A program made the position numbers and the translations under genes. Positions 1 to 64,000 of a stretch of DNA of 64,000 bases are shown here, in pieces (the stretch's first letter is position 1; every line of letters starts with the position of its first letter). Where the stretch lies: the NCBI RefSeq assembly GCF_035084215.1, contig NC_090325.1:196726001-196790000 (forward strand), given 5' to 3'. The notes beneath the pieces were generated by a model. That model had not been told where the DNA came from. It was given only the letters and a program-made list of their open reading frames with translations, and ran no database searches. This DNA comes from Heptranchias perlo. Its lineage: Eukaryota.

Positions 1-283
1 ACCCAGGAGGGAGTTAAATCATAGAATCGTAGAAATGGTGAATGAATAGTTTAACCTTCGAAGCACCTTTCAATGATCTGGATGCCCGCGTTCTCCCCAA
101 CTAGATTTCCCAACAGCAAGCAGTTAAACTGATATCGTTGCCACAAGAACATTTATCAAGTGAGTTCGAAGTCCCTCCTCTATCTGTAAACATTGCCTGA
201 ACTCTCAGCAGGAATGTTGCATCCTCGAGGATTAGAACTAGTCTCTAAACCAGTGACCACAATCTTCCTTATCTCAACTTAAG

Positions 284-1120
284 GAACATAGGAACAGGAG
301 GAGGCCATTCAGCCCCTCAAGCCTGTTCCGCCATTCAATTAGATCATGGCTGATCTGTATCTTAACTCCATCTACCTGCCTTGGTTCCATAACCCTTAAT
401 ACCCTTACCCAACAAAAATCTATCAATCTCAGTTTTGAAATTTTCAATTGACTCCCAGCCCCAACAGCTTTTTGGAGAGAGAGTTCCAGATTTCCACTCC
501 CCTTTGTGTGAAGAAATGCTTCCTGACATCATAAGGCTTCAAGATTAAGGTTACCTGGTCACCCAATTCTCAAAATTCTCAGGTGTCCCATCCTCCTGCT
601 CTTTCCCCATAGCCCACAAATTTTTCCTTTTCAAGTATTTATCCAATTCCCTTTTGAAAATTGCTTCCACCGCCCTTTCAGGCAGCCCATTCCAGATCAT
701 AACAACTCACTGTGTAAAAAAATTCTCCTCATCTCCCCTCTGGTTCTTTTGCCGATTACTTTAAATCCGTGTCCTCTGGTTACCGACCCTCCTGCCACTG
801 GAAACAATTTCTCCTTATTTACTCTATCAAAACCCTTCATGATTTTGAACATCTCTATTAAATCTCTCCTTAACTTTCTCTCTTCTAAGGAGAACAACCC
901 CAGTTTCTCCAGTCTCTCCACATAACTGAAGTCCCTCATCCCTGGTACCATTCTGGTAAATCTCCTCTGCACCCTCTCCAAGGTCTCGACATCCTTCCTA
1001 AAGTGCGGTGCCCAGAATTGGACACAATACTCCAGCTGGGGCCTAACCAGTGATTTATAAAGGTTTAGCATAACTTCCTTGCTTTTGTACTCTACGCCTC
1101 TATTGATAAAGCCCATAGAT
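284..1120 (-). mobile_element. CR1 LINE 3' fragments (two pieces, ~284-530 and ~590-1120)
   Basis: ORF 697-1116 LYKSLVRPQLEYCVQFWAPH...LERVQRRFTRM is the CR1 ORF2 C-terminus; typical 3' UTR tail. Boundaries approximate. Confidence 0.88.
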
Positions 1121-2111
1121 CCCGTGCTTGTGTAAAATGCACAATTTTACAGGCTGGGCCCCTCAACCTGAATTCCGTCCACTTTAGCAGAGCTCGGACC
1201 CAGGCTGATCCTCTGGTGATTTTCCGCCCTCCTGACCAACAAGCTGCCTCTAGGTGGCGATGGCAGCTCACCAATCGCATTAAAATCAGGCTGGCCACAA
1301 AAATGGCACATGGCCTCCCCCCCCCCCACTGACTCCACTGGATGGGAGGAATTCACTGCCTGATATACACCACATGAGAAAACTCTTGCAAGTTGTGCAA
1401 TTTTGGAAAGCAATATAAGCAGGCGTTGTATCAATAACCGGGAAGCAGACGTGCCAGGTTTCGAAACTCAAAGCAATGTCACCAGTTAATTCCCTCCCAT
1501 CCCCCGGTGCAGAGCAGTGAATCCCAGCTGTACACTGAGGCTCAATGAGCAAGAATGATGGTAGTTTGCATATTATAAAACACAGTAACCAGAACTGGAT
1601 ATATGAGTATAATCATCCTTCAGGCGTCAAAAAAGCATATCTTGTACAAAGCCACTCATTCAAATGAATGCATTGTTCTAACCAATTGATGTCTTGCACT
1701 GTTTGTGAAATTCCCGACACTGAGAAACAGCAGAAGGACCTGATCAGTGTCTAAAACAATTCCATATTTTCAAGTCCTGGTATTTTAAAATGGCAGAAAT
1801 GTTTAAACAGAATAACAGGAATTCAGTCTGAGAATGTTTTCACATTTTATAACAATTCTAGAAAGCACATGATTATATAAGGGTAAATTTTCTAAATCTA
1901 TGCTGGGGACACAGCTCAGCCTCACAACCAGTGCATTTCGAAAAATCACAAGCAGAATGTGAGCTTGGTTAAACACAGGCAGCATGGCCTTGATTGAGAT
2001 ATGATTGGCATTGGGTAAGGTACCTTATAATTTAATCAATTTAAATCACAATTTAACTTTTTTGGGGCTTTATAGTGGCAGTGATAGATGAGGCATAATA
2101 TCTTTACTTAC

Positions 2112-2366
2112 ATTAAATTGTGGCTTTCTCAACATCTGAGCATCCTTTAAAGAAGAGAGTAAGTAATAGTTTCTAGGTCCGATCTGCTGGCCATTAGCTT
2201 CAAGGTAAAATGTTACTACGCAGTTGTATCTACTGCAACCACATCGCCTCAGCAGATTATCAGTGGTCTCCTTGTATACAGGGGCTGAACTTCTTGCCTT
2301 AAGAGTAAAGTACGCAGTGGCATAAACACAGACTGGTTCCATTAGACTCCATTGGTAAACCTTAAT
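2112..2366 (-). CDS. MANBA: MANBA exon 16
   Basis: IKVYQWSLMEPVC...LLRRCGCSRYNCVVTFYL...RNYYLLSSLKDAQMLRKPQFN; 255 nt; tgtag| and |gtaagt. Confidence 0.95.
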
Positions 2367-3284
2367 CTACAGAACAAAAATATTAAGAATTAAATAAAGT
2401 CGTATCTAAAGCTCATACAATGTATTCCATTTTACGCATAAAACATAAAACTATAGCATAATGTTAAGTTTAAACACTGTGAAACCACAAGCTATCGTCC
2501 AGAAGAAAAACAGCCTTTTCTGATAAACGCAAATGTGTAGATTTGCTTATGTCAGTTTAAAATAACATTCAGACTGTGGCTGTTGTTAAAAAGATCAATT
2601 GGGTTTGTTCCTGGGATTGAATAAACAATATTAATCTTTATATCACCACAGACAGTTTCGTGTATTTCCCCAATTGTGAATCCAGTTGATTTCCAAACTT
2701 GCACTGTGCGTGCATTAGAATTGTTGGATAAGCTTTTTATATTATGAACTTTAATTCATTTAAGTTTGTTTGATCACTTGACTTTACAGCATTCAAGTGG
2801 TTAAAAACAGGTAACCCCATCACCTTTCAAAAACTCTGGTTCAGCTGCACTCGTTTTATAAACGTCACTAACATCGGCCGACACGCAAGTCGACGGGCCA
2901 GAAACTTTTTCTGGAGTTAAAAAAAAAAACAGGCTAAAGCAAAAAATCTCGTATCTCTCGAATATGGGAAGATTCCAGCCACCCACTGGATCTTTACACA
3001 AAGACAATTTAATTCACCTTTAACAAACAGGGTTAAAATACAACACAGGCTAATCTTCCAGCACAACAGGCTGCTGCAGGAATCAGGTACCACCGAGAAG
3101 CTTTCCAATATCCCAGCCAGGGAAGTTCCCCGATACATTGCTACAGTTTCCTCTCGTACGCAGAATCTGAGAAGAGACTGAGACAGAAGTGGAATCTTGT
3201 CCATGGTTTCTCCGTTTCTAGCAGTTTGAAACACCACATTCAAAATGAAGGTGGCACCTCAACATGTTTTCCTCATAGAAAAGG

Positions 3285-3597
3285 TTACTTCGTCTTTTGG
3301 ATGAGATGTGAAACCGAGGCCCCATCTGCTCATAGGTGGCTACTATTTCGAAGACGAGCAGGGGAATTCTCCCTAGTGTCCTGGGGTCAATATTTATCCC
3401 TCAACCAACATCATTAAAAAACAGATTATCTGGTAATTATCACATTGCTGTTTGTGGGATCTTGTTGTGTGCAAATTGGTGCTGCGTTTCCTACATTACA
3501 ACAGTGACTACACTTCAAAAGTACTTCATTGGCTGTAAAGGCCTTTGGGACGTCCTGAGGTCATGAAAGGCGCTATATAAATGCAAGTCTTTCTTTT
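3285..3597 (+). mobile_element. 5'-truncated SacSINE1/Deu-type SINE
   Basis: Similar to the copy at 7081-7540; ends GCTATATAAATGCAAGTCTTTCTTT. Confidence 0.8.
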
Positions 3598-3923
3598 TTG
3601 AAGGGGCAGAGTATTTTTTCTGACATACTAAATGTCTGATTGCAAAGTTGTTAAGAGTTGATATACTACAAGAACATTTGATGTAAACTATTCATATAAA
3701 TCGCCCATTCCCCTAAAACCAATGCTGATAGTTTCATTTTGACCTGATGTATCACATGAAAGAATCTCAAACCCAGCCACCATACGGATTGAAAGGGTGA
3801 ATTCTTGCATTTGGAGACCAGAGATCAAACTGCTGGGCGAACTCTACTGGTATCAATAGGTTGGGAAGCACAGCGATAGTAACTAATTCAAACCTTTACA
3901 GTAAGGAATGTAGTAATACATAC

Positions 3924-4066
3924 CTGTAGCACGAGTTGATGGTCTGTATGCAAATCAGATATTCCATAGATTAAAAGCGTCCCGTGATCTTCAAAAGCTA
4001 CGGGCAAAACAGGCGCAAAAAATCTCCGTGCAAAGTAATGAAGCATCTTCCATTTTCCACCATATT
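3924..4066 (-). CDS. MANBA: MANBA exon 15
   Basis: (E)[47 protein letters not shown]; 143 nt; cccag| and |gtatgt. Confidence 0.97.
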
Positions 4067-4873
4067 CTGGGGAGAAGGAAAAAGAATGAAGGATGTTCAG
4101 TCACTGCAGCAAAGTTAACTAAAAATATTACAGGTTTTTGTTTTTTTGGTTTGCCTTGAAATCATAGTTTTGAAGAAAAAGGTTAGCAGAAATAGTGACA
4201 AACAACATCTTGTAGCAGAACAGACAGAGATAACTGAAGCAAAAGACAGAGTTTGTGTGTTTGACACTGGTAGTTACAAGTAACATGGGAAGACTTGGTG
4301 AAAGTCCTGGGGTGTAAGAGTGAGTCAAGGATTTTCCATAGGCTTCTGCATGCACAGGAACCCTGAAATCCTGAAGTGCCATTTATTATTAAGTTACAAA
4401 AATGACAACATCAATGATAGATAGAAATAAACAGGACTTTTGAGAATGTGTGCAGTGTATTTTTGTGGCGGGAATCAAGCTTGGACCAGAGATAGAACAG
4501 GGATAGAAATCTCCACTAACCCGATAGTTTCATTGGGAAAGCCCCACGTGTAACTGTGCCAAACAGACCAGACGGTCCCCGGTTTGACTCCCTGTCTGTG
4601 TCGGGCCAGCTAATCTCACCTGTGAATGCAGTTAAGAACTACAAGTGACCTCTGCACTCGTGTGTTGTAAAGGAGGAAATCAGGCAGAATTATCGGTCCC
4701 GATTACTATTCAGTGCCCCTTGCTCGTAGTGTGGATATTAGACGAGGTGAGGATCAGAAAAATTAAAAGGGTTCCTTTGAGATAGAAAGGCACAGCGTCT
4801 GGGTGGCACGGAGAGAGAATTGTTTTTCTTAATGAAGAAAAATGGAGCTTTCTCAAACTTGAAAGAAGGAAGT

Positions 4874-4965
4874 AAAAACAGAAAATGCTGGAGAAGCTCA
4901 GCAAGTCAGGCAGCATCTGTGGAAAAAGGAACAGAGTTAATGTTTCAGGTCAAAGGCCTTTCGTC
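4874..4965 (-). mobile_element. 92-bp Penelope-type terminal fragment (family 2) with truncated hammerhead core
   Basis: 12-bp direct repeat AAAGAAGGAAGT at 4862-4873 and 4966-4977; homologous to 13091-13176; minus strand reads (T)GACGA-A-AGGCC-TTT-GACCT-GAAA-CA-TT. Confidence 0.72.
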
Positions 4966-7080
4966 AAAGAAGGAAGTTCTGATTAGGAACGAACAATTTG
5001 TCTCTTATCTAAGTTTTATTATTTTATTAAAGACACCAGGGATACATAAACCCACCGTAGGAACATTTTGCATTTATATAGCAACTTAGCACATCTCTGA
5101 CGACGTCTCAAAGCACTTCACATCCAATGAATTACTCTCTGGACTGTTGTTATGTGGCTAAGCACAGCAGCCAATTTGCTTACAGCAAGATGCCATGAGG
5201 TGTTATTATGTGTTACATGATCACCTCTTGTATCACACAGCTCATCATAACATCTCAGAAAACCATCTGGTTATGCCTCTGATGAAGAATCTTGAAAATG
5301 CATCCAAATTAAAATCCAAGTTCCATCAGAAACTACAATAAGCCCATAGGTCTTCTCTCTGCAAGATTCTTCATAAGGGGCCTTGTACTTGTTGCACCCT
5401 GAAGGGCAGCGCCCATAGAATGATTAGGTTTAATATGATCTGAGATTCCGATACACCAGGGACCAGGATCCAAGTATACAACTTTAAATGGGACAAATTC
5501 AATTAAATGAGGAAACAATTAAAGCAAATAGACTGGAGCAGAATATTCAACAAGACTTCAGGAGAAGACGAGTACAACACCTTTAAAAGAATAAAGCTAG
5601 AACTCAAAATAAATACAATCCTAGAATTAGCAAGCTCGGGCTAAACAAATGTGACCCTAAATAGATTAACAAACTAAATTAAAAGTGAAATAAAGAAGAA
5701 AAATGACCTCTGGAAACGAGCAAAGAGGAACAGGAAGGAGTTCATTGGGAAGCTCTGACGTGAGGGATTGGCAGTGACAACAGAACAATTCTTTGCAACG
5801 GTTTTGATTTTTTACTGGCGGTCAGACTCTGTCTAAGATGGAAACTCTAGATTTTAATGGGCATTTGGAAAGATAATTGACCAAATGTTAACTGAACCAG
5901 AAAATGAAAGCTGAGGGGGTTACGACACTGGCAAAAGAGGTCATTTTTGATGAGACTCTGCCTTTAGATTTTTGAATTGCCTAGTACATACATATCATTC
6001 ATAAAAAACCCCAAATATCTAATAATATATTAAGAATCATACGCCCATTAGAGGAGATGGGGAGGTGACCAAAGGATGCGGCCCAAGAGATCGTTTTTAA
6101 GGAGTGTTTTGAATGGGGCAGAAATGTGATGAGCTGGACGAGTTTGTGAAGAGAATTCCTTCCAGATCTGTATGGCTGATGGCTCTGCCATTGATGGTAG
6201 AACTCGGGGGGGGGGGGGGGGGGGGGGGGGAGATAGACGCACAGTAAGGAAGTGTCAGAAGTATAAAGAGTGCGTACTAGAAAGTTTTGGTCACTTGTGG
6301 CAATGCCACACATTACCCCACACTCTTGCCTCCATTTGCTCTCTGCTTCCTTATATTTATCTTATGGTAAAAGAAGTCCTATAGGGGCCAGGATTTTCCC
6401 TATCTCATTTGGAGAGGGAATCACACTCCTCGTTTCCCCCCTTGCTGTACCTGGACACCAGGCTGTGTGTCTTACTGCAAACGGAAGTATTACTGTGCGA
6501 CGGTAAGCAGGAAGAAAATTGTAACTGTTTAATTTTAGGACTTAAAACTGTAGCGTCCACAACATTCCAAACCCAGGAATTTATTTTAAAATATTCAATC
6601 AGTAATGGGTTTTGTTATTTTCCTCAATGGGATCATTTCCTCCTTCGGAAAACTGCTGACAAGTTTATTTTTACAATCTCAACATTTTCATTCTAAAATC
6701 TGAAATTGAGAAAAACTTTTCAAATTTCCCTTCCCTCTATAGATTCTTTCATATTTCCCGCAGCGTCAGGCTGAAGTGCAGAGAGGTTATCTTTTGGGCA
6801 CGGTCTCACATTATTTGCTTAAATTCAATTAAGGCGATCTCACACACCCAGTTTAGTTTGCGTCAATCCAAAATTGCTTTGCATTAATTTAAATGTGTAG
6901 TATGATTCTGTGTCTATGTTTCTGTTTCTATTAAACAATGTTCACACAGTAGCCTCAGTGTTCTGAGTGCATGCTGACAGCAACATCCCTCATCCACCAT
7001 CAGCGCATCTGTTGCACAATTGCAAATAAATGCGAGTGCGATTTTCAGATATGTGCTGTGAATAGGCCAGGTGCTCAGAC

Positions 7081-7540
7081 GTCAGCCATGGCTCAGTGGG
7101 CAGGACTCTCGCCTCTGGATCAGTAGGTTGTGGGTTCAAGCCCCACTCCAGAGACTTGAGCCCATAATCCAGGCTGACGCTCCCAGTGCAGTACTAAGGG
7201 AGTACTGCACTGTTGGAAATGCCATCTTTCGGATGAGATATTGAGCTGAGGCCCCGTCTGCCCCCTCAGGTGGGTGTGAAAGATACCATGGCACTATTTC
7301 GAAGAGGAGCAGGGAACGTCTCCCCAGTGTCCGGGCCAATATTTATCCCTCACTAAAACAAATTATCTGGTCATTATCACACTGCTGTTTATGGGACCTT
7401 GCTGTGCACAAATTGGCTGCTGCATTTCCTACATTACAACAGTGACTAACTTTGAAAAGTACTTCATTGGCTGTAAAACGCTTTGGGGCGCCCTGAGGTC
7501 GTGAAAGGTGCTATATAAATGCAAGTCTGTCTTTCTTTCT
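7081..7540 (+). mobile_element. Near full-length tRNA-derived SINE (SacSINE1/DeuSINE-like)
   Basis: A box TGGCTCAGTGG, B box GGTTCAAGCCC, central conserved domain, L2-like 3' tail; multiple homologous copies in the window. Family name recalled, not searched. Confidence 0.82.
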
Positions 7541-7747
7541 CACCACCAACACATTCTCATGAAATCTACCCCAGTGTTTAATCTTTAATGTGAAAGTTTT
7601 CAGACTATCCAGCCCTGTTGACATAACGTGCAGGTAATATGGCATTCAACAGATTTTTCATCAGAGCTATTTGTAAGAGAAAGGTTTTCAGTCAGAAGTA
7701 GAGGTTAACAGGTACAAAGATGGCATTTATTTTTAGAAACTGCATAC

Positions 7748-7892
7748 CAATGGAGGCCCAGGAGGGAGCCTGCCAGATGTCATTAAGCTGCCAGTACAAT
7801 GCGCCCATCGTCAAACCATGACCATCGATGATCTCACTTTGGCTGCGACGGTAGAACTCAGTTTGTGTTTTTATACATTGTGCTTGCATCAC
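7748..7892 (-). CDS. MANBA: MANBA exon 14
   Basis: [48 protein letters not shown]; 145 nt; aacag| and |gtatgc. Confidence 0.97.
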
Positions 7893-7953
7893 CTGTTTGT
7901 AAATATATAAATATATATACACACAACATGAAGGAGGACATTTTTATACTTCA

Positions 7954-9864
7954 CATAAGAATAAGAAATAGGGGCAGGAGTAGGCCATATGACCCCTCGA
8001 GCCTGCTCCACCATTCAATCAGATCATGGCTGATCTTCGACCTCAACTCCACTTTCCTGCCCGATCCCCATGTCCCTTGATTCCCCTAGAGTCCAAAAAT
8101 CTATCGATTTCAGTCTTGAATATAATCAACGACTGAGCATCTACAGCCCTCTGGGGTAGAGAATTCCAAAGATTCACAACCCTCTCAGTGAAGAAATTCC
8201 TCCTCATCTCAGTCTTAAATGGCCGACCCCTTATAGAAACATAGAACCATAGAAAAATTTACGGCTCAGAAGGAGGCCATTCGGCCCATCGTGCCTGTGG
8301 AAAAAGAGCCACCCAGCCTAATCCCACTTTCCAGCACTTGGTCCGTAGCCCTGTAGGTTTCGGCACTTCAGGTGCACATCCAGGTACTTTTTAAATGAAT
8401 TGAGGGTTTCTGCCTCTCCCACCCTTTCAGGCAGTGAGATCCAGACTCCCACCACCCTCTGGGTGAAAAAACTTTTCCTCAGCTTCCCTCTAATCCTTCC
8501 ACCAATCACTTTAAATCTATGCCCCTTGGTTATTGACCTCTCCTTATGGGAAATGGGTCCTTCCTATCCACTCTATCTGGGCCCCTCATAATTTTATACA
8601 CCTCAATTAAATCTCCCCTCAGCCTCCTCTGTTCCAAAGAAAACAACCCCAGCCTATCCAATCTTTCCTCATATCTAAAATTCTCCAGTCCTGGCAACAT
8701 CCTTGTAAATCTCCTCTGCACCCTCTCTAGTGCAATCACATCCTTCCTGTAATGTGGTGACCAGAACTGTACACAGTACTCAAGCTGTGGCCTAACTAGT
8801 ATTTTATACTGTTCTAGCATAACCTCCCTGCTCTTATATTCTATGCCTCAGCTAATAAAGGAAAGTATGCCTGCTTAACCACTTTATCTACCTGTCCTGC
8901 TACCTTCAGGGATCTGTGGACATGCACTCCAAGGTCCCTCTCTTCCTCTACACCTCTCAGTATCCTCCCATTTATTGTATACTCCCTTGCCTCGTTTGAT
9001 CTCCCCAAACACATTACCTCACACTTCTCTGGATTGAATTCCATTTGCCACTTTTCTGCCCATTGATATCTTCCTGCAGTCTACAGCTTTCCTCCTCACT
9101 ATCAACCACAAGACCAATTTTTGTATCATCTGCAAACTTCTTAATCATGCCCCCTACATGCAAGTCTAAATCATTTATACCATAAAAAGCAAGGGACCTA
9201 ATACTGAACCCTACGGAACCCCACTGGAAACAACCTTCCAGTCACAAAAACACCTGTCGACCATTACCCTTTGCTTCCTGCCACTCAGCCAATTTTTGAT
9301 CCAATTTGCCACTTTCCCTTGGATGCCATGAGCTTTTACTTTTCTGACCAGTCTGCCATGTGGGACCTCGTGAAAAGCCTTGCTAAAATCCACGTAGACT
9401 ACATCAATGCACTACCCTCATCGACCCTCCTTGTTACCTCCTCAAAAAACTCAATTAAGTTAGTCAGACATGACCTTCCCTTAACAAATCCATGCTGACT
9501 GTCCTCGATTAATCCGTGCCTTTCTAAATGACGATTTGTACTGTCCCTCAGAATTGATTCCAATAATCTGCCCAACACCGAGGTTAGACTGACTGGCCTG
9601 TAATTACTCGGTCTATCCCTTTCTCCCTTTTTAAACAACGGTACAACGTTAGCAGTCCTCCAATCCTCTGGCACCATACCTGTAGCCAGGGAGATTGAGA
9701 CTATGTCCCCTAGTTTTAGACACTCCAGCCAGGGGAAACAATCTCTCAGCATCTACCCTGTCAAGGCCACTCAGAATATTTTATGTTTCAATGAGATCAC
9801 CTCTCATTCTTCTAAACTCCAGAGAGTATAGGCCCATTGTACTCAACCTCTCCTCATAGGACAT
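7954..9864 (-). mobile_element. Nested CR1 LINEs: outer copy (7954-8234 + ~9696-9864) interrupted by inner copy (~8235-9695)
   Basis: Disrupted RT ORFs (NYRPVSLTS, QHGFVKGRSCLTNL, DFSKAF, SGVP, LEYCVQFWSPH); the outer sequence resumes colinearly after the inner element. Confidence 0.88.
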
Positions 9865-10977
9865 AGTGCATCACCTGTTTGTAAATATATGTATACTATA
9901 TACACAAACACCGATAATATATACACATATATATATATACATATACACACACGTAACATGAAGGAGGACATTTTTATGATGTGCATACATCGCATCAGTA
10001 TTATTAAATCAAAAAAGATTTAGTCACTGATTTAAAGTGGCATAAATCCACAGCGTTTAAAACTGCTCTATCACTCTCAAACTCATCCAAGTGTTTTAAA
10101 GGTTCACAATCAACAGTGGGAAAAATTAAACATTTGAAAGTTGCAACATCTCCTTTAATGATCCTATTTTATTGAAATGCACAAACAAAATATTGTCACC
10201 TCCCATTAAAATTTCTAAGATTTTCATCAACACCATTTAGTTCTTTTTTTCAAACCACAGAAAAACAATTCACATTCCCGATTCCTTCTCCTCCAACCAC
10301 TTTCCACAGTCAGGAATGCAATGACCTGGCTGCCAAAGCTCTTCTAAAAATTGCTTTCAATTCTACTTTATAATTGGCTAACGGGGCATAATTTCCACAC
10401 CTGCAATGTCCATTGTGGTCTCGTATCGATCTGCTAGCCCTGCTGAGAGGAGACAACACACTCCGAAATACAGGCAGCTTCAAGTAACAGAAACCCTGGG
10501 ACTGTAGCCCACAACCTTCTAGTTAGAAGGTAGACATTCTATACTTTACTGAACCAACTTAACAAATAAACTTCACAGTTCTCCAAGGATTTGGATGGTC
10601 AATCGGGATTGAGAAGGTTTATTTGCTGATTCGGCCAGTAGCTCCTGATGCTTACACTCTTAGCCTTTCCTTTCTTAATCCGATTAGTTCCTTGTACCAA
10701 ACAATATCCTGAATCCAACTTCTACCGAGTGACACTGGGTTACACAATGGCACCAGTAATCCAGCTAGTTTTGTTTGTCCAATTACAAGGATATTTATAC
10801 GTTCATAACCCAGTTATCAGATGACCAATAAAGCACACCATGGCATACAGCTGTGATAAGAGAATTAAGATGTGTTTTGGCACTAATGAATATCCAGGTT
10901 ATTTATCACGGGTTCCAAATATTCCGTTATTCTGATCCACTGCGATATCGTGGCAGTACAGTTTATTAGATCACTAC

Positions 10978-11142
10978 CTGAGTGAGATATAGAGTATCTC
11001 TGAAGTTCTGCAGGGGATCCTTTGCCTGAGAAAGGTTAAAGTGAATCTGAGTTTGGTGCAGCAATTTCTTGTTTCCAGCAATCTGGTGCTGTCGATGATC
11101 GGTGAAAGAACTGTTGTAATACCAGTCTTCAGGAGAAGAAAC
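10978..11142 (-). CDS. MANBA: MANBA exon 13
   Basis: VSSPEDWYYNSSFTDHRQHQIAGNKKLLHQTQIHFNLSQAKDPLQNFRDTLYLTQ; 165 nt; acaag| and |gtagtg. Confidence 0.95.
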
Positions 11143-12797
11143 CTTGTTAACAAGAAAAGGCAGAAACTTTAGAAGCATTTCATTTTCCTCAGAGATGCAG
11201 CATTCTCTCTAAAATACTCAGATTAGTCTCATGGCCCCTCAGTCTTCCCAATAATGTTTAAAAATGAGGATAGAGTGGAGCTCCTGGATTCTAATTTCTG
11301 ACAAAGCCATTTTTCCTCTACATCTGAATGTCCTTCAAATAAAAGGAAAAATGTGAAGAATGTTAGCAGCATTCCAACTGTACAGCACTTGATCTGCATG
11401 GAACAACTGAATTATGAGATGTGTAGTTTCTGAATGGAGTTGGCATTTGGTCCATTGCACCACAAAGGGTTAAACTATCTAAGGGGTTTAATCGGACGAT
11501 TCTGAGGTTAAATCGCCATCTCTGAACCACACAGATTCGGAGGCTTCAATACTCCGTCTGTGTTGACTTATCTGATCTTAGCCGGAGTAGCAGTAGAGCT
11601 GACTGCAGCATTCCTATTGGCCATTTTTTTTTATCATCACTAACCAACAATCCCTACTGAAAGTGTGCGTGTGTACATGTACGTGCATGCGTATGTGTAC
11701 ATGTGTGCGTACATGTATGTGTACATGCGTGCATGCGAATGCACCAACTGAGATCAGGATCAGGTTCAGTTGTTAAGTCCCCCACAGTCAGTCACTTCTA
11801 GCTCTCACTGTCAAGACTCTCAGATCAGTTGAGCAAAGTACTGGAGACCAAAGCAGTGAGAGAGTAAATGGGGGATAGGGAATGGAGAAAACTGGAGAGG
11901 ATTTTAAAGAAAACAGCTCAGGGTGTGAATGTGGGGACTCCCCTTCCATGATCCAGTTCAGATAATTCTCCCAAACTCAGAAACAGACAGTACTGTTCCA
12001 TAAAAAGGCTACATCCAGTATGTGGCATTTACATTTTGAAGAGATGCCTGCAGTTACTGAATGTACTATTTAAACTGACTTCACCTGTCACTCAGTTAAG
12101 ATCATATCTAGCTGACATACATGCTTAAATTTGAATCTTTAAGGGTTCCCAGTGCATTAAATTATTGGCCTGTGCACCTCAAATTCCCCAATATTCACTC
12201 CCTTTGGGAAGTCGCTGCACCTGGAGCATGAAGATGAAAATTTAACCTTAGTCACAGATCATAACACATCCCAGCGACACACAGAACTTCTCAATGTGTG
12301 AAGCCAGGTGGTAGTAACATAGAGGTATTGCTTACCAACCTCACAAGGCTCTCATTACATTGCAACACCACAAGTTATAAAACAAACAAGAATGACTATT
12401 TCTGTATGTAATGGGACAAAGGTAACTACACATGCAGCATTGAATTACTGACCTTCACCACTAAAGTTAATTTTAGACACCCAAGAACAGCTGATGTGAC
12501 TGAAACCAGGAGAGGGCGTCTTCTGGTAAATTGTCAAATCAGCAGTCACCCAGAACAATTGCAACATTCAAAACAACTGCGACTTAATAAAAACATTTAA
12601 CAGTTTCTGCAAAGCAAGTTATCAGTTAATCAGCTGTACGACTGGACTACGCTGCGTGCTGAACATGATTTAATGGGATTATTTTAATTAGTCAAAGGGA
12701 ACTGACACCATTAACTCATGTGATTTATTTACTTGTCTGGCATTTCCAAACAACAATTTCCAGCTACTGAAAAATAAATAGTTGCACTATTACATAC

Positions 12798-13016
12798 CCT
12801 TTCTAAAGTTGAGAGAGATGGCCAAGACTGAAAGCCGTATTCAGATGCAAATCTCGTCTTTGGAAAATGTGTCCAGTCCCAACAGTCGGTTATGTAATTA
12901 TAATAGTGGGTATCACCATAACGGACATCGTAAGGGTTCTTGGCAACCCACTTCTCCTGAATGGATTCCTCTCCGTTAGTGGGACTTGAAGCAATATAAG
13001 GACGAGTCCTGTCCTC
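12798..13016 (-). CDS. MANBA: MANBA exon 12 (nucleophile Glu in RFASEYG)
   Basis: EDRTRPYIASSPTNG...FPKTRFASEYGFQSWPSLSTLER; 219 nt; cccag| and |gtatgt. Confidence 0.97.
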
Positions 13017-13090
13017 CTGGGAACAGATGTTTAAAATATTCGTGAAGCAGTCGCTCTGGGTGAGTCTGTGCTAATCATAAAAATACTGAA

Positions 13091-13272
13091 ATAAAAATAA
13101 GGAAATGCTGTAAACACTCAGCAGGTCAGGCAGCATCCGCGGAGTTAAACGTTACAGGTCGATGACCTTTCATCAAGCACTCTCTCCCCACAGGTGCTGC
13201 CTGATCTGCTGAGGGTTTCCAGCATTTTCTATTTTTATTTCAGATTTCCACCATCCACAGTATTTTGTTTGT
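13091..13272. mobile_element. 182-bp fold-back Penelope-derived element (family 2)
   Basis: 14-bp direct repeat ATAAAAATACTGAA at 13077-13090 and 13273-13286; ~50-bp inverted arms at 13091-13142 and 13187-13238; degenerate hammerhead between them. Confidence 0.78.
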
Positions 13273-13559
13273 ATAAAAATACTGAATATAGTTAAATGGC
13301 TGATATTGTCTTTTGGGAGCAAACTCAGTTCCTTATTCAACAAGAAACAGACTGCTGGATAAAGCTGCCAATCACCATTCTGGGGAACAGATTGTGTTGC
13401 ACCAGATACTCCACCTGTAATACAATCTAGCCGCCCGCAAATTCAACAAGTTTTGCTAACAATATACCGGTAATGAGCAACTGTTGATGCAATGTTGATT
13501 AGTCCTTACAAATAGCATGAGATGTTTTGCTTGATTTTCTTACAAGAATGCCTTACTGC

Positions 13560-13800
13560 TTCCTAGAGTGAGACTGCCAATTTGTGCTGAATCACAGGCA
13601 GCGTGGTGCAATGTACCTAAGGCCACTAGAAACAACACTGAGACTAACCCAAACTTATTCCACATAAGACCCTCACAGCAAGTAGCGAAAAGAGATTGTG
13701 ATCCAATTAGCCTGGGCTGGATTCAAAGCCGGGTCGTAGAGGTGAATGAGCCTTAAACTAACCCATCTCATCTCATTTCTCAGTCACTGTACTCCAAACC
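13560..13800 (-). mobile_element. Ancient LF-SINE-like fragment
   Basis: Minus strand TTCACCTCTACGACCCGGCTTTGAATCCAGCCCAGG ... TATGTGGAATAAGTTTGGGTTAGTCTCAGT resembles the recalled LF-SINE head and body. Confidence 0.5.
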
Positions 13801-14056
13801 CTTCAGTTCTGCTTTCGCAAAGAAGTGCATCTGTGGTAAAAAAAAACATCTGACTGTAAAGTCAGTTTTGATTCTGGAGAAGGCTGTTAAAGAGTCCTTA
13901 AAAAGGCATATACATTTCTTGAAGAGTTGCCTATGATGACTCTAAAAGGGGTGCAGGAACAGAGAGATCTGGGGGTTTATATACACAAATCATTGAAAGT
14001 GGCAGGGCAGGTTGAGAAAGTGGTTAAAAAAGCACACGGGATCCTGGGCTTTATAA

Positions 14057-15780
14057 CCCGACCAAAGAACACACCCATCAGCTCAACAAACTGATCAAGA
14101 CCTTCGATCCAGACCTTCAAAGCATCCTACGCACTCTCATCCCACGTACTCCCCGCGTGGGAGACTTCTACTGCCTCCCAAAGATACACAAAGCCAACAC
14201 ACCCGGACGTCCTATCGTATCAGGCAATGGAACCCTGTGTGAGAACCTCTCTGGATACATCGAGGGCATCCTGAAACCCATCATACAGGGAACCCCCAGC
14301 TTCTGTCGCGACACTACAGACTTCCTACAAAAAGTAAGTACCCACGGACCAGTTGAACCAGGAACACTTCTCACCACGATGGACGTCTCGGCACTATACA
14401 CCAGTATCCCCCACGATGACGGCATCGCTGCGACAGCATCAATACTCAACATCAACAACAGCCAATCTCCGGACGCCATCCTACAACTCATCCGCTTCAT
14501 CCTGGATCACAATGTCTTCACCTTTGATAACCAGTTCTTTACCCAAACACACGGAACAGCCATGGGGACCAAATTCGCACCCCAATACGCCAACATTTCC
14601 ATGCACAAGTTCGAGCAGGACTTCTTCACTGCACAAGACCTCCAACCAACACTATAAACCAGATACATCGACGACATTTTCTTTCTATGGACCCACGGCA
14701 AGGAATCACTAAAGAGACTACACGATAACATCAACAAGTTCCATCCCACCATCAAGCTCACCATGGACTACTCCTCAGAATCAGTTTCTTTCTTGGATAC
14801 ACGAATCTCCATCAAAGACGGGCACCTCAGCACCTCATTCTACCGCAAGCCCACAGACAACCTCACGATGCTCCACTTTTCCAGCTTCCACCCTAACCAC
14901 GTCAAAGAGGCCATCCCCTATGGACAGGCCCTGCGAATACACAGGGTCTGCTCAGACGAGGAGGAACGTGATGGACACCTACAGACGCTGAAAGACGCCC
15001 GAGTAAGAACGGGATATGACGCTCGACTCATCGATCGACAGTTCCGACGGGCCACAGCAAAAAAATCACATAGACCTCCTCAGGAGACTAACACGGGACA
15101 CAACCAACAGAGTACCCTTTGTTGTCCAGTACTTCCCCGGAGCGGAGAAACTACGCCATGTTCTCCGCAGCCTTCAACATGTCATCAATGACGACGAACA
15201 CCTCGCTATGGCCATCCCCACACCTCCACTACTCGCCTTTAAACAGCCACCCAACCTCAAACAGACCATCGTTCGCAGCAAATTACCTAGCTTTCAAGAG
15301 AACAGCGTCCACGACACCACACAACCCTGCCACAGTAACCTCTGCAAGACATGCCAGATCATCGACACAGATACCACCATCACACGAGAGGACACCACCC
15401 ACCAGGTGCATGGTTCATACTCCTGTGACTCGGCCAACGTTGTCTACCTCATACGTTGCAGGAAAGGATGCCCCGGAGCATGGTACATTGGCGAGACCAT
15501 GCAGACGCTGCGACAACGGATGAACGGACACCGCGCAACAATCGCCAAACAGGAGGGTTCCCTCCCAGTCAGGGAACACTTCAGCAGTCATGGACATTCA
15601 TCCACCGACCTTCGGGTAAGCGTACTCCAAGGCGGCCTTCGAGACACACGACAACGCAAAATCGTCGAGCAGAAATTGATAGCCAAGTTCCGCACCCATG
15701 AGGACGGCCTCAACCGGGATCTTGGGTTCATGTCACGCTACACGTTACCCCACCAGCGAACAAATGTTATCTGTTTTTAA
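14057..15780 (+). pseudogene. Disrupted Penelope ORF (one nonsense codon, one frameshift)
   Basis: TAA at 14655-14657 just before TRYIDD; frame change in the A-run near 15059-15065; natural stop at 15778-15780. Confidence 0.88.
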
Positions 15781-16013
15781 TATAACGGGTCAGTTGCTGT
15801 CTTTTCTATGTTTCTACCTCTCTATCTCTGTTTTTTTTTGTTTTTTGTTTTTTTTTGGTGATTTGTATATTCGGAGACCTTGCAGGTAACACCTGTCTGT
15901 CTGCACACTGATTGCCTTGGCAACGGGCAGTTGAAAAAACTGTCTGTAATCACCAAGCATTGTTCTGTGAATTATAAATGCGATTTCATTTCGAGGATTT
16001 CATTTCCACATCG

Positions 16014-16052
16014 TTCACCTGAGGAAGGAGGAAGCCTCCGAAAGCTTGTGAA
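16014..16052 (+). ncRNA. Minimal type I hammerhead ribozyme motif, copy 1
   Basis: TTCAC-CTGAGGA-A-GGAGG-AAG-CCTCC-GAAA-GC-TT-GTGAA: stem I, CUGANGA core, stem II, GAAA, palindromic AAGCTT stem III, UH. Confidence 0.82.
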
Positions 16053-16264
16053 TTTAAAATAAAATTGCTGGACTATAACTTGGCGTTGTAAAATTGTTTA
16101 CAATTCTCTTTTTTTTGTTTTTGGGGGTTTGTATATTCGGTGGCCTTTTTAGGTGACACCTTTCTGTCTGCTCACTGTGATTGCCTTGGCAACGGGCAGT
16201 AATCACCAGGCATTGTTCTGTGATTTTAAAATGCGAAGGATTCGAAAATGTTATTTCCACACCG

Positions 16265-16303
16265 TTCACCTGAGGAAGGAGGAAGCCTCCGAAAGCTTGT
16301 GGG
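16265..16303 (+). ncRNA. Minimal hammerhead ribozyme motif, copy 2
   Basis: Same core; stem I TTCAC/GTGGG with G-U pairs. Confidence 0.78.
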
Positions 16304-16627
16304 ATTAAAAATAAAATTGTTGGACTATAACTTGGTGTTGTAAAATTGTTTACAATTTATAAATAGAGGCACAGAGTACTAAAGTATGGAAGTCAAGATG
16401 AACCTTTGTAAAACACTGGTTCGACCACAACTGGAGTATTGTGTCCAGTTCTGGGCACCGCACTTTAGGAAAGATGTGAAGGCCTTAGAGAGGGTGCAGA
16501 GGAGATTTACTAGAATGATTCCAGGAATGAGGGACTTCAGTTACGTGGATAGACTGGAGAAGCTGGGGTTGTTCTCCTTGGAACAGAGACGGTTGCGAGG
16601 AGATTTGATAGAGGTATTCAAAATCAA

Positions 16628-16666
16628 TTCACCTGAGGAAGGAGGAAGCCTCCGAAAGCTTGTGGA
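16628..16666 (+). ncRNA. Minimal hammerhead ribozyme motif, copy 3, in a ~92-bp solo Penelope end (16627-16718) inserted in CR1
   Basis: Same core; the insert splits CR1 AAAATC|ATGAAGGG. Confidence 0.78.
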
Positions 16667-18197
16667 TTTTAAAATAAAATTATTGGACTATAACTTGGTG
16701 TTGTAAAATTGTTTACAAATGAAGGGTCTAGACAGAGTAGATAGAGAGAAACTGTTCCCATTGGCGGAAGGGTCAAGGACCAGAGGACATAGATTTAAGG
16801 TGATTGGCAAAAGAACCAAAGGCAATATGAGGAAAAACTTTTTTACACAGCGAGTGGTTAGGATCTGGAATGCACTGCCCGAGGGGGTGGTGGAGGCAGA
16901 TTCAATCATGGCCTTCAAAAGTAAACTGGATAAGTACTTGAAAGGAAAAAATTTGCAGGGCTACAGGGATAGGGCGGGAGAGTGGGACTAGCTGGATTGC
17001 ACTGACAAAGAGCCGGCATGGACTCGATGGGCCGAATGGCCTCCTTCCATGCTGTAACCTATCTATGATTCTATGATAGTGCCGGAGATTTGCTGGTCCT
17101 TTTGAAACTGTTCCAGCCCAATAGCTAAGATCTGTAAATCAAGTTAAATGATGGAATAAAATTAAAATGGCAGCAGATACTTGATCAATGTAATACCTGT
17201 TAGTGCCATTAAACGTTTCATATGATTATCTACTTCTCTTATCGATGTTTGTATAGATTCATAGAAAAATCGTAGAATCATACAGCACAGAAGGAGGCCA
17301 CTTGGCCAATCACGCCTGTGTCGGCTCTCTGAAAGAGCTATCCATTAATCACATTCCCCCTTGGCCCTGCAAATTTGTTCTTTTTAAGTACAATTCAAGT
17401 CACAAATTGCACCTGTTGCTTCTTGCCAATTAAATCCCACTGCACTCTGTGTAGGATCATGTTAAGCTGGCTCTGTCAGCAAGTACCTTTACTTCCCTCA
17501 GATTCTGAGACATTTTGGGGCTATCACTCCTCTGCTTCACACCCTGCGTGTTTCTATTTTTGGGACACAAAGCAGAGGAACACTGGCTGGAGATCTCTGT
17601 TACACCAGGTTATTGTTTCCGGGCACAGGATGTGAAGAGGCTGCTTCGTTGCACCTCAAAGAGGCTTTAGAATTTAAATAATACTGTAAGTGAGATCATG
17701 CGACATCGTACTGGCCTCCATTTCCAGTGATCATAAATCAGGTCCAGACTGACCCCCATTTAAATGAGGCGCTGAGTTTCATTGCACTGTGTTTCAAACA
17801 CTGACACATTTAAAGAGACAGACTTCAAGTTAGCGAGAAGTGCATTCATCCATTTTTGGACACTGTGCTGTTACAAATTGTGAGGTTTGCAGGTGCAGTA
17901 GCGGTGCCCTGGGGCAAAACTGGTGGACAGCTGTGCAGTTCTTGGATCCCTTTAATAGACTGGGGGGGGGGGGGGGGGGGGGGGAGTCCCATTTGCCAAA
18001 CCCCTGTGCTATTTTTGGGAGAGGATGAGGGGAACGAAAAACATGCATTTTTGGAAACCTACCCACCATTCCCCTGCTGGATGAATGTATTGGTCCCAGA
18101 GGGACCTCCCTGGAACCTCACAAAGGAGCAAAGTCATCACCAGCTTTGACTGACTGGCGAAGTAATCGGAGAGATATGCGACCTGCTGCCACATTCC

Positions 18198-18450
18198 ATG
18201 GCACTGCCAATGGTAGGCAAGTTGACCACTGCCCTGAATTTCTTCACGTCGGGGTCTTTCCAGGGGGACCGTTGGGGAGATATGGCCATCAGTCAGTCAG
18301 CAATCTATCAATGTATTAAACAAGTCACTGATGCTTTGTTTGCAAAGCACCTACATCCCGTTTCCCATGTATCACAGGGAGCAAGAGCCCCAAGCACGAT
18401 TCCCCAAAGACCAGGGGATAATAGATGGCACCCACGTAGTCTTGGGTGCT
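18198..18450 (+). mobile_element. Degenerate PIF/Harbinger transposase fragment
   Basis: ALPMVGKLTTALNFFTSGSFQ...ISQSAIYQCIKQVTDALF, then in a shifted frame FPKDQGIIDGTHV (first catalytic Asp of HARBI1-like DDE enzymes). Confidence 0.78.
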
Positions 18451-18619
18451 CCGGGTTTGGGGGGGGGGGGGGGGGGAGGGGAGCGGGGAGCTTGGGAAGA
18501 GAAGAGCACAAGAATTTTAAATGAGAGGCGGGAGGGATGGAACAACATTGATTACATAAACTTTTCATAAAACAGGTTCATCGCTCCCAGTAACAACAGA
18601 AATGTTAATGTACGTTTAT

Positions 18620-19012
18620 TCACCACCGGCGCACCGTGGCTGCAGTGTGCACCATCCACAGGATGCACTGCAGCAACTCGCCAAGGCTTCTTCGACAGCA
18701 CCTCCCAAACCCGCGACCTCTACCACCTAGAAGGACAAGAGCAGCAGGTACATGGGAACAACACCACCTGCACGTTCCCCTCCAAGTCACACACCATCCT
18801 GACTTGGAAATATATCGCCGTTCTTTCATCGTCGCTGGGTCAAAATCCTGGAACTCCCTTCCTAACAGCACTGTGGGAGAACCTTCACCACACGGACTGC
18901 AGTGGTTCAAGAAGGCGGCTCACCACCACCTTCTCAAGGGCAATTAGGGATGGGCAATAAATGCCGGCCTCACCAGCAACGCCCACATCCCATGAACGAA
19001 TAAAAAAAAAAA
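18620..19012 (+). mobile_element. 3' end of a CR1/L2-group LINE (family B) with poly-A
   Basis: HHRRTVAAVCTIHRMHCSNSPRLL...SKSWNSLPNS...HHHLLKGN*; near-identical to 53205-54178 and 63570-64000. Confidence 0.85.
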
Positions 19013-19618
19013 TTCAAAAAGCCAGCACTCTTATGCAAGTTGAATGCTGACTCAGACCTACATTTACATACAGTGATCACAGGACTGTGCAAGTCGCCAT
19101 TATTCACTTGTGCTTTTTTAAAATTAACCTGCATGAGACCAATCTTCTAAATTAGTGTCAAAAATAATGAGTTTTACTACATTTTGTGCTGTAGAGTGTA
19201 CTCAGAGCGACAATAGTAACTTCAAAACTTACTCTATGGGCATCCAGACACCAGCAACAAATGGAACTGATGTAGTCAGTATTGATTAGATTCCAATGTG
19301 CTCAATCAGGCATGGATGAAGCTTTTACAGACAAAAACAAACAGCAAAGATAGTGCTGTTCCATAAGGAGCCTGTTTCCGAATTCTTTATGCTATTTGAT
19401 TCCCAGAAAAATAGATACATTGGACTTTAGTTGTGGGTTGATTTTTTTTTGACGGATCCAGTTCCCTGTGAACTCTATTTATAAATCAGAGCTCTCATCT
19501 GATCTGACGCCCCAAAGCACCAAACGGTATTACGTCTTGCTTTTTTTTAAAGCTCATGACTGTAACAGAATCACTGTCTATTTTTGGAACATTTCTTAAT
19601 TCTCAAGGATGTAAAACA

Positions 19619-19938
19619 CAACACAAGGTATACACCTCTCTCATCAACACAAGGTATACACCTCTCTCATCAACACAAGGTATACACCTCTCTCATCAAC
19701 ACAAGGTATACACCTCTCTCATCAACACAAGGTATACACCTCTCTCATCAACACAAGGTATACACCTCTCTCATCAACACAAGGTATACACCTCTCTCAT
19801 CAACACAAGGTATACACCTCTCTCATCAACACAAGGTATACACCTCTCTCATCAACACAAGGTATACACCTCTCTCATCAACACAAGGTATACACCTCTC
19901 TCATCAACACAAGGTATACACCTCTCTCATCAACACAA
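19619..19938. repeat. Perfect 26-bp minisatellite, ~12.3 copies (CAACACAAGGTATACACCTCTCTCAT)
   Basis: Directly visible; translation repeats every 26 aa. Confidence 0.97.
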
Positions 19939-20284
19939 CAAGCAGCCTGTCAAACTGACACTAAATTCTACACATTGCTGTAGTTGTGTAACATCACAAC
20001 CACATTGCAAACTGAAGGCTTGTCTTTATCCTGTGTATTAATTCGGGTAACTGAATAAGTAACAACCTGTTTTGCTGAAGAATACTTGTTTAGTTGTACT
20101 GACCCCCAATCCTCAACAGGTGCTTCATGTTAAGATGATGTTTGGCACATATCAAATTGTAGTACAGTAACATGATAGTCACTCAAGAATACACAGGGTT
20201 AAATTATTTATTTTTATTTAGAGTGGCTCATTGCTTTGGCAATCGTTGTTACTTAAGTTTACTGCATTATTTTATATTTATTAT

Positions 20285-20935
20285 ATAGAAATTTACAGCA
20301 CAGAAACAGGCCATTCGGCCCAACTGGTCTATGCCGGTGTTTATGCTCCACACGAGCCTCCTCCCTCCTACTTCATCTCACCCTATCAGCATATCCTTCT
20401 ATTCCTTTCTCCCTCATGTACTTATCTAGCTTCCCCTTAAATGTAGAGGGAGGAATTTTAGAATCATAGAAATTTATGGCACAGAAAGAGGCCATTCAAC
20501 CCATCGTGTCTGTGCTGTCCGAAAAAGAGCTATCCAGCCTGATCCCACTTTCCAGCACTTGGTCCGTAGCCCTGTAGGTTACGGCACTTCAAGGGCACAT
20601 CCAAGTACTTTTTAAATGAGTTGAGGGTTTCTGCCTCTCCCACTCTTTCAGGCAGTGAGTTCCAGACTCCCACCACCCTCTGGGTGAAAAAATTTCTCCT
20701 CAGCTCCCCTCTAATCCTTCTACCAATTACTTTAAATCTATGCCCCCTGGTTATTGACCTCTCTGCTAAAGGAAATAGGTCCTTTCCATCCATTCTATCT
20801 AGGCCCCTCATAATTTTATACACCTCAATTAAATCTCCCCTCAGCCTCCTCTGTTCCAAAGAAAACAACCCCAGCCTATCCAATCTTTCCTCAGGTAAAA
20901 TTCTCTAGTCCTAGCAACATCCTCGGAAATCTCCT
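20285..20935 (-). mobile_element. Two adjacent CR1 3' fragments
   Basis: ORF 20530-20883 LGLFSLEQRRLRGDLIEVYK...; two CR1 tails. Confidence 0.85.
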
Positions 20936-21985
20936 ATTGGTGTGTTGAGTTCACAATAACCGATTCAGGACAATAATGGCTGGTGACGCCTTTCATTCTG
21001 AAATGTAAAATTACATCACATACATTGTTAAAAACAATGTATGACTAAGGAAAGTGTAGACACATCTAATCCATTCTTGTGAAACTCACCATTAACACAA
21101 ATAATGTTAGCCGGAAAACAGACCCCGACAGTTGTGAACATAAGAAATAGGAGCAGGAGTAGGCCAGTCGGCCCCTCAAGCCTGCTCCGCCATTCAATAA
21201 GATCATGGCTGATCTGATCCTAACCTCAAATCTAAATTCATGTCCAATTTCCTGCCCGCTCCCCGTAACCCCTAATTCCCTTTACTTCTAGGAAACTGTC
21301 TATTTAAACATAAAATTACATTAAAATCTTTGAACCAACAAAGTGGAACTCTCCCCAATCATTCAGGTTGCCTGCCTAATTCTGTCGAGCTTCATTTTTC
21401 TGAATTCGGGCCCCAGTTGAGAGTTGAATTCTCCCTCTATTGCTTTTATAGTGAGGTAGATTTTTGAGCATCAAACCTAAACTCGTTACTGCTTTCAACT
21501 TCTGTATCCTGGCTTCATGCACTGATTCATTAAAAATCCTGCTGGTCGCATTGAAATTGGCTACTCAGGGAAGGAAACTTCTTTCTAATACCCAGTTCTC
21601 AATTTGAACCACTGCCCCTTGGACAATGTGGCAGCCTCAGTGCTGGCTAGCGGCTGTCTGAAGACAGAAAAATATTGAAGGTCCCTGCAACCATAGTCAA
21701 TGGTCAGGAGCAGCAGAAGGAGAGAGAAAAATAAGGAATGAAACTGGAAACATATTAACAGCAACGTGTAAACGATGCTAAGCTGGGAGAGGAGCAGCGA
21801 GGAGGACAGAATGGGAACCAGATCAAGGGGAGCAGGGAACACCATGTCAGGCAGGTTGGTAAGAAAACACAACAGCGAGATTGCGGGGAAGTAAACTGGC
21901 AGCAGCAAAACGGAAAAAAATGCAAAGGACTGTGATAGGTTGTAGTTGTTCAGAGGACAGAGCCTCAAGCCCTGCATGTCACTGT

Positions 21986-24900
21986 TATTTCTGCACCTTC
22001 CTCCAGCCCCACACCCCTCCCTATCTCTGTAACCTCCTCCAGCCCCACAACCCTCCCCATCTCTGTAACCCCCTCCAGCCCCACACCCCTTCCTATCTCT
22101 GTAACCTCCTCCAGCCCCACACCCCTCCCTATCTCTGTAACCTCCTCGAGCACCACACCCCTCCCTATCTCTGTAACCTCCTCCAGCCCCACAACCCTCC
22201 CCATCTCTGTACCTTCCTCCAGCCCTACACCCCTCCCTATCTCTGTAACCTCCTCCAGCCCCACAACCCTCCCTATCTCTGTACCTTCCTCCAGCCCGAC
22301 ACCCCTCCCTATCTCTGTAACCTCCTCCAGCCCCACACCCCTCCCTATCTCTGTAACCTCCTCCAGCCCCACACCCCTCCCTATCTCTGTAACCCCCTCC
22401 AGCCCTACAACCCTCCCTATCTCTGTACCTTCCTCCAGCCCGACACCCCTCCCTATCTCTGTAACCTCCTCCAGCCCCACACCCCTCCCTATCTCTGTAA
22501 CCTCCTCCAGCCCCACACCCCTCCCTATCTCTGTAACCCCCTCCAGCCCTACAACCCTCCCTATCTCTGTACCTTCCTCCAGCCCTACACCCCTCCCTAT
22601 CTCTGTAACCTCCTCCAGCCCCACACCCCTCCCTATCTCTGTAACCTCCTCCAGCCCCACACCCCTCCCTATCTCTGTACCTTCCTCCAGCCCCACACCC
22701 CTCCCTATCTCTGTAACCTCCTCAAGCCCCACAACCCTCCCTATCTCTGTACCTTCCTCCAGCCCCACACCCCTCCCTATCTCTGTAACCTCCTCAAGCC
22801 CCACAACCCTCCCTATCTCTGTACCTTCCTCCAGCCCCACACCCCTCCCTATCTCTGTAACCTCCTCCAGCCCCACACCCCTCCCTATCTCTGTACCTTC
22901 CTCCAGCCCCACACCCCTCCCTATCTCTGTAACCTCCTCCAGCCCTACAACCCTCCCTATCTCTGTAACCTCCTCCAGCCCTACACCCCTCCCTATATCT
23001 GTAACCCCCTCCAGCCCCACACCCCTCCCTATCTCTGTAACCTCCTCCAGCCCCACACCCCTCCCAATCTCTGAAACCTCCTCCAGCCCTACACCCCTCC
23101 CTATCTCTGTAACCTCCTCCAGCCCTACACCCCTCCCTATCTCTGTAACCTCCTCTAGCCCTACAACCCTCCCTATCTCTGTAACCTCCTCCAGCCCCAC
23201 ACCCCTCCCTATCTCTGTAACCCCCTCCAGCCCCACACCCCTCCCTATCTCTGTAACCCCCTCCAGCCCTACACCCCTCCCTATCTCTGTACCTTCCTCC
23301 AGCCCCACAACCCTCCCTATCTCTGTAACCTCCTCCTGCCCCACATCCCTCCCTATCTCTGTACCTTCCTCCAGCCCCACACCCCTCCCTATCTCTGAAA
23401 CCGCCTCCAGCCCTACACCCCTCCCTATCTGTGTAACCTCCTCTAGCCCTACAACCCTCCCTATCTCTGTAACCCCCTCCAGCCCTACACCCCTCCCTAT
23501 CTCTGTACCTTTCTCCAGCCCCACAACCCTCCCTATCTCTGTAACCTCCTCCAGCCCTACACCCCTCCCTATCTCTGCAACCTCCTCCAGCCCCACAACC
23601 CTCCCTATCTCTGTAACCTCCTCCAGCCCCACAACCCTCCCTATCTCTGTAACCTCCTCCAGCCCCACAACCCTCCCTATCTCTGTAACCTCCTCCAGCC
23701 CTACACCCCTCCCTATCTCTGCAACCTCCTCCAGCCCCACAACCCTCCCTATCTCTGTAACCTCCTCCAGCCCCACAACCCTCCCTATCTCTGTAACCTC
23801 CTCCAGCCCGACACCCCTCCCTATCTCTGTAACCTCCTCCAGCCCTACACCCCTCCCTTTCTCTGTAACCTCCTCCAGCCCCACACCCCTCCCTATCTCT
23901 GTAACCTCCTCCAGCCCCACAACCCTCCCTATTTCTGTACCTTCCTCCAGCCCCACACCCCTCCCTATCTCTGTAACCTCCTCCAGCACCACATCCCTCC
24001 CTATCTCTGTAACCCCCTCCAGCCCTACACCCCTCCCTATCTCTGTACCTTCCTCCAGCCCCACACCCCTCCCTATCTCTGTAACCTCCTCCAGCCCTAC
24101 ACCCCTCCCTATCTCTGTAACCTCCTCCAGCCCCACAACCCCTCCCGATTTCTGTAACCTCCTCCAGCCCCACAACCCCTCCCTATCTCTGTAACCTCCT
24201 CCAGCCCCACAACCCCTCCCTATCTCTGTAACCTCCTCCAGCACCACATCCCTCCCTATCTCTGTAACCTCCTCCAGCCCTACACCCCTCCCTATCTCTG
24301 TAACCTCCTCCAGCCCCACAACCCCTCCCGATTTCTGTAACCTCCTCCAGCCCGACACCCCTCCCTATCTCTGTAACCTCCTCCAGCCCCACAACCCCTC
24401 CCTATCTCTGTAACCTCCTCCAGCCCTACACCCCTCCCTATCTCTGTAACCTCCTCCAGCCCCACACCCCTCACTATCTCTGTACCTTCCTCCTGCCCCA
24501 CAACCCTCCCTATCTCTGAAACCTCCTCCAGCCCCACATCCCTCCCTATCTCTGTAACCTCCTCCAGCCCCACACCCCTTCCTATCTCTGTAACCTCCTC
24601 CAGCCCTACACCCCTCCCTATCTCTGTAACCCCCTCCAGCCCTACACCCCTCCCTATCTCTGTAACCCCCTCCAGCCCTACACCCCTCCCTATCTCTGTA
24701 ACCTCCTCCAGCCCTACGCCCCTCCCTATCTCTGTAACCTCCTCCAGCCCCACAACCCTTCCCATCTCTGTAACCTCCTCCAGCCCTACACCCCTCCCTA
24801 TCTCTGTAACCTCCTCCAGCCCTACCCCCCTCCCTATCTCTGTAACCTCCTCCAGCCCCACAACCCTCCCTATCTCTGTAACCCCCTTCCAGCCCTACCC

Positions 24901-27230
24901 CCCTCCCTATCTCTGTGACCTCCTCCAGCCCCACAACCCTCCCTATCTCTGTAACCTCCTCCAGCCCGACACCCCTCCCTTTCTCTGTAACCTCCTCCAG
25001 CCCTACACCCCTCCCTTTCTCTGTAACCTCCTCCAGCCCCACACCCCTCCCTATCTCTGTAACCTCCTCCAGCCCCACAACCCTCCCTATTTCTGTACCT
25101 TCCTCCAGCCCCACACCCCTCCCTATCTCTGTAACCTCCTCCAGCACCACATCCCTCCCTATCTCTGTAACCCCCTCCAGCCCTACACCCCTCCCTATCT
25201 CTGTACCTTCCTCCAGCCCCACACCCCTCCCTATCTCTGTAACCTCCTCCAGCACCACATCCCTCCCTATCTCTGTAACCCCCTCCAGCCCTACACCCCT
25301 CCCTATCTCTGTAACCTCCTCAAGCCCCACAACCCCTCCCTATTTCTGTAACCTCCTCCAGCCCTACACCCCTCCCTATCTCTGTAACCTCCTCCAGCCC
25401 TACACCCCTCCCTATCTCTGTAACCTCCTCCAGCCCCACAACCCCTCCCTATCTCTGTGACCTCCTCCAGCCCCACAACCCTCCCTATCTCTGTAACCTC
25501 CTCCAGCCCTACACCCCTCCCTATCTCTGTAACCTCCTCCAGCCCCACACCCCTCACTATCTCTGTACCTTCCTCCTGCCCCACAACCCTCCCTATCTCT
25601 GAAACCTCCTCCAGCCCCACATCCCTCCCTATCTCTGTAACCTCCTCCAGCCCCACACCCCTTCCTATCTCTGTAACCTCCTCCAGCCCTACACCCCTCC
25701 CTATCTCTGTAACCTCCTCCAGCCCTACACCCCTCCCTATCTCTGTACCTTCCTCCTGCCCCACAACCCTCCCTATCTCTGAAACCTCCTCCAGCCCCAC
25801 ATCCCTCCCTATCTCTGTAACCTCCTCCAGCCCCACACCCCTTCCTATCTCTGTAACCTCCTCCAGCCCTACACCCCTCCCTATCTCTGTAACCTCCTCC
25901 AGCCCTACCCCCCTCCCTATCTCTGTAACCTCCTCCAGCCCCACAACCCTCCCTATCTCTGTAACCCCCTTCCAGCCCTACACCCCTCCCTATCTCTGTA
26001 ACCTCCTCCAGCCCCACAACCCTCCCTATCTCTGTAACCCCCTCCAGCCCGACACCCCTCCCTTTCTCTGTAACCTCCTCCTGCGCCACACCCCTTCCTA
26101 TCTCTGTAACCTCCTCCAGCCCTACACCCCTCCCTTTCTCTGTAACCTCCTCCAGCCCTACACCCCTCCCTATCTCTGTAACCTCCTACAGCCCCACACC
26201 CCTCCCTATCTCTGTAACCTCCTCCAGCCCCACAACCCTCCCTATCTCTGTAACCCCCTCCAGCCCTACACCCCTCCCTATCTCTGTACCCTCCTCTAGC
26301 CCCACAACCCCTCCCTATTTCTGTAACCTCCTCCAGCCCTACACCCCTCCCTATCTCTGTAACCTCCTCCAGCCCCACAACCCTCCCTATCTCTGTAACC
26401 TCCTCCAGCCCTACACCCCTCCCTATCTCTGTAACCTCCTCCAGCCCCACAACCCTCCCTATCTCTGTAACCCCCTCCAGCCCTACACCCCTCCCTATCT
26501 CTGTACCCTCCTCTAGCCCCACAACCCCTCCCTATCTCTGTAACCTCCTCCAGCCCTACGCCCCTCCCTATCTCTGTAACCTCCTCCAGCCCTACGCCCC
26601 TCCCTATCTCTGTAACCTCCTCCAGCCCCACAACCCTCCCTATCTCTGTAACCTCCTCCAGCCCTACACCCCTCCCTATCTCTGTAACCTCCTCCAGCCC
26701 CACACCCCTCCCTATCTCTGTAACCTCCTCCAGCCCTACACCCCTCCCTATCTCTGTACCTTCCTCCTGCCCCACAACCCTCCCTATCTCTGTAACCTCC
26801 TCCAGCCCCACAACCCTCCCTATCTCTGTAACCTCCTCCAGCCCTACACCCCTCCCTATCTCTGTAACCTCCTCCAGCCCTACACCCCTCCCTATCTCTG
26901 TAACCTCCTCCAACCCTACCCCCCTCCCTATCTCTGTAACCCTCTCCAGCCCTACATCCCTCCCTATCTCTGTAACCCCCTCCAGCCCTACACCCCTCCC
27001 CATCTCTGTAACCTCCTCCAGCCCTACACCCCTCCCTATCTCTGTAACCTCCTCCAGCCCTACACCCCTCCCTATCTCTGTAACCTCCTCCAGCCCTACA
27101 TCCCTCCCTATCTCTAACCTCCTCCAGCCCTACCCCCCTCCCTATCTCTGTAACCTCCTCCAGCCCTACACCCCTCCCTATCTCTGTAACCTCCTCCAGC
27201 CCTACACCCCTCCCTATCTCTGTAACCTCC
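21986..27230. repeat. ~5.2-kb minisatellite, 36-bp unit (CCCTCCCTATCTCTGTAACCTCCTCCAGCCCYACAM), ~145 copies, derived from an L2 LINE
   Basis: Directly visible; the unit equals a single-copy segment of the L2 copies at 43010-43055 and 50120-50165. Confidence 0.97.
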
Positions 27231-27395
27231 GCCAATTCTGGCCTCTTGCGCATCCCCGATTTTAATCGCTCCACCATTGGCGGCCGTGCCTTCAGCTGCC
27301 TAGCCCCTAAGATCTGGAATTCCCTCCCTAAACCTCTCTGCCCCTCTCTCCTCCTTTAAAACGCTCCTTAAAACCTACTTCTTTGACCAAGCTTA
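27231..27395 (+). mobile_element. L2 LINE 3' fragment continuous with the minisatellite
   Basis: CCAATTCTGGCCTCTTGCGCATCCCCGATTTTAATCGCTCCACCATTGGCGGCCGTGCCTTCAGC is shared with other L2 copies. Confidence 0.85.
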
Positions 27396-27781
27396 ACTAA
27401 ACAAGTCATACTAGTCAGTTTAAACACTATAGGGTAGATTTTGCTCGTTTGCACTTAATAGACAGAAGATCCTAGCAGGGGGAGCTCTACTCATCTGCCC
27501 GCCTAATATACACTCTGGTGACTGTACAAATCCGTAACATCTACCCTCAAATCTATTCCTAAAACGCTCTGAACATATTACCCAGAAGGTACTTACTTAA
27601 ATTATGAAATATACAAGTGTTCTACAAACCACTCCTCCTCCTCATATTTTCAGATCTTCAGAAATGTTATATAAACGATCCTTCAGATTTCATTGACTTT
27701 TTACAATTGTCAGTCAAAATTTCCTGACAATGCTGAGTGTAACTGCCTAAACTTTATTTGATACTTGAACTAGTTGCTTAC

Positions 27782-27949
27782 CTCAAGTACTATTTCTCTA
27801 ATATTATTAACATAGAGATGTACATAATCATCCAAGTACAGAGTTATGTTTGATGATGGAATATGGAACCAGTTTAATGCAAGTGCAGCCTCATTTTCAT
27901 TGTTTCCACTCCAAATTATGATGGACGGGTGGGATTTTAGTCGACGGAT
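27782..27949 (-). CDS. MANBA: MANBA exon 11 (acid/base Glu in WSGNNENE)
   Basis: [31 protein letters not shown]...[11 protein letters not shown]; 168 nt; ttcag| and |gtaagc. Confidence 0.97.
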
Positions 27950-28689
27950 CTGAAGGCAAAAAAGAAGCAAAATTTACTTAAACTAATCTAGCAAAAGACA
28001 TTTGTGGAGACTGACACCTAACAGAATTACAGGGCTGCAAACATAACAGATACAAAGAAGTGACCACCAATAAACAGCAAATTTAACAAACTGGAAGATC
28101 CACTCTTGATGCTTTTGGACATTTAGCTGGAAGGGAGGGCAGGGTCTCTGCAGAGGGGTGAAGAGATTATTGGATCTCATGTTAAAGAAGAACATTACAA
28201 CGTGTGAACAGAAACCAATGTAAACTGTTGTACATAATGGGTCAACAATTCAGAGCAGATGGACCAAGGGATGGTATTGGTAAAGCTGAAAACCTGTACA
28301 GTACTAGAACACTCGGGCTGTCCTGCAATATGCCACTATAAACGAAGGCACGTCCTGTTGCTTGTACCATATTTAAAACTCAAGAATCACATGATAAAAG
28401 GACAATTATACACTTTGCAGCTGCTGTTGAAGCAGATTTGCTCTTCCAACATTACGGGTAGTCGTGGATGTGCTCTCCAAGACTGTCACTCCACTAAACA
28501 TCAGGGCGAGTGTGCTCATGATTTCCAGATATGCACTCCCTGCAGGAAAGGCTCTGCACTGGGTGTGGGGAGGGGGTCACATTCATAAAATGTACCCTCC
28601 TAAGTCTATTTTTACTCTTCAGTTGGCAGAACATATCATCAGTCTTTCAGACATAGACTTTTCTTGGCAACATACATAACAGCAACATA

Positions 28690-30306
28690 ACAACACCAAC
28701 CTGCATTTATTCAGTGCCTTTAACACAGAAAAATCTCCCATGGCATTTCATTGAGGCACAAGGCAAAATAACTGGATGCCAAGCCCAATAAGGAGATTAG
28801 ATTGGGGGAGGTGCCAAAAGCTTGGTCAAAAGGGTGGGTTTTCAAGATGTCTTAAAGGAGGAGAGGGAGGTGGAGAATCACAGGGGTTTAGGGAGGGAAT
28901 TCCAGAAAGTGGGGCCAAGGAACAAAGACATAGCTGACATTGGCGGGGCAAAGGGAAAGAGCAATGCCGCAGAGGAACAGAGGGGCTGGAGGGCTGGAGG
29001 TGGTTACAGAGCGAGGGAGGAGCAATTAAACACAATAATGCCAATTTTAAGTTTGAAGCACTGGGAGACCACAAGCTAATGTTGGTCGGTGAGGATGAGG
29101 TGATGGGTGAACTTAACTTGGGTTGAGTTAGGATACGGGCATCAGAGTCTTGGATGAGCTGAAGTTTATGGAGGGTAGAGGATGGGGGTTGGGAAGCCGG
29201 CCAGGAGAGCATTGGAATAATAGTCTGGAGGTGAAAAAGGCACGAATGAGGATTTCAGTGGCAGATGGGCTGAGGTGGATGATTTTACAGAGATGAAAGT
29301 AGGCAGTCTTTGTGATGGAAAGCATACGGGGTCAAAAAGGACGCTTAGATTGCAAACAGTCTGGTTCAGCCTGAGACAGTTGCCAGGGAGGGGGTGGAGA
29401 AGGTAATGAGGGTACGGAGTTTGTGACGATGGCCAAAGATAATGGCTTTAGTGCTCCCAATTTTAGCTGAAGAAACTTGCAGCTCATCCAAGATGGGGTG
29501 TCTGACAAACGTCTGACAGCACACAGATGTCCAAGGGTGATGAAAGCCAATGAAGATGTAGAGCTGGGTGTCATTGGTGTACATGCGGAAGGTGACCCCA
29601 TGTCTGCAGATGACATCACCAAGGGGCAGCATGTAGATGAGGAATGGGGGGGGGGGGGGGGGGGGGGAAGCGAAGGATGGGTCTTTGAAAGACTCCAGGG
29701 GTGACAGTGCAGGGGATTGGGAAGACATTCATTGCCTGAGATGCACCTACTACAATCAGATAGGCGAGAGTGAAGACAATGAAGATAGTCCTACTGAGCT
29801 ACACAACAGAGGAGAGGCGTTGGAGGGAGATGGTGCAGTCAACTGTGTCACAGTCTGCAGAGCGGTCGAAGGCGGCAAGGAGGGACAAAACATTGTACTC
29901 CCCCGAGAATCGAAGATTAAGAGGTGATCACATTGAGGTGTTTGAGATGATTAAAGGATTTGATAGGGTAGATAGAGAGAAACTATTTCCTCTGGTGGGG
30001 GGAGTCCAGAACAAGGGGGCATAACCTTAAAATTAGAGCCAGGCCGTTCAGGGGTGATGTCAGGAAGCACTTCTTCACACAAAGGGGAGTGGAAATCTGG
30101 AACTCTCTCCCCCCAAAAAGCTGTTGAGGCTGGGGGTCAATTGAAAATTTCAAAACTAAGGTTGATCGATTTTTGTTGGGTAAGGGTATTAAGGGTTAAA
30201 GAACCGAGGCGGGCAGATGGAGTTAAGATACGGATCAGCCATGATCTAATTGAATGACGGAACAGGCTCGAGGGGCTGAATGGCCTCCTCCTGGTGCATT
30301 GTTCCT
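28690..30306. mobile_element. Degenerate L2 LINE (minus, ~28690-29900) with CR1 3' fragment (plus, ~29905-30306)
   Basis: FLIYMLPLGDVICRHGVTFRMYTNDTQLY (L2 RT, YADDTQLY-like); RRLRGDHIEVF...GFDRVDREKLFPL (CR1). Confidence 0.8.
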
Positions 30307-30879
30307 AGTCAGTCACAGAGAATTCCTTTCGTGACTTTGTTAGGGCCGTTTCAAATGTTAAGGGAAGGGTAGAAACCTGATTGGATCCAACAGATTGCAG
30401 AAGAGATGGGCACAGATCTGGGAGGTGAGAACACATTTGAGGAGTCTGCACAACTCTACACTCAGGATAAGGTTAATGTAACATGATAGGCTCTACTCAA
30501 TGTCAGTGAAGTGAAAAACAGATCTACACGCTGGGTATAAAAAGACTTTACAACTGCCTTTTAGATCAACAGTGAGAGAGAGAGAAAAACAAAGAACAAA
30601 CTTGCATCTACAAAGTGTCTTTGCCATCCCGAAAGGACTTTACAACCAATGGATTACTATTAAAACAAAGTCACTTTGTTGTTATGCAGCAATATATGAC
30701 AGCCAATTTACACACAGCAAGATCTCACAAATAGCAAATGAATGAATAGCCAGATAATCTGTTTTGGTGGTCTCGATTGAGGATAGAGTGTTGGTCAGGA
30801 CATCGGGAAACTTCCTGCTCTTCCTCAAACAGTGCTGTGGGAATGGTCGATGAGGCTTTGGAAGGTCGACTAGTACAAT

Positions 30880-31647
30880 GGGCCGGATTTTGCTCTGAAC
30901 GGAGCCTGCCGCTCGTTAGACTTCCACTTGCTCATAGACTTCTCACAGGCTTGTACATAGCAAGTTCCTCCCAAGGGGCCCTCAATCCAGTACGGCCCCA
31001 GACTCCCCGGCCCCCGACTCCCCGGCATTTGGGACCTGTACGAACGGGGCAAGCAACTGTGTATCCCCTTAACCAATCAGAGTGAAGCATGTTAATAAGC
31101 AATGCAGAGACTGAACCAGGAAGTGTAAGTTAGAACAGTGAATTCAATGTCAATAAGTTAAAGAAAGTGAAATAGAGGGTAAGAAATATTGGAGATAAAA
31201 AAGGAAAGAAAAAGTTAAAAAATTAAAATGTTAAATTTTTTTATGTCCAACAACAATTAAAATCTAAAGGAATGAGACTCCACACTTGTAAAAGTTAATT
31301 TTCAGTGCCAGAGAGTTGTTTGGCCGTCATTGAGACGTTCCACACTGTTAAAAAGGTGCTCAGACTTAAAAAAACTTGACGTATCTTTTTCTGGCGCGAT
31401 TAGTTCGTTTCCATCGGGGGAGGGGGTAGAGGAACTTCACGTCGTTCCGTTCACTTTAGCGGTGAGTCAGCCGGCGAGATGCCGTTCTCGCAGGATTTAC
31501 GGAGAAACAGGGCATCTGGTACAGCCACTTCCGGATTTCCGCATTTAACTGCGTAGGTTGAGTCACCGGAAGCTGCTGTCCGATTTGCACTGAAATAACC
31601 GTGAGCCCCGTTAGTCTCACCATTATTTTCGGAGCAAAATCCGGCCC
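30880..31647. mobile_element. Non-autonomous PIF/Harbinger-type DNA transposon (MITE), 768 bp
   Basis: Perfect 16-bp TIR GGGCCGGATTTTGCTC (19/20 extended); 3-bp TSD AAT at 30877-30879 and 31648-31650. Confidence 0.87.
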
Positions 31648-32585
31648 AATGTATTTTTTCCCGCACCTCTCATGGTAAATTTACGGCATTTATTACAGTC
31701 TACCGGACAAAGAAGTGAGCACAGCCCCAGGTGACAGTAACAGGGCCTCACTCCACAAGAATGATGCGCTGCTCACTAAAATTTAGAAGGGACGGAGGAA
31801 CTTGCAAAGAGAAAATGATCGAATGCAAAAGTACACAAAAATTTGTAGAAAAAAAGTGATAATAAGTGAACTAGCAATGAAACAAGTCATCATGTAATAA
31901 TAAATGGAATCTAACAGGATCATAGACTTTAGAAGCAGACAATTTATTAGCCAGCCAACCGCATATTTTGGGGAATTGTGTCCCTCATTGGCAGTGCATA
32001 CTCAGAGAATCAGTCCCTAGTGTAAATGTTACACCATCATATATTGGTTGTTAATCAAAGCTCTGTAACTATTGTGGAGTAATTAATACATTGGTGCATC
32101 TTATCAAGATCTTATGGCCAGTGGAATTTATCGTATTATCAAAATTAGAGCTAAAAAGCCAACAGTATTAAAATAATTTACGGGTTCAGGCCATGTCACA
32201 GATTTCTTTAACTTCACCCTTGCCTCGAATTGTTTTGTCTTCTTGCCCATTGGGTTTACTTCCTTCTGCCTGCCCATCACTATACCTGGTGCATGATAAA
32301 GCTGCTTTCACTTTGCTATGCTCTATACAGTTATTATACCCAATTTATTTTTCTATAAATGGTATAAATAATTAAAAGGCATTTATACAAACATATGCTG
32401 AACGTTTTAATATTAAAAGGTCACATAAAAGCAATCATTTAAAAATCTAGAAGTACATCACAAAAATTCTTTAAATGTAGTAACATATGTGTAACATACA
32501 GAAATACATTAACATCACCACATGCTTTTAAAAACTTATTAAATTAGAAGTGATGGATTTCTTATCTGAATTTGAATCCACTTAC

Positions 32586-32672
32586 CTGATGGGTAATTTC
32601 TGCCTTTACTGAATTAACAAAGCTGTTGTCAATGGGGTAAAGTGCACAGGCAAACATAAAATCTTGCCAAAT
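32586..32672 (-). CDS. MANBA: MANBA exon 10
   Basis: IWQDFMFACALYPIDNSFVNSVKAEITHQ; 87 nt; ttcag| and |gtaagt. Confidence 0.97.
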
Positions 32673-33164
32673 CTGAAAAATGGGGACACACAAGATGTTT
32701 CATTACCAAAAAGCAAACTACTGGTAAGGGTTTACCTTTATTGTCTTTTGTTGTCAAACACAGCTCTGGTTATGCATTGCAGTAACACAACTGTGTTATT
32801 CAATCAGCAATTTCTCAGCCAGCTTGTTAAGAATGCTGCTGAATCATTATGTAATAGTTAGTAATGGGCAAGTACAAAACACTGTTTAATAGTTCACCAG
32901 CGAGGAGCATCAGTATTTATTTTTGGTTTGAAACCTTCCAAATAAAAGAGAATTTGTGGGGTAGAAGGACATGAGCTCAATATGTGGATCATCAGTTTCA
33001 ATTAAAGAATGAGGGAGACCATATCAACAGCAATTAATCAATCCTCCTCATTTGCTTATCCTTCACACAGTAGAAAAATGTCCCAACAGTTCAAAAATAA
33101 AAATGGTTGAGATGTAATCAGATTTTAAAGCCTGCCTATGAATACATCCTCTTTTGAGAATAGA

Positions 33165-34600
33165 AAGACTTATATTTGCATAGTATCTGATGTTTCTCAG
33201 AAATTTTTCTCAAAGTACTACAATTGAATTACTGTGAAGTGCAGAAACTGTTATGACAATAGCCATTTTGTTTCCAGCAACATCCCACAAACACCAATAA
33301 AGTGAGTGATGTTGGTTGAGGGAGAAATGTTAGGGGAACTCCTCTGCTCTTCCTCAAGTAACGGCAAGGGGTCCTTAATACCTTCCTGAACCGCCTAAAG
33401 AATCATTTGAAGAGCAGCATGTCTGACAGTGCAGCACTCCCTCGGTACTACACTAGAGTGTCACTCTAGATTCCGTGCTCAAGTCTTGGGGTGGATCTTA
33501 AACCCACAACCTTCTGACTCGGAGGGAGAATGCTATCGACTGAGCAAGGCTGACACTAACAGACCTATAAAGGAAGACAGTGCTTGATTAAGAGAGTTAT
33601 GGTGAATGGGGGAAATGTAGAGGATATGTAGTACATGGACTTTCAGAAAGCCTTTGACAAACTACCATAATATTGGAGAAAATTTAAGGGGTATGGTATT
33701 AGCAGAAGGTAGAAGGGTAGTTATTGGATTAAAAACTGGTTGAAAGAGAGTAAAGAGAGAGTAGGAGTTAAGGGCAGTTTCTCAGAGTGTTTGGAAGTGG
33801 GTATCGATATCCCACAGGGTTCTGTTCTGGAACTGCTTCTGTTCACTGTGTACATCAATGGTTTGGATATAGGGCTCGAGTGAGTAGTGTCCAAGTTTGC
33901 AAATGATATTAAAATAGGAGGCAGAGTAAATAATTCTGAGGGCCAGAGGAAGCAGCAAAGGGAGATTGATAAGACGGCGGAAAGGGGACAAAGTGACAGA
34001 TGGAATTCAACGTCAGTGAATGCGAGGTGGTACATTTTGGTTAAAAAAAGTATTGATACTTTGAAAGGGGGAAGGCTGAGCGATGTGGAGGAGGAGAGAG
34101 CTTCAGGATCACAAGACATTAATAGCCCCTCAAGTGGACAAAAAAAGCTAATGGAATACTGAGTTTGATGGCAAGGGGTATAGGATCTAAGTGCCGAGAT
34201 GTAATGGTGAATCTGTATAAAACCTTGGTAAGGCAGCAGCTGGGGTAGTGCACAAGGAAATACCAATGGGAAGAAGGACTTGAAAAATTGGTGCTGTTTT
34301 TGTTGGAACATTGGAGATTAAAGTGGCCTAGAACAAGGGGGCAAGTTAAAACGGAAGAGATTCAGAACAGAGAAAAGGGAAACTTTTTTTTTAAACACAG
34401 AGTTGTAGGCACTATCGGAGTTTGTAATTGAAGCAGAGACCAGGTCAGCATTTCAGATTAGGTTAGATAGGTGGTTGAAGGAAAGAGGGATTAAGGGATA
34501 TGGGAGCAAGGTGAACACATGGAATTACTACTATTGCTTGTGGGAGATTAAATGCCAACACAGACTGGTTGGCATTCCATATTGTAATTTCTATGTAACA
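33165..34600. mobile_element. Degenerate SINE (minus, ~33165-33557) followed by an old CR1 (plus, ~33590-34600)
   Basis: SINE reverse-complement motifs; ATGGACTTTCAGAAAGCCTTTGAC (MDFQKAFD) and SKFANDIKIGG RT remnants. Confidence 0.72.
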
Positions 34601-35110
34601 CTCAGCAAAGTGATAGGATTTACTCCACGATCAAGTCTAATTCAAGATATGACACGGTCATTGTTCTGGTAGAATGAGACATCTCACCAAGAAACTCTCA
34701 AACCGTGGTAGGTCGAGAACAGCCTAGATTATTTTAAGATAATTGGCAAAAAATATCCAGGGAGGAAATTAGGAGAAAATTATTTACACAGCAAGTTATT
34801 ATGATCTGGAATGCGCTGCCTGAAAGGGCGGTGGAAGCAGATTCAATAATAACTTCAAAAGGGAATTGGATAAATACTTGAAAAGGCCATTTCAACCCAC
34901 CACGGCTATGGGGACAGAGCAGGGAGTGGGATTAATTGTATAGCTCTTTCAAAGAGCTGGTACAGGCACAATGGGCTGAATGGCCTTCTCCTGTGCTGTA
35001 ATGATTCTAGTGAGTAGCTGCTTGGAGATTGTTCGAAGGATTTCCTGAGGTTCTTGGTCCTTTATACATATAAACAAAATCCATCAACTTTCTCCTTTTT
35101 AATTTCTTAC

Positions 35111-35228
35111 CATAATTCCCAATTCATCGCACAGATTATAAAATTCATCTTGTTCGTACACTCCTCCGCCCCAGACCCTCAATGTATTCATATTGGCATC
35201 AACCGTTGACTGCAACAAGTTTTGCAAA
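35111..35228 (-). CDS. MANBA: MANBA exon 9
   Basis: [39 protein letters not shown]; 118 nt; aacag| and |gtaaga. Confidence 0.97.
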
Positions 35229-36516
35229 CTGTTAATCACACAAGCAAGTAAGTGTTAGCATGTGGTAAGTAACGCGGCATAAATAGAACTGTGGTGCAAA
35301 TCGAAGAAAATGAACACTAGGCCCTAAACAGTACATTAACATCAGCTACTGTGAATAATTCTGCAAGTTTAGAACTCGTGATCTAATGTAACTGTTTGTT
35401 AAGGCCTCAACATCCAGCAAAATCCAGCTCGAACAGTAGAATACTCGAAAAGGAGAAATTTGCAGAGCTATGGGAAGAGAGTAGGGGGAATGAAACTAAT
35501 TGGATAGCTCTTTCAAAGAGTCGGCACAGACACAATGGGCCAAATGGCCTCCTTCTTTGCTGTATGATTCTATGAATTACCAAGAATTAGCTGGTACCTC
35601 ATTTGTTGGAACACAAATCGGAAAGTCACGGGCAGTAAGCCTGCGGTTTTTCAATACACACACGGCATGAGAGACACTCATAGAATCTACTCCCAGATTA
35701 CAATCTCGATCATAAACGTAGAAGTATTTTCTGCTGGCAATCAGCTGATCCATGTCTAATTTTAACAATTTTTCTTACTGAATTAAAAAACCAGAGAATT
35801 CCTCATTTTCGACATTCAAATCAAACTATGGAACTTAACACTTAAGTTATTTTGTCTAATAATTTAGCACAGATCCAAACTGGGTGTCAGACTTCACATT
35901 AAAATAGTGATCCTTTTTTTAATTTAAGGTTTAATGTGTTGCGGTAGAATCAATAGACAAGCAGTGACTAGTATAGAGATTTAAAGCTGGCAGTGAGCAC
36001 TCTTGTTCATTGCAATTCTTACAATAGAGACAACATTTGAAAGGTCAGTCTTTGCATAAAGGCTTTTCAGCAAAGGTCACCCCTTTGAAAGTCTGCGGAA
36101 ATTACTGTTTGATTGTTTGAAATGTCTTCTATCTGTGTACAAGAATTTCAGGCTTGTAAATCGGTATTTCATGATTGTAATGGCCCCAAGGTTTAGGAAA
36201 TCGATGCAAAGCATATTTTGACCAGAGTTGTTCTTCCTCATATATGTGGAAGACATTTTCACAAATCCAAGATAACGTGATAATAAAACTTTACATTATA
36301 GCTTTTTTATAATGTTTCCTTCATCACAACAGTGACTACACTTCAAAAGTACTTCATTGGCTGTAAAGCGCTTGGGGATGTCCTGAGGTGGTGAAAGGCA
36401 CAATATAAATGCAAATTCTTTCTTTTATTTATCAGACTTCATTATTTTGTGTACTGATGTTACGATGTATAAATTAGACTGCAGTTAATGTACGTCGTGA
36501 AGTTTTCAAAACTTAC

Positions 36517-36668
36517 ACATCAAATGTCACTCTGTCCAGAAAGGCATCTGCAGGGATCCAGTTTGAACCTTTGATGAATATTGGGAGTCCATTAATCTTA
36601 AAATAAAAGCTTAGTCCAGGAGACCCTGGTATAGGTTCTTGTACCAGCTCCACTGTCCTAAAATAGAC
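36517..36668 (-). CDS. MANBA: MANBA exon 8
   Basis: [50 protein letters not shown]; 152 nt; caaag| and |gtaagt. Confidence 0.97.
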
Positions 36669-37333
36669 CTTTGGAAAACATGAGATCGTAAAATTTTAAC
36701 CTGGTAGGAAAAAGGGAATAAAATAACCGACATACATATTGGAATATATATAACTTATTGTGATTTCAAGATTAAATTAATTCAGATTTGAAAACAATGT
36801 TTTATATACCTACAAGATACAATAGGGAATCCTGAATCTCCAGAGAGTGATAATTCAAATCCTAGCCATGAGTTACTGGAATATGATTGTACTCTACTGG
36901 TTCACAAACAGACCTCCTTGATGGCAGAATGCTCTAATATCTATGAGGAATGCAGCAAGAATTGTATGTATCGTAACATAGCCACTAAAGCACACCTCTT
37001 GATATGAAGCAAAGTTATTGCTGACTAGTTTACATCTTAAACTCTCCTGCTTGCTTAGCTGAGGTAAGGCAGCATTAAGGTAAACACTAGAACTGGGAAT
37101 TGTTACCTTTTATTCTTGAAGGAAAGGAAATTAAAAAGTTAAGACAGATTTTTCTTTTAAAATATAATTATCAGTGACCAAAAATATTACATTTTAAAAT
37201 GATTTTCACCTTGAAAAAACAAACTACACTGATTACAAGGTTCTCACCTCGCTACAGTATTTCACCCAGTTGATAATGTGGATATTTTTTTTTTAAACTT
37301 AAAATAGACATTCAGTTTTAAAAAAATACTGAC

Positions 37334-37444
37334 CATAATGGACTTTTCAATGTGGTATTCTCCTCTGATTGTGAAAATAACCGTCATATTGTAACCAGTC
37401 TGATTGCCGTGACCGTTCGGCCACCAACGATCAACAGTAGCATT
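37334..37444 (-). CDS. MANBA: MANBA exon 7
   Basis: [37 protein letters not shown]; 111 nt; tccag| and |gtcagt. Confidence 0.96.
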
Positions 37445-38094
37445 CTGGAGAAACAGAAGTCCCAGTAAGTGGCGGACAGTTCTCCACGTTTATACACTAA
37501 TTCCGTGTCAAGATTAACGCACAACATGAAAACATAAGTCTAACCCTTCATGAGCCAAGGAGTGGATATCGGGGATTTGAGCACAGCCTGCGTCATTTTC
37601 CATCTATAATTGTAAATGACGAACCATTGCAGGGTTTGTGCCCTTGACGCGAAGGATTACTAACGATGAAAATTCACCGTCATATCAAGAAGTTATTACA
37701 CAGGCTCATTGTAATGTTACCGTGTGAAAAATCAGTAACTGATATCGTTTACATTTATTATTACTAAGAGACATTTTTGCAATATCTGTCATCCTAGTCT
37801 AGTGATGCCCCTCTGAGGAGCTGCAAACAATAGAAGGCAGGCTCGCCACCAGTACATCTCTCACGGAAAGTGCAGTGTGTTTGGAGGGTCAAGCAAACCC
37901 CCTCTTCCACGCCCCTTCCCTGATAAACTGCAACTGATTTTGGACCCCTCTGAGCTTGAAATGATTCCCTACAGTGTTCCAATTACAGAAGGAGAAAAGG
38001 TCCTGCTTTATTAGACCATTCCACTCAAAAGCTGCATAACTGGGAGCTCTGTAGGTCTCTGTCCTGTCTTTATGGGATCTCAGGTGGAGATATT

Positions 38095-38515
38095 AAACAT
38101 AGATATTAGGACAGGTGTCGAAAAGCTTGGTCAAAGAGGTTGGATTTAAGCAGCGTCTTAAAGGAGGAAGAGAGGTAGAATGGCGGAGAGGTTTAGGGAG
38201 GGAATTCCAGAGCTTAGGGCCTAAGCGGCTGAAGGCACGGCCGCCAATGGTGGAACGATGGAAATTGGGGATGCACAACAGGCCAGAATTGGAGGAGCAC
38301 AGAGATCTTGGAGGGTTGTAGGGCTGGAGGAGGTTACAGAGATAGGGAGGGGCGAGGCCATGGAGGGATTTGAAAACAAGGATGAAAATTTTAAAATCGA
38401 GGCATTGCCGAACCGGGAGCCAATGTAGGTCAGCGAGCACAGGGGGTGATGGGAGAACGGGACTTGGTGCGAGACAGGATACCGACAGCAGAGTTTTGGA
38501 TGGGCTCAGGTTTAT
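38095..38515 (-). mobile_element. L2 LINE 3' fragment
   Basis: LADLHWLPVRQCLDFKIFILVFKSLHGLAPPYL...GGRAFSRLGPKLWNSLP. Confidence 0.87.
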
Positions 38516-40203
38516 CTTAACAAGCAGCCTCTTGACCCTTATAAAATGTAATCTTTGGCAATACAGTTATGTTTTTAAATTGGATAGCCCGGTGGTGAAG
38601 GATAGAATACTGGAGCCTGGTCTTCAGTTGCTTCCAAGCCTTTATTCACAGAGATTCCCCTTACACACACACTACACCCGAGATAAGCTCTCCTATAAAA
38701 AGGATACGATAGTCCCCAATTGATACCCACCACCTGAATACAGTTAACACCAATTGATATAAATCTTACAATTAACAATGTTGATCTGAAATGTCAGAAC
38801 CAAGGGCAAAAAACTGACCAGAAAAGGTGAATTTAATTGTGAAGAGATAATAACCTGGAAAGCAACTATTTCAAGTTCTGCCGTACATCTTAAGAAAGGA
38901 AAACTAGGAGGGGATGACTAACTGACTCCACACCGTGTCCGCCATTCATGGCAGCTGACAGGAGGTCAGGGAGAGAATCATGAGATAAAGAAAAAAACAA
39001 ATCCATGTGCTATCTTAATAGCCAGATGCACTTCGCCATAGGTGATTGGTCACTGGTCAACACCGCTCAAAAAAAAACAAATGGAATTGTTGTCCTGCAA
39101 AGTTTTGAGTTGGAACAGCAGCTAAAATCCATTAGTGATGCTGATTAAGTTTCTTCTCAAACATCTTATTCTTTCCAAGGCAGTAAAAAAATGTAGTCTG
39201 CAAAAAGAGCTGGCTGTAGTTTTGGATAATTTTGGTTACCTTGCAGTACATGTATAATGAACAATACTACGGACTATCATATGATGCCTGGATAGTGACC
39301 TAATACGTACCCTTGTGTTCGATCCGCAGAACAACTTAAATGGTCCAGATTCCAGATCACATTATCACAAATCCCACCAGAAGACACTAGTACAACAACC
39401 ACAGACTACTGTACCAGGCATCAGCACAGGCAGAGAATCAGCCTGCACCTCCATTATTGGACACTCGCTAAGTATGGAGGGGGCAGAATCAGCACAGTCC
39501 CAGACCCAATGACCAAATAGGTGGAGTGGTAGATAGACATGGAGATCACTGGACCCACCTTCATATTAAGGACGATGGGGCACCAATGCCATATGTCCAA
39601 TGTTACAGCCACCATGGGATGGGCATGAATGAGAACCTCCATCTCGGACATCCGCAACTAAAGCTTGGTGCACTGTAGTCCACTTTGAAAGGTGTGTCAA
39701 CCCTGACAGTGTTGTAGTGGAAACCTCATCGATCCAGCGAATAAAGAATACAGCAGGATTGCTCCAAAATTCTCAAACTGCTGCTACGACTATTATGAGT
39801 CAACCATAAAAGGTTTTAATAACTGTATAAATATATATATATTACTCTGACAGCACCTTGAAGAACGGAGAGGAGAAAACAAAGATGTGATCTCAAGAGG
39901 ACAGCATTCCCTTGGTAATCTGCCCTCCATGGCATGTCAGCAATATCCAATTTGTATATGCAGATTGAACTAATAAGGAAAAGTTTTTTTTGAATTATTT
40001 TCTTTCCTCTTTTTGAGTCCCACTGGCTGGGAAATAATTCAGGACGGATGGAGCCAGGCAAAACGATCAACTTCCGAGATTCTGCCACACTAGAATCAAT
40101 CATTCTGAGGAATACCACGGTGATGAAAGCTGACAAGTATGTTATTTAACAGAAAGGTTCTCTTTTGAGTCAGACATCTGATTAAAAAACAAAGACCTCT
40201 TAC

Positions 40204-40382
40204 CTGATTAATGTTCAGTGTGACTTTGCTTCTGCTACCTGCTCCGAGCTCAAGAACTATATTGTAAGTTTGTTGTGTGAGTAAAGAGGGAATTTTAACA
40301 GTCAGTTCACCTTCAACTGGCTTAGAGAAAACAACATCATAAAAACTCTCTGCTTCCACAGACCACCTCTGTGTTTTCTCAT
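40204..40382 (-). CDS. MANBA: MANBA exon 6
   Basis: (D)EKTQRWSVEAESFYDVVFSKPVEGELTVKIPSLLTQQTYNIVLELGAGSRSKVTLNINQ; 179 nt; tatag| and |gtaaga. Confidence 0.95.
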
Positions 40383-40809
40383 CTATAAATAAATAAAAAG
40401 AAATACACTTCTTTACATTAGGATCGTTCTGACAAGAGTTCTATCACGTTTTCAATAATTCAATCGTATTTGAATAGTAATGATGAGGTCCTTGTTATAA
40501 AAGCTTTTGAACGCCTTGTCCATTTCATTGGTTGCGGCAGACTCCTCATGAGTGACCCACACCCCTTTTGATTGGAAGGTCTTAGATTGCACAGCCCAGG
40601 ATTAATAGTAATGCTGTGCATTTGAATTTATGTAGAATTCCCTCAAAGTTTTTCTATGCAGAAACAGTGCACAACTGATCAAATTTGTACAGCTAACAGA
40701 ATGATGATGTTTATTTACAAATGAAACAATGAAGCATTAGGACTATGCAGATTACTACCCTGCATATTCAGTATTTTAACTTGTAAACACATCTGATGGG
40801 AAATCGGAT

Positions 40810-41980
40810 GGAATTGTTCAACATTTAATGGTTTTGATACGGTAAATAGTGAAAAATGATTTCCACACATTGATGAGTCAGTAACCAGAAAACATAAATG
40901 GAAGATTGGCAGAAGAATGAAGGGAGAGGTTAGGAAAGTTGATTTTACAAGGCAGGTTGTTTCCCTCATCATAACTATTGGAATGAGTACTTACATCGAA
41001 TTACAGAGAATTTTACAGCACAGAAACAGGCCATTCGGCCCAACTGGTCCATGCCGGTGTTTATGCTCCACACGAGCCTCCTCCCTCCCTACTTCATCTC
41101 ACCCTATCACCATATCCTTCTATTCCTTTCTCCCTCATGTGTTTATCCAGCTTCCCCTGAAATGTATCTACACTATTCGCCTCAACTACTCCTTGTGGGA
41201 GTGAGTTCCACATTCTCACCACTCTCTGGGTAAAGAAGTTTCTCCCAAATTCCCTATTGGATTTATTAGTGACTATCTTATATTTATGGCCCCTAGTTTT
41301 GGTCTCTCCACAAGTGGAAACATCTTCTCTACATCCATCCTCATCTCCCCTCTAAACCTTCGACCAATTACTTTAAATCTATGCCCCCTGATCACTGACC
41401 CCTCTGCTAAGGGAAATAGGTCCTCCCTATCCACTCTATCTAGGCCTCTCATAATTTTATATATCTCAATTAAATCTCCCCTCAGCCTCCTTTATTCCAA
41501 AGAAAACAGCTCCAGCCTATCCAATCTTTTCTCTTACCTAAATTCTCCAGTCCTGGCAACATCCTCGTAAATCTCCTCTGTACCCTCTCTAGTGTAATCA
41601 CATCTTTCCTGTAATGTGGTGACCAGAACTGTACACAGTACTCAAGCTGTGGCCTAACTAGTGTTTCATACAGTTTCAGCATAACATCCCTGCTCTTATA
41701 TTCTATGCCTCGGCTAATAAAGGAAAGTATTCCATTTGCCTTCTTAACCATCATATCTATCTGTCCTGTTACCTTCAGGGATCGTTAGTTATATCCTCTC
41801 AGTTCTGGTATCATCCTTGTAAATTTTGTTTGCACCTTCTCCAGTACCTCTATATCCTTTTTACAATATGGAGACCAGAACTGTTCTCAGTACTCCAAGT
41901 GTGGTCTAACCAAGGTTCTATACAAGTTTAACATAACTTCTCTGCTTTTCAATTCTATCCCTCTGGAAATGAACCCCTTG
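40810..41980. mobile_element. Cluster of nested or chimeric CR1 fragments
   Basis: ORF 41482-41754 VKKANGILSFISRGIEYKS...LEYCVQFWSPH; several abutting CR1 segments. Confidence 0.82.
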
Positions 41981-42879
41981 GTTTATAAAATCAAACAGCA
42001 TCAGCAAACTGATTTATAGCTCATTAAATCCCACTGATTTCACAACTGGTGCATTTCACCTGCTTGGTGTGTCATGTTTTGAAATGTAGATAGGGTTTAA
42101 CCTCACTGATTTCAGTTTTTTAACCAGCTGACTTATGAGAAGGTCCAAGTCCAGCATCTGGATCACCACACTCTGCTCAACCTCTGTGTTCTGAGTGTTT
42201 AAAAGTCGTAAACATGGCCTCAGCATTTAAATTACAACGTATGTCCTAGTAAGATAAAGTGCCAGTAAGCAGAGCACATGTTGATGACACTAACCAACTG
42301 GTTACTGTACCTTTCTCATCAACAACCAGTGGTGGGCTCACAGGTAGTTTAAACCCACTGGGAGATACAGCCCTGTCATTGTCAGCTTTCATTTGAAATG
42401 AGAAAACTTTGACAGGACTTTTAATGCTGAAGTTTTGCTTCACTATACTAGAGATACAACGTTGTGAGCAAAACACTTCAAACAAAAAGCCACCAATTTA
42501 GCCCGCAGCCACTTAACATGTAGCAGCCACTTAACTCTCTCACTTGGCTAGGTAAAAAGTCAAGAGGGATAGCTGTGTGTTAAGTGGCAGTTCTTACTGT
42601 AATCAACTGAGCAGTAAAAGCACAGTAAACTGCTTGGAAATTGGCCTGGATCCATCGCAAAATTACAGAAACCCCACCTGGAACTGGGAAAATGCCAGGC
42701 AACCTGGGCCTCCTGCCCAGAGATCTCACTCCACACAATCACCTTTAGAATGACTCAAAGGCCTCCCATAAAAGAGTAGCTGGTCCAGTAAAATAGTACT
42801 ACTCCACCCCAAACCACAACATGAGGATAGAACTGAACCAACTACCTGCTCGTCTCCCTGCAGAACCACATTCAATGTT

Positions 42880-43350
42880 CCTTATCCTAACTCGCAGCAA
42901 GTCCCGTTCACCCATCAACCCTGTGCTCGCTGACCTACATTGGCTCCCGGTCCAGCAATGCCTCGATTTTAAAATTCTCATCTTTGTTTTCAAATCCCTC
43001 CATGGCCTCGCCCCCTCCCTATCTCTGTAACCTCCTCCAGTTCTACAACCCTCCGAGATCTCTGCGTTCCTCCAATTCTGGCCTCTTGCACATCCCCGAT
43101 TTCCATCGCTCCACCAATGGCGGCCGTGCCTTCAGCTGCCTGGGCCCTAAGCTCTAGATTTCCCTCCCTAAACCTCTCGTCTCTCCGCCTCTCTCTCTTC
43201 CTTTGAGACGCTCCTTAAAACCTACCTCTTTTTGTCACCTGTCCTAATATTCCATGTGGCTTGGTGTCAAATCTTGTTTTATAATCACTCCTGTGAAGCG
43301 ACTTGGGGGACGTGTTACTACATTAAAAGGTGCTGTTGCTGTTGTTGTAG
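42880..43350 (+). mobile_element. L2 LINE 3' fragment
   Basis: SPINPVLADLHWLPVQQCLDFKIL...; (GTT)n-type tail. Confidence 0.87.
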
Positions 43351-43871
43351 AAGTCTAAGTTATTGAATTGTCAAGAAACAAATTCTATACAACGAATTTT
43401 AAATGGAATATTTACTGATAGCCAATGCAAGAAAAAGAAACTAATAATAGCGTCTAACTGTCACGAACTTTAAGGTGAAATGTCAGTTTTGCTGCTCTTT
43501 CACCACCATCACACTATTGCATCAGTAGGAAAAGTAGAAACAAATGATGTTTCTTGTAAATTATTAGCTGTTCATAATATATTATATAATAATAAACATC
43601 TGGCAATGAGTTAAAGACTCATTCAATCTTAGGGTTCATAAAGCACTCAACAATCAGATCCCATAAACTGAACTGCAGTCTTCTATATCTCCATTATTTC
43701 TAAAAGACAGTTAAAAGATAATGAGGGGCACGTTTTATCCAGAGAAAAAGAAAATGATTGCCATCAAACTTTAAAAAGGTCAGAGAAATATAGTGGCACT
43801 TTAAATAATACTGAACACAAGTAAAAAAAAATGTCTTCAGCCCTCACGGCAAAAACTGGCGTTGCCCATAC

Positions 43872-43995
43872 CATAAATAGTGGTTGCCGTGAGATACGTC
43901 AGGTGGCAGATGTTGTACATCTCAATCCTTATGTCTTTCCAGATGCCCTGTGTAGGAAAGGACGGACCCCAGTCCCAGCTGAAAGAGCACTGCTC
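43872..43995 (-). CDS. MANBA: MANBA exon 5
   Basis: [41 protein letters not shown]; 124 nt; tttag| and |gtatgg. Confidence 0.97.
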
Positions 43996-44471
43996 CTAAA
44001 ATTAATGCAGCAGAATGTAATATAAATCAAGTGCGTTCACCGAATTGCATTTATTGACTGTGATCTCAACACTCAGACTCGCACGGTGTGTGCGTGTGAA
44101 CTTTTAACCTTTTTGTGTGTTTGTTGGTAAAACGATGAGGTGAAAAGCAGGGTGTGGGAGTGTTTTTTGATCGTTGAGTGCTTTACTTCTGTGGTTACTG
44201 AATGGTGGGAGATGTTTGTTAAGTAAATATACACGTGTGAAGTACATTTATCTGTATTGTGTGAGTGTATGAAAGGCATTTTCTACTAAAATTAATGCAC
44301 GTGGTTAAAATGGTGTCACCACAGCCACACCTGGGGCTGGTCACCAATCTCTATCGGACAACGCGAATTATCCCGATCCGTAGAAAGTAACGTTCGGCCT
44401 CCGCCTGGAGCTGGAGGAACCGAGCAGTCTGGGATCCGCTCTTAGATACGCAGCCCCCGACCCCCGACCCC

Positions 44472-45158
44472 TGCCCCCCCCCACACACACTCCCCCGCCC
44501 CCTCCCCACACACCCTCCCCCCGCCCCCTCCCCACACACCCTCCCCCCGCCCCCTCCCCACACACCCTCCCCCCGCCCCCTCCCCACACACCCTCCCCCC
44601 GCCCCCTCCCCACACACCCTCCCCCCGCCCCCTCCCCACACACACTCCCCCCGCCCCCTCCCCACACACACTCCCCCCGCCCCCTCCCCACACACACTCC
44701 CCCCGCCCCCTCCCCACACACACTCCCCCCGCCCCCTCCCCACACACACTCCCCCCGCCCCCTCCCCACACACACTCCCCCCGCCCCCTCCCCACACACA
44801 CTCCCCCCGCCCCCTCCCCACACACACTCCCCCCGCCCCCTCCCCACACACACTCCCCCCGCCCCCTCCCCACACACACTCCCCCCGCCCCCTCCCCACA
44901 CACACTCCCCCCGCCCCCTCCCCACACACACTCCCCCCGCCCCCTCCCCACACACCCTCCCCCCGCCCCCTCCCCACACACACTCCCCCCGCCCCCTCCC
45001 CACACACCCTCCCCCCGCCCCCTCCCCACACACACTCCCCCGCCCCCTCCCCACACACACTCCCCCGCCCCCTCCCCACACACACTCCCCCGCCCCCTCC
45101 CCACACACACTCCCCCGCCCCCTCCCCACACACACTCCCCCGCCCCCTCCCCACACAC
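44472..45158. repeat. C-rich minisatellite, 25-26-bp unit (CTCCCCCCGCCCCCTCCCCACACACA), ~27 copies
   Basis: Directly visible. Confidence 0.96.
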
Positions 45159-45589
45159 CCGATGGGCCGAGAATAACTTGCTTCAATCCTCGGACTTGCT
45201 CCCAATGCAAACACAGTCCTGCAGGAAATCTTAATGGAGCAATTTACTCCCCCTCAAAAGCACCATGTGATCAAAATGTGCAATGGCTTCATAATGTACA
45301 TGTGTGAATGTAAAATCTTGAAATTCAATTTAAAAATGCTGTGTGGAGAACAAAAACACTCTGCAATGATGGGATTTCAACACTGACATTTAAATAAAAT
45401 TCGGTGCCAATTTCAACTCTCGACAAAAGAATAATTATCAGCAAAAAGAGAAAACTTCTCATGCCTCTGTGAAAGGTTTATCCTTTTTAATTTAAGTAAT
45501 GTAAAACTTTTAACAAAATTACAATTAATTATAAAAGCATTTGAAAGTTTAATTTTTAGGCTCCCCCAAGTAGCACAGCCCCTTTCAAC

Positions 45590-45972
45590 ATAGAACTACA
45601 TAGACTTTACACCACAGAAACAGGCCATTCGGCCCAACAGGTCTGTGCTGGTGTTTATGCTCCACACGAGCCTCCTCCCTCCCTACTTCATCTCACCCTA
45701 TCAGCATATCCTTCTATTCCTTTCTCCCTCGTGTGTTTTTCTCGCTTCCCCTTAAATCCATCTACACCATTCGCCTCAACTACTCCTTGTGGGAGTGAGT
45801 TCCACATTCTCACCATTCTCTGGGTAAAGAAATTTCTCCTGAATTCCCGATTGGATTTATTAATGACTATTTTATATTTATGACCCCTAATTCTGGTCTC
45901 CCCCACAAGTGGAAACATCTTCTCTACATCTACCCTATCAAACCCTTTCATAATCTTGACTCTATCAGGTCT
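45590..45972 (-). mobile_element. CR1 3' fragment
   Basis: MKGFDRVDVEKMFPLVGETRIRGH...FFTQRMVRMWNSLP. Confidence 0.85.
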
Positions 45973-46639
45973 CTAACTAGTGAGTAATTAAACCTTACAG
46001 ACCAGGAAGTTCCCATATTTGGTCCCCAGACTGCACTGAGTCAGCTAAATGCAGCTGGGGTTGGAACAGGGGCATTAGAATCGAACTCAACCCTTAGGTT
46101 ATGGCAGAGAGAATTGGGTCAGGATCCTGCTCCTCATCAACTGTCCATCAATCCCTGCTGCAAGTGCACGTGTGAGCAGGAGGACACTCGGCTGTTACAG
46201 GTCTATGGACGGTCAGTGTCATGGTTCATATATAAATGATGGCCATTTAGTCAATATATCAGAGGGCAACCAGTGCCCATGGATCTATGCCCCAGTAAGG
46301 AGTCACCGCATTCAGAAGCAAAGAGCAGAAAATCAACATGTTAAAAATAAATTAATTTTAGGTGCAGTATAGATCCCACTCCAAAGCGTTATTAAACAAA
46401 AATCAAACCAAGCATCACTAGAATGGGATAAATCCACGCGCTCTCCAGTAAACTAAAGCAAAACACTAAGAAACGAGTTCTAAAAAGAGTAGAGACACTA
46501 ACAGGTACATTTTCTGCACGCCCGCTCCTGGCACAAAGCCTTGCCCACAGGGAGGGCAGAATTTTGATGGAGAGACTGTCATGGTCCAGGCGGATGCAAT
46601 TTCCCATTCTGTGCTGCCAGTACGCGGGGGAAGAGGGTG

Positions 46640-47167
46640 GGGGGCAGTACCGAGGGAGCGCTGCACCGTCGGGGGGGGGCAGTACCGAGGGAGCGCTGCA
46701 CCGTCGGGGGGGGGCAGTACCGAGGGAGCGCTGCACCGTCGGAGGGGCAGTACCGAGGGAGCGCTGCACCGTCGGAGGGGCAGTACCGAGGGAGCGCTGC
46801 ACCGTCGGAGGGGCAGTACCGAGGGAGCGCTGCACCGTCGGAGGGGCAGTACCGAGGGAGCGCTGCACCGTCGGAGGGGCAGTACCGAGGGAGCGCTGCA
46901 CCGTCGGAGGGGCAGTACCGAGGGAGCGCTGCTCCGTCGGAGGGGCAGTACCGAGGGAGCGCTGCTCCGTCGGAGGGGCAGTACCGAGGGAGCGCTGCTC
47001 CGTCGGAGGGGCAGTACCGAGGGAGCGCTGCTCCGTCGGAGGGGCAGTACCGAGGGAGCGCTGCTCCGTCGGAGGGGCAGTACCGAGGGAGCGCTGCTCC
47101 GTCGGAGGGGCAGTACCGAGGGAGCGCTGCACCGTCGGAGGGGCAGTACCGAGGGAGCGCTGCACTG
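46640..47167. repeat. 33-bp CpG-rich minisatellite (GGAGGGGCAGTACCGAGGGAGCGCTGCWCCGTC), ~16 copies, SINE-derived
   Basis: The unit matches SINE segments at 7185-7220 and 55055-55092; the array runs on into SINE body sequence to ~47490. Confidence 0.95.
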
Positions 47168-48169
47168 TAGTAGTGACCATCCTATGGATGAGATGTTAAA
47201 TCATATCTGTGTTCTGGTGGATATTGGAGATCCTAGGGCAGTATTTGAAGGATTACAGGAAGTTGTCAGGGTGTCCTGGTTGATATTCTTCCCTCAACCA
47301 CCACCAAGAATAAATGAACTGGTCATAAAACTCTGTGCTGTTTGTGGAAACTTTGTTAATGGTAAAATCCAGCAGCCATTTTGCACAATATAACAACAGT
47401 GGCTGCATTTCAAAGCAGCTAACTGCACATGAATTTTTTTTTTGATGTTTCTGAGACTTGACGAGACTCTATATAAATCCAAGTTCGTTCACATATACAT
47501 GGGAGTTATAGTTCTATGTTAGCTCTAACATCAAACACTAAGTAACATTAAACTAGTGACAGGGAATGAAAATCATTCCGTACTTGCCCTCAGGCCACAT
47601 ATTCAGGATCATATTACTTTCTGCACAGAAATACTGCTGGAATTTTCCAGGAAGCTTATAGAGCTCCTTTACGCGTCTCTGAAAGAATCCCCAAGATCCC
47701 TACAAGCACTTCCAGTTGTGGCTCTATAAATAAGTTTAAAATCTTCAGCACTACTCTCTTCAGTAGCAAACTTCTTTGATGAGCAAAGATTGCTTGGAAT
47801 TGTGAACATCTCGTGTGAAGTTGAGGCCTTGGTTTATGCAGCATTTAAAGCTAGAGTATTTCAGCTGCTGCCCCCTTTAGTAGCTCTCTGTTATCAACAA
47901 AAATAAAGCAAACTAGTCTTTAAGTTATTTCATGTTGACCATTATATTTTGGTTGCGCTCAATGATTTGGGAACAGTTCTCCAGCTTAATTAACTCAAGT
48001 GCATCATTTTTTTTAAAAAATGGTTTAAAATAGAATCATATAACTTTAGAATTCAGAGGGAGGTCATTTGGTCTATGGTGTTTATGCTGGGTTTCTGAAA
48101 AAGCTATCCACTTAGTTCCACTCCCCTGCCTTATTTCCACTCCCTTTTAAAGTTTTCTTATTCAAATAG

Positions 48170-48720
48170 GCCTCAGCTGGAGTATTGTGTCCGATTCTAG
48201 GCACCACACTTTAGGAAAGATGTCAAGGCTTTAGAGAGGGTGCGGAGGAGATTTGCTAGAATGGAACCAGGGGAGAGGTACCTCAGTTATGTGGAGAGAC
48301 TGGATAAGCTGGGATTGTTCTCCTTAAAACAGAGAAGATTAAGGGGAGATTTGATCGAGGTGTTCAAAATCATGAAGGGTTTTGATAGAGTAAATAAGGA
48401 GAAACTGTTTCCAGTGGCAGGAGGGTCGGTAACCAGAGGACACAGATTTAAGGTAATTGGCAAAAGAGCCAGAGGAGAGATGAGGAAATATTTTTTTACG
48501 CAGCAAGTTGTGATGATCTGGAATGCGCTGCCTGAAAGGGCGGTGGAAGCAGATTCAATAATAACTTTCAAAAGGGAATTAGGTAGATACTTGAAGAGAA
48601 AAAACTTACAGGGCTATGGGGAAAGAGCAGGGGAATGGGACTAATTGGATAGCTCTTTCAAAGAGCCAGCACAGGCACGATGGGCTGAATGGCCTCCTCC
48701 TGTGCTGTACCTACTATGAC
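48170..48720 (+). mobile_element. CR1 3' fragment
   Basis: ORF 48240-48644 is the CR1 ORF2 C-terminus. Confidence 0.87.
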
Positions 48721-49351
48721 ACTGTGAAATATTTTGACTCTCAGGTTCAAGGAGTGCAAACTCGAATCTACCTGGTACACAACTGGCTTAATAACCGATC
48801 GCTCGATCTGGTTCGAACACCGAGCCTTGCTCTCTCTCCTTTGTCAAAACTGTCCACTACTCCAACAACTTGGAGGGCAAAAATAAATAATTTTCCCTTT
48901 AAAACTCTCTTCGTGACCTCTAATAAATACAAGGTCGTCTTGGATTTCTTTGTCACCAAGACAGAAACCACCAATTCAGTCGCCTCTGCTGCTCACACTT
49001 GCCCCTCACCCACACTTGCCCCAACCTCCCCCAGTCCCTCTCCCATTCCAGCCCAGCCAGAGTGGGGGGGGGGTTGGGGGGGTCGGAGAAAGAGGCAAGT
49101 CACATTCTCTCAGGCCTACTATTCCATCCCTGTCCCCCCTCCCATGGAGCCATAACCCCCTAACTCACGCTAGGTCAGATGTGTGGGATTTGGAAATATT
49201 GGGTGAAGTTCAGTGGGAATCAAGAGGAATGTTGAGCTTTGGGTAGGTGGGGGAGGGGGGAGAGGGGGGAGCAGGAGGGTGGTGTTTCTGGGTTAAGGCA
49301 GGACTGTGTAAGGGGAACCTAGGGTATATGGTAGCACTGGGGATTGAATCT

Positions 49352-49551
49352 NNNNNNNNNNNNNNNNNNNNNNNNNNNNNNNNNNNNNNNNNNNNNNNNN
49401 NNNNNNNNNNNNNNNNNNNNNNNNNNNNNNNNNNNNNNNNNNNNNNNNNNNNNNNNNNNNNNNNNNNNNNNNNNNNNNNNNNNNNNNNNNNNNNNNNNNN
49501 NNNNNNNNNNNNNNNNNNNNNNNNNNNNNNNNNNNNNNNNNNNNNNNNNNN
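49352..49551. other. Assembly gap (200 N)
   Basis: Run of exactly 200 N. Confidence 0.99.
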
Positions 49552-50039
49552 TCACATTTATACTGTTTTTTGCCATGTTTATGCGCAATGTACAGTTGGC
49601 AAATGCAGTACTAAAGGACAAATAGTGCTAAAAACCATCTCTGGCACCTCTCTCTTATACAACCAGCTCTAATTAGAATGTTCACAATTTCTGTCAATAA
49701 AGCACCATCGATGGTAACCATTGCCTTCGTATTTACTAGAAAAGCTTTCAAAGTTCAGTTCATTTATTTTGGGGAAAAAACTCAAATTGTGAGGAAAGAC
49801 ACTGCCTCACTGTCCCTCTCACTGTCTTCTGATTTACGCTGTCTCTCAAACCAAAAATTTAACAATTCATAAAATATGAAACTTTATCTGAATAATTCAT
49901 TCCACAGATTGTTTTTAAAAATTTGAAAGAACACAAAAATCCTTTTATCTAGTAAGGAGATATATCTCCTCCAGTACTGAGTCAGCATGCCACCCACCCT
50001 AACAGAATCCTAGAAATGCATGATAGGCAATTCTCAGCG

Positions 50040-51755
50040 TGAACCTACATTGGCTCCCGGTCCGGCAACGCCTTGATTTTAAAATTCTCATCCTTCTTTT
50101 CAAATCCCTTCATGGCCTCGCCCCTCCCTATCTCTGTAACCTCCTCCAGCCCTACAACCCTCCCAGATCTCTGCGCTCCTCCGATTCTGGCCTCTTGCAC
50201 AGCCCCGGTTTTCATCGCTCCACCATTGGCGGCCGTGCCTTCAGCTGCCTGGGCCCTAAGCTCTGGAATTCCCTCCCTAAACCTCTCCGTCTTTCTCTCC
50301 TCCTTTAAGATGCTCCTTAAAACCTACCTCTTTAACCAAGCTTTTGGTCACCTGTCCTAATATCTCCTTATGTAGCTCGGTGTCAAATTTTGTTTGATAA
50401 TCACTCCTGTGAAGCACCTTGGGGCGTTTTACTACGTTAAAGACGCTATATAAATGCAAGTATTTGTTGTTGCTGCTGCTGAAACTGTACCAACTCCTTA
50501 AAGCTAACACTGTGACAGCTGTTAATCAAAATATCTACTTCAAACCTAGCCTTTTGAGGGAAGCAGAGTACTTTATGTAAAAGCATTAATGAAGCTACTC
50601 AAACACACAAATACAATTTTAAAGATAAGTTCAACCATGCTTTTGTGAAATACATAACATTGTGTGTTAATATTGTATTAGAAATTTGTTTCTGTACTTG
50701 CCCATCATTTTCTGCCCATTAAAATTAATTTTACCCCCTTGTTTTTAGTCCATACTCATTAAAAAACGAAAACAGCAGGCAGAGAAAATTCAAATAACGT
50801 TTTGAGCAACTTGGTTGCTTCTTTTATTGATACAGTCTCCCGACTGATCATTATGGATTAGTTCTTTCCATGAGTCCTTATTGGTAGTTTTCTTACCATT
50901 TTTGATTGGCTTATTCCCTACCTCCTCTGATTAGTTTCAGCCCATCAACAAAATGTGACAGAAAAAGCAGAAGAAAGTGTACCAAAAAGTAGGTGTTATA
51001 TTTACAGGACGTGCGTGTTCCATATGTCATACATGTTCCATGCGTCTGACTCCACACAGCTGTACCAAGAATTCACAGCTGTGGTAAGTGCCTTTGCTTA
51101 ACCAATTCGTCTGAATTTCTAAAGGCAGTTTTCATACCTGATCAAGCAAGGACACAAACAGGACTTTGCAGCCACTTAATTGCAAAGGAAATTCTAACCA
51201 TAATATTCATGAACCTTTTTAAAATGTTTACTGCTCATTGTGAAATTTGATAGGTGCTGATACAATCTCTCAGTTCCTTCAAAGAGCTGGCACAGGCACA
51301 ATGGGCCGAATGGCCTCCTTCTGTGCTGTAAGATTCTATGCAGACAACAATTTGCATTTATATAGCGCCTTTAATGTAGCAAAAATGTCCCAACCTTCAC
51401 AGGAGCAATCAGACAAAATTTGACACTGAGCCACACTGAGAGCATTAGGACAGGAGACCAAAAGAGGTAGGTTTTAAGGAGCGACTTCAGGGAGGAGGAG
51501 CGACTTCAGGGAGGGAATTCCAGAGCTCAGGGCCTAGGCAGCAGAAAGCACGGCCGCCAACGGTGGAGCGATGGAAATCGGGGATGTGCAAGAGGCCAGA
51601 ATTGGAGAAGAGCAGAGATCTCGGAGGGTTGTAGGAGGTTACAGAGATAGGGAGGGGGCGAGGGCCATGGAGGGATTTGAAAACAAGGATGAGAATTTTA
51701 AAGCCGAGGTGTTGTCGGACCGGCGGCCAATGTAGGTCAACGAGCACAGGGGTAC
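50040..51755. mobile_element. Two L2 3' fragments in opposite orientation (plus ~50040-50475; minus ~51345-51755)
   Basis: LHWLPVRQRLDFKIL... on plus; VDLHWPPVRQHLGFKIL... on minus. Confidence 0.85.
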
Positions 51756-52114
51756 CAAGGGGTACTGAATGCAACACATCTATAGCTACGATAATTCAAT
51801 AAAACACCTCCTTCTTTGTTCTTCACTCACCCCCTCCCATATTCCTCGCAGCACAAAAACAGCGTAAAGTAACTTTTGCCAAGGTTTAATCTGCCTAAGC
51901 AAGACACGACGTGTCGTCACTCTTCTATATATATGTATGAACTGGAGAAGAGTTTGTAATAGGGGCTTAAGGAAGGGAACAGATTATGTCACACAACACA
52001 AAACTGGATCAAAAACACATTTTCAGCATATAACATTTTTTTTCCAAGTGCAAATGCTGGAGACCTGAAACACGAACACAAAATGCTATCAATTCACAGC
52101 ATTCCTTGCCATAC

Positions 52115-52285
52115 CTTTCTGATGAAGTTGACGTGACACTCTCCGTTTTGCTGAGGTGGTGGGCATTCAGGGGGCACTGGGTAGTTACTATGTCGAGCAT
52201 TCTGTTGTGCTGCATAGGAGACTGCAGATAAAAAGCGGACCTCGATGAGGTTTGTTTCTTTGATCACGTCCGTACAATCAAAAGT
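52115..52285 (-). CDS. MANBA: MANBA exon 4
   Basis: [28 protein letters not shown]...[20 protein letters not shown]; 171 nt; tttag| and |gtatgg. Confidence 0.96.
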
Positions 52286-52909
52286 CTAAAACAAAAAAGC
52301 AAAATCAAAGACTTGCGACAATGTCTGAACATCAAGATTGACTTTTCACAAACAGCCTTTATAGTTTTTTTTTAAAAATAGGCAGATATTTTTGTCAGCA
52401 ATATATACAAAATGATTTTCTTCAAATTACTGATACTTTTGTAATGTTAGTTGAAAATAATTCAATAAGAAACTGCCTGGTGATTTTTCCCTTCCCTGCC
52501 TCTAAGTTCTTAGGTTCAGTGAAGAGGAGAAAGGGGGAACAGAGACCCTAGTACCAGGGCATTGCCCCACTAGGCTGTCCCGGGATTGTCTGGACTGCCC
52601 CATTGGCAGATAGCAGTAACCAGGAGGTCCAAATGCTGGCCTTTGTGCTCCTGTTTCCACCCTCGCCTTGATGCCAGTGCAAGGCCGTGCCAGGTGTGCG
52701 CAGGACCAAGCTAATGGCCCAGGCGAGACAATTCCAGGGCAAGTGTGTAAAGCCACTTCATTAGAGGAGGAAAAGGAGCAATTAAGAGAGGTGGCCGAAA
52801 GCTTGGTCATACAGATGAGTTTCGAAAGACTTCTATAAAAGGAAAGGGCAATAAAGAGGGAAAGTGTGAGAGAGAGAGGGAAAGGGAGAAACAGCAGAGG
52901 GATTTTGTA

Positions 52910-54612
52910 GAATGATACGGCACAGAAGGAGACCTTTTGGCCCATCGTGCCTGTGCTGGCTCTTTGAAAGAGCTATCCAATTAGTCCCATCCCCCTGCTC
53001 TTTCCCCATAGCCCTGCAAATTTTTCCTTTTCAAGTATTTATCCAATTCCCCTTTTGAAAGTTATTATTGAATCTGCTTCCACCGCCCTTTCAGGCAGCA
53101 CATTCCAGATCATAACAACTCACTGCGTAAAAAAATGTTTCCACATGTCGCATCTGGCTCTTTTGGCGATCACCTTAAATCTGTGTCCTCTGGTTACAGA
53201 CCCTTTTTTAAAAAAAATTCATTCATGGGATGTGGGCATCGCTGGCTAGGCTGGCATTTATTGCCCATCCCTAATTGCCCTTGAGAAGGTGGTGGTGAGC
53301 CACTTTCTTGAACCACTGCAGTCCGTGTGGTGAAGGTTCTCCCACAGTGCTGTTAGGAAGGGAGTTCCAGGATTTTGACTCAGCGACGATGAAGGAACGG
53401 CGATATATTTCCAAGTCGGGATGGTGCGTGACTTGGAGGGGAACGTGCAGGTGGTGTTGTTCCCATGTGCCTGCTGTTCTTATCCTTCTAGGTGGTAGAG
53501 GTCGCGGGTTTTGGAGGTGCTGTCGAAGAAGCCTTGGCGAGTTGCTGCAGTGCATCCTGTGGATGGTACACACTGCAGCCACGGTGCGCCGGTGGTGAAG
53601 GGAGTGAATATTTAGGGTGGTGGATGGGGTGCCAATCAAGCGGGCTGCTTTGTCCTGGATGGTGTCGAGCTTCTTGAGTGTTGTTGGAGCTGCACTCATC
53701 CAGGCAAGTGGAGAGTATTCCATCACACTCCTGACTTGTGCCTTGTCGATGGTGGAAAGGCTTTGGGGAGTCAGGAGGTGAGTCACTCGCCACAGAATAC
53801 CCAGCCTCTGATCTGCTCTTGTAGCCACGGTATTTATTTGGCTGGTCCAGTTAAGTTTCTGGTCAATGGTGACCCCCAGGATGTTGATGGTGGGGGATTT
53901 GGCAATGGTAATGCCGTTGAATGTCAAGGGGAGGTGGTTAGACTCTCTCTTGTTGGAGATGGTCATTGCCTGGCACTTGTCTGGCGCGAATGTTACTTGC
54001 CACTTATCAGCCCAAGCCTGGATGTTGTCCAGGTCTTGCTGCATGCGGGCACGGCCTGCTTCATTATCTGAGGGGTTGCAAATGGAACTGAACACTGTGC
54101 AGTCATCAGCGAACATCCCCATTTCTGACCTTATGATAGAGGGAAGGTCATTGATGAAGCAGCTGAAGATGGTTGAGCCTGCCACTGGAAACATTTTCTC
54201 CTTATTTACTCAAAATCCTTCATAATTTTGAACACCTCTATTAAATTTCCCCCTAACTTCTCTGCTCTAAGGAGAACAACCCCAGTTTCTCCAGTCTCTC
54301 CACGTAACTGAAGTCCCTCATCCCTGGTACCTTTCTGGTAAATCTCTTCTGCACCCTCTCTAAGGCCTTCATATCCTTCCTAAAGTGTGGTGCCCAGAAT
54401 TGGACACAATACTCCAGCTGAGACCAAACAAGTGTTTTGTAAAGATTTAGCAGAACTTCCTTGCTTTTGTACTCTATGCCTCTATTTATAAAGCCCAGGA
54501 TCCCATATGCTTTTTTAACAGCCTTCTCAACTTGTCCTGCCATCTTCAGCAATTTGTGTACGTACACCCCCAGGTGTCTCTGTTCCTGCACCCCCTTTAA
54601 AATGTTACCATT
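52910..54612 (-). mobile_element. CR1 fragment with family-B LINE (~53205-54178) nested inside
   Basis: 307-aa ORF FINDLP...MFADD...WADKWQVTF; host CR1 splits at GGTTACAGACCC|...|CCTGCCACTGGAAAC. Confidence 0.88.
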
Positions 54613-54964
54613 TAGGGAGGGAGATCCAGAGAGCAGGGTGGAGACGCCAGGCCTTCTTTGACAAGCCGAGTGAGATTAAGGAACTGTGGAGAATTGTGGG
54701 GAATGAGTAGGTGCCACACTCTGCTATATTTGGTACATGATGCTGCACAGTATATCGTTTGGCAAATTACTCAGTCTCCAGCACTGAGTGTGAATAAAAT
54801 CATGCGATGTGCACAGCACTGAGGAAAGAACAAATTTCCACTGATAGCTACACCCATTACCTTCTACATATAATACTTTCGGATAGGATTCATATTTGTG
54901 TGCAGAGGAACAGAAAGTGAGATGACGAGGCTGTGCTACCAATAGCAGAAGAAGGGTTACCATA

Positions 54965-55412
54965 AACGTGTGGCCGACATAGCACTCTCACTTGAGTCAG
55001 AAGGACGTGGGTTCACTCCAGAGACTTGAGCACAAAATCTAGGCCAACACTCCCAGTGCGGTACTTAGGGAGTGCTGCACTGTCGGAAGTGCCGTCTTTT
55101 GGATGAGACGTTAAACCAAGGCCTCGTCTGCCCTCTTGGATGGACGTAAAAGATCCCACAGCCACTATTTCAAAGAAGAGCAGGGGAGTTCTCCCAGTTG
55201 CCTGGCCAATAATTATCCCTCAAACATCATCACTAAAAACAGATCAGGTCATTACCTCATTACTGTTGTGGGATCTTGCTGTGCGCAAATTGGCTGCCGT
55301 GTTTCCTACATTACAACAGTGACTACACTTCAAAACCACTCACTTGGCTGTAAAGCGCTTTGGGACGTCCTGAGATTATGAAAGGCGCTGTAGAAATGTA
55401 AATCTTTCTTTT
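54965..55412 (+). mobile_element. SacSINE1/Deu-type SINE
   Basis: Colinear with 7081-7540. Confidence 0.82.
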
Positions 55413-55833
55413 TAAATGGTCTGAATGAAGAGATAGTGGGATTAATATAACTGTAGACCCATTCTGTCACATTCTTAATATCTGGCAGCCTATCAAAGGA
55501 AATGCTGAACAAAGGTTATCCATTTTCCATTGGATGGGGGAAAGGGGAATTAAAATTCATAAGGTGTCGCCTCTGTCTGCTTTCTTGCACTGCCAGGCAA
55601 CTGATTATAGCGATTTCCCATTTCAGCTGGGGAACTATAGAGGGCATGGGAAGATCCAAAGAGGAGATCATATTAAAAATATGGAGTTAGAAAAAGGGTT
55701 AGCAATGCCAATCTGCAACGTTCTCCGCAAAATTCAGAGACATGCTTCTTTTGGTGCTGGGAAACTCTTCTTGACTCAAGGTTATCCTCAGATCGCCTGA
55801 TATATACACTGGGACAATGCTGTTAAAAAGATC

Positions 55834-56031
55834 TTACAACACCAAGTTATAGTCCAGCAATTTTATTTTAAATTCACAAGCTTTCGAAGGCTTCCTCCTT
55901 CCTCATTTACCTGAGGAAGGAGGAAGTCTCCGAAAGCTTGTGAATTTAAAATAAAATTGCTGGACTATAACTTGGTGTTGTAAAATTGTTTACAATTGTC
56001 AACCCCAGTCCATCACCGGCATCTCCACATC
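55834..56031. mobile_element. 198-bp fold-back Penelope-derived element (family 1) carrying a hammerhead at 55906-55944 (+)
   Basis: 12-bp TSD GTTAAAAAGATC at 55822-55833 and 56032-56043; 55834-55905 is the reverse complement of 55912-55983; same sequence as the 3' end of the 14057-16355 element. Confidence 0.9.
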
Positions 56032-56255
56032 GTTAAAAAGATCAACTAGACATGAGTGGAAAATAGAGAGAGTCAGACAGGTATGATTTTCATTATTTTT
56101 CTTCCATTAAGATATGAAATCGGGGAAGTATCCACACAGTATCTGCAGGAATCCTAAGAATATAAGGTAAGAGAAAATATTTTTTAAATTACCACTAAGA
56201 AATAAGTTAGCTCTGGCTTACTAGTGTTAAATGAGTCTTGTACGGTTTCACTCAC

Positions 56256-56361
56256 ATATCGTCTAAACATGTTGTTTGATGTCCCAACTGCGATATTATT
56301 GATCAGAATTGTTGCAACGGTGTCCAGCCCATCACAAACTAGATTCACTCTCTTCCATTTG
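56256..56361 (-). CDS. MANBA: MANBA exon 3
   Basis: KWKRVNLVCDGLDTVATILINNIAVGTSNNMFRRY; 106 nt; atcag| and |gtgagt. Confidence 0.96.
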
Positions 56362-56749
56362 CTGATAAAAAGAAAGAAAATAATGATCCACATACTTTTT
56401 TTTAAAATCCTATTTGTTCCTGAAATAAAGCACAGCCTCTATCGCCCTGCTTGAACCAGGTTTCAAAATTATTTTTAAAATTCCACAATTTTTTAAGTTA
56501 GTTTGATAAATCAAAGTTCAACCAAACGCCGGCATTTCATGCCAGATCTGAATAATTGCATGGGGGAAGGGCAGGGAGAGGGGATTAGAATAGACCGCTC
56601 CAGATGAGGAACTCGCACCTGCAAAAGTGCAAACAGCTTCCTTCTGTGCTTTAATTTCTATGAACCTAGATTTTCCAATCGGTGTTCACACCAGCATTAA
56701 CACATCTATTTTAAAGAGCTCAGCTCTGAGTCGACCAGGACACTGAAGT

Positions 56750-57500
56750 TTCAAACAGTCAGGTTTAGCCTGAGACAGTGACCAGGGCAGAAAATGGATT
56801 CGGTGGCCAGGGTAAGGAGTTTGTGGCAGGGGCTGAAGACAACGGCTTTGGTCTTCCCAATGTTTAACTGGAGCTCATCCAAAATTGGAGGTCAAACAAG
56901 CAGTCTAACAATAAAAAGGTAGTGGAGGTGTGGAGGGGGGCCGAGGGGGGCAGTGGAGAGGTTGGAAGAGGTGGAGGGGTAGAGCTTGATGCCATCAATG
57001 TACATGTGGAAACTGACCCCATGTCTGCCGGTGATGTCACTAAGGGGCAACACGTAGATGAGGAAGAGGCCTTGCAGGTATTCAGAGGCAATGATTCAGG
57101 GGCGGGAAGAGAAGCCAATGCTGGAGATACTTTGGCTACAATTGGTTAGTTAGGGATAGAATCAAGTGAGGGCCCACTGAGCTGGACAATGGAGGAGAGG
57201 CGTTTGGAGGAGGATGGCGTGGATAATGCATCACGGTCACAGAGGATGGCAGTGGAGGCTTTGGTTAGGGCCATTTTGGTGCTGTGGCAGAGACAGAGAT
57301 ATGTTTGGACAGATTCAAACATGGTGGGAAAGATGGGCACAGATTTGGGAGGCAACACAAGGACTCTGGAAAGGAAAGGAACGGAACGTGAGGTTGGAAA
57401 TGGGACAGTAATTTGCAAGGACAGAGGGGTCAAGGGTAGGTCTTTGGGGGGGGGGGGGGGGGCTAGCGGTGATTTAAGAGGGAGTGGGAGAGTACCTGAA
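56750..57500 (-). mobile_element. Degenerate L2 LINE fragment
   Basis: Colinear similarity to 29350-29870. Confidence 0.7.
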
Positions 57501-57998
57501 ATAAATTGCCAGCTAATCTGTTTTTGGTGGTATTGGACAAGGGAGGAATATCAGGAGAACTCCTGCTCTTCAAATAGTGCCATGGGAGCTTTTCAGTAAA
57601 AGCTGCGGGAGCTGTAGGTCTCAGAGGAGGAATCACCATTACACAGGTTCAGAGCATCACAGAAACAACTCCATGTAAAGTCCTACATACTTTAGTGAAG
57701 TCTGGTGTCCTGGGTGTAACAATCTACATAGACGTTTGAGGTGGAACAACCTCTAGATGTGAGCTATATACAAGAATTTTAATTAAACAGATCATAAGAT
57801 TCTAGCAAGCTGGGGTGCCAATGGGGTCATGTACCCCAGCAAATCGGAAGGAAAAGTGTCCTCCAGTTTCTTACCCCTTCTCCCATTCAGAGAGCATTTC
57901 CTGCTGCCAATGGATAGAAAGCAGAATACATGCAGCTTTTCAATAACTACAGTCCACTCTCCCAACAATTCTCTATAAACCACAGCGTTTGTACTAAC

Positions 57999-58093
57999 CT
58001 GACATCAGATGGAAGAGTGAATGTTCTACTATATGTCCAGTTGTCCAGTGCAATCCATCTGTAGGCATCATCATTAAACCTATAGTAAGGATC
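57999..58093 (-). CDS. MANBA: MANBA exon 2
   Basis: [31 protein letters not shown]; 95 nt; tatag| and |gttagt. Confidence 0.96.
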
Positions 58094-58239
58094 CTATAAT
58101 TAAAACACAAGAGTTATATTTACACAAGATACTTTTCTAAGATAAATTTTTTTCTCTCCTAATGGTTATTCTTCAAAAATGCACGGTTCTTTGCTCTGAA
58201 TCGTTTTTTAAAAAAACAGTAACAATTAAAAATACCTAC

Positions 58240-58520
58240 ACAGAATTTACAGCACAGAAACAGGCCATTCGGCCCAACAGGTCTGTGCCGGTGTTTATGC
58301 TCCACACGAGCCTCCTCCCTCCCTGCTTCATCTCACCCTATCAGCATATCCTTCTATTCCTTTCTCCCTCATGTGTTTATCCAGCTTCCCCTTAAATGCA
58401 TCTATACTATTTGCCTCAACTACTCCTTGTGGGAGCGAGTTCCACATTCTCACCACTCTCTGGGTAAAGAAGTTTCCCCTGAATTCCTTATTGGGTTTAT
58501 TAGTGACTATCTTGTTTATC
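58240..58520 (-). mobile_element. CR1 3' fragment
   Basis: FRGNFFTQRVVRMWNSLPQGVVEANSIDAFKGKLD. Confidence 0.85.
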
Positions 58521-59550
58521 TTAACACCAAACAATGGCAATAAATGCTGATGATATTATTCACCACTGAAACATAAACATCCTGAGACAGAACATATTGT
58601 GTACTAAAATCAAGGCAAACTTTATGGAGAACAAAACCAGAAACCACTTGAAACAAGGCTCAGCACTTCCTTAAAACTGAACAGTTTAGATGAGTTAAAC
58701 TCGCCTAGCAATTGTTCAGGTCACTATATTTCTATTCAATTGACTGAACAAGGGCACATTTAAAGTACAATATCTGAAAGGCAAATAAAGATAATTGCTA
58801 AAAACCAGTAGCCCTGCAACTATTTTAGAATTTCTAGAAATGTCAGTAGAAAGGACTAATTGCCCACAAAGCTATCTCTCCTAAACCCACCTCCCTATTC
58901 GTGGCCCGTACCCTTTCATATTTTTCTTCTTCATCTTCAAGTGTTAATTAATTCCCTCTTAAATGTTATGATTGACTCAGCTTTAAAATTGGCTGCCACA
59001 TTTCCTACATTACAACAATGACTACACTTCAAAAGTACTTCATTGGTTGTGAAGTGCTTTGGGACATCCTGAAGATGTGAAAGGTGGTATATTCATTCAA
59101 AATCTTTCTTTTCTTTAAATACTGTCATAGGATCTTTTATGAGCAGGCAGACGAGGTCTCGCTTTAATATCACATTTGAAAGATGGTTCCTCAGTCAACA
59201 CAGAACTCCCTCAGTACTGAAGGGTCAGCCTAGATGGTGTGTTCACGTTCTTGAGTCGGGCAGTAGAGGCAAAAATACCACCGAGTCACGCTTAATTATA
59301 ATAGCAAGTGTTGCAGATATAAACCAATTACCCGCTTGACAGAAAAAAAAACAGCAAAATGATTTTATCCTTGAGTCAAATATCAATCATCACAACTCAG
59401 CAGCAATGCTTTCACCAAACGGTCTCACCTTCGTAACAGGTCAGCAAATAAACCAGACATTCAGCCAGAGCTAACGGGTGCAGCTTGTAATATCACAACC
59501 TACTAGAACGATAAGTTTAGAAAACTTTCCATTGTAACTGTTCTGTATCA

Positions 59551-59622
59551 TATCTATTATATACGATGTATATCTATTATATACGATGTATATCTATTAT
59601 ATACGATGTATATTTATATACG
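59551..59622. repeat. 20-bp tandem repeat (TATCTATTATATACGATGTA), ~3.5 copies
   Basis: Directly visible. Confidence 0.9.
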
Positions 59623-60139
59623 TTTCATGTCTACAATGGACGTCAATTTTCCTTCTCCTCCATGGTTAAATCTATAGTCTGTGTTTTCTGCTTTCTAATT
59701 GGTTATTGTCTGTTTTTATCTCAATAATGTCGATCAACTTAATTCTCGCCAAAAACGTTCAATTCCCCATCACATTACACAAAAAAAATCTGGACAATTA
59801 TTCGCTCACCATATTATATACGCTTAAAAATAACATTTGATTATAACATAAAGAACACAAAAAATTGAAAAGTCATAAAAATATCACAACTTATTCATTG
59901 ACTTGGTTTAACCCTGTCCCAGGATTTCACAGCCTGGTTAGCTGAGGCCTGACACTGTAAGGCCCCACACAATGTAGCCCCTCCCCACATAGAGAATTAA
60001 CAGCATATGCCAACCAGACTTTCCATCAGTGTCACAGCCCCAAACATCACTAGTCCCAGCACTCAGCAGGCAGGTACAGCCCACACATGGGGAAGTTCCA
60101 GTTTGTACATATATATTTACACACACACAGTCCTCCTAC

Positions 60140-60530
60140 GCCTCCAATTTAAAATTCTCATCTTCGTATTTAAATCCTTTCTTGGCCGTCTACCTCCCCA
60201 CCTCTGTAACCTCCTCCAGCCCTACGCTCCCCACTCCCCCACCACGCACCATCTCCTCATAACCACTGTCCCTCCGATGCTGGCCTCTTGTGTATCTCTC
60301 CATTCGATCCTCCATTCGTGGCCACGCTCTGTAATTCCCTCCCTGAAATCTTCCGCCTAAGCACCTCCCTCTCCTCCTATAAGACCCTCCTTAAACCCCA
60401 CCTCTTTGGCCACCCCTCCTAATATCCCCTGCTTCGGCTCGGTGTCAATTTTTGGCTGTTTATTTCTCTGTGAAGCACCATTGAACGTTCGTCTACATTA
60501 CAGGCGCTAAATAAATGCAAGTTGTTGTTA
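60140..60530 (+). mobile_element. L2 3' fragment
   Basis: LQFKILIFVFKS...PPHLCNLLQPY; AAATGCAAGTTGTTGTT tail. Confidence 0.78.
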
Positions 60531-61669
60531 CACTTTCCCAAAAGTGTGCAAGTGTGATCAGGAAGTGTGCAATGTTAAAAAAAACTTTATACACTAGTAA
60601 ACCTTCTGTGGCATTGCCCATCATAACTTGCAGATAAAAATTCATGAGGGAAGGCACAAATGTAGATATATTAAATCAGTCACATAAAATGATTTTAAAG
60701 GTTCCAAAAACTGCAAAGTAATAGGAACTTCAAAAGGAAACTGCAGCAAAGGTGGAGAAAATTCCGTGCTGGGAGACAGGCAGAGGAGTCACATCACTGG
60801 ATAAAGGCCTGAATCATCTCAATCCATTGTTGACAGAGGCACCGTAGGAAACTCCCACCATAAACGTCAGCTCAAAATGTTGACATAAAAACATCTCAAA
60901 AGTCATGATAACAGGAAGTTGAGTTTTCGGGACAGGGAGTGTACATGTGCACAAGATTTTTTGCATAATATCCCACAAAGAATTGAGCAATACTCAGGAG
61001 CCGTGTAAATCTGTGAGTCATACCGTAGGAGATCTACCAGGAAATAACATCTCTATCCCAATACAAACAGCCTAAAGCTGTGCTTGATATAACAAAACAT
61101 TGTCTTGCCAATTAAATTATAAAATGTATTATTACAGGACTATCTTCCCCACCACAGCAGGTCATATTTGAAGTTTTAAAAGTGTTTATTTTATTTTTAA
61201 CAAAGATTACTTTATACCAGGTAATTTTATGGTATATTGTTCCTCAAAGTTAATACTTCAACATATCTCAAACGACAGAGATGAGAAACGGTCATTTGGC
61301 CCATTAAAACTAATCATTAAGCCTTTGATTAAGGTATCTAGCTGTATTAAAAAAAGCAATGCTTTGCCTCCATCGCCTTGTTTGGTAGATTATTTCAAAC
61401 ATTTAATACTCTTTGAAGAAATAAGGTTTGCCTGATATTAGGGTTAGATGAAGAGGGGTGGGAAGAGACTCGTATGGAGCATAAACACCAGCATGGACCA
61501 GTTGGGGCGAATGGCCTGTTTCGGGCTGTCAATTCTATGTGATATCTGTGCCAAATTTACTTTTCACCTATTTTCATTTAAGGCTTCTTGTCCAAATTTG
61601 TGGTGTAATTACAATCCAACATTGTACTTAGGAGGCAAATTTCACTGGGCGATACGACTTCTGTTAAAG

Positions 61670-62140
61670 AAAAGAAAGACCTACATTTATATAGCGCCGT
61701 TTATGACCTCAGAACAACTCAAAATGCTTTACAACCAATGAAGTACTTTTTGAAGTGTAGTCACTGTTGTAATGTAGGAAACACAGCAGCCAATTTACTC
61801 ACAGCAAGATCCCACAAACAGCGATGAGATAATGGCCTGATAGTCTGTTTTTTAGTGCTGTTGATTGAGGGATATATATTGACCAGGACACCGGGGAGAA
61901 CTCCCCTGCTCTTCTTTGAATAGTGTCAAAGGATCTTTTACATCCACTTGAGAGGGCAGGCGGGGCCTCGGTTTAATGTCTCATCCAAAAGACGGCACCT
62001 TCGACAGTGCAGCACTCCCTCAGTATACACTGGGAGTGTCAGCCTGGATTATAGGCTCAACTCTCTGGAATGGGACTTGAATCCACAACTTTCTGACTCA
62101 GGGGCGAGTGCGTTACCCACCAAGCCGGGGCTGACACCTT
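61670..62140 (-). mobile_element. SacSINE1/Deu-type SINE
   Basis: Reverse complement of the 7081-7540 family. Confidence 0.82.
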
Positions 62141-62189
62141 ATATCATTGCGGCCCCTCCCAGTGCGGGGGTGCTGACCGGCAGTGCACG

Positions 62190-62460
62190 TCACTGACCCC
62201 TCGCTGACCCCCACTACAGGTCACTGACCCCAGTGCAGGTCACTAACCCTTCGCTGACCCCCCCGCTGCGGGGCGCTGACCCCTCGCTACGGGGCGCTGA
62301 CCCCCGGTGTGGGTCACTAACCCCTCGCTGACCCCCCCGCTGCGGGGCGCTGACCCCCGGTGTGGGTCACTAACCCCTCGCTGACCCCCGGTGGGGGTCA
62401 CTGACCCCTCGCTGACCCCCCCCACACTGCGGGTCACTGACCCCTCGCTGACCCCCGGTG
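62190..62460. repeat. Degenerate intron-1 minisatellite built on CACTGACCCCTCGCTGACCCC
   Basis: Repeated (C/G)CTGACCCC motifs just inside the exon 1 donor. Confidence 0.8.
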
Positions 62461-62479
62461 CCCGGCCCCCCGCACCCAC

Positions 62480-62713
62480 CTGGATGACTCCCCCTGTGAC
62501 CAGGCCGCTGTGCACCGACCCCGGCACCGCCGCCGCGCCCACCCGGACGCTGCCGTTTCCGTTGCGGATTTGCCAGCTGTTTCCCCGCAAACTGTAAACC
62601 CCGGGCCCGGGCTCCGGCTCGGCCTCGCCGCGCGCACAGGCCGCCAACAGCAGCAGCACCAGACAACCCCGGCCCGGGGCCTCGGCGTCACCCGCCCCGC
62701 TCCGGCCCGCCAT
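62480..62713 (-). CDS. MANBA: MANBA exon 1 (signal peptide + start of GH2 sugar-binding domain)
   Basis: MAGRSG...CLVLLLLAACARG...YSLRGNSWQIRNGNGSVRVGAAAVPGSVHSGLVTGGVIQ; 234 nt; donor CAG|GTGGGT; lies in a CpG island. An in-frame upstream ATG exists at 62755. Confidence 0.9.
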
Positions 62714-62768
62714 CAGCCTGAACCCTGACCCCGCCCGGCCTCCGCGCCTGCGCATTAACAGCCCGCCA

Positions 62769-63295
62769 GGAGCCCCGCCCCCTACCCATCCCCCACTCCG
62801 GGAGCCCCGCCTCCACTCCCGCCAGGATCCCGCCCCCTCCCCACCGGGAGCCCCGCCCCCTCCCCACCTGGAGCCCCACCCTCTCTCACCTGGAGCCCCG
62901 CCCCCTTCCCACCTGGAGCCCCACCCTCTCTCACCTGGAGCCCCGCCCCCTCCCCACCTGGAGCCCCACCCTCTCTCACCGGGAGCCCCGCCCCCTCCCC
63001 ACCTGGAGCCCCACCCTCTCTCACCTGGAGCCCCGCCCCCTTCCCACCTGGAGCCCCACCCTCTCTCACCGGGAGCCCCGCCCCCTCCCCACCTGGAGCC
63101 CCACCCTCTCTCACCGGGAGCCCCGCCCCCACCCTGCCGGGAGCCCCGCCCCCTCCCCACCGGGAGCCCCGCCCCCTCCCCACCTGGAGCCCCACCCTCT
63201 CTCACCTGGAGCCCCGCCCCTTCCCACCTGGAGCCCCGCCCTCTCCCGCCAGGAGCCCCGCCCTCTCCCCACCGGGAGCCCCGCCTTCTCCCGCC
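62769..63295. repeat. Promoter minisatellite of alternating ~22-23 bp units (GGAGCCCCGCCCCCTCCCCACCT / GGAGCCCCACCCTCTCTCACC)
   Basis: Directly visible tandem units with a ~45 bp dimer period. Confidence 0.92.
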
Positions 63296-63569
63296 AGGTG
63301 CCCCACCCCCTCCAACCGTTACCGGGAGCCCGGCCTCTGCGATGAGGCGTACCAGCAGCTTTCGATGCTCTGCCAGTGAGCCTCTGGTCTTCCTCCATTG
63401 CTCCGTAAACTTCAGCTCATCCAATATTTTGCTGCTCACGTCCTGTCCCGTACAGAAACCCCACTCACCGCTCACCCCTGTCCTCATTGAGCTGTGTTGG
63501 CTGCCAGTCCCCAATTTAAAATTCTCATCCTCATAGCAACATGTTTAAATCTCTTCCTGTCCTGACCCC

Positions 63570-64000
63570 ATTTTTTATTCATTCATGGGATGTGGGCGTC
63601 GCTGGCAAGGCCGGCATTTATTGCCCATCCCTAGTTGCCCTTGAGAAGGTGGTGGTGAGCTGCCCTCTTGAACCGCTGCAGTCCGTGTGGTGAAGGTTCT
63701 CCCACAGTGCTGTTAGGAAGGGAGTTCCAGGATTTTGACCCAGCGACAATGAAGGAACGGCGATATATTTCCAAGTCGGGATGGTGTGTGACTTGGAGGG
63801 GAACGTGCAGGTGGTGTTGTTCCCATGTGCCTGCTGCTCTTGTCCTTCTAGGTGGTAGAGGTCGCGGGTTTGGGAGGTGCTGTTGAAGAAGCCTTGGCGA
63901 GTTGCTGCAGTGCATCCTGTGGATGGTACACACTGCAGCCACTGTGTGCCGGTGATGAAGGGAGTGAATGTTCAGGGTGGTGGATGGGGTGCCAATCAAG
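63570..64000 (-). mobile_element. Family-B LINE 3' end (continues beyond window)
   Basis: ORF 63631-63999 is near-identical to 18636-18947. Confidence 0.87.

Follow-up and report, generated by a model that had tools for sequence, protein, structure and literature searches.

Copy ends of Penelope-like elements in Heptranchias perlo probably follow a predicted initiator-like start and not the hammerhead ribozyme

Short copies of Penelope-like elements (PLEs) in the Heptranchias perlo genome end, on our best reading, at a predicted initiator-like start site and not at the hammerhead ribozyme, the start itself being placed by sequence motifs. We consider it probable (about 0.7) that the 5' ends of the solo stubs mark the start of the template RNA and that the head-to-head palindromes are two separately primed cDNAs that were joined. 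The shifted ends, the mixed-variant arms of palindromes, and a ribozyme cut site that carries no mark favor an uncut sense RNA and two cDNAs, a reading that is testable in an existing in vitro system. The analysis started from a stretch of 64,000 nucleotides (contig NC_090325.1, positions 196,726,001 to 196,790,000, hereafter the window), whose first-pass annotation had proposed a strand bias of intact ribozymes and a single shared break; both fail genome-wide, and the underlying pattern of ends is real. The architecture of PLEs is already known and the elements described here fit the known kind; new here are the counts of the shift among subfamilies, the mixed-variant arms, and the strand test. 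The available text of PMC3846280 leaves open the origin and strand of inverted pLTRs.

Penelope-like insertions in the introns of MANBA

MANBA was identified on the minus strand of the window by 16 matched segments running from 62632 to 2106 (tblastn), with 84% identity between an exon of the window and shark proteins. Because these segments span the whole range, all listed copies are intronic, and the plus strand is antisense to the gene (Table 1). The exon matches, together with the RT and GIY-YIG matches, bear out the annotation of the copies as intronic in MANBA and Penelope-derived. The four intact minimal hammerhead cores on the plus strand (C3 at 16019, 16270, 16633, and 55911) and the three minus-strand arms that start at TGANGA without C3 (at 4966, 13176, and 55905) were also found as described. 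The copies had been counted as seven, but they represent five insertions, and an eighth arm (13177..13272), broken and antisense, had been missed: the cores at 16014 and 16265 sit in pLTRs repeated in tandem within a single insertion that has TTTATAA at its borders, and 55905 and 55906 belong to the opposing arms of a single palindrome.

Target duplications were identified at the solo stub of 4874..4966 (12 bp, at 4862 and 4966, with one base common), at the 13.1-kb head-to-head insertion (14 bp, at 13077 and 13273), and at the 55.9-kb palindrome (12 bp, at 55822 and 56032). The insertion with the 5'-truncated Penelope-like ORF sits within a CR1-type copy, at TTTATAA, and the stub of 16627..16717 lies in the same CR1-type copy. 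In the first pLTR of the ORF-bearing insertion, the predicted +1 is 16002, 17 nt upstream of C3, and the second tandem pLTR has a TATA-like box at 16226, an initiator-like site at 16251, and a hammerhead with C3 at 16270. The arm of 55834..55905 joins its partner through a CA microhomology, and 2 further loci (L110 and L128) show the identical junction.

Table 1. Features of MANBA and of the Penelope-like insertions in the window
Feature	Position	Strand	Basis
MANBA (beta-mannosidase) coding exons, 16 segments, host of every insertion	2106..62632	-	tblastn of P0003, P0005; PDB 6ddt match
Family B solo stub, first base = U4 of hammerhead	4874..4966	-	sequence
Family B arm from U4, half of head-to-head insertion	13091..13176	-	sequence
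Family B partner arm without hammerhead, antisense to MANBA	13177..13272	+	sequence
Penelope-like ORF (RT, GIY-YIG), 5'-truncated, frame-broken	14057..15777	+	
TATA box of first pLTR, 29 nt upstream of predicted start	15973..15978	+	sequence; function predicted
Initiator-like YYANWYY	16000..16006	+	sequence and genome-wide end counts
Minimal type I hammerhead of first pLTR (subfamily A1), C3 16019	16014..16054	+	
Second tandem pLTR, different subfamily variant, short 3' end	16226..16355	+	
Family A solo stub, start 5-6 nt upstream of C3 (16633)	16627..16717	+	
Family A arm from U4, short 3' end	55834..55905	-	
Family A (subfamily A2) partner arm, hammerhead intact (C3 55911), long tail	55906..56031	+	

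Families A and B are both Penelope-like, with an RT followed by a C-terminal GIY-YIG as in EN+ elements. At 14028-15777, family A gave matches to RVT_1 (E 2e-5) and to GIY-YIG (E 9e-4), each below the curated cut-off, and in family B a GIY-YIG-like ORF was identified upstream in 5 of 30 loci, with RT-like matches also upstream. Further, the pLTRs are in tandem or inverted arrangement, with a 30-40 bp tail at one end only (89 of 93 short pairs). The hammerheads have the core boxes, stems I and II, and the palindromic stem III positions of the minimal type I motif; an Rfam scan of the window returned no hammerhead family match. The copies do not fit a non-LTR retrozyme, which forms tandem arrays of short hammerhead-bearing monomers: short copies are solo or head-to-head, and tandem repeats occurred as the pLTRs of copies with an ORF.

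The insertions resemble EN+ PLEs (PMC8557442, PMC3846280, PMC2377424) in RT with C-terminal GIY-YIG, tandem pLTRs, head-to-head inverted arm, one-end tail, target duplications, and microhomology joints, and PMC8557442 and PMC2377424 describe pLTRs in tandem and in inverted arrangement that have a tail on one side. The hammerheads resemble the minimal motifs of metazoan PLEs (PMC4209133), with a CUGANGA/GAAA core, an extra base before stem II, palindromic stem III positions, and mostly solo occurrence with some opposite-strand pairs. A TATA box and an initiator are described in a rotifer pLTR (PMC3846280); the D. virilis promoter is TATA-less, unlike the pLTRs here with their TATA-like boxes.

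Copy ends relative to the hammerhead and the promoter-like motifs

Exact-pattern matches across the 3.25-Gb genome, which over-represent young copies and score point changes together with real ends, showed C3 kept in 36,926 family A cores and absent in 1,202 (3.2% of 38,128), with U4 lost in 947 (2.4%) and the base before C3 lost in 521 (1.4%). Next to these neighbors, C3 stands out as a minor local maximum, and the single shared breakpoint that had been placed there accounts for only the 3.2% of family A cores. Starts at the cut site were found in 166 of 44,320 copies (0.37%), at background, so cleaved RNA left no mark on the copies, and a cleavage product as template is ruled out by the same count. 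This absence of a cut-site excess bears on the template and not on ribozyme activity. Of 30 loci without C3, 24 were classed as inversion joints, and in 17 the partner arm supplied the template as far as the joint, where 1-4 bases, in most cases TGA, are common to both. In family B, 2 of 100 cores among the matches listed end at the C3 break (by eye). The 2 families may seem to share a break because family B has its predicted start 4 nt before C3 and TGA/TCA microhomology operates in family A.

We scored the ends of 70 tail-anchored arms, chosen by their 3' part (the 30 first C1 matches, the intron blocks, and the window). Relative to C3, 40 of these end at -20 to +1, 0 at +2 to +30, i.e., inside the ribozyme, 8 at +31 to +46 in the A/T run past the cut site, and 2 at -21 to -40, with 20 longer; one arm (C7 7583) is a +1 hairpin joint though script-scored at -4, and an arm at -57 proves to be a longer copy that carries an indel. 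The 5' ends are thus non-uniform and crowded 5' of the hammerhead, as the first-pass annotation had expected, though not at one C3 breakpoint.

In Pol II core promoters, a TATA box precedes a start of the form YYANWYY or pyrimidine-purine by about 30 nt. In each subfamily, long copies carry a TATA-like box, in several cases non-canonical (TTAAAA), and an initiator-like site 27-30 nt on, which is the TATA-initiator spacing of that consensus. The initiator-like site lies 17 (A1), 14 (A5), about 10 (A2), 8-12 (A4), and 4 nt (B) from C3, and the upstream limit of the ends by subfamily is -17 (A1), -14 (A5), -10 (A2), and about -4 to -6 (B). Ends accumulate at the initiator-like site and shortly downstream of it and thin out farther upstream. 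Genome-wide, A1 patterns were matched 5,310 (-12), 3,008 (-17), 2,347 (-18), and 1,948 (-24) times, the -24 pattern stopping 3 letters earlier on the 3' side than the others, with a loss of 10.7% per base to -17, of 22% in the single step past the predicted +1, and of 3.1% per base after it, apparent losses that subfamily variants could inflate. Beyond -24 the loss is 0.8% per base, and 45 of 53 A1 copies among the matches listed reach -45, through a stretch that includes a second ATTTC without a drop in copies. A5, with its initiator 3 nt nearer C3, was matched 2,004 (-9), 1,281 (-14), 1,159 (-15), and 1,087 (-18) times, a loss of 6% over -15 to -18 compared with the 22% in one step of A1.

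The short arms in the examined loci end at -12 to -19 in A1 (18 of 19), at -12 to -16 in A5 (10 of 12), at -9 to -10 in A2 (6 of 10, with 5 of 10 at -10), and at -4 to -12 in A4 (9 of 10), in locus sets selected to reach -12, -9, -6, and -5, which biases the medians and not the upstream limits. Clear ends scored by eye fall at -7 to -11 in A2 (21 of 24, duplicates collapsed) and at -3 to -6 in B (16 of 23, mode -4). Short arms running past the predicted start were identified at -37 in A1 and at -16, -22, -27, and -43 in A2. When the ends were realigned on the TATA box, the medians were 30, 30, 27, and 31 (Kruskal-Wallis p = 0.0009; A5 = 27); this alignment leaves some subfamily difference, which we count against the start-site model.

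In a test for a cap-derived G, this base precedes the A1 end in 47 of 100 copies among the matches listed (by eye). In 40 retrieved junctions, however, 18 of the 22 G found were in inverted joints, many of them templated by the partner arm, and a G was present in 4 of 15 non-inverted junctions; in family B it was present in 5 of 8 (by eye). A spliced template was rejected because the flanks at the ends are mutually unrelated and family B keeps AG.

Palindromes, proposed mechanism, and rival explanations of the ends

The palindrome set comprises 93 short head-to-head pairs in the examined loci, enriched by the choice of search, and in 89 of these just one arm carries the long tail, the other having the short end. 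The arms differ at subfamily-diagnostic columns in 16 of the 68 comparable pairs, with differences at 20 of 340 diagnostic positions versus 14 of 1,564 other positions (p = 8e-8), and the diagnostic differences mostly change to the other common allele and are mostly transversions; the remaining 52 pairs have no diagnostic difference between arms. Since a fold-back copy would give identical arms, the mixed-variant pairs likely drew on 2 templates. The mixed arms may alternatively stem from gene conversion after insertion, and fold-back copying may make some of the palindromes.

We propose that a promoter in the pLTR would start the RNA just upstream of the hammerhead, at the predicted start, and that reverse transcription would prime internally, about 85 or 120 nt past C3, as with the anole element in vitro; priming in the first pLTR would leave merely 100-140 nt to copy. 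The reverse transcriptase would pass the uncut ribozyme and run off the 5' end of the RNA, and the cDNA end would be joined either to the target, giving a solo stub, or to a second cDNA from the opposite nick, giving a palindrome. These joints would use 1-4 nt of microhomology, with one arm often trimmed, and pairing of the core TGA with TCA or CA upstream would produce the small C3 peak. Long copies would come from priming in the downstream pLTR of a read-through RNA. The ends in the A/T run past the cut site (8 of 70 arms) are not accounted for by the model.

In a wider form, to which we give slightly better than even odds, the stubs, tens of thousands in number, would be complete leader cDNAs that begin at the internal priming site and extend to the cap; a dimeric Penelope protein would prime both strands on 2 sense RNAs and join the cDNAs head to head. 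If this is true, genomic stub ends would map PLE promoters in any species and would settle the template strand of inverted pLTRs. In L1 twin priming, both target nicks prime, the 5' joints carry short microhomology, and two different parts of one RNA are copied; unlike this, both arms here cover the same leader and may differ in variant.

The Anolis carolinensis Poseidon element nicks and extends both strands, with 2 internal start sites defining the tail, a protein predicted to be a dimer, and no requirement for ribozyme cleavage (PMC11167929). The elements described here resemble it in having a hammerhead near the ORF start, a putative uncut RNA template, and two 3' ends matching 2 internal priming sites; that study maps cDNA starts, whereas the present data would be cDNA ends, and inverted insertions and the transcription start fall outside its available text. 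PMC4209133 proposes cleavage and circles as template, whereas here cleavage has left no trace at the ends of copies. The EN+ PLE papers describe copies as variably truncated and, in their available text, leave the template strand of palindromes open, whereas here the ends appear to follow the predicted sense start and the arms may be 2 variants. For head-to-head palindromes of rotifer elements, antisense-template self-priming is proposed in the available text of PMC3846280, with a sense template left open, and new PLE insertions are described as short in PMC9977147. No paper that relates the ends of PLE copies to where transcription begins was found in the main texts of the mostly open-access literature searched.

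Stalling or template switching of the reverse transcriptase where it leaves the folded, uncleaved hammerhead on the 5' side, which the first-pass annotation had put forward, appears improbable. The ends do crowd within 20 nt of C3, with 0 of 70 inside the motif, and the losses at U4, C3, and -1 (2.4%, 3.2%, and 1.4%) compare with 0.4% at the cut site, but the A1 limit lies 12 nt beyond stem I and shifts with the initiator among subfamilies, the monomer fold is weak (z -1.3), and such a fold should block at its 3' entry side, where ends are rarest. What holds of that suggestion is the uncut template, given the 166 of 44,320 starts at the cut site; the fold edge as the limit does not, since among subfamilies the limit ranges between -17 and about -4 in step with the promoter-like motifs. 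A limit set by sequence alone, through slippage or microhomology at AUUU or an A-rich run, or by a processed RNA end, we regard as unlikely: ATTT is the end in both A1 and A5, several junctions have extra T runs, an ATT nicking preference is reported in the available text of PMC11167929, and a further end cluster lies in the A/T run at +31 to +46, but the second ATTTC, 13 nt farther upstream in A1, brings no drop, and A2 stops at GAAC/AAAC and B at CCAGTT, each about 30 nt past its own TATA-like box. It is similarly doubtful that the palindromes as a class arose by fold-back self-priming of one strand, for which the arms alike at all diagnostic columns in 52 of 68 pairs and the common near-perfect hairpin junctions would speak; against it stand the 16 pairs whose arms are of different variants, mostly by transversions to the other common allele, as well as the observations that neither arm extends past the predicted sense start and that the arms differ in their 3' ends.

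Strand of hammerheads in introns

The intact cores of the window, all antisense to MANBA, had been read as an orientation bias, but they represent 3 independent intact-core insertions on one strand (p = 0.25), and chance is our best reading of their orientation. We counted strands in 990 kb of introns between same-strand Laminin-G exon matches (C10 and C46 on the plus strand; C8, C7, and C2 on the minus strand), each span being assumed to be a single gene, taken to be neurexin or CNTNAP. Family A had 35 arms in these introns, and its intact cores split 15 sense to 12 antisense (p = 0.70), with a 95% interval of 0.35-0.75 for the sense share; the annotated bias is not reproduced. Broken family A arms were 3 sense and 5 antisense, and unpaired intact copies 3 sense and 4 antisense. 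Most family A intron arms are in head-to-head pairs, which puts one arm on each strand, and in 3 control-intron pairs without one C3, the broken arm was antisense in all, the opposite of the window. CR1-type copies in the same introns were 36 sense and 30 antisense, so the sampled introns have no general antisense bias for comparison. A strong strand bias is excluded for family A, and a mild bias is possible at n = 27. In family B, 13 arms lay in the sense and 23 in the antisense orientation (p = 0.13), with intact arms 1 and 3, respectively.

Selection purging sense-strand self-cleaving motifs from pre-mRNA, the other cause offered for the annotated bias, is a highly improbable explanation. 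The 4 of 4 antisense cores in MANBA and the family B counts lean toward it, as does a 2026 preprint, in whose available text retrozymes are under-represented in Xenopus introns with strand not analyzed, but the intact, unpaired, and broken copies of family A do not. Little selection would be expected, because a lone minimal motif showed no cleavage in vitro (PMC4209133, available text) and the palindrome folds as one long hairpin, at -98.6 kcal/mol for the 55.9-kb copy. This negative result matters in that hammerhead motifs are about equally frequent in sense and antisense introns.

Tandem pLTRs and 5' junctions of family A

The two tandem pLTRs (terminal repeats of the Penelope-like element) at 15884-16355 are part of a single insertion and are different subfamily variants, with an upstream identity of 82%. 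This mismatch of variants suggests either a one-event switch between two RNAs or that a further copy inserted at the tail afterwards. Within 14050-17056, a single CR1-type copy carries two independent family A insertions at a spacing of 270 bp, and CR1-type copies also host many of the sampled loci, often at TTTATAA-like sites.

Among 70 arms selected by their 3' part and scored relative to the hammerhead core base C3, 8 have 5' ends that form another cluster, in the A/T run 3-15 nt past the cut site; such ends occur at L032, L033, L039, L040, L048-L050, and other loci. Several junctions of subfamily A1 (L292, L302, L305, and L310) carry extra T runs before the predicted start, as would be expected if untemplated A were added to a cDNA end or if slippage occurred.

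Acceptor-like motifs and strand in family B

The sense strand of family B (4874-4966 in the window; loci L261-L290) contains several splice-acceptor-like motifs, each a pyrimidine tract plus CAG. Intronic arms of this family numbered 13 in sense versus 23 in antisense (p = 0.13), and the motifs are a possible non-ribozyme cause of bias.

Tandem arrays and assembly gap

The unit of the 36-bp array is similar to part of a dispersed repeat at 38096-38566.

Arrays and gap in the window
Feature	Position	Remarks
36-bp tandem array, ~5 kb	21870-27350	MANBA intron; open frames on both strands
Minisatellite array	19560-20030	Long open frames
Minisatellite array	44380-45300	Long open frames
Minisatellite array	46470-47200	Long open frames
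Minisatellite array	62720-63380	Long open frames
Assembly gap	49352-49551	200 bases

Follow-up and report, generated by a model that had tools for sequence, protein, structure and literature searches.

Minimal type I hammerhead ribozymes are an established feature of the pseudo-LTRs (pLTRs) of Penelope-like elements (PLEs), and the available part of Cervera and De la Pena 2014 (PMC4209133) records them in fish Xena, Poseidon and Neptune elements, with an extra nucleotide lying between position 9 and position 10.1 and a palindromic 15.2-16.2 as conserved features. Here, we analyzed a 64,000-nucleotide stretch of the Heptranchias perlo genome (the window), in which three such motifs lie close together. 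In common with the motifs covered in that part of PMC4209133, they have a short stem I, no helix III, the same palindrome and extra nucleotide, a G10.1-C11.1 pair and a location in a pLTR, and they likewise belong to a population that runs to thousands, dispersed as single motifs or as pairs on opposite strands. They differ in stem II, which is 5 bp here and 7-8 bp in the Schistosoma families, and in that three same-strand copies lie within 650 bp, an arrangement that we attribute to nesting.

The element that carries the motifs resembles the Neptune-like EN+ PLEs as treated in the available parts of Craig et al. 2021 (PMC8557442) and of the report on Adineta PLEs (PMC3846280). Common features are a reverse transcriptase (RT) with a C-terminal GIY-YIG domain, a CX2-5CxxC-type linker, a TATA/Inr-like pair within the pLTR and a tail of 30-40 bp; in both cases copies also form partial tandems, have inverted arms that are 5'-truncated and are found inserted in other non-LTR elements. 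The strong preference for one CR1-like site and the TATA-linked 5' ends that we describe below were not found in those parts of PMC8557442 and PMC3846280. With PAc, a Poseidon element of Anolis (Frangieh et al. 2024, PMC11167929, available part), our family shares two internal RT starts that bracket the tail, AT-rich targets and insertion from unprocessed RNA; however, the PAc hammerhead overlaps the ORF start, whereas in the intact element here it lies within the pLTR and the cut falls 92 nt upstream of the ATG.

Animal non-LTR retrozymes, as far as the available text of Cervera and De la Pena 2020 (PMC7229834) and Li, Clavereau and Pollet 2026 (bioRxiv 10.64898/2026.07.22.740005) describes them, have type I hammerheads 150-450 nt apart, a derivation from pLTRs and a low GC content in common with this locus. 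Unlike them, the locus has no homologous repeating unit, no array and no amplification of a unit, and its hammerheads, in contrast to those of PMC7229834, are minimal and joined to a coding PLE remnant. Hammerheads in PLE pLTRs are already known, and the cluster itself matters little; the parts worth following are the TATA-linked 5' ends and the host-site hotspot.

The 26-nt hammerhead core occurs in three exact copies on the + strand (starts 16019, 16270 and 16633) and had no match in 100 shuffles. The initial annotation had described three minimal hammerheads with identical cores, a palindromic stem III and stem I variants that keep pairing, and this description is upheld: the 5' strand of stem I is TTCAC in all three, and the 3' strands GTGAA, GTGGG and GTGGA pair with it through Watson-Crick or G-U pairs. 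The local fold of each copy shows stem I and stem II closing the core CUGANGA...GAAA...UH. Folding z-scores of the single motifs (-1.67, -0.07 and -1.71) are unremarkable, so energy was left out as support for the hammerhead. A search with hammerhead models had also been proposed in that annotation, and the Rfam scan of 12000-21000 gave no hammerhead match at E<=10 and returned four chance-level matches. Judged by their sequence, the three motifs belong to the PLE-type minimal type I hammerheads, have a palindromic stem III and are predicted to self-cleave. Two further cores with 1-2 mismatches lie in the window as an inverted pair at 55881-55936; they fall in two short pLTR stubs of the same PLE family that form a fold-back, inverted pair at 55831..56031, in which one arm has the 37-bp tail and both hammerheads are slightly mutated.

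Covariation was evaluated in 261 family hammerheads with an ungapped core, which span distinct subfamilies and are counted as copies, not as independent events. Pair 10.3-11.3 is AU in 226, GC in 23 and GU in 12 of them, pair 10.5-11.5 is GC in 186, AU in 37, GU in 19 and AC in 19, and stem I pair 4 is UA in 166, UG in 49 and CG in 31; two pairs of stem II and at least two of stem I thus show compensatory or wobble changes. Variation is limited to N7 (G in 208, C in 52), loop II and the stems. The remaining core positions are identical in at least 254 of the 261 copies, H17 is U in every copy, the extra A between 9 and 10.1 is present in 259, G10.1-C11.1 in 253, and 15.2 is G and 16.2 is C in 260 each. 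The core had been called atypical for its G at N7 and its extra A, a view that these data and the literature do not bear out: the extra A and the palindrome are the PLE consensus (PMC4209133, available part), and N7 is a free position in the descriptor 'cuganga' in the corresponding part of PMC8557442. Because the stems covary and the core is invariant except for N7, the hammerhead fold is, by this sequence comparison, under selection in the element lineage, which says nothing on the function of these three copies. Contigs of two other organisms (B and C) match in just two parts, the 3' end and the hammerhead, and all their indels fall in stem/loop II; a third run returned no match.

The family is abundant. 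Exact matches genome-wide number 11,754 for a 37-mer that spans the hammerhead and 56,569 for the 34-nt family 3' end, and many copies are inverted pairs. The ORF remnant in the window corresponds to residues 329-902 of the family protein, with about 97% identity to the 902-aa ORF of locus L185 (G000:C1:4459800-4469700); an in-frame stop interrupts it at 14655-14657, and its frame changes near 15061. At L185, PLE units of 3,081 bp stand head to tail; two 902-aa ORFs in the array are intact, a third unit is 5'-truncated, and the full-length units have the same pLTR as the window. Pfam gave weak RVT_1 and GIY-YIG matches for the ORF fragment of the window, both under the cut-off (GIY-YIG E 9e-4), and RVT_1 at E 3e-10 for the full 902-aa ORF, where no GIY-YIG domain was reported for the whole protein. 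A C-x4-C-x2-C linker is present in both the remnant and the L185 protein. The optional tail, 37 bp in the window pair, reaches the ORF start and is found on 82 of 214 ends. From its sequence features, the family is an EN+ PLE with an RT, a C-terminal GIY-YIG domain, tandem or inverted pLTRs and an optional 30-40-bp tail, and the linker motif by itself suggests the Neptune clade. A spacing of 3,082 bp, like that of L185, is also seen near C1:4435479-4438594.

The three motifs are embedded in a host element that runs from 13945 to 17075 and is interrupted twice, at 14057-16355 and at 16627-16718 (Table 1). We take this high-copy non-LTR host to be CR1-like; Pfam gave no match for two of its frames. 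The first interruption, element A followed by the 251-bp subfamily-B pLTR, is flanked by TTTATAA on both sides, and the B pLTR has 99.6% identity to ordinary single B copies (L089 and L090). The host middle part is continuous with 16719 onward in other host copies. The site of copy 3 is empty, with contiguous host sequence, in 22 of the 31 loci with enough downstream sequence, the window being one of the 31, and the exact CR1/copy-3 junction occurs once in the genome. The 92-bp hammerhead ends of the three copies are identical at 86-87 of 92 positions and belong to different subfamilies.

Table 1. Features of the hammerhead locus in the window
Feature	Position	Strand	Basis or remark
Beta-mannosidase exon, downstream (in gene sense) of host intron	12852..13043	-	PDB 6ddt similarity
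Host left part, CR1-like	13945..14056	+	Homologous sequence 5' of the PLE in 70/94 hotspot loci
7-bp duplication TTTATAA, first copy	14050-14056	+	Ends host left part
5'-truncated PLE ORF remnant (RT, C-x4-C-x2-C linker, GIY-YIG)	14057..15780	+	ORFs, weak Pfam, L185 identity
Element A pLTR (3' UTR; 5' UTR of following unit in tandem arrays)	15781..16104	+	Collinear with end of L185 3,081-bp tandem unit
TATA-like box (15973-15979) and predicted transcription start (near 16002)	15973..16002	+	Sequence; family 5'-end peak; start inferred
Hammerhead 1	16014-16052	+	Sequence, fold, alignment
Hammerhead 1, stem I	16014-18/16048-52	+	
Hammerhead 1, core start; extra A	16019; 16026	+	
Hammerhead 1, stem II	16027-39	+	
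Hammerhead 1, AGCU; predicted cut	16043-46; after 16047	+	
Subfamily B pLTR, 5'-truncated, starts at pyrimidine run	16105..16355	+	~81% identical to pLTR A
Hammerhead 2	16265-16303	+	Predicted cut after 16298
Host middle part ('CR1-containing' spacer), begins with second TTTATAA (16356-16362)	16356..16626	+	247 exact genome junctions
92-bp PLE 3' stub, 0-1 bp duplication	16627..16718	+	Junction unique; empty site elsewhere
Hammerhead 3	16628-16666	+	Predicted cut after 16661; carried by 92-bp stub
Host right (3') part	16719..17075	+	Comparison of host copies

We are confident that the three hammerheads are the 3' pLTR ends of one high-copy PLE family, likely assembled by two insertions into a single CR1-like element. 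In the first event, the PLE endonuclease would have cut the host at its favoured TTTATAAATAGA site, where a 251-bp subfamily-B cDNA and a 2.05-kb subfamily-A cDNA would have been joined head to tail within one target duplication; in the second, the 92-bp stub would have inserted 270 bp downstream in the same host. The order and number of events may also have been different, with A inserted later at the 5' edge of B, since the duplication here measures 7 bp and thus falls short of the 12 bp that is modal for the family's insertions at this site. The cluster is probably an accident of nesting rather than a dedicated circle-making cassette, and it likely has no function of its own.

The copy-1/copy-2 (A/B) junction has three exact copies, scattered in the genome. 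One of them, L034, has a B part 99.6% identical to that of the window, as would be expected if a composite source element (A ORF, pLTR A and pLTR B) had retrotransposed whole and its double-hammerhead end were a mobile family of its own. However, unrelated single B copies reach the same 99.6%, and 42 sites distinguish the A part of L034 from that of the window, at 22 of which both alleles are common to at least two other copies. Because the A parts carry different subfamily alleles at these 22 sites, the junction formed more than once, and the allele comparison largely refutes a composite source, which we regard as very improbable also in view of the mere three exact junctions in the whole genome. 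L034, in which three PLE pieces lie within one duplication of ~14 bp, had been considered as a sister copy, with A and B moving as one unit; the shared-allele differences and the equally close single B copies ruled this out. In L033, still other subfamilies are joined at this position of B, and 2 of 30 other B loci (L066 and L088) break at or beside the same pyrimidine run. Since the A part of L034 differs and L033 joins other subfamilies, independent recurrence of the junction where B-type cDNAs break at the pyrimidine run accounts for these cases.

The initial annotation had read the cluster as a retrozyme-like, self-processing cassette of tandem units. Its predicted cuts and the resulting lengths of 251 and 363 nt are arithmetically right, and the antisense relation to a MANBA intron stands as well. 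This intron is presumably intron 11, by human exon numbering. The host gene, beta-mannosidase, lies on the - strand (PDB 6ddt, E 4e-21), with exons near 27773-27973 and 12852-13043 on the two sides of the locus. The cassette itself did not hold up, given that the junctions are rare, the copies are of different subfamilies and nesting explains the cluster. TRF reported no 251- or 363-bp period and no array at the locus, the two predicted monomers agree in 204 of the 365 columns of their alignment, and their spacers are unrelated, one being pLTR and the other host CR1-like DNA. Amplification of a unit was assessed by exact junction matches, which diverged copies would escape; the A/B junction was found three times and the CR1/copy-3 junction once. 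Tandem frequency, which rests on junction counts and fetched loci, amounts to 13 same-strand hammerhead pairs less than 1 kb apart in the fetched loci, 2 of them from the window itself; the spacings range between 135 and 822, and one, of 363, is unrelated. The hammerheads are minimal and gave no Rfam hammerhead match; in the canonical type, loop 1 and loop 2 interact (PMC7229834). The cluster thus lacks each of the three retrozyme features that were tested, namely a homologous tandem unit, dispersal or amplification, and a canonical hammerhead.

An alternative reading is a nascent or accidental retrozyme, whose unit is not amplified. In such a case, the promoter of pLTR A would drive a + transcript through hammerheads 1-3, which would be cut as dimers into 251- and 363-nt RNAs that may circularise. 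Dimers of small PLE hammerheads reportedly cleave, as Lunse and co-workers are said to have described in 2017. At the locus, cut 1 is preceded by a TATA-like box and a predicted start 45 nt upstream, none of the three motifs is disrupted, and in a nested-dimer model the swapped stems I and a 4-bp AGCU/AGCU helix III can pair. In the available parts of the literature, animal retrozymes are proposed to be pLTR-derived (bioRxiv 10.64898/2026.07.22.740005), and the cleavage of minimal hammerheads as dimers and trimers is low but detectable (PMC4209133). We nevertheless consider this quite improbable, given the rarity of the junctions and the missing array. In addition, for three test spans the energy of the constrained dimer exceeds that of the folding ensemble by 13.7-17.1 kcal/mol, by a secondary-structure model that has no tertiary contacts or protein, and hammerhead 2 is predicted to be misfolded in the 319-nt minimum-energy fold. 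As far as the available texts go, expressed retrozymes have canonical hammerheads with loop-loop contacts while the minimal type is a mark of PLEs (PMC7229834), and among 9 Xenopus dimers tested, 8 showed no cleavage (bioRxiv 10.64898/2026.07.22.740005). Among the matches listed for the contigs of X1-X4, which come from one sample and of which none is on record as RNA, there were no starts or ends and no back-joint, and a circle junction would resemble an ordinary family member. A read-through transcript may still be cleaved incidentally.

To place the 5' ends of family copies, we collected 297 ends and kept the 214 chosen on the 3' end alone, dropping 83 that had been chosen on hammerhead or upstream sequence. 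Seven of the 214 start within 2 nt of the cut, 106 start 27-47 nt upstream of it, 17 start 48-79 nt upstream, and 57 extend at least 80 nt. The stop rate at the cut is 0.0070 per nt, about twice the 0.0037 and 0.0026 of its flanks on few events, and a small fraction of templates may be cleaved. Depending on the subfamily, the TATA-like box and the cut are 67 to 75 nt apart. In the best 3-nt window, 41 of 114 stops fall at TATA+29 to +31, as compared to 25 when measured from the cut, and none of 2000 label permutations reaches 41; for these figures, TATA positions were assigned after the data had been seen, the arms of inverted pairs are counted separately and the ends are not fully independent, and 134 of the 214 ends come from one hotspot. 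Copy 3 begins 35 nt upstream of its own cut and belongs to the class of short stubs. Two former interpretations were rejected: that 5' truncations mark the cut site (from L033 and L055), after multi-subfamily mapping, and that the end peaks at 30-31 in the first end mapping are truncations, as they reflect subfamily divergence.

As the 5' ends pile up 29-31 nt past the TATA-like box rather than at the cut, the pile-up suggests, as the simplest reading of these genomic sequences, that the RT runs off the 5' end of uncleaved RNA, for which we infer a transcription start at TATA+29 to +31. Templates that were cut and then re-ligated would look uncleaved too. The stops are spread over 27 to 47 nt upstream of the cut and show a shoulder at 34-35, the 5' edge of stem I, where copy 3 begins; this could instead come from RT stalling or from second-strand annealing after the hammerhead is unwound, so that the pile-up would not mark a transcript 5' end. 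We hold this to be unlikely, though not negligible, because the sharpest peak follows the TATA-like box across subfamilies with different TATA-to-cut distances, and because the stop rate drops from 0.063 to 0.007 per nt beyond the peak. Run-off from uncleaved RNA agrees with the unprocessed-RNA substrate of the anole element; the available part of PMC11167929 reports that the element inserts from unprocessed RNA, that the hammerhead needs protein and that no RNA-seq reads end at the cut. The promoter of Drosophila Penelope, which is internal and TATA-less (PMC2377424), counts against a TATA-directed start. The genomic 5' ends argue against cleavage setting the template 5' end and point to a candidate start site.

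The exact junction between the PLE end and the CR1-like host site occurs 247 times genome-wide, compared with ~0.14 expected from copy numbers, a rough figure in which the patterns differ in length; the host-site 21-mer alone has 16,517 exact copies. We compared 94 of the 247 loci, all among the first 100 listed. The left host flank was found in 70 of the 94, and target duplications have a modal length of 12 bp (38 of 58 scored). In the 30 loci that were laid out, the inserted pieces differ in length, subfamily and arrangement, and both orientations occur. Among ends not selected on the host site, 5 of 155 abut it. The host site is an insertion hotspot of the PLE, with independent insertions. 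It may depend on CR1-specific targeting or on a general preference for TTTATAAA or an AT-rich motif, and it offers a natural substrate for the study of endonuclease specificity. Neither TATA-linked 5' ends nor a CR1 hotspot for PLEs was found in the literature titles and abstracts searched. In the window, the hotspot site is 16356-16367.

These family-level patterns bear on what PLE hammerheads are for. Reverse transcription would start ~55 nt downstream of the cut, or ~92 nt with the tail, read through the uncleaved hammerhead and run off at the RNA 5' end, 29-31 nt behind the TATA-like box, which would leave many hammerhead stubs of ~100 bp. By analogy, the ribozyme would probably act at another stage of the cycle, cutting slowly and either as a dimer or helped by an element protein. 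With moderate confidence, we propose that the genome preserves a record of how this PLE family replicates: the RT would start in the 5' UTR, cross the uncleaved hammerhead and run off TATA-initiated RNA, and the strong-stop-like cDNA of ~100 nt would have been inserted tens of thousands of times, at roughly a thousandfold over chance at one CR1-like site. The hammerhead would then be structurally selected though templates are mostly uncut, and chance head-to-tail clusters would provide raw material for retrozymes.

Other arrangements of the family were also observed. At L004 (G000:C1:838250-841286), L202 and L203, three or more clustered pLTR stubs lie in (TC)n/(GA)n-rich flanks, which suggests repeated insertion into the same local repeat. 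L033 (G000:C4:82271953-82274978) is a nested fold-back, in which an inverted pair of a divergent subfamily is centred in an inverted pair of another subfamily. Elsewhere in the window, a short inverted-repeat element at 13104-13226 has a weak, chance-level miRNA-like Rfam score and is likely a small repeat. An inverted, ~75% identical fragment of the host 3' end (16925-17056 versus 17281-17400) lies 224 nt downstream, and the two fragments could form an intronic double-stranded RNA.
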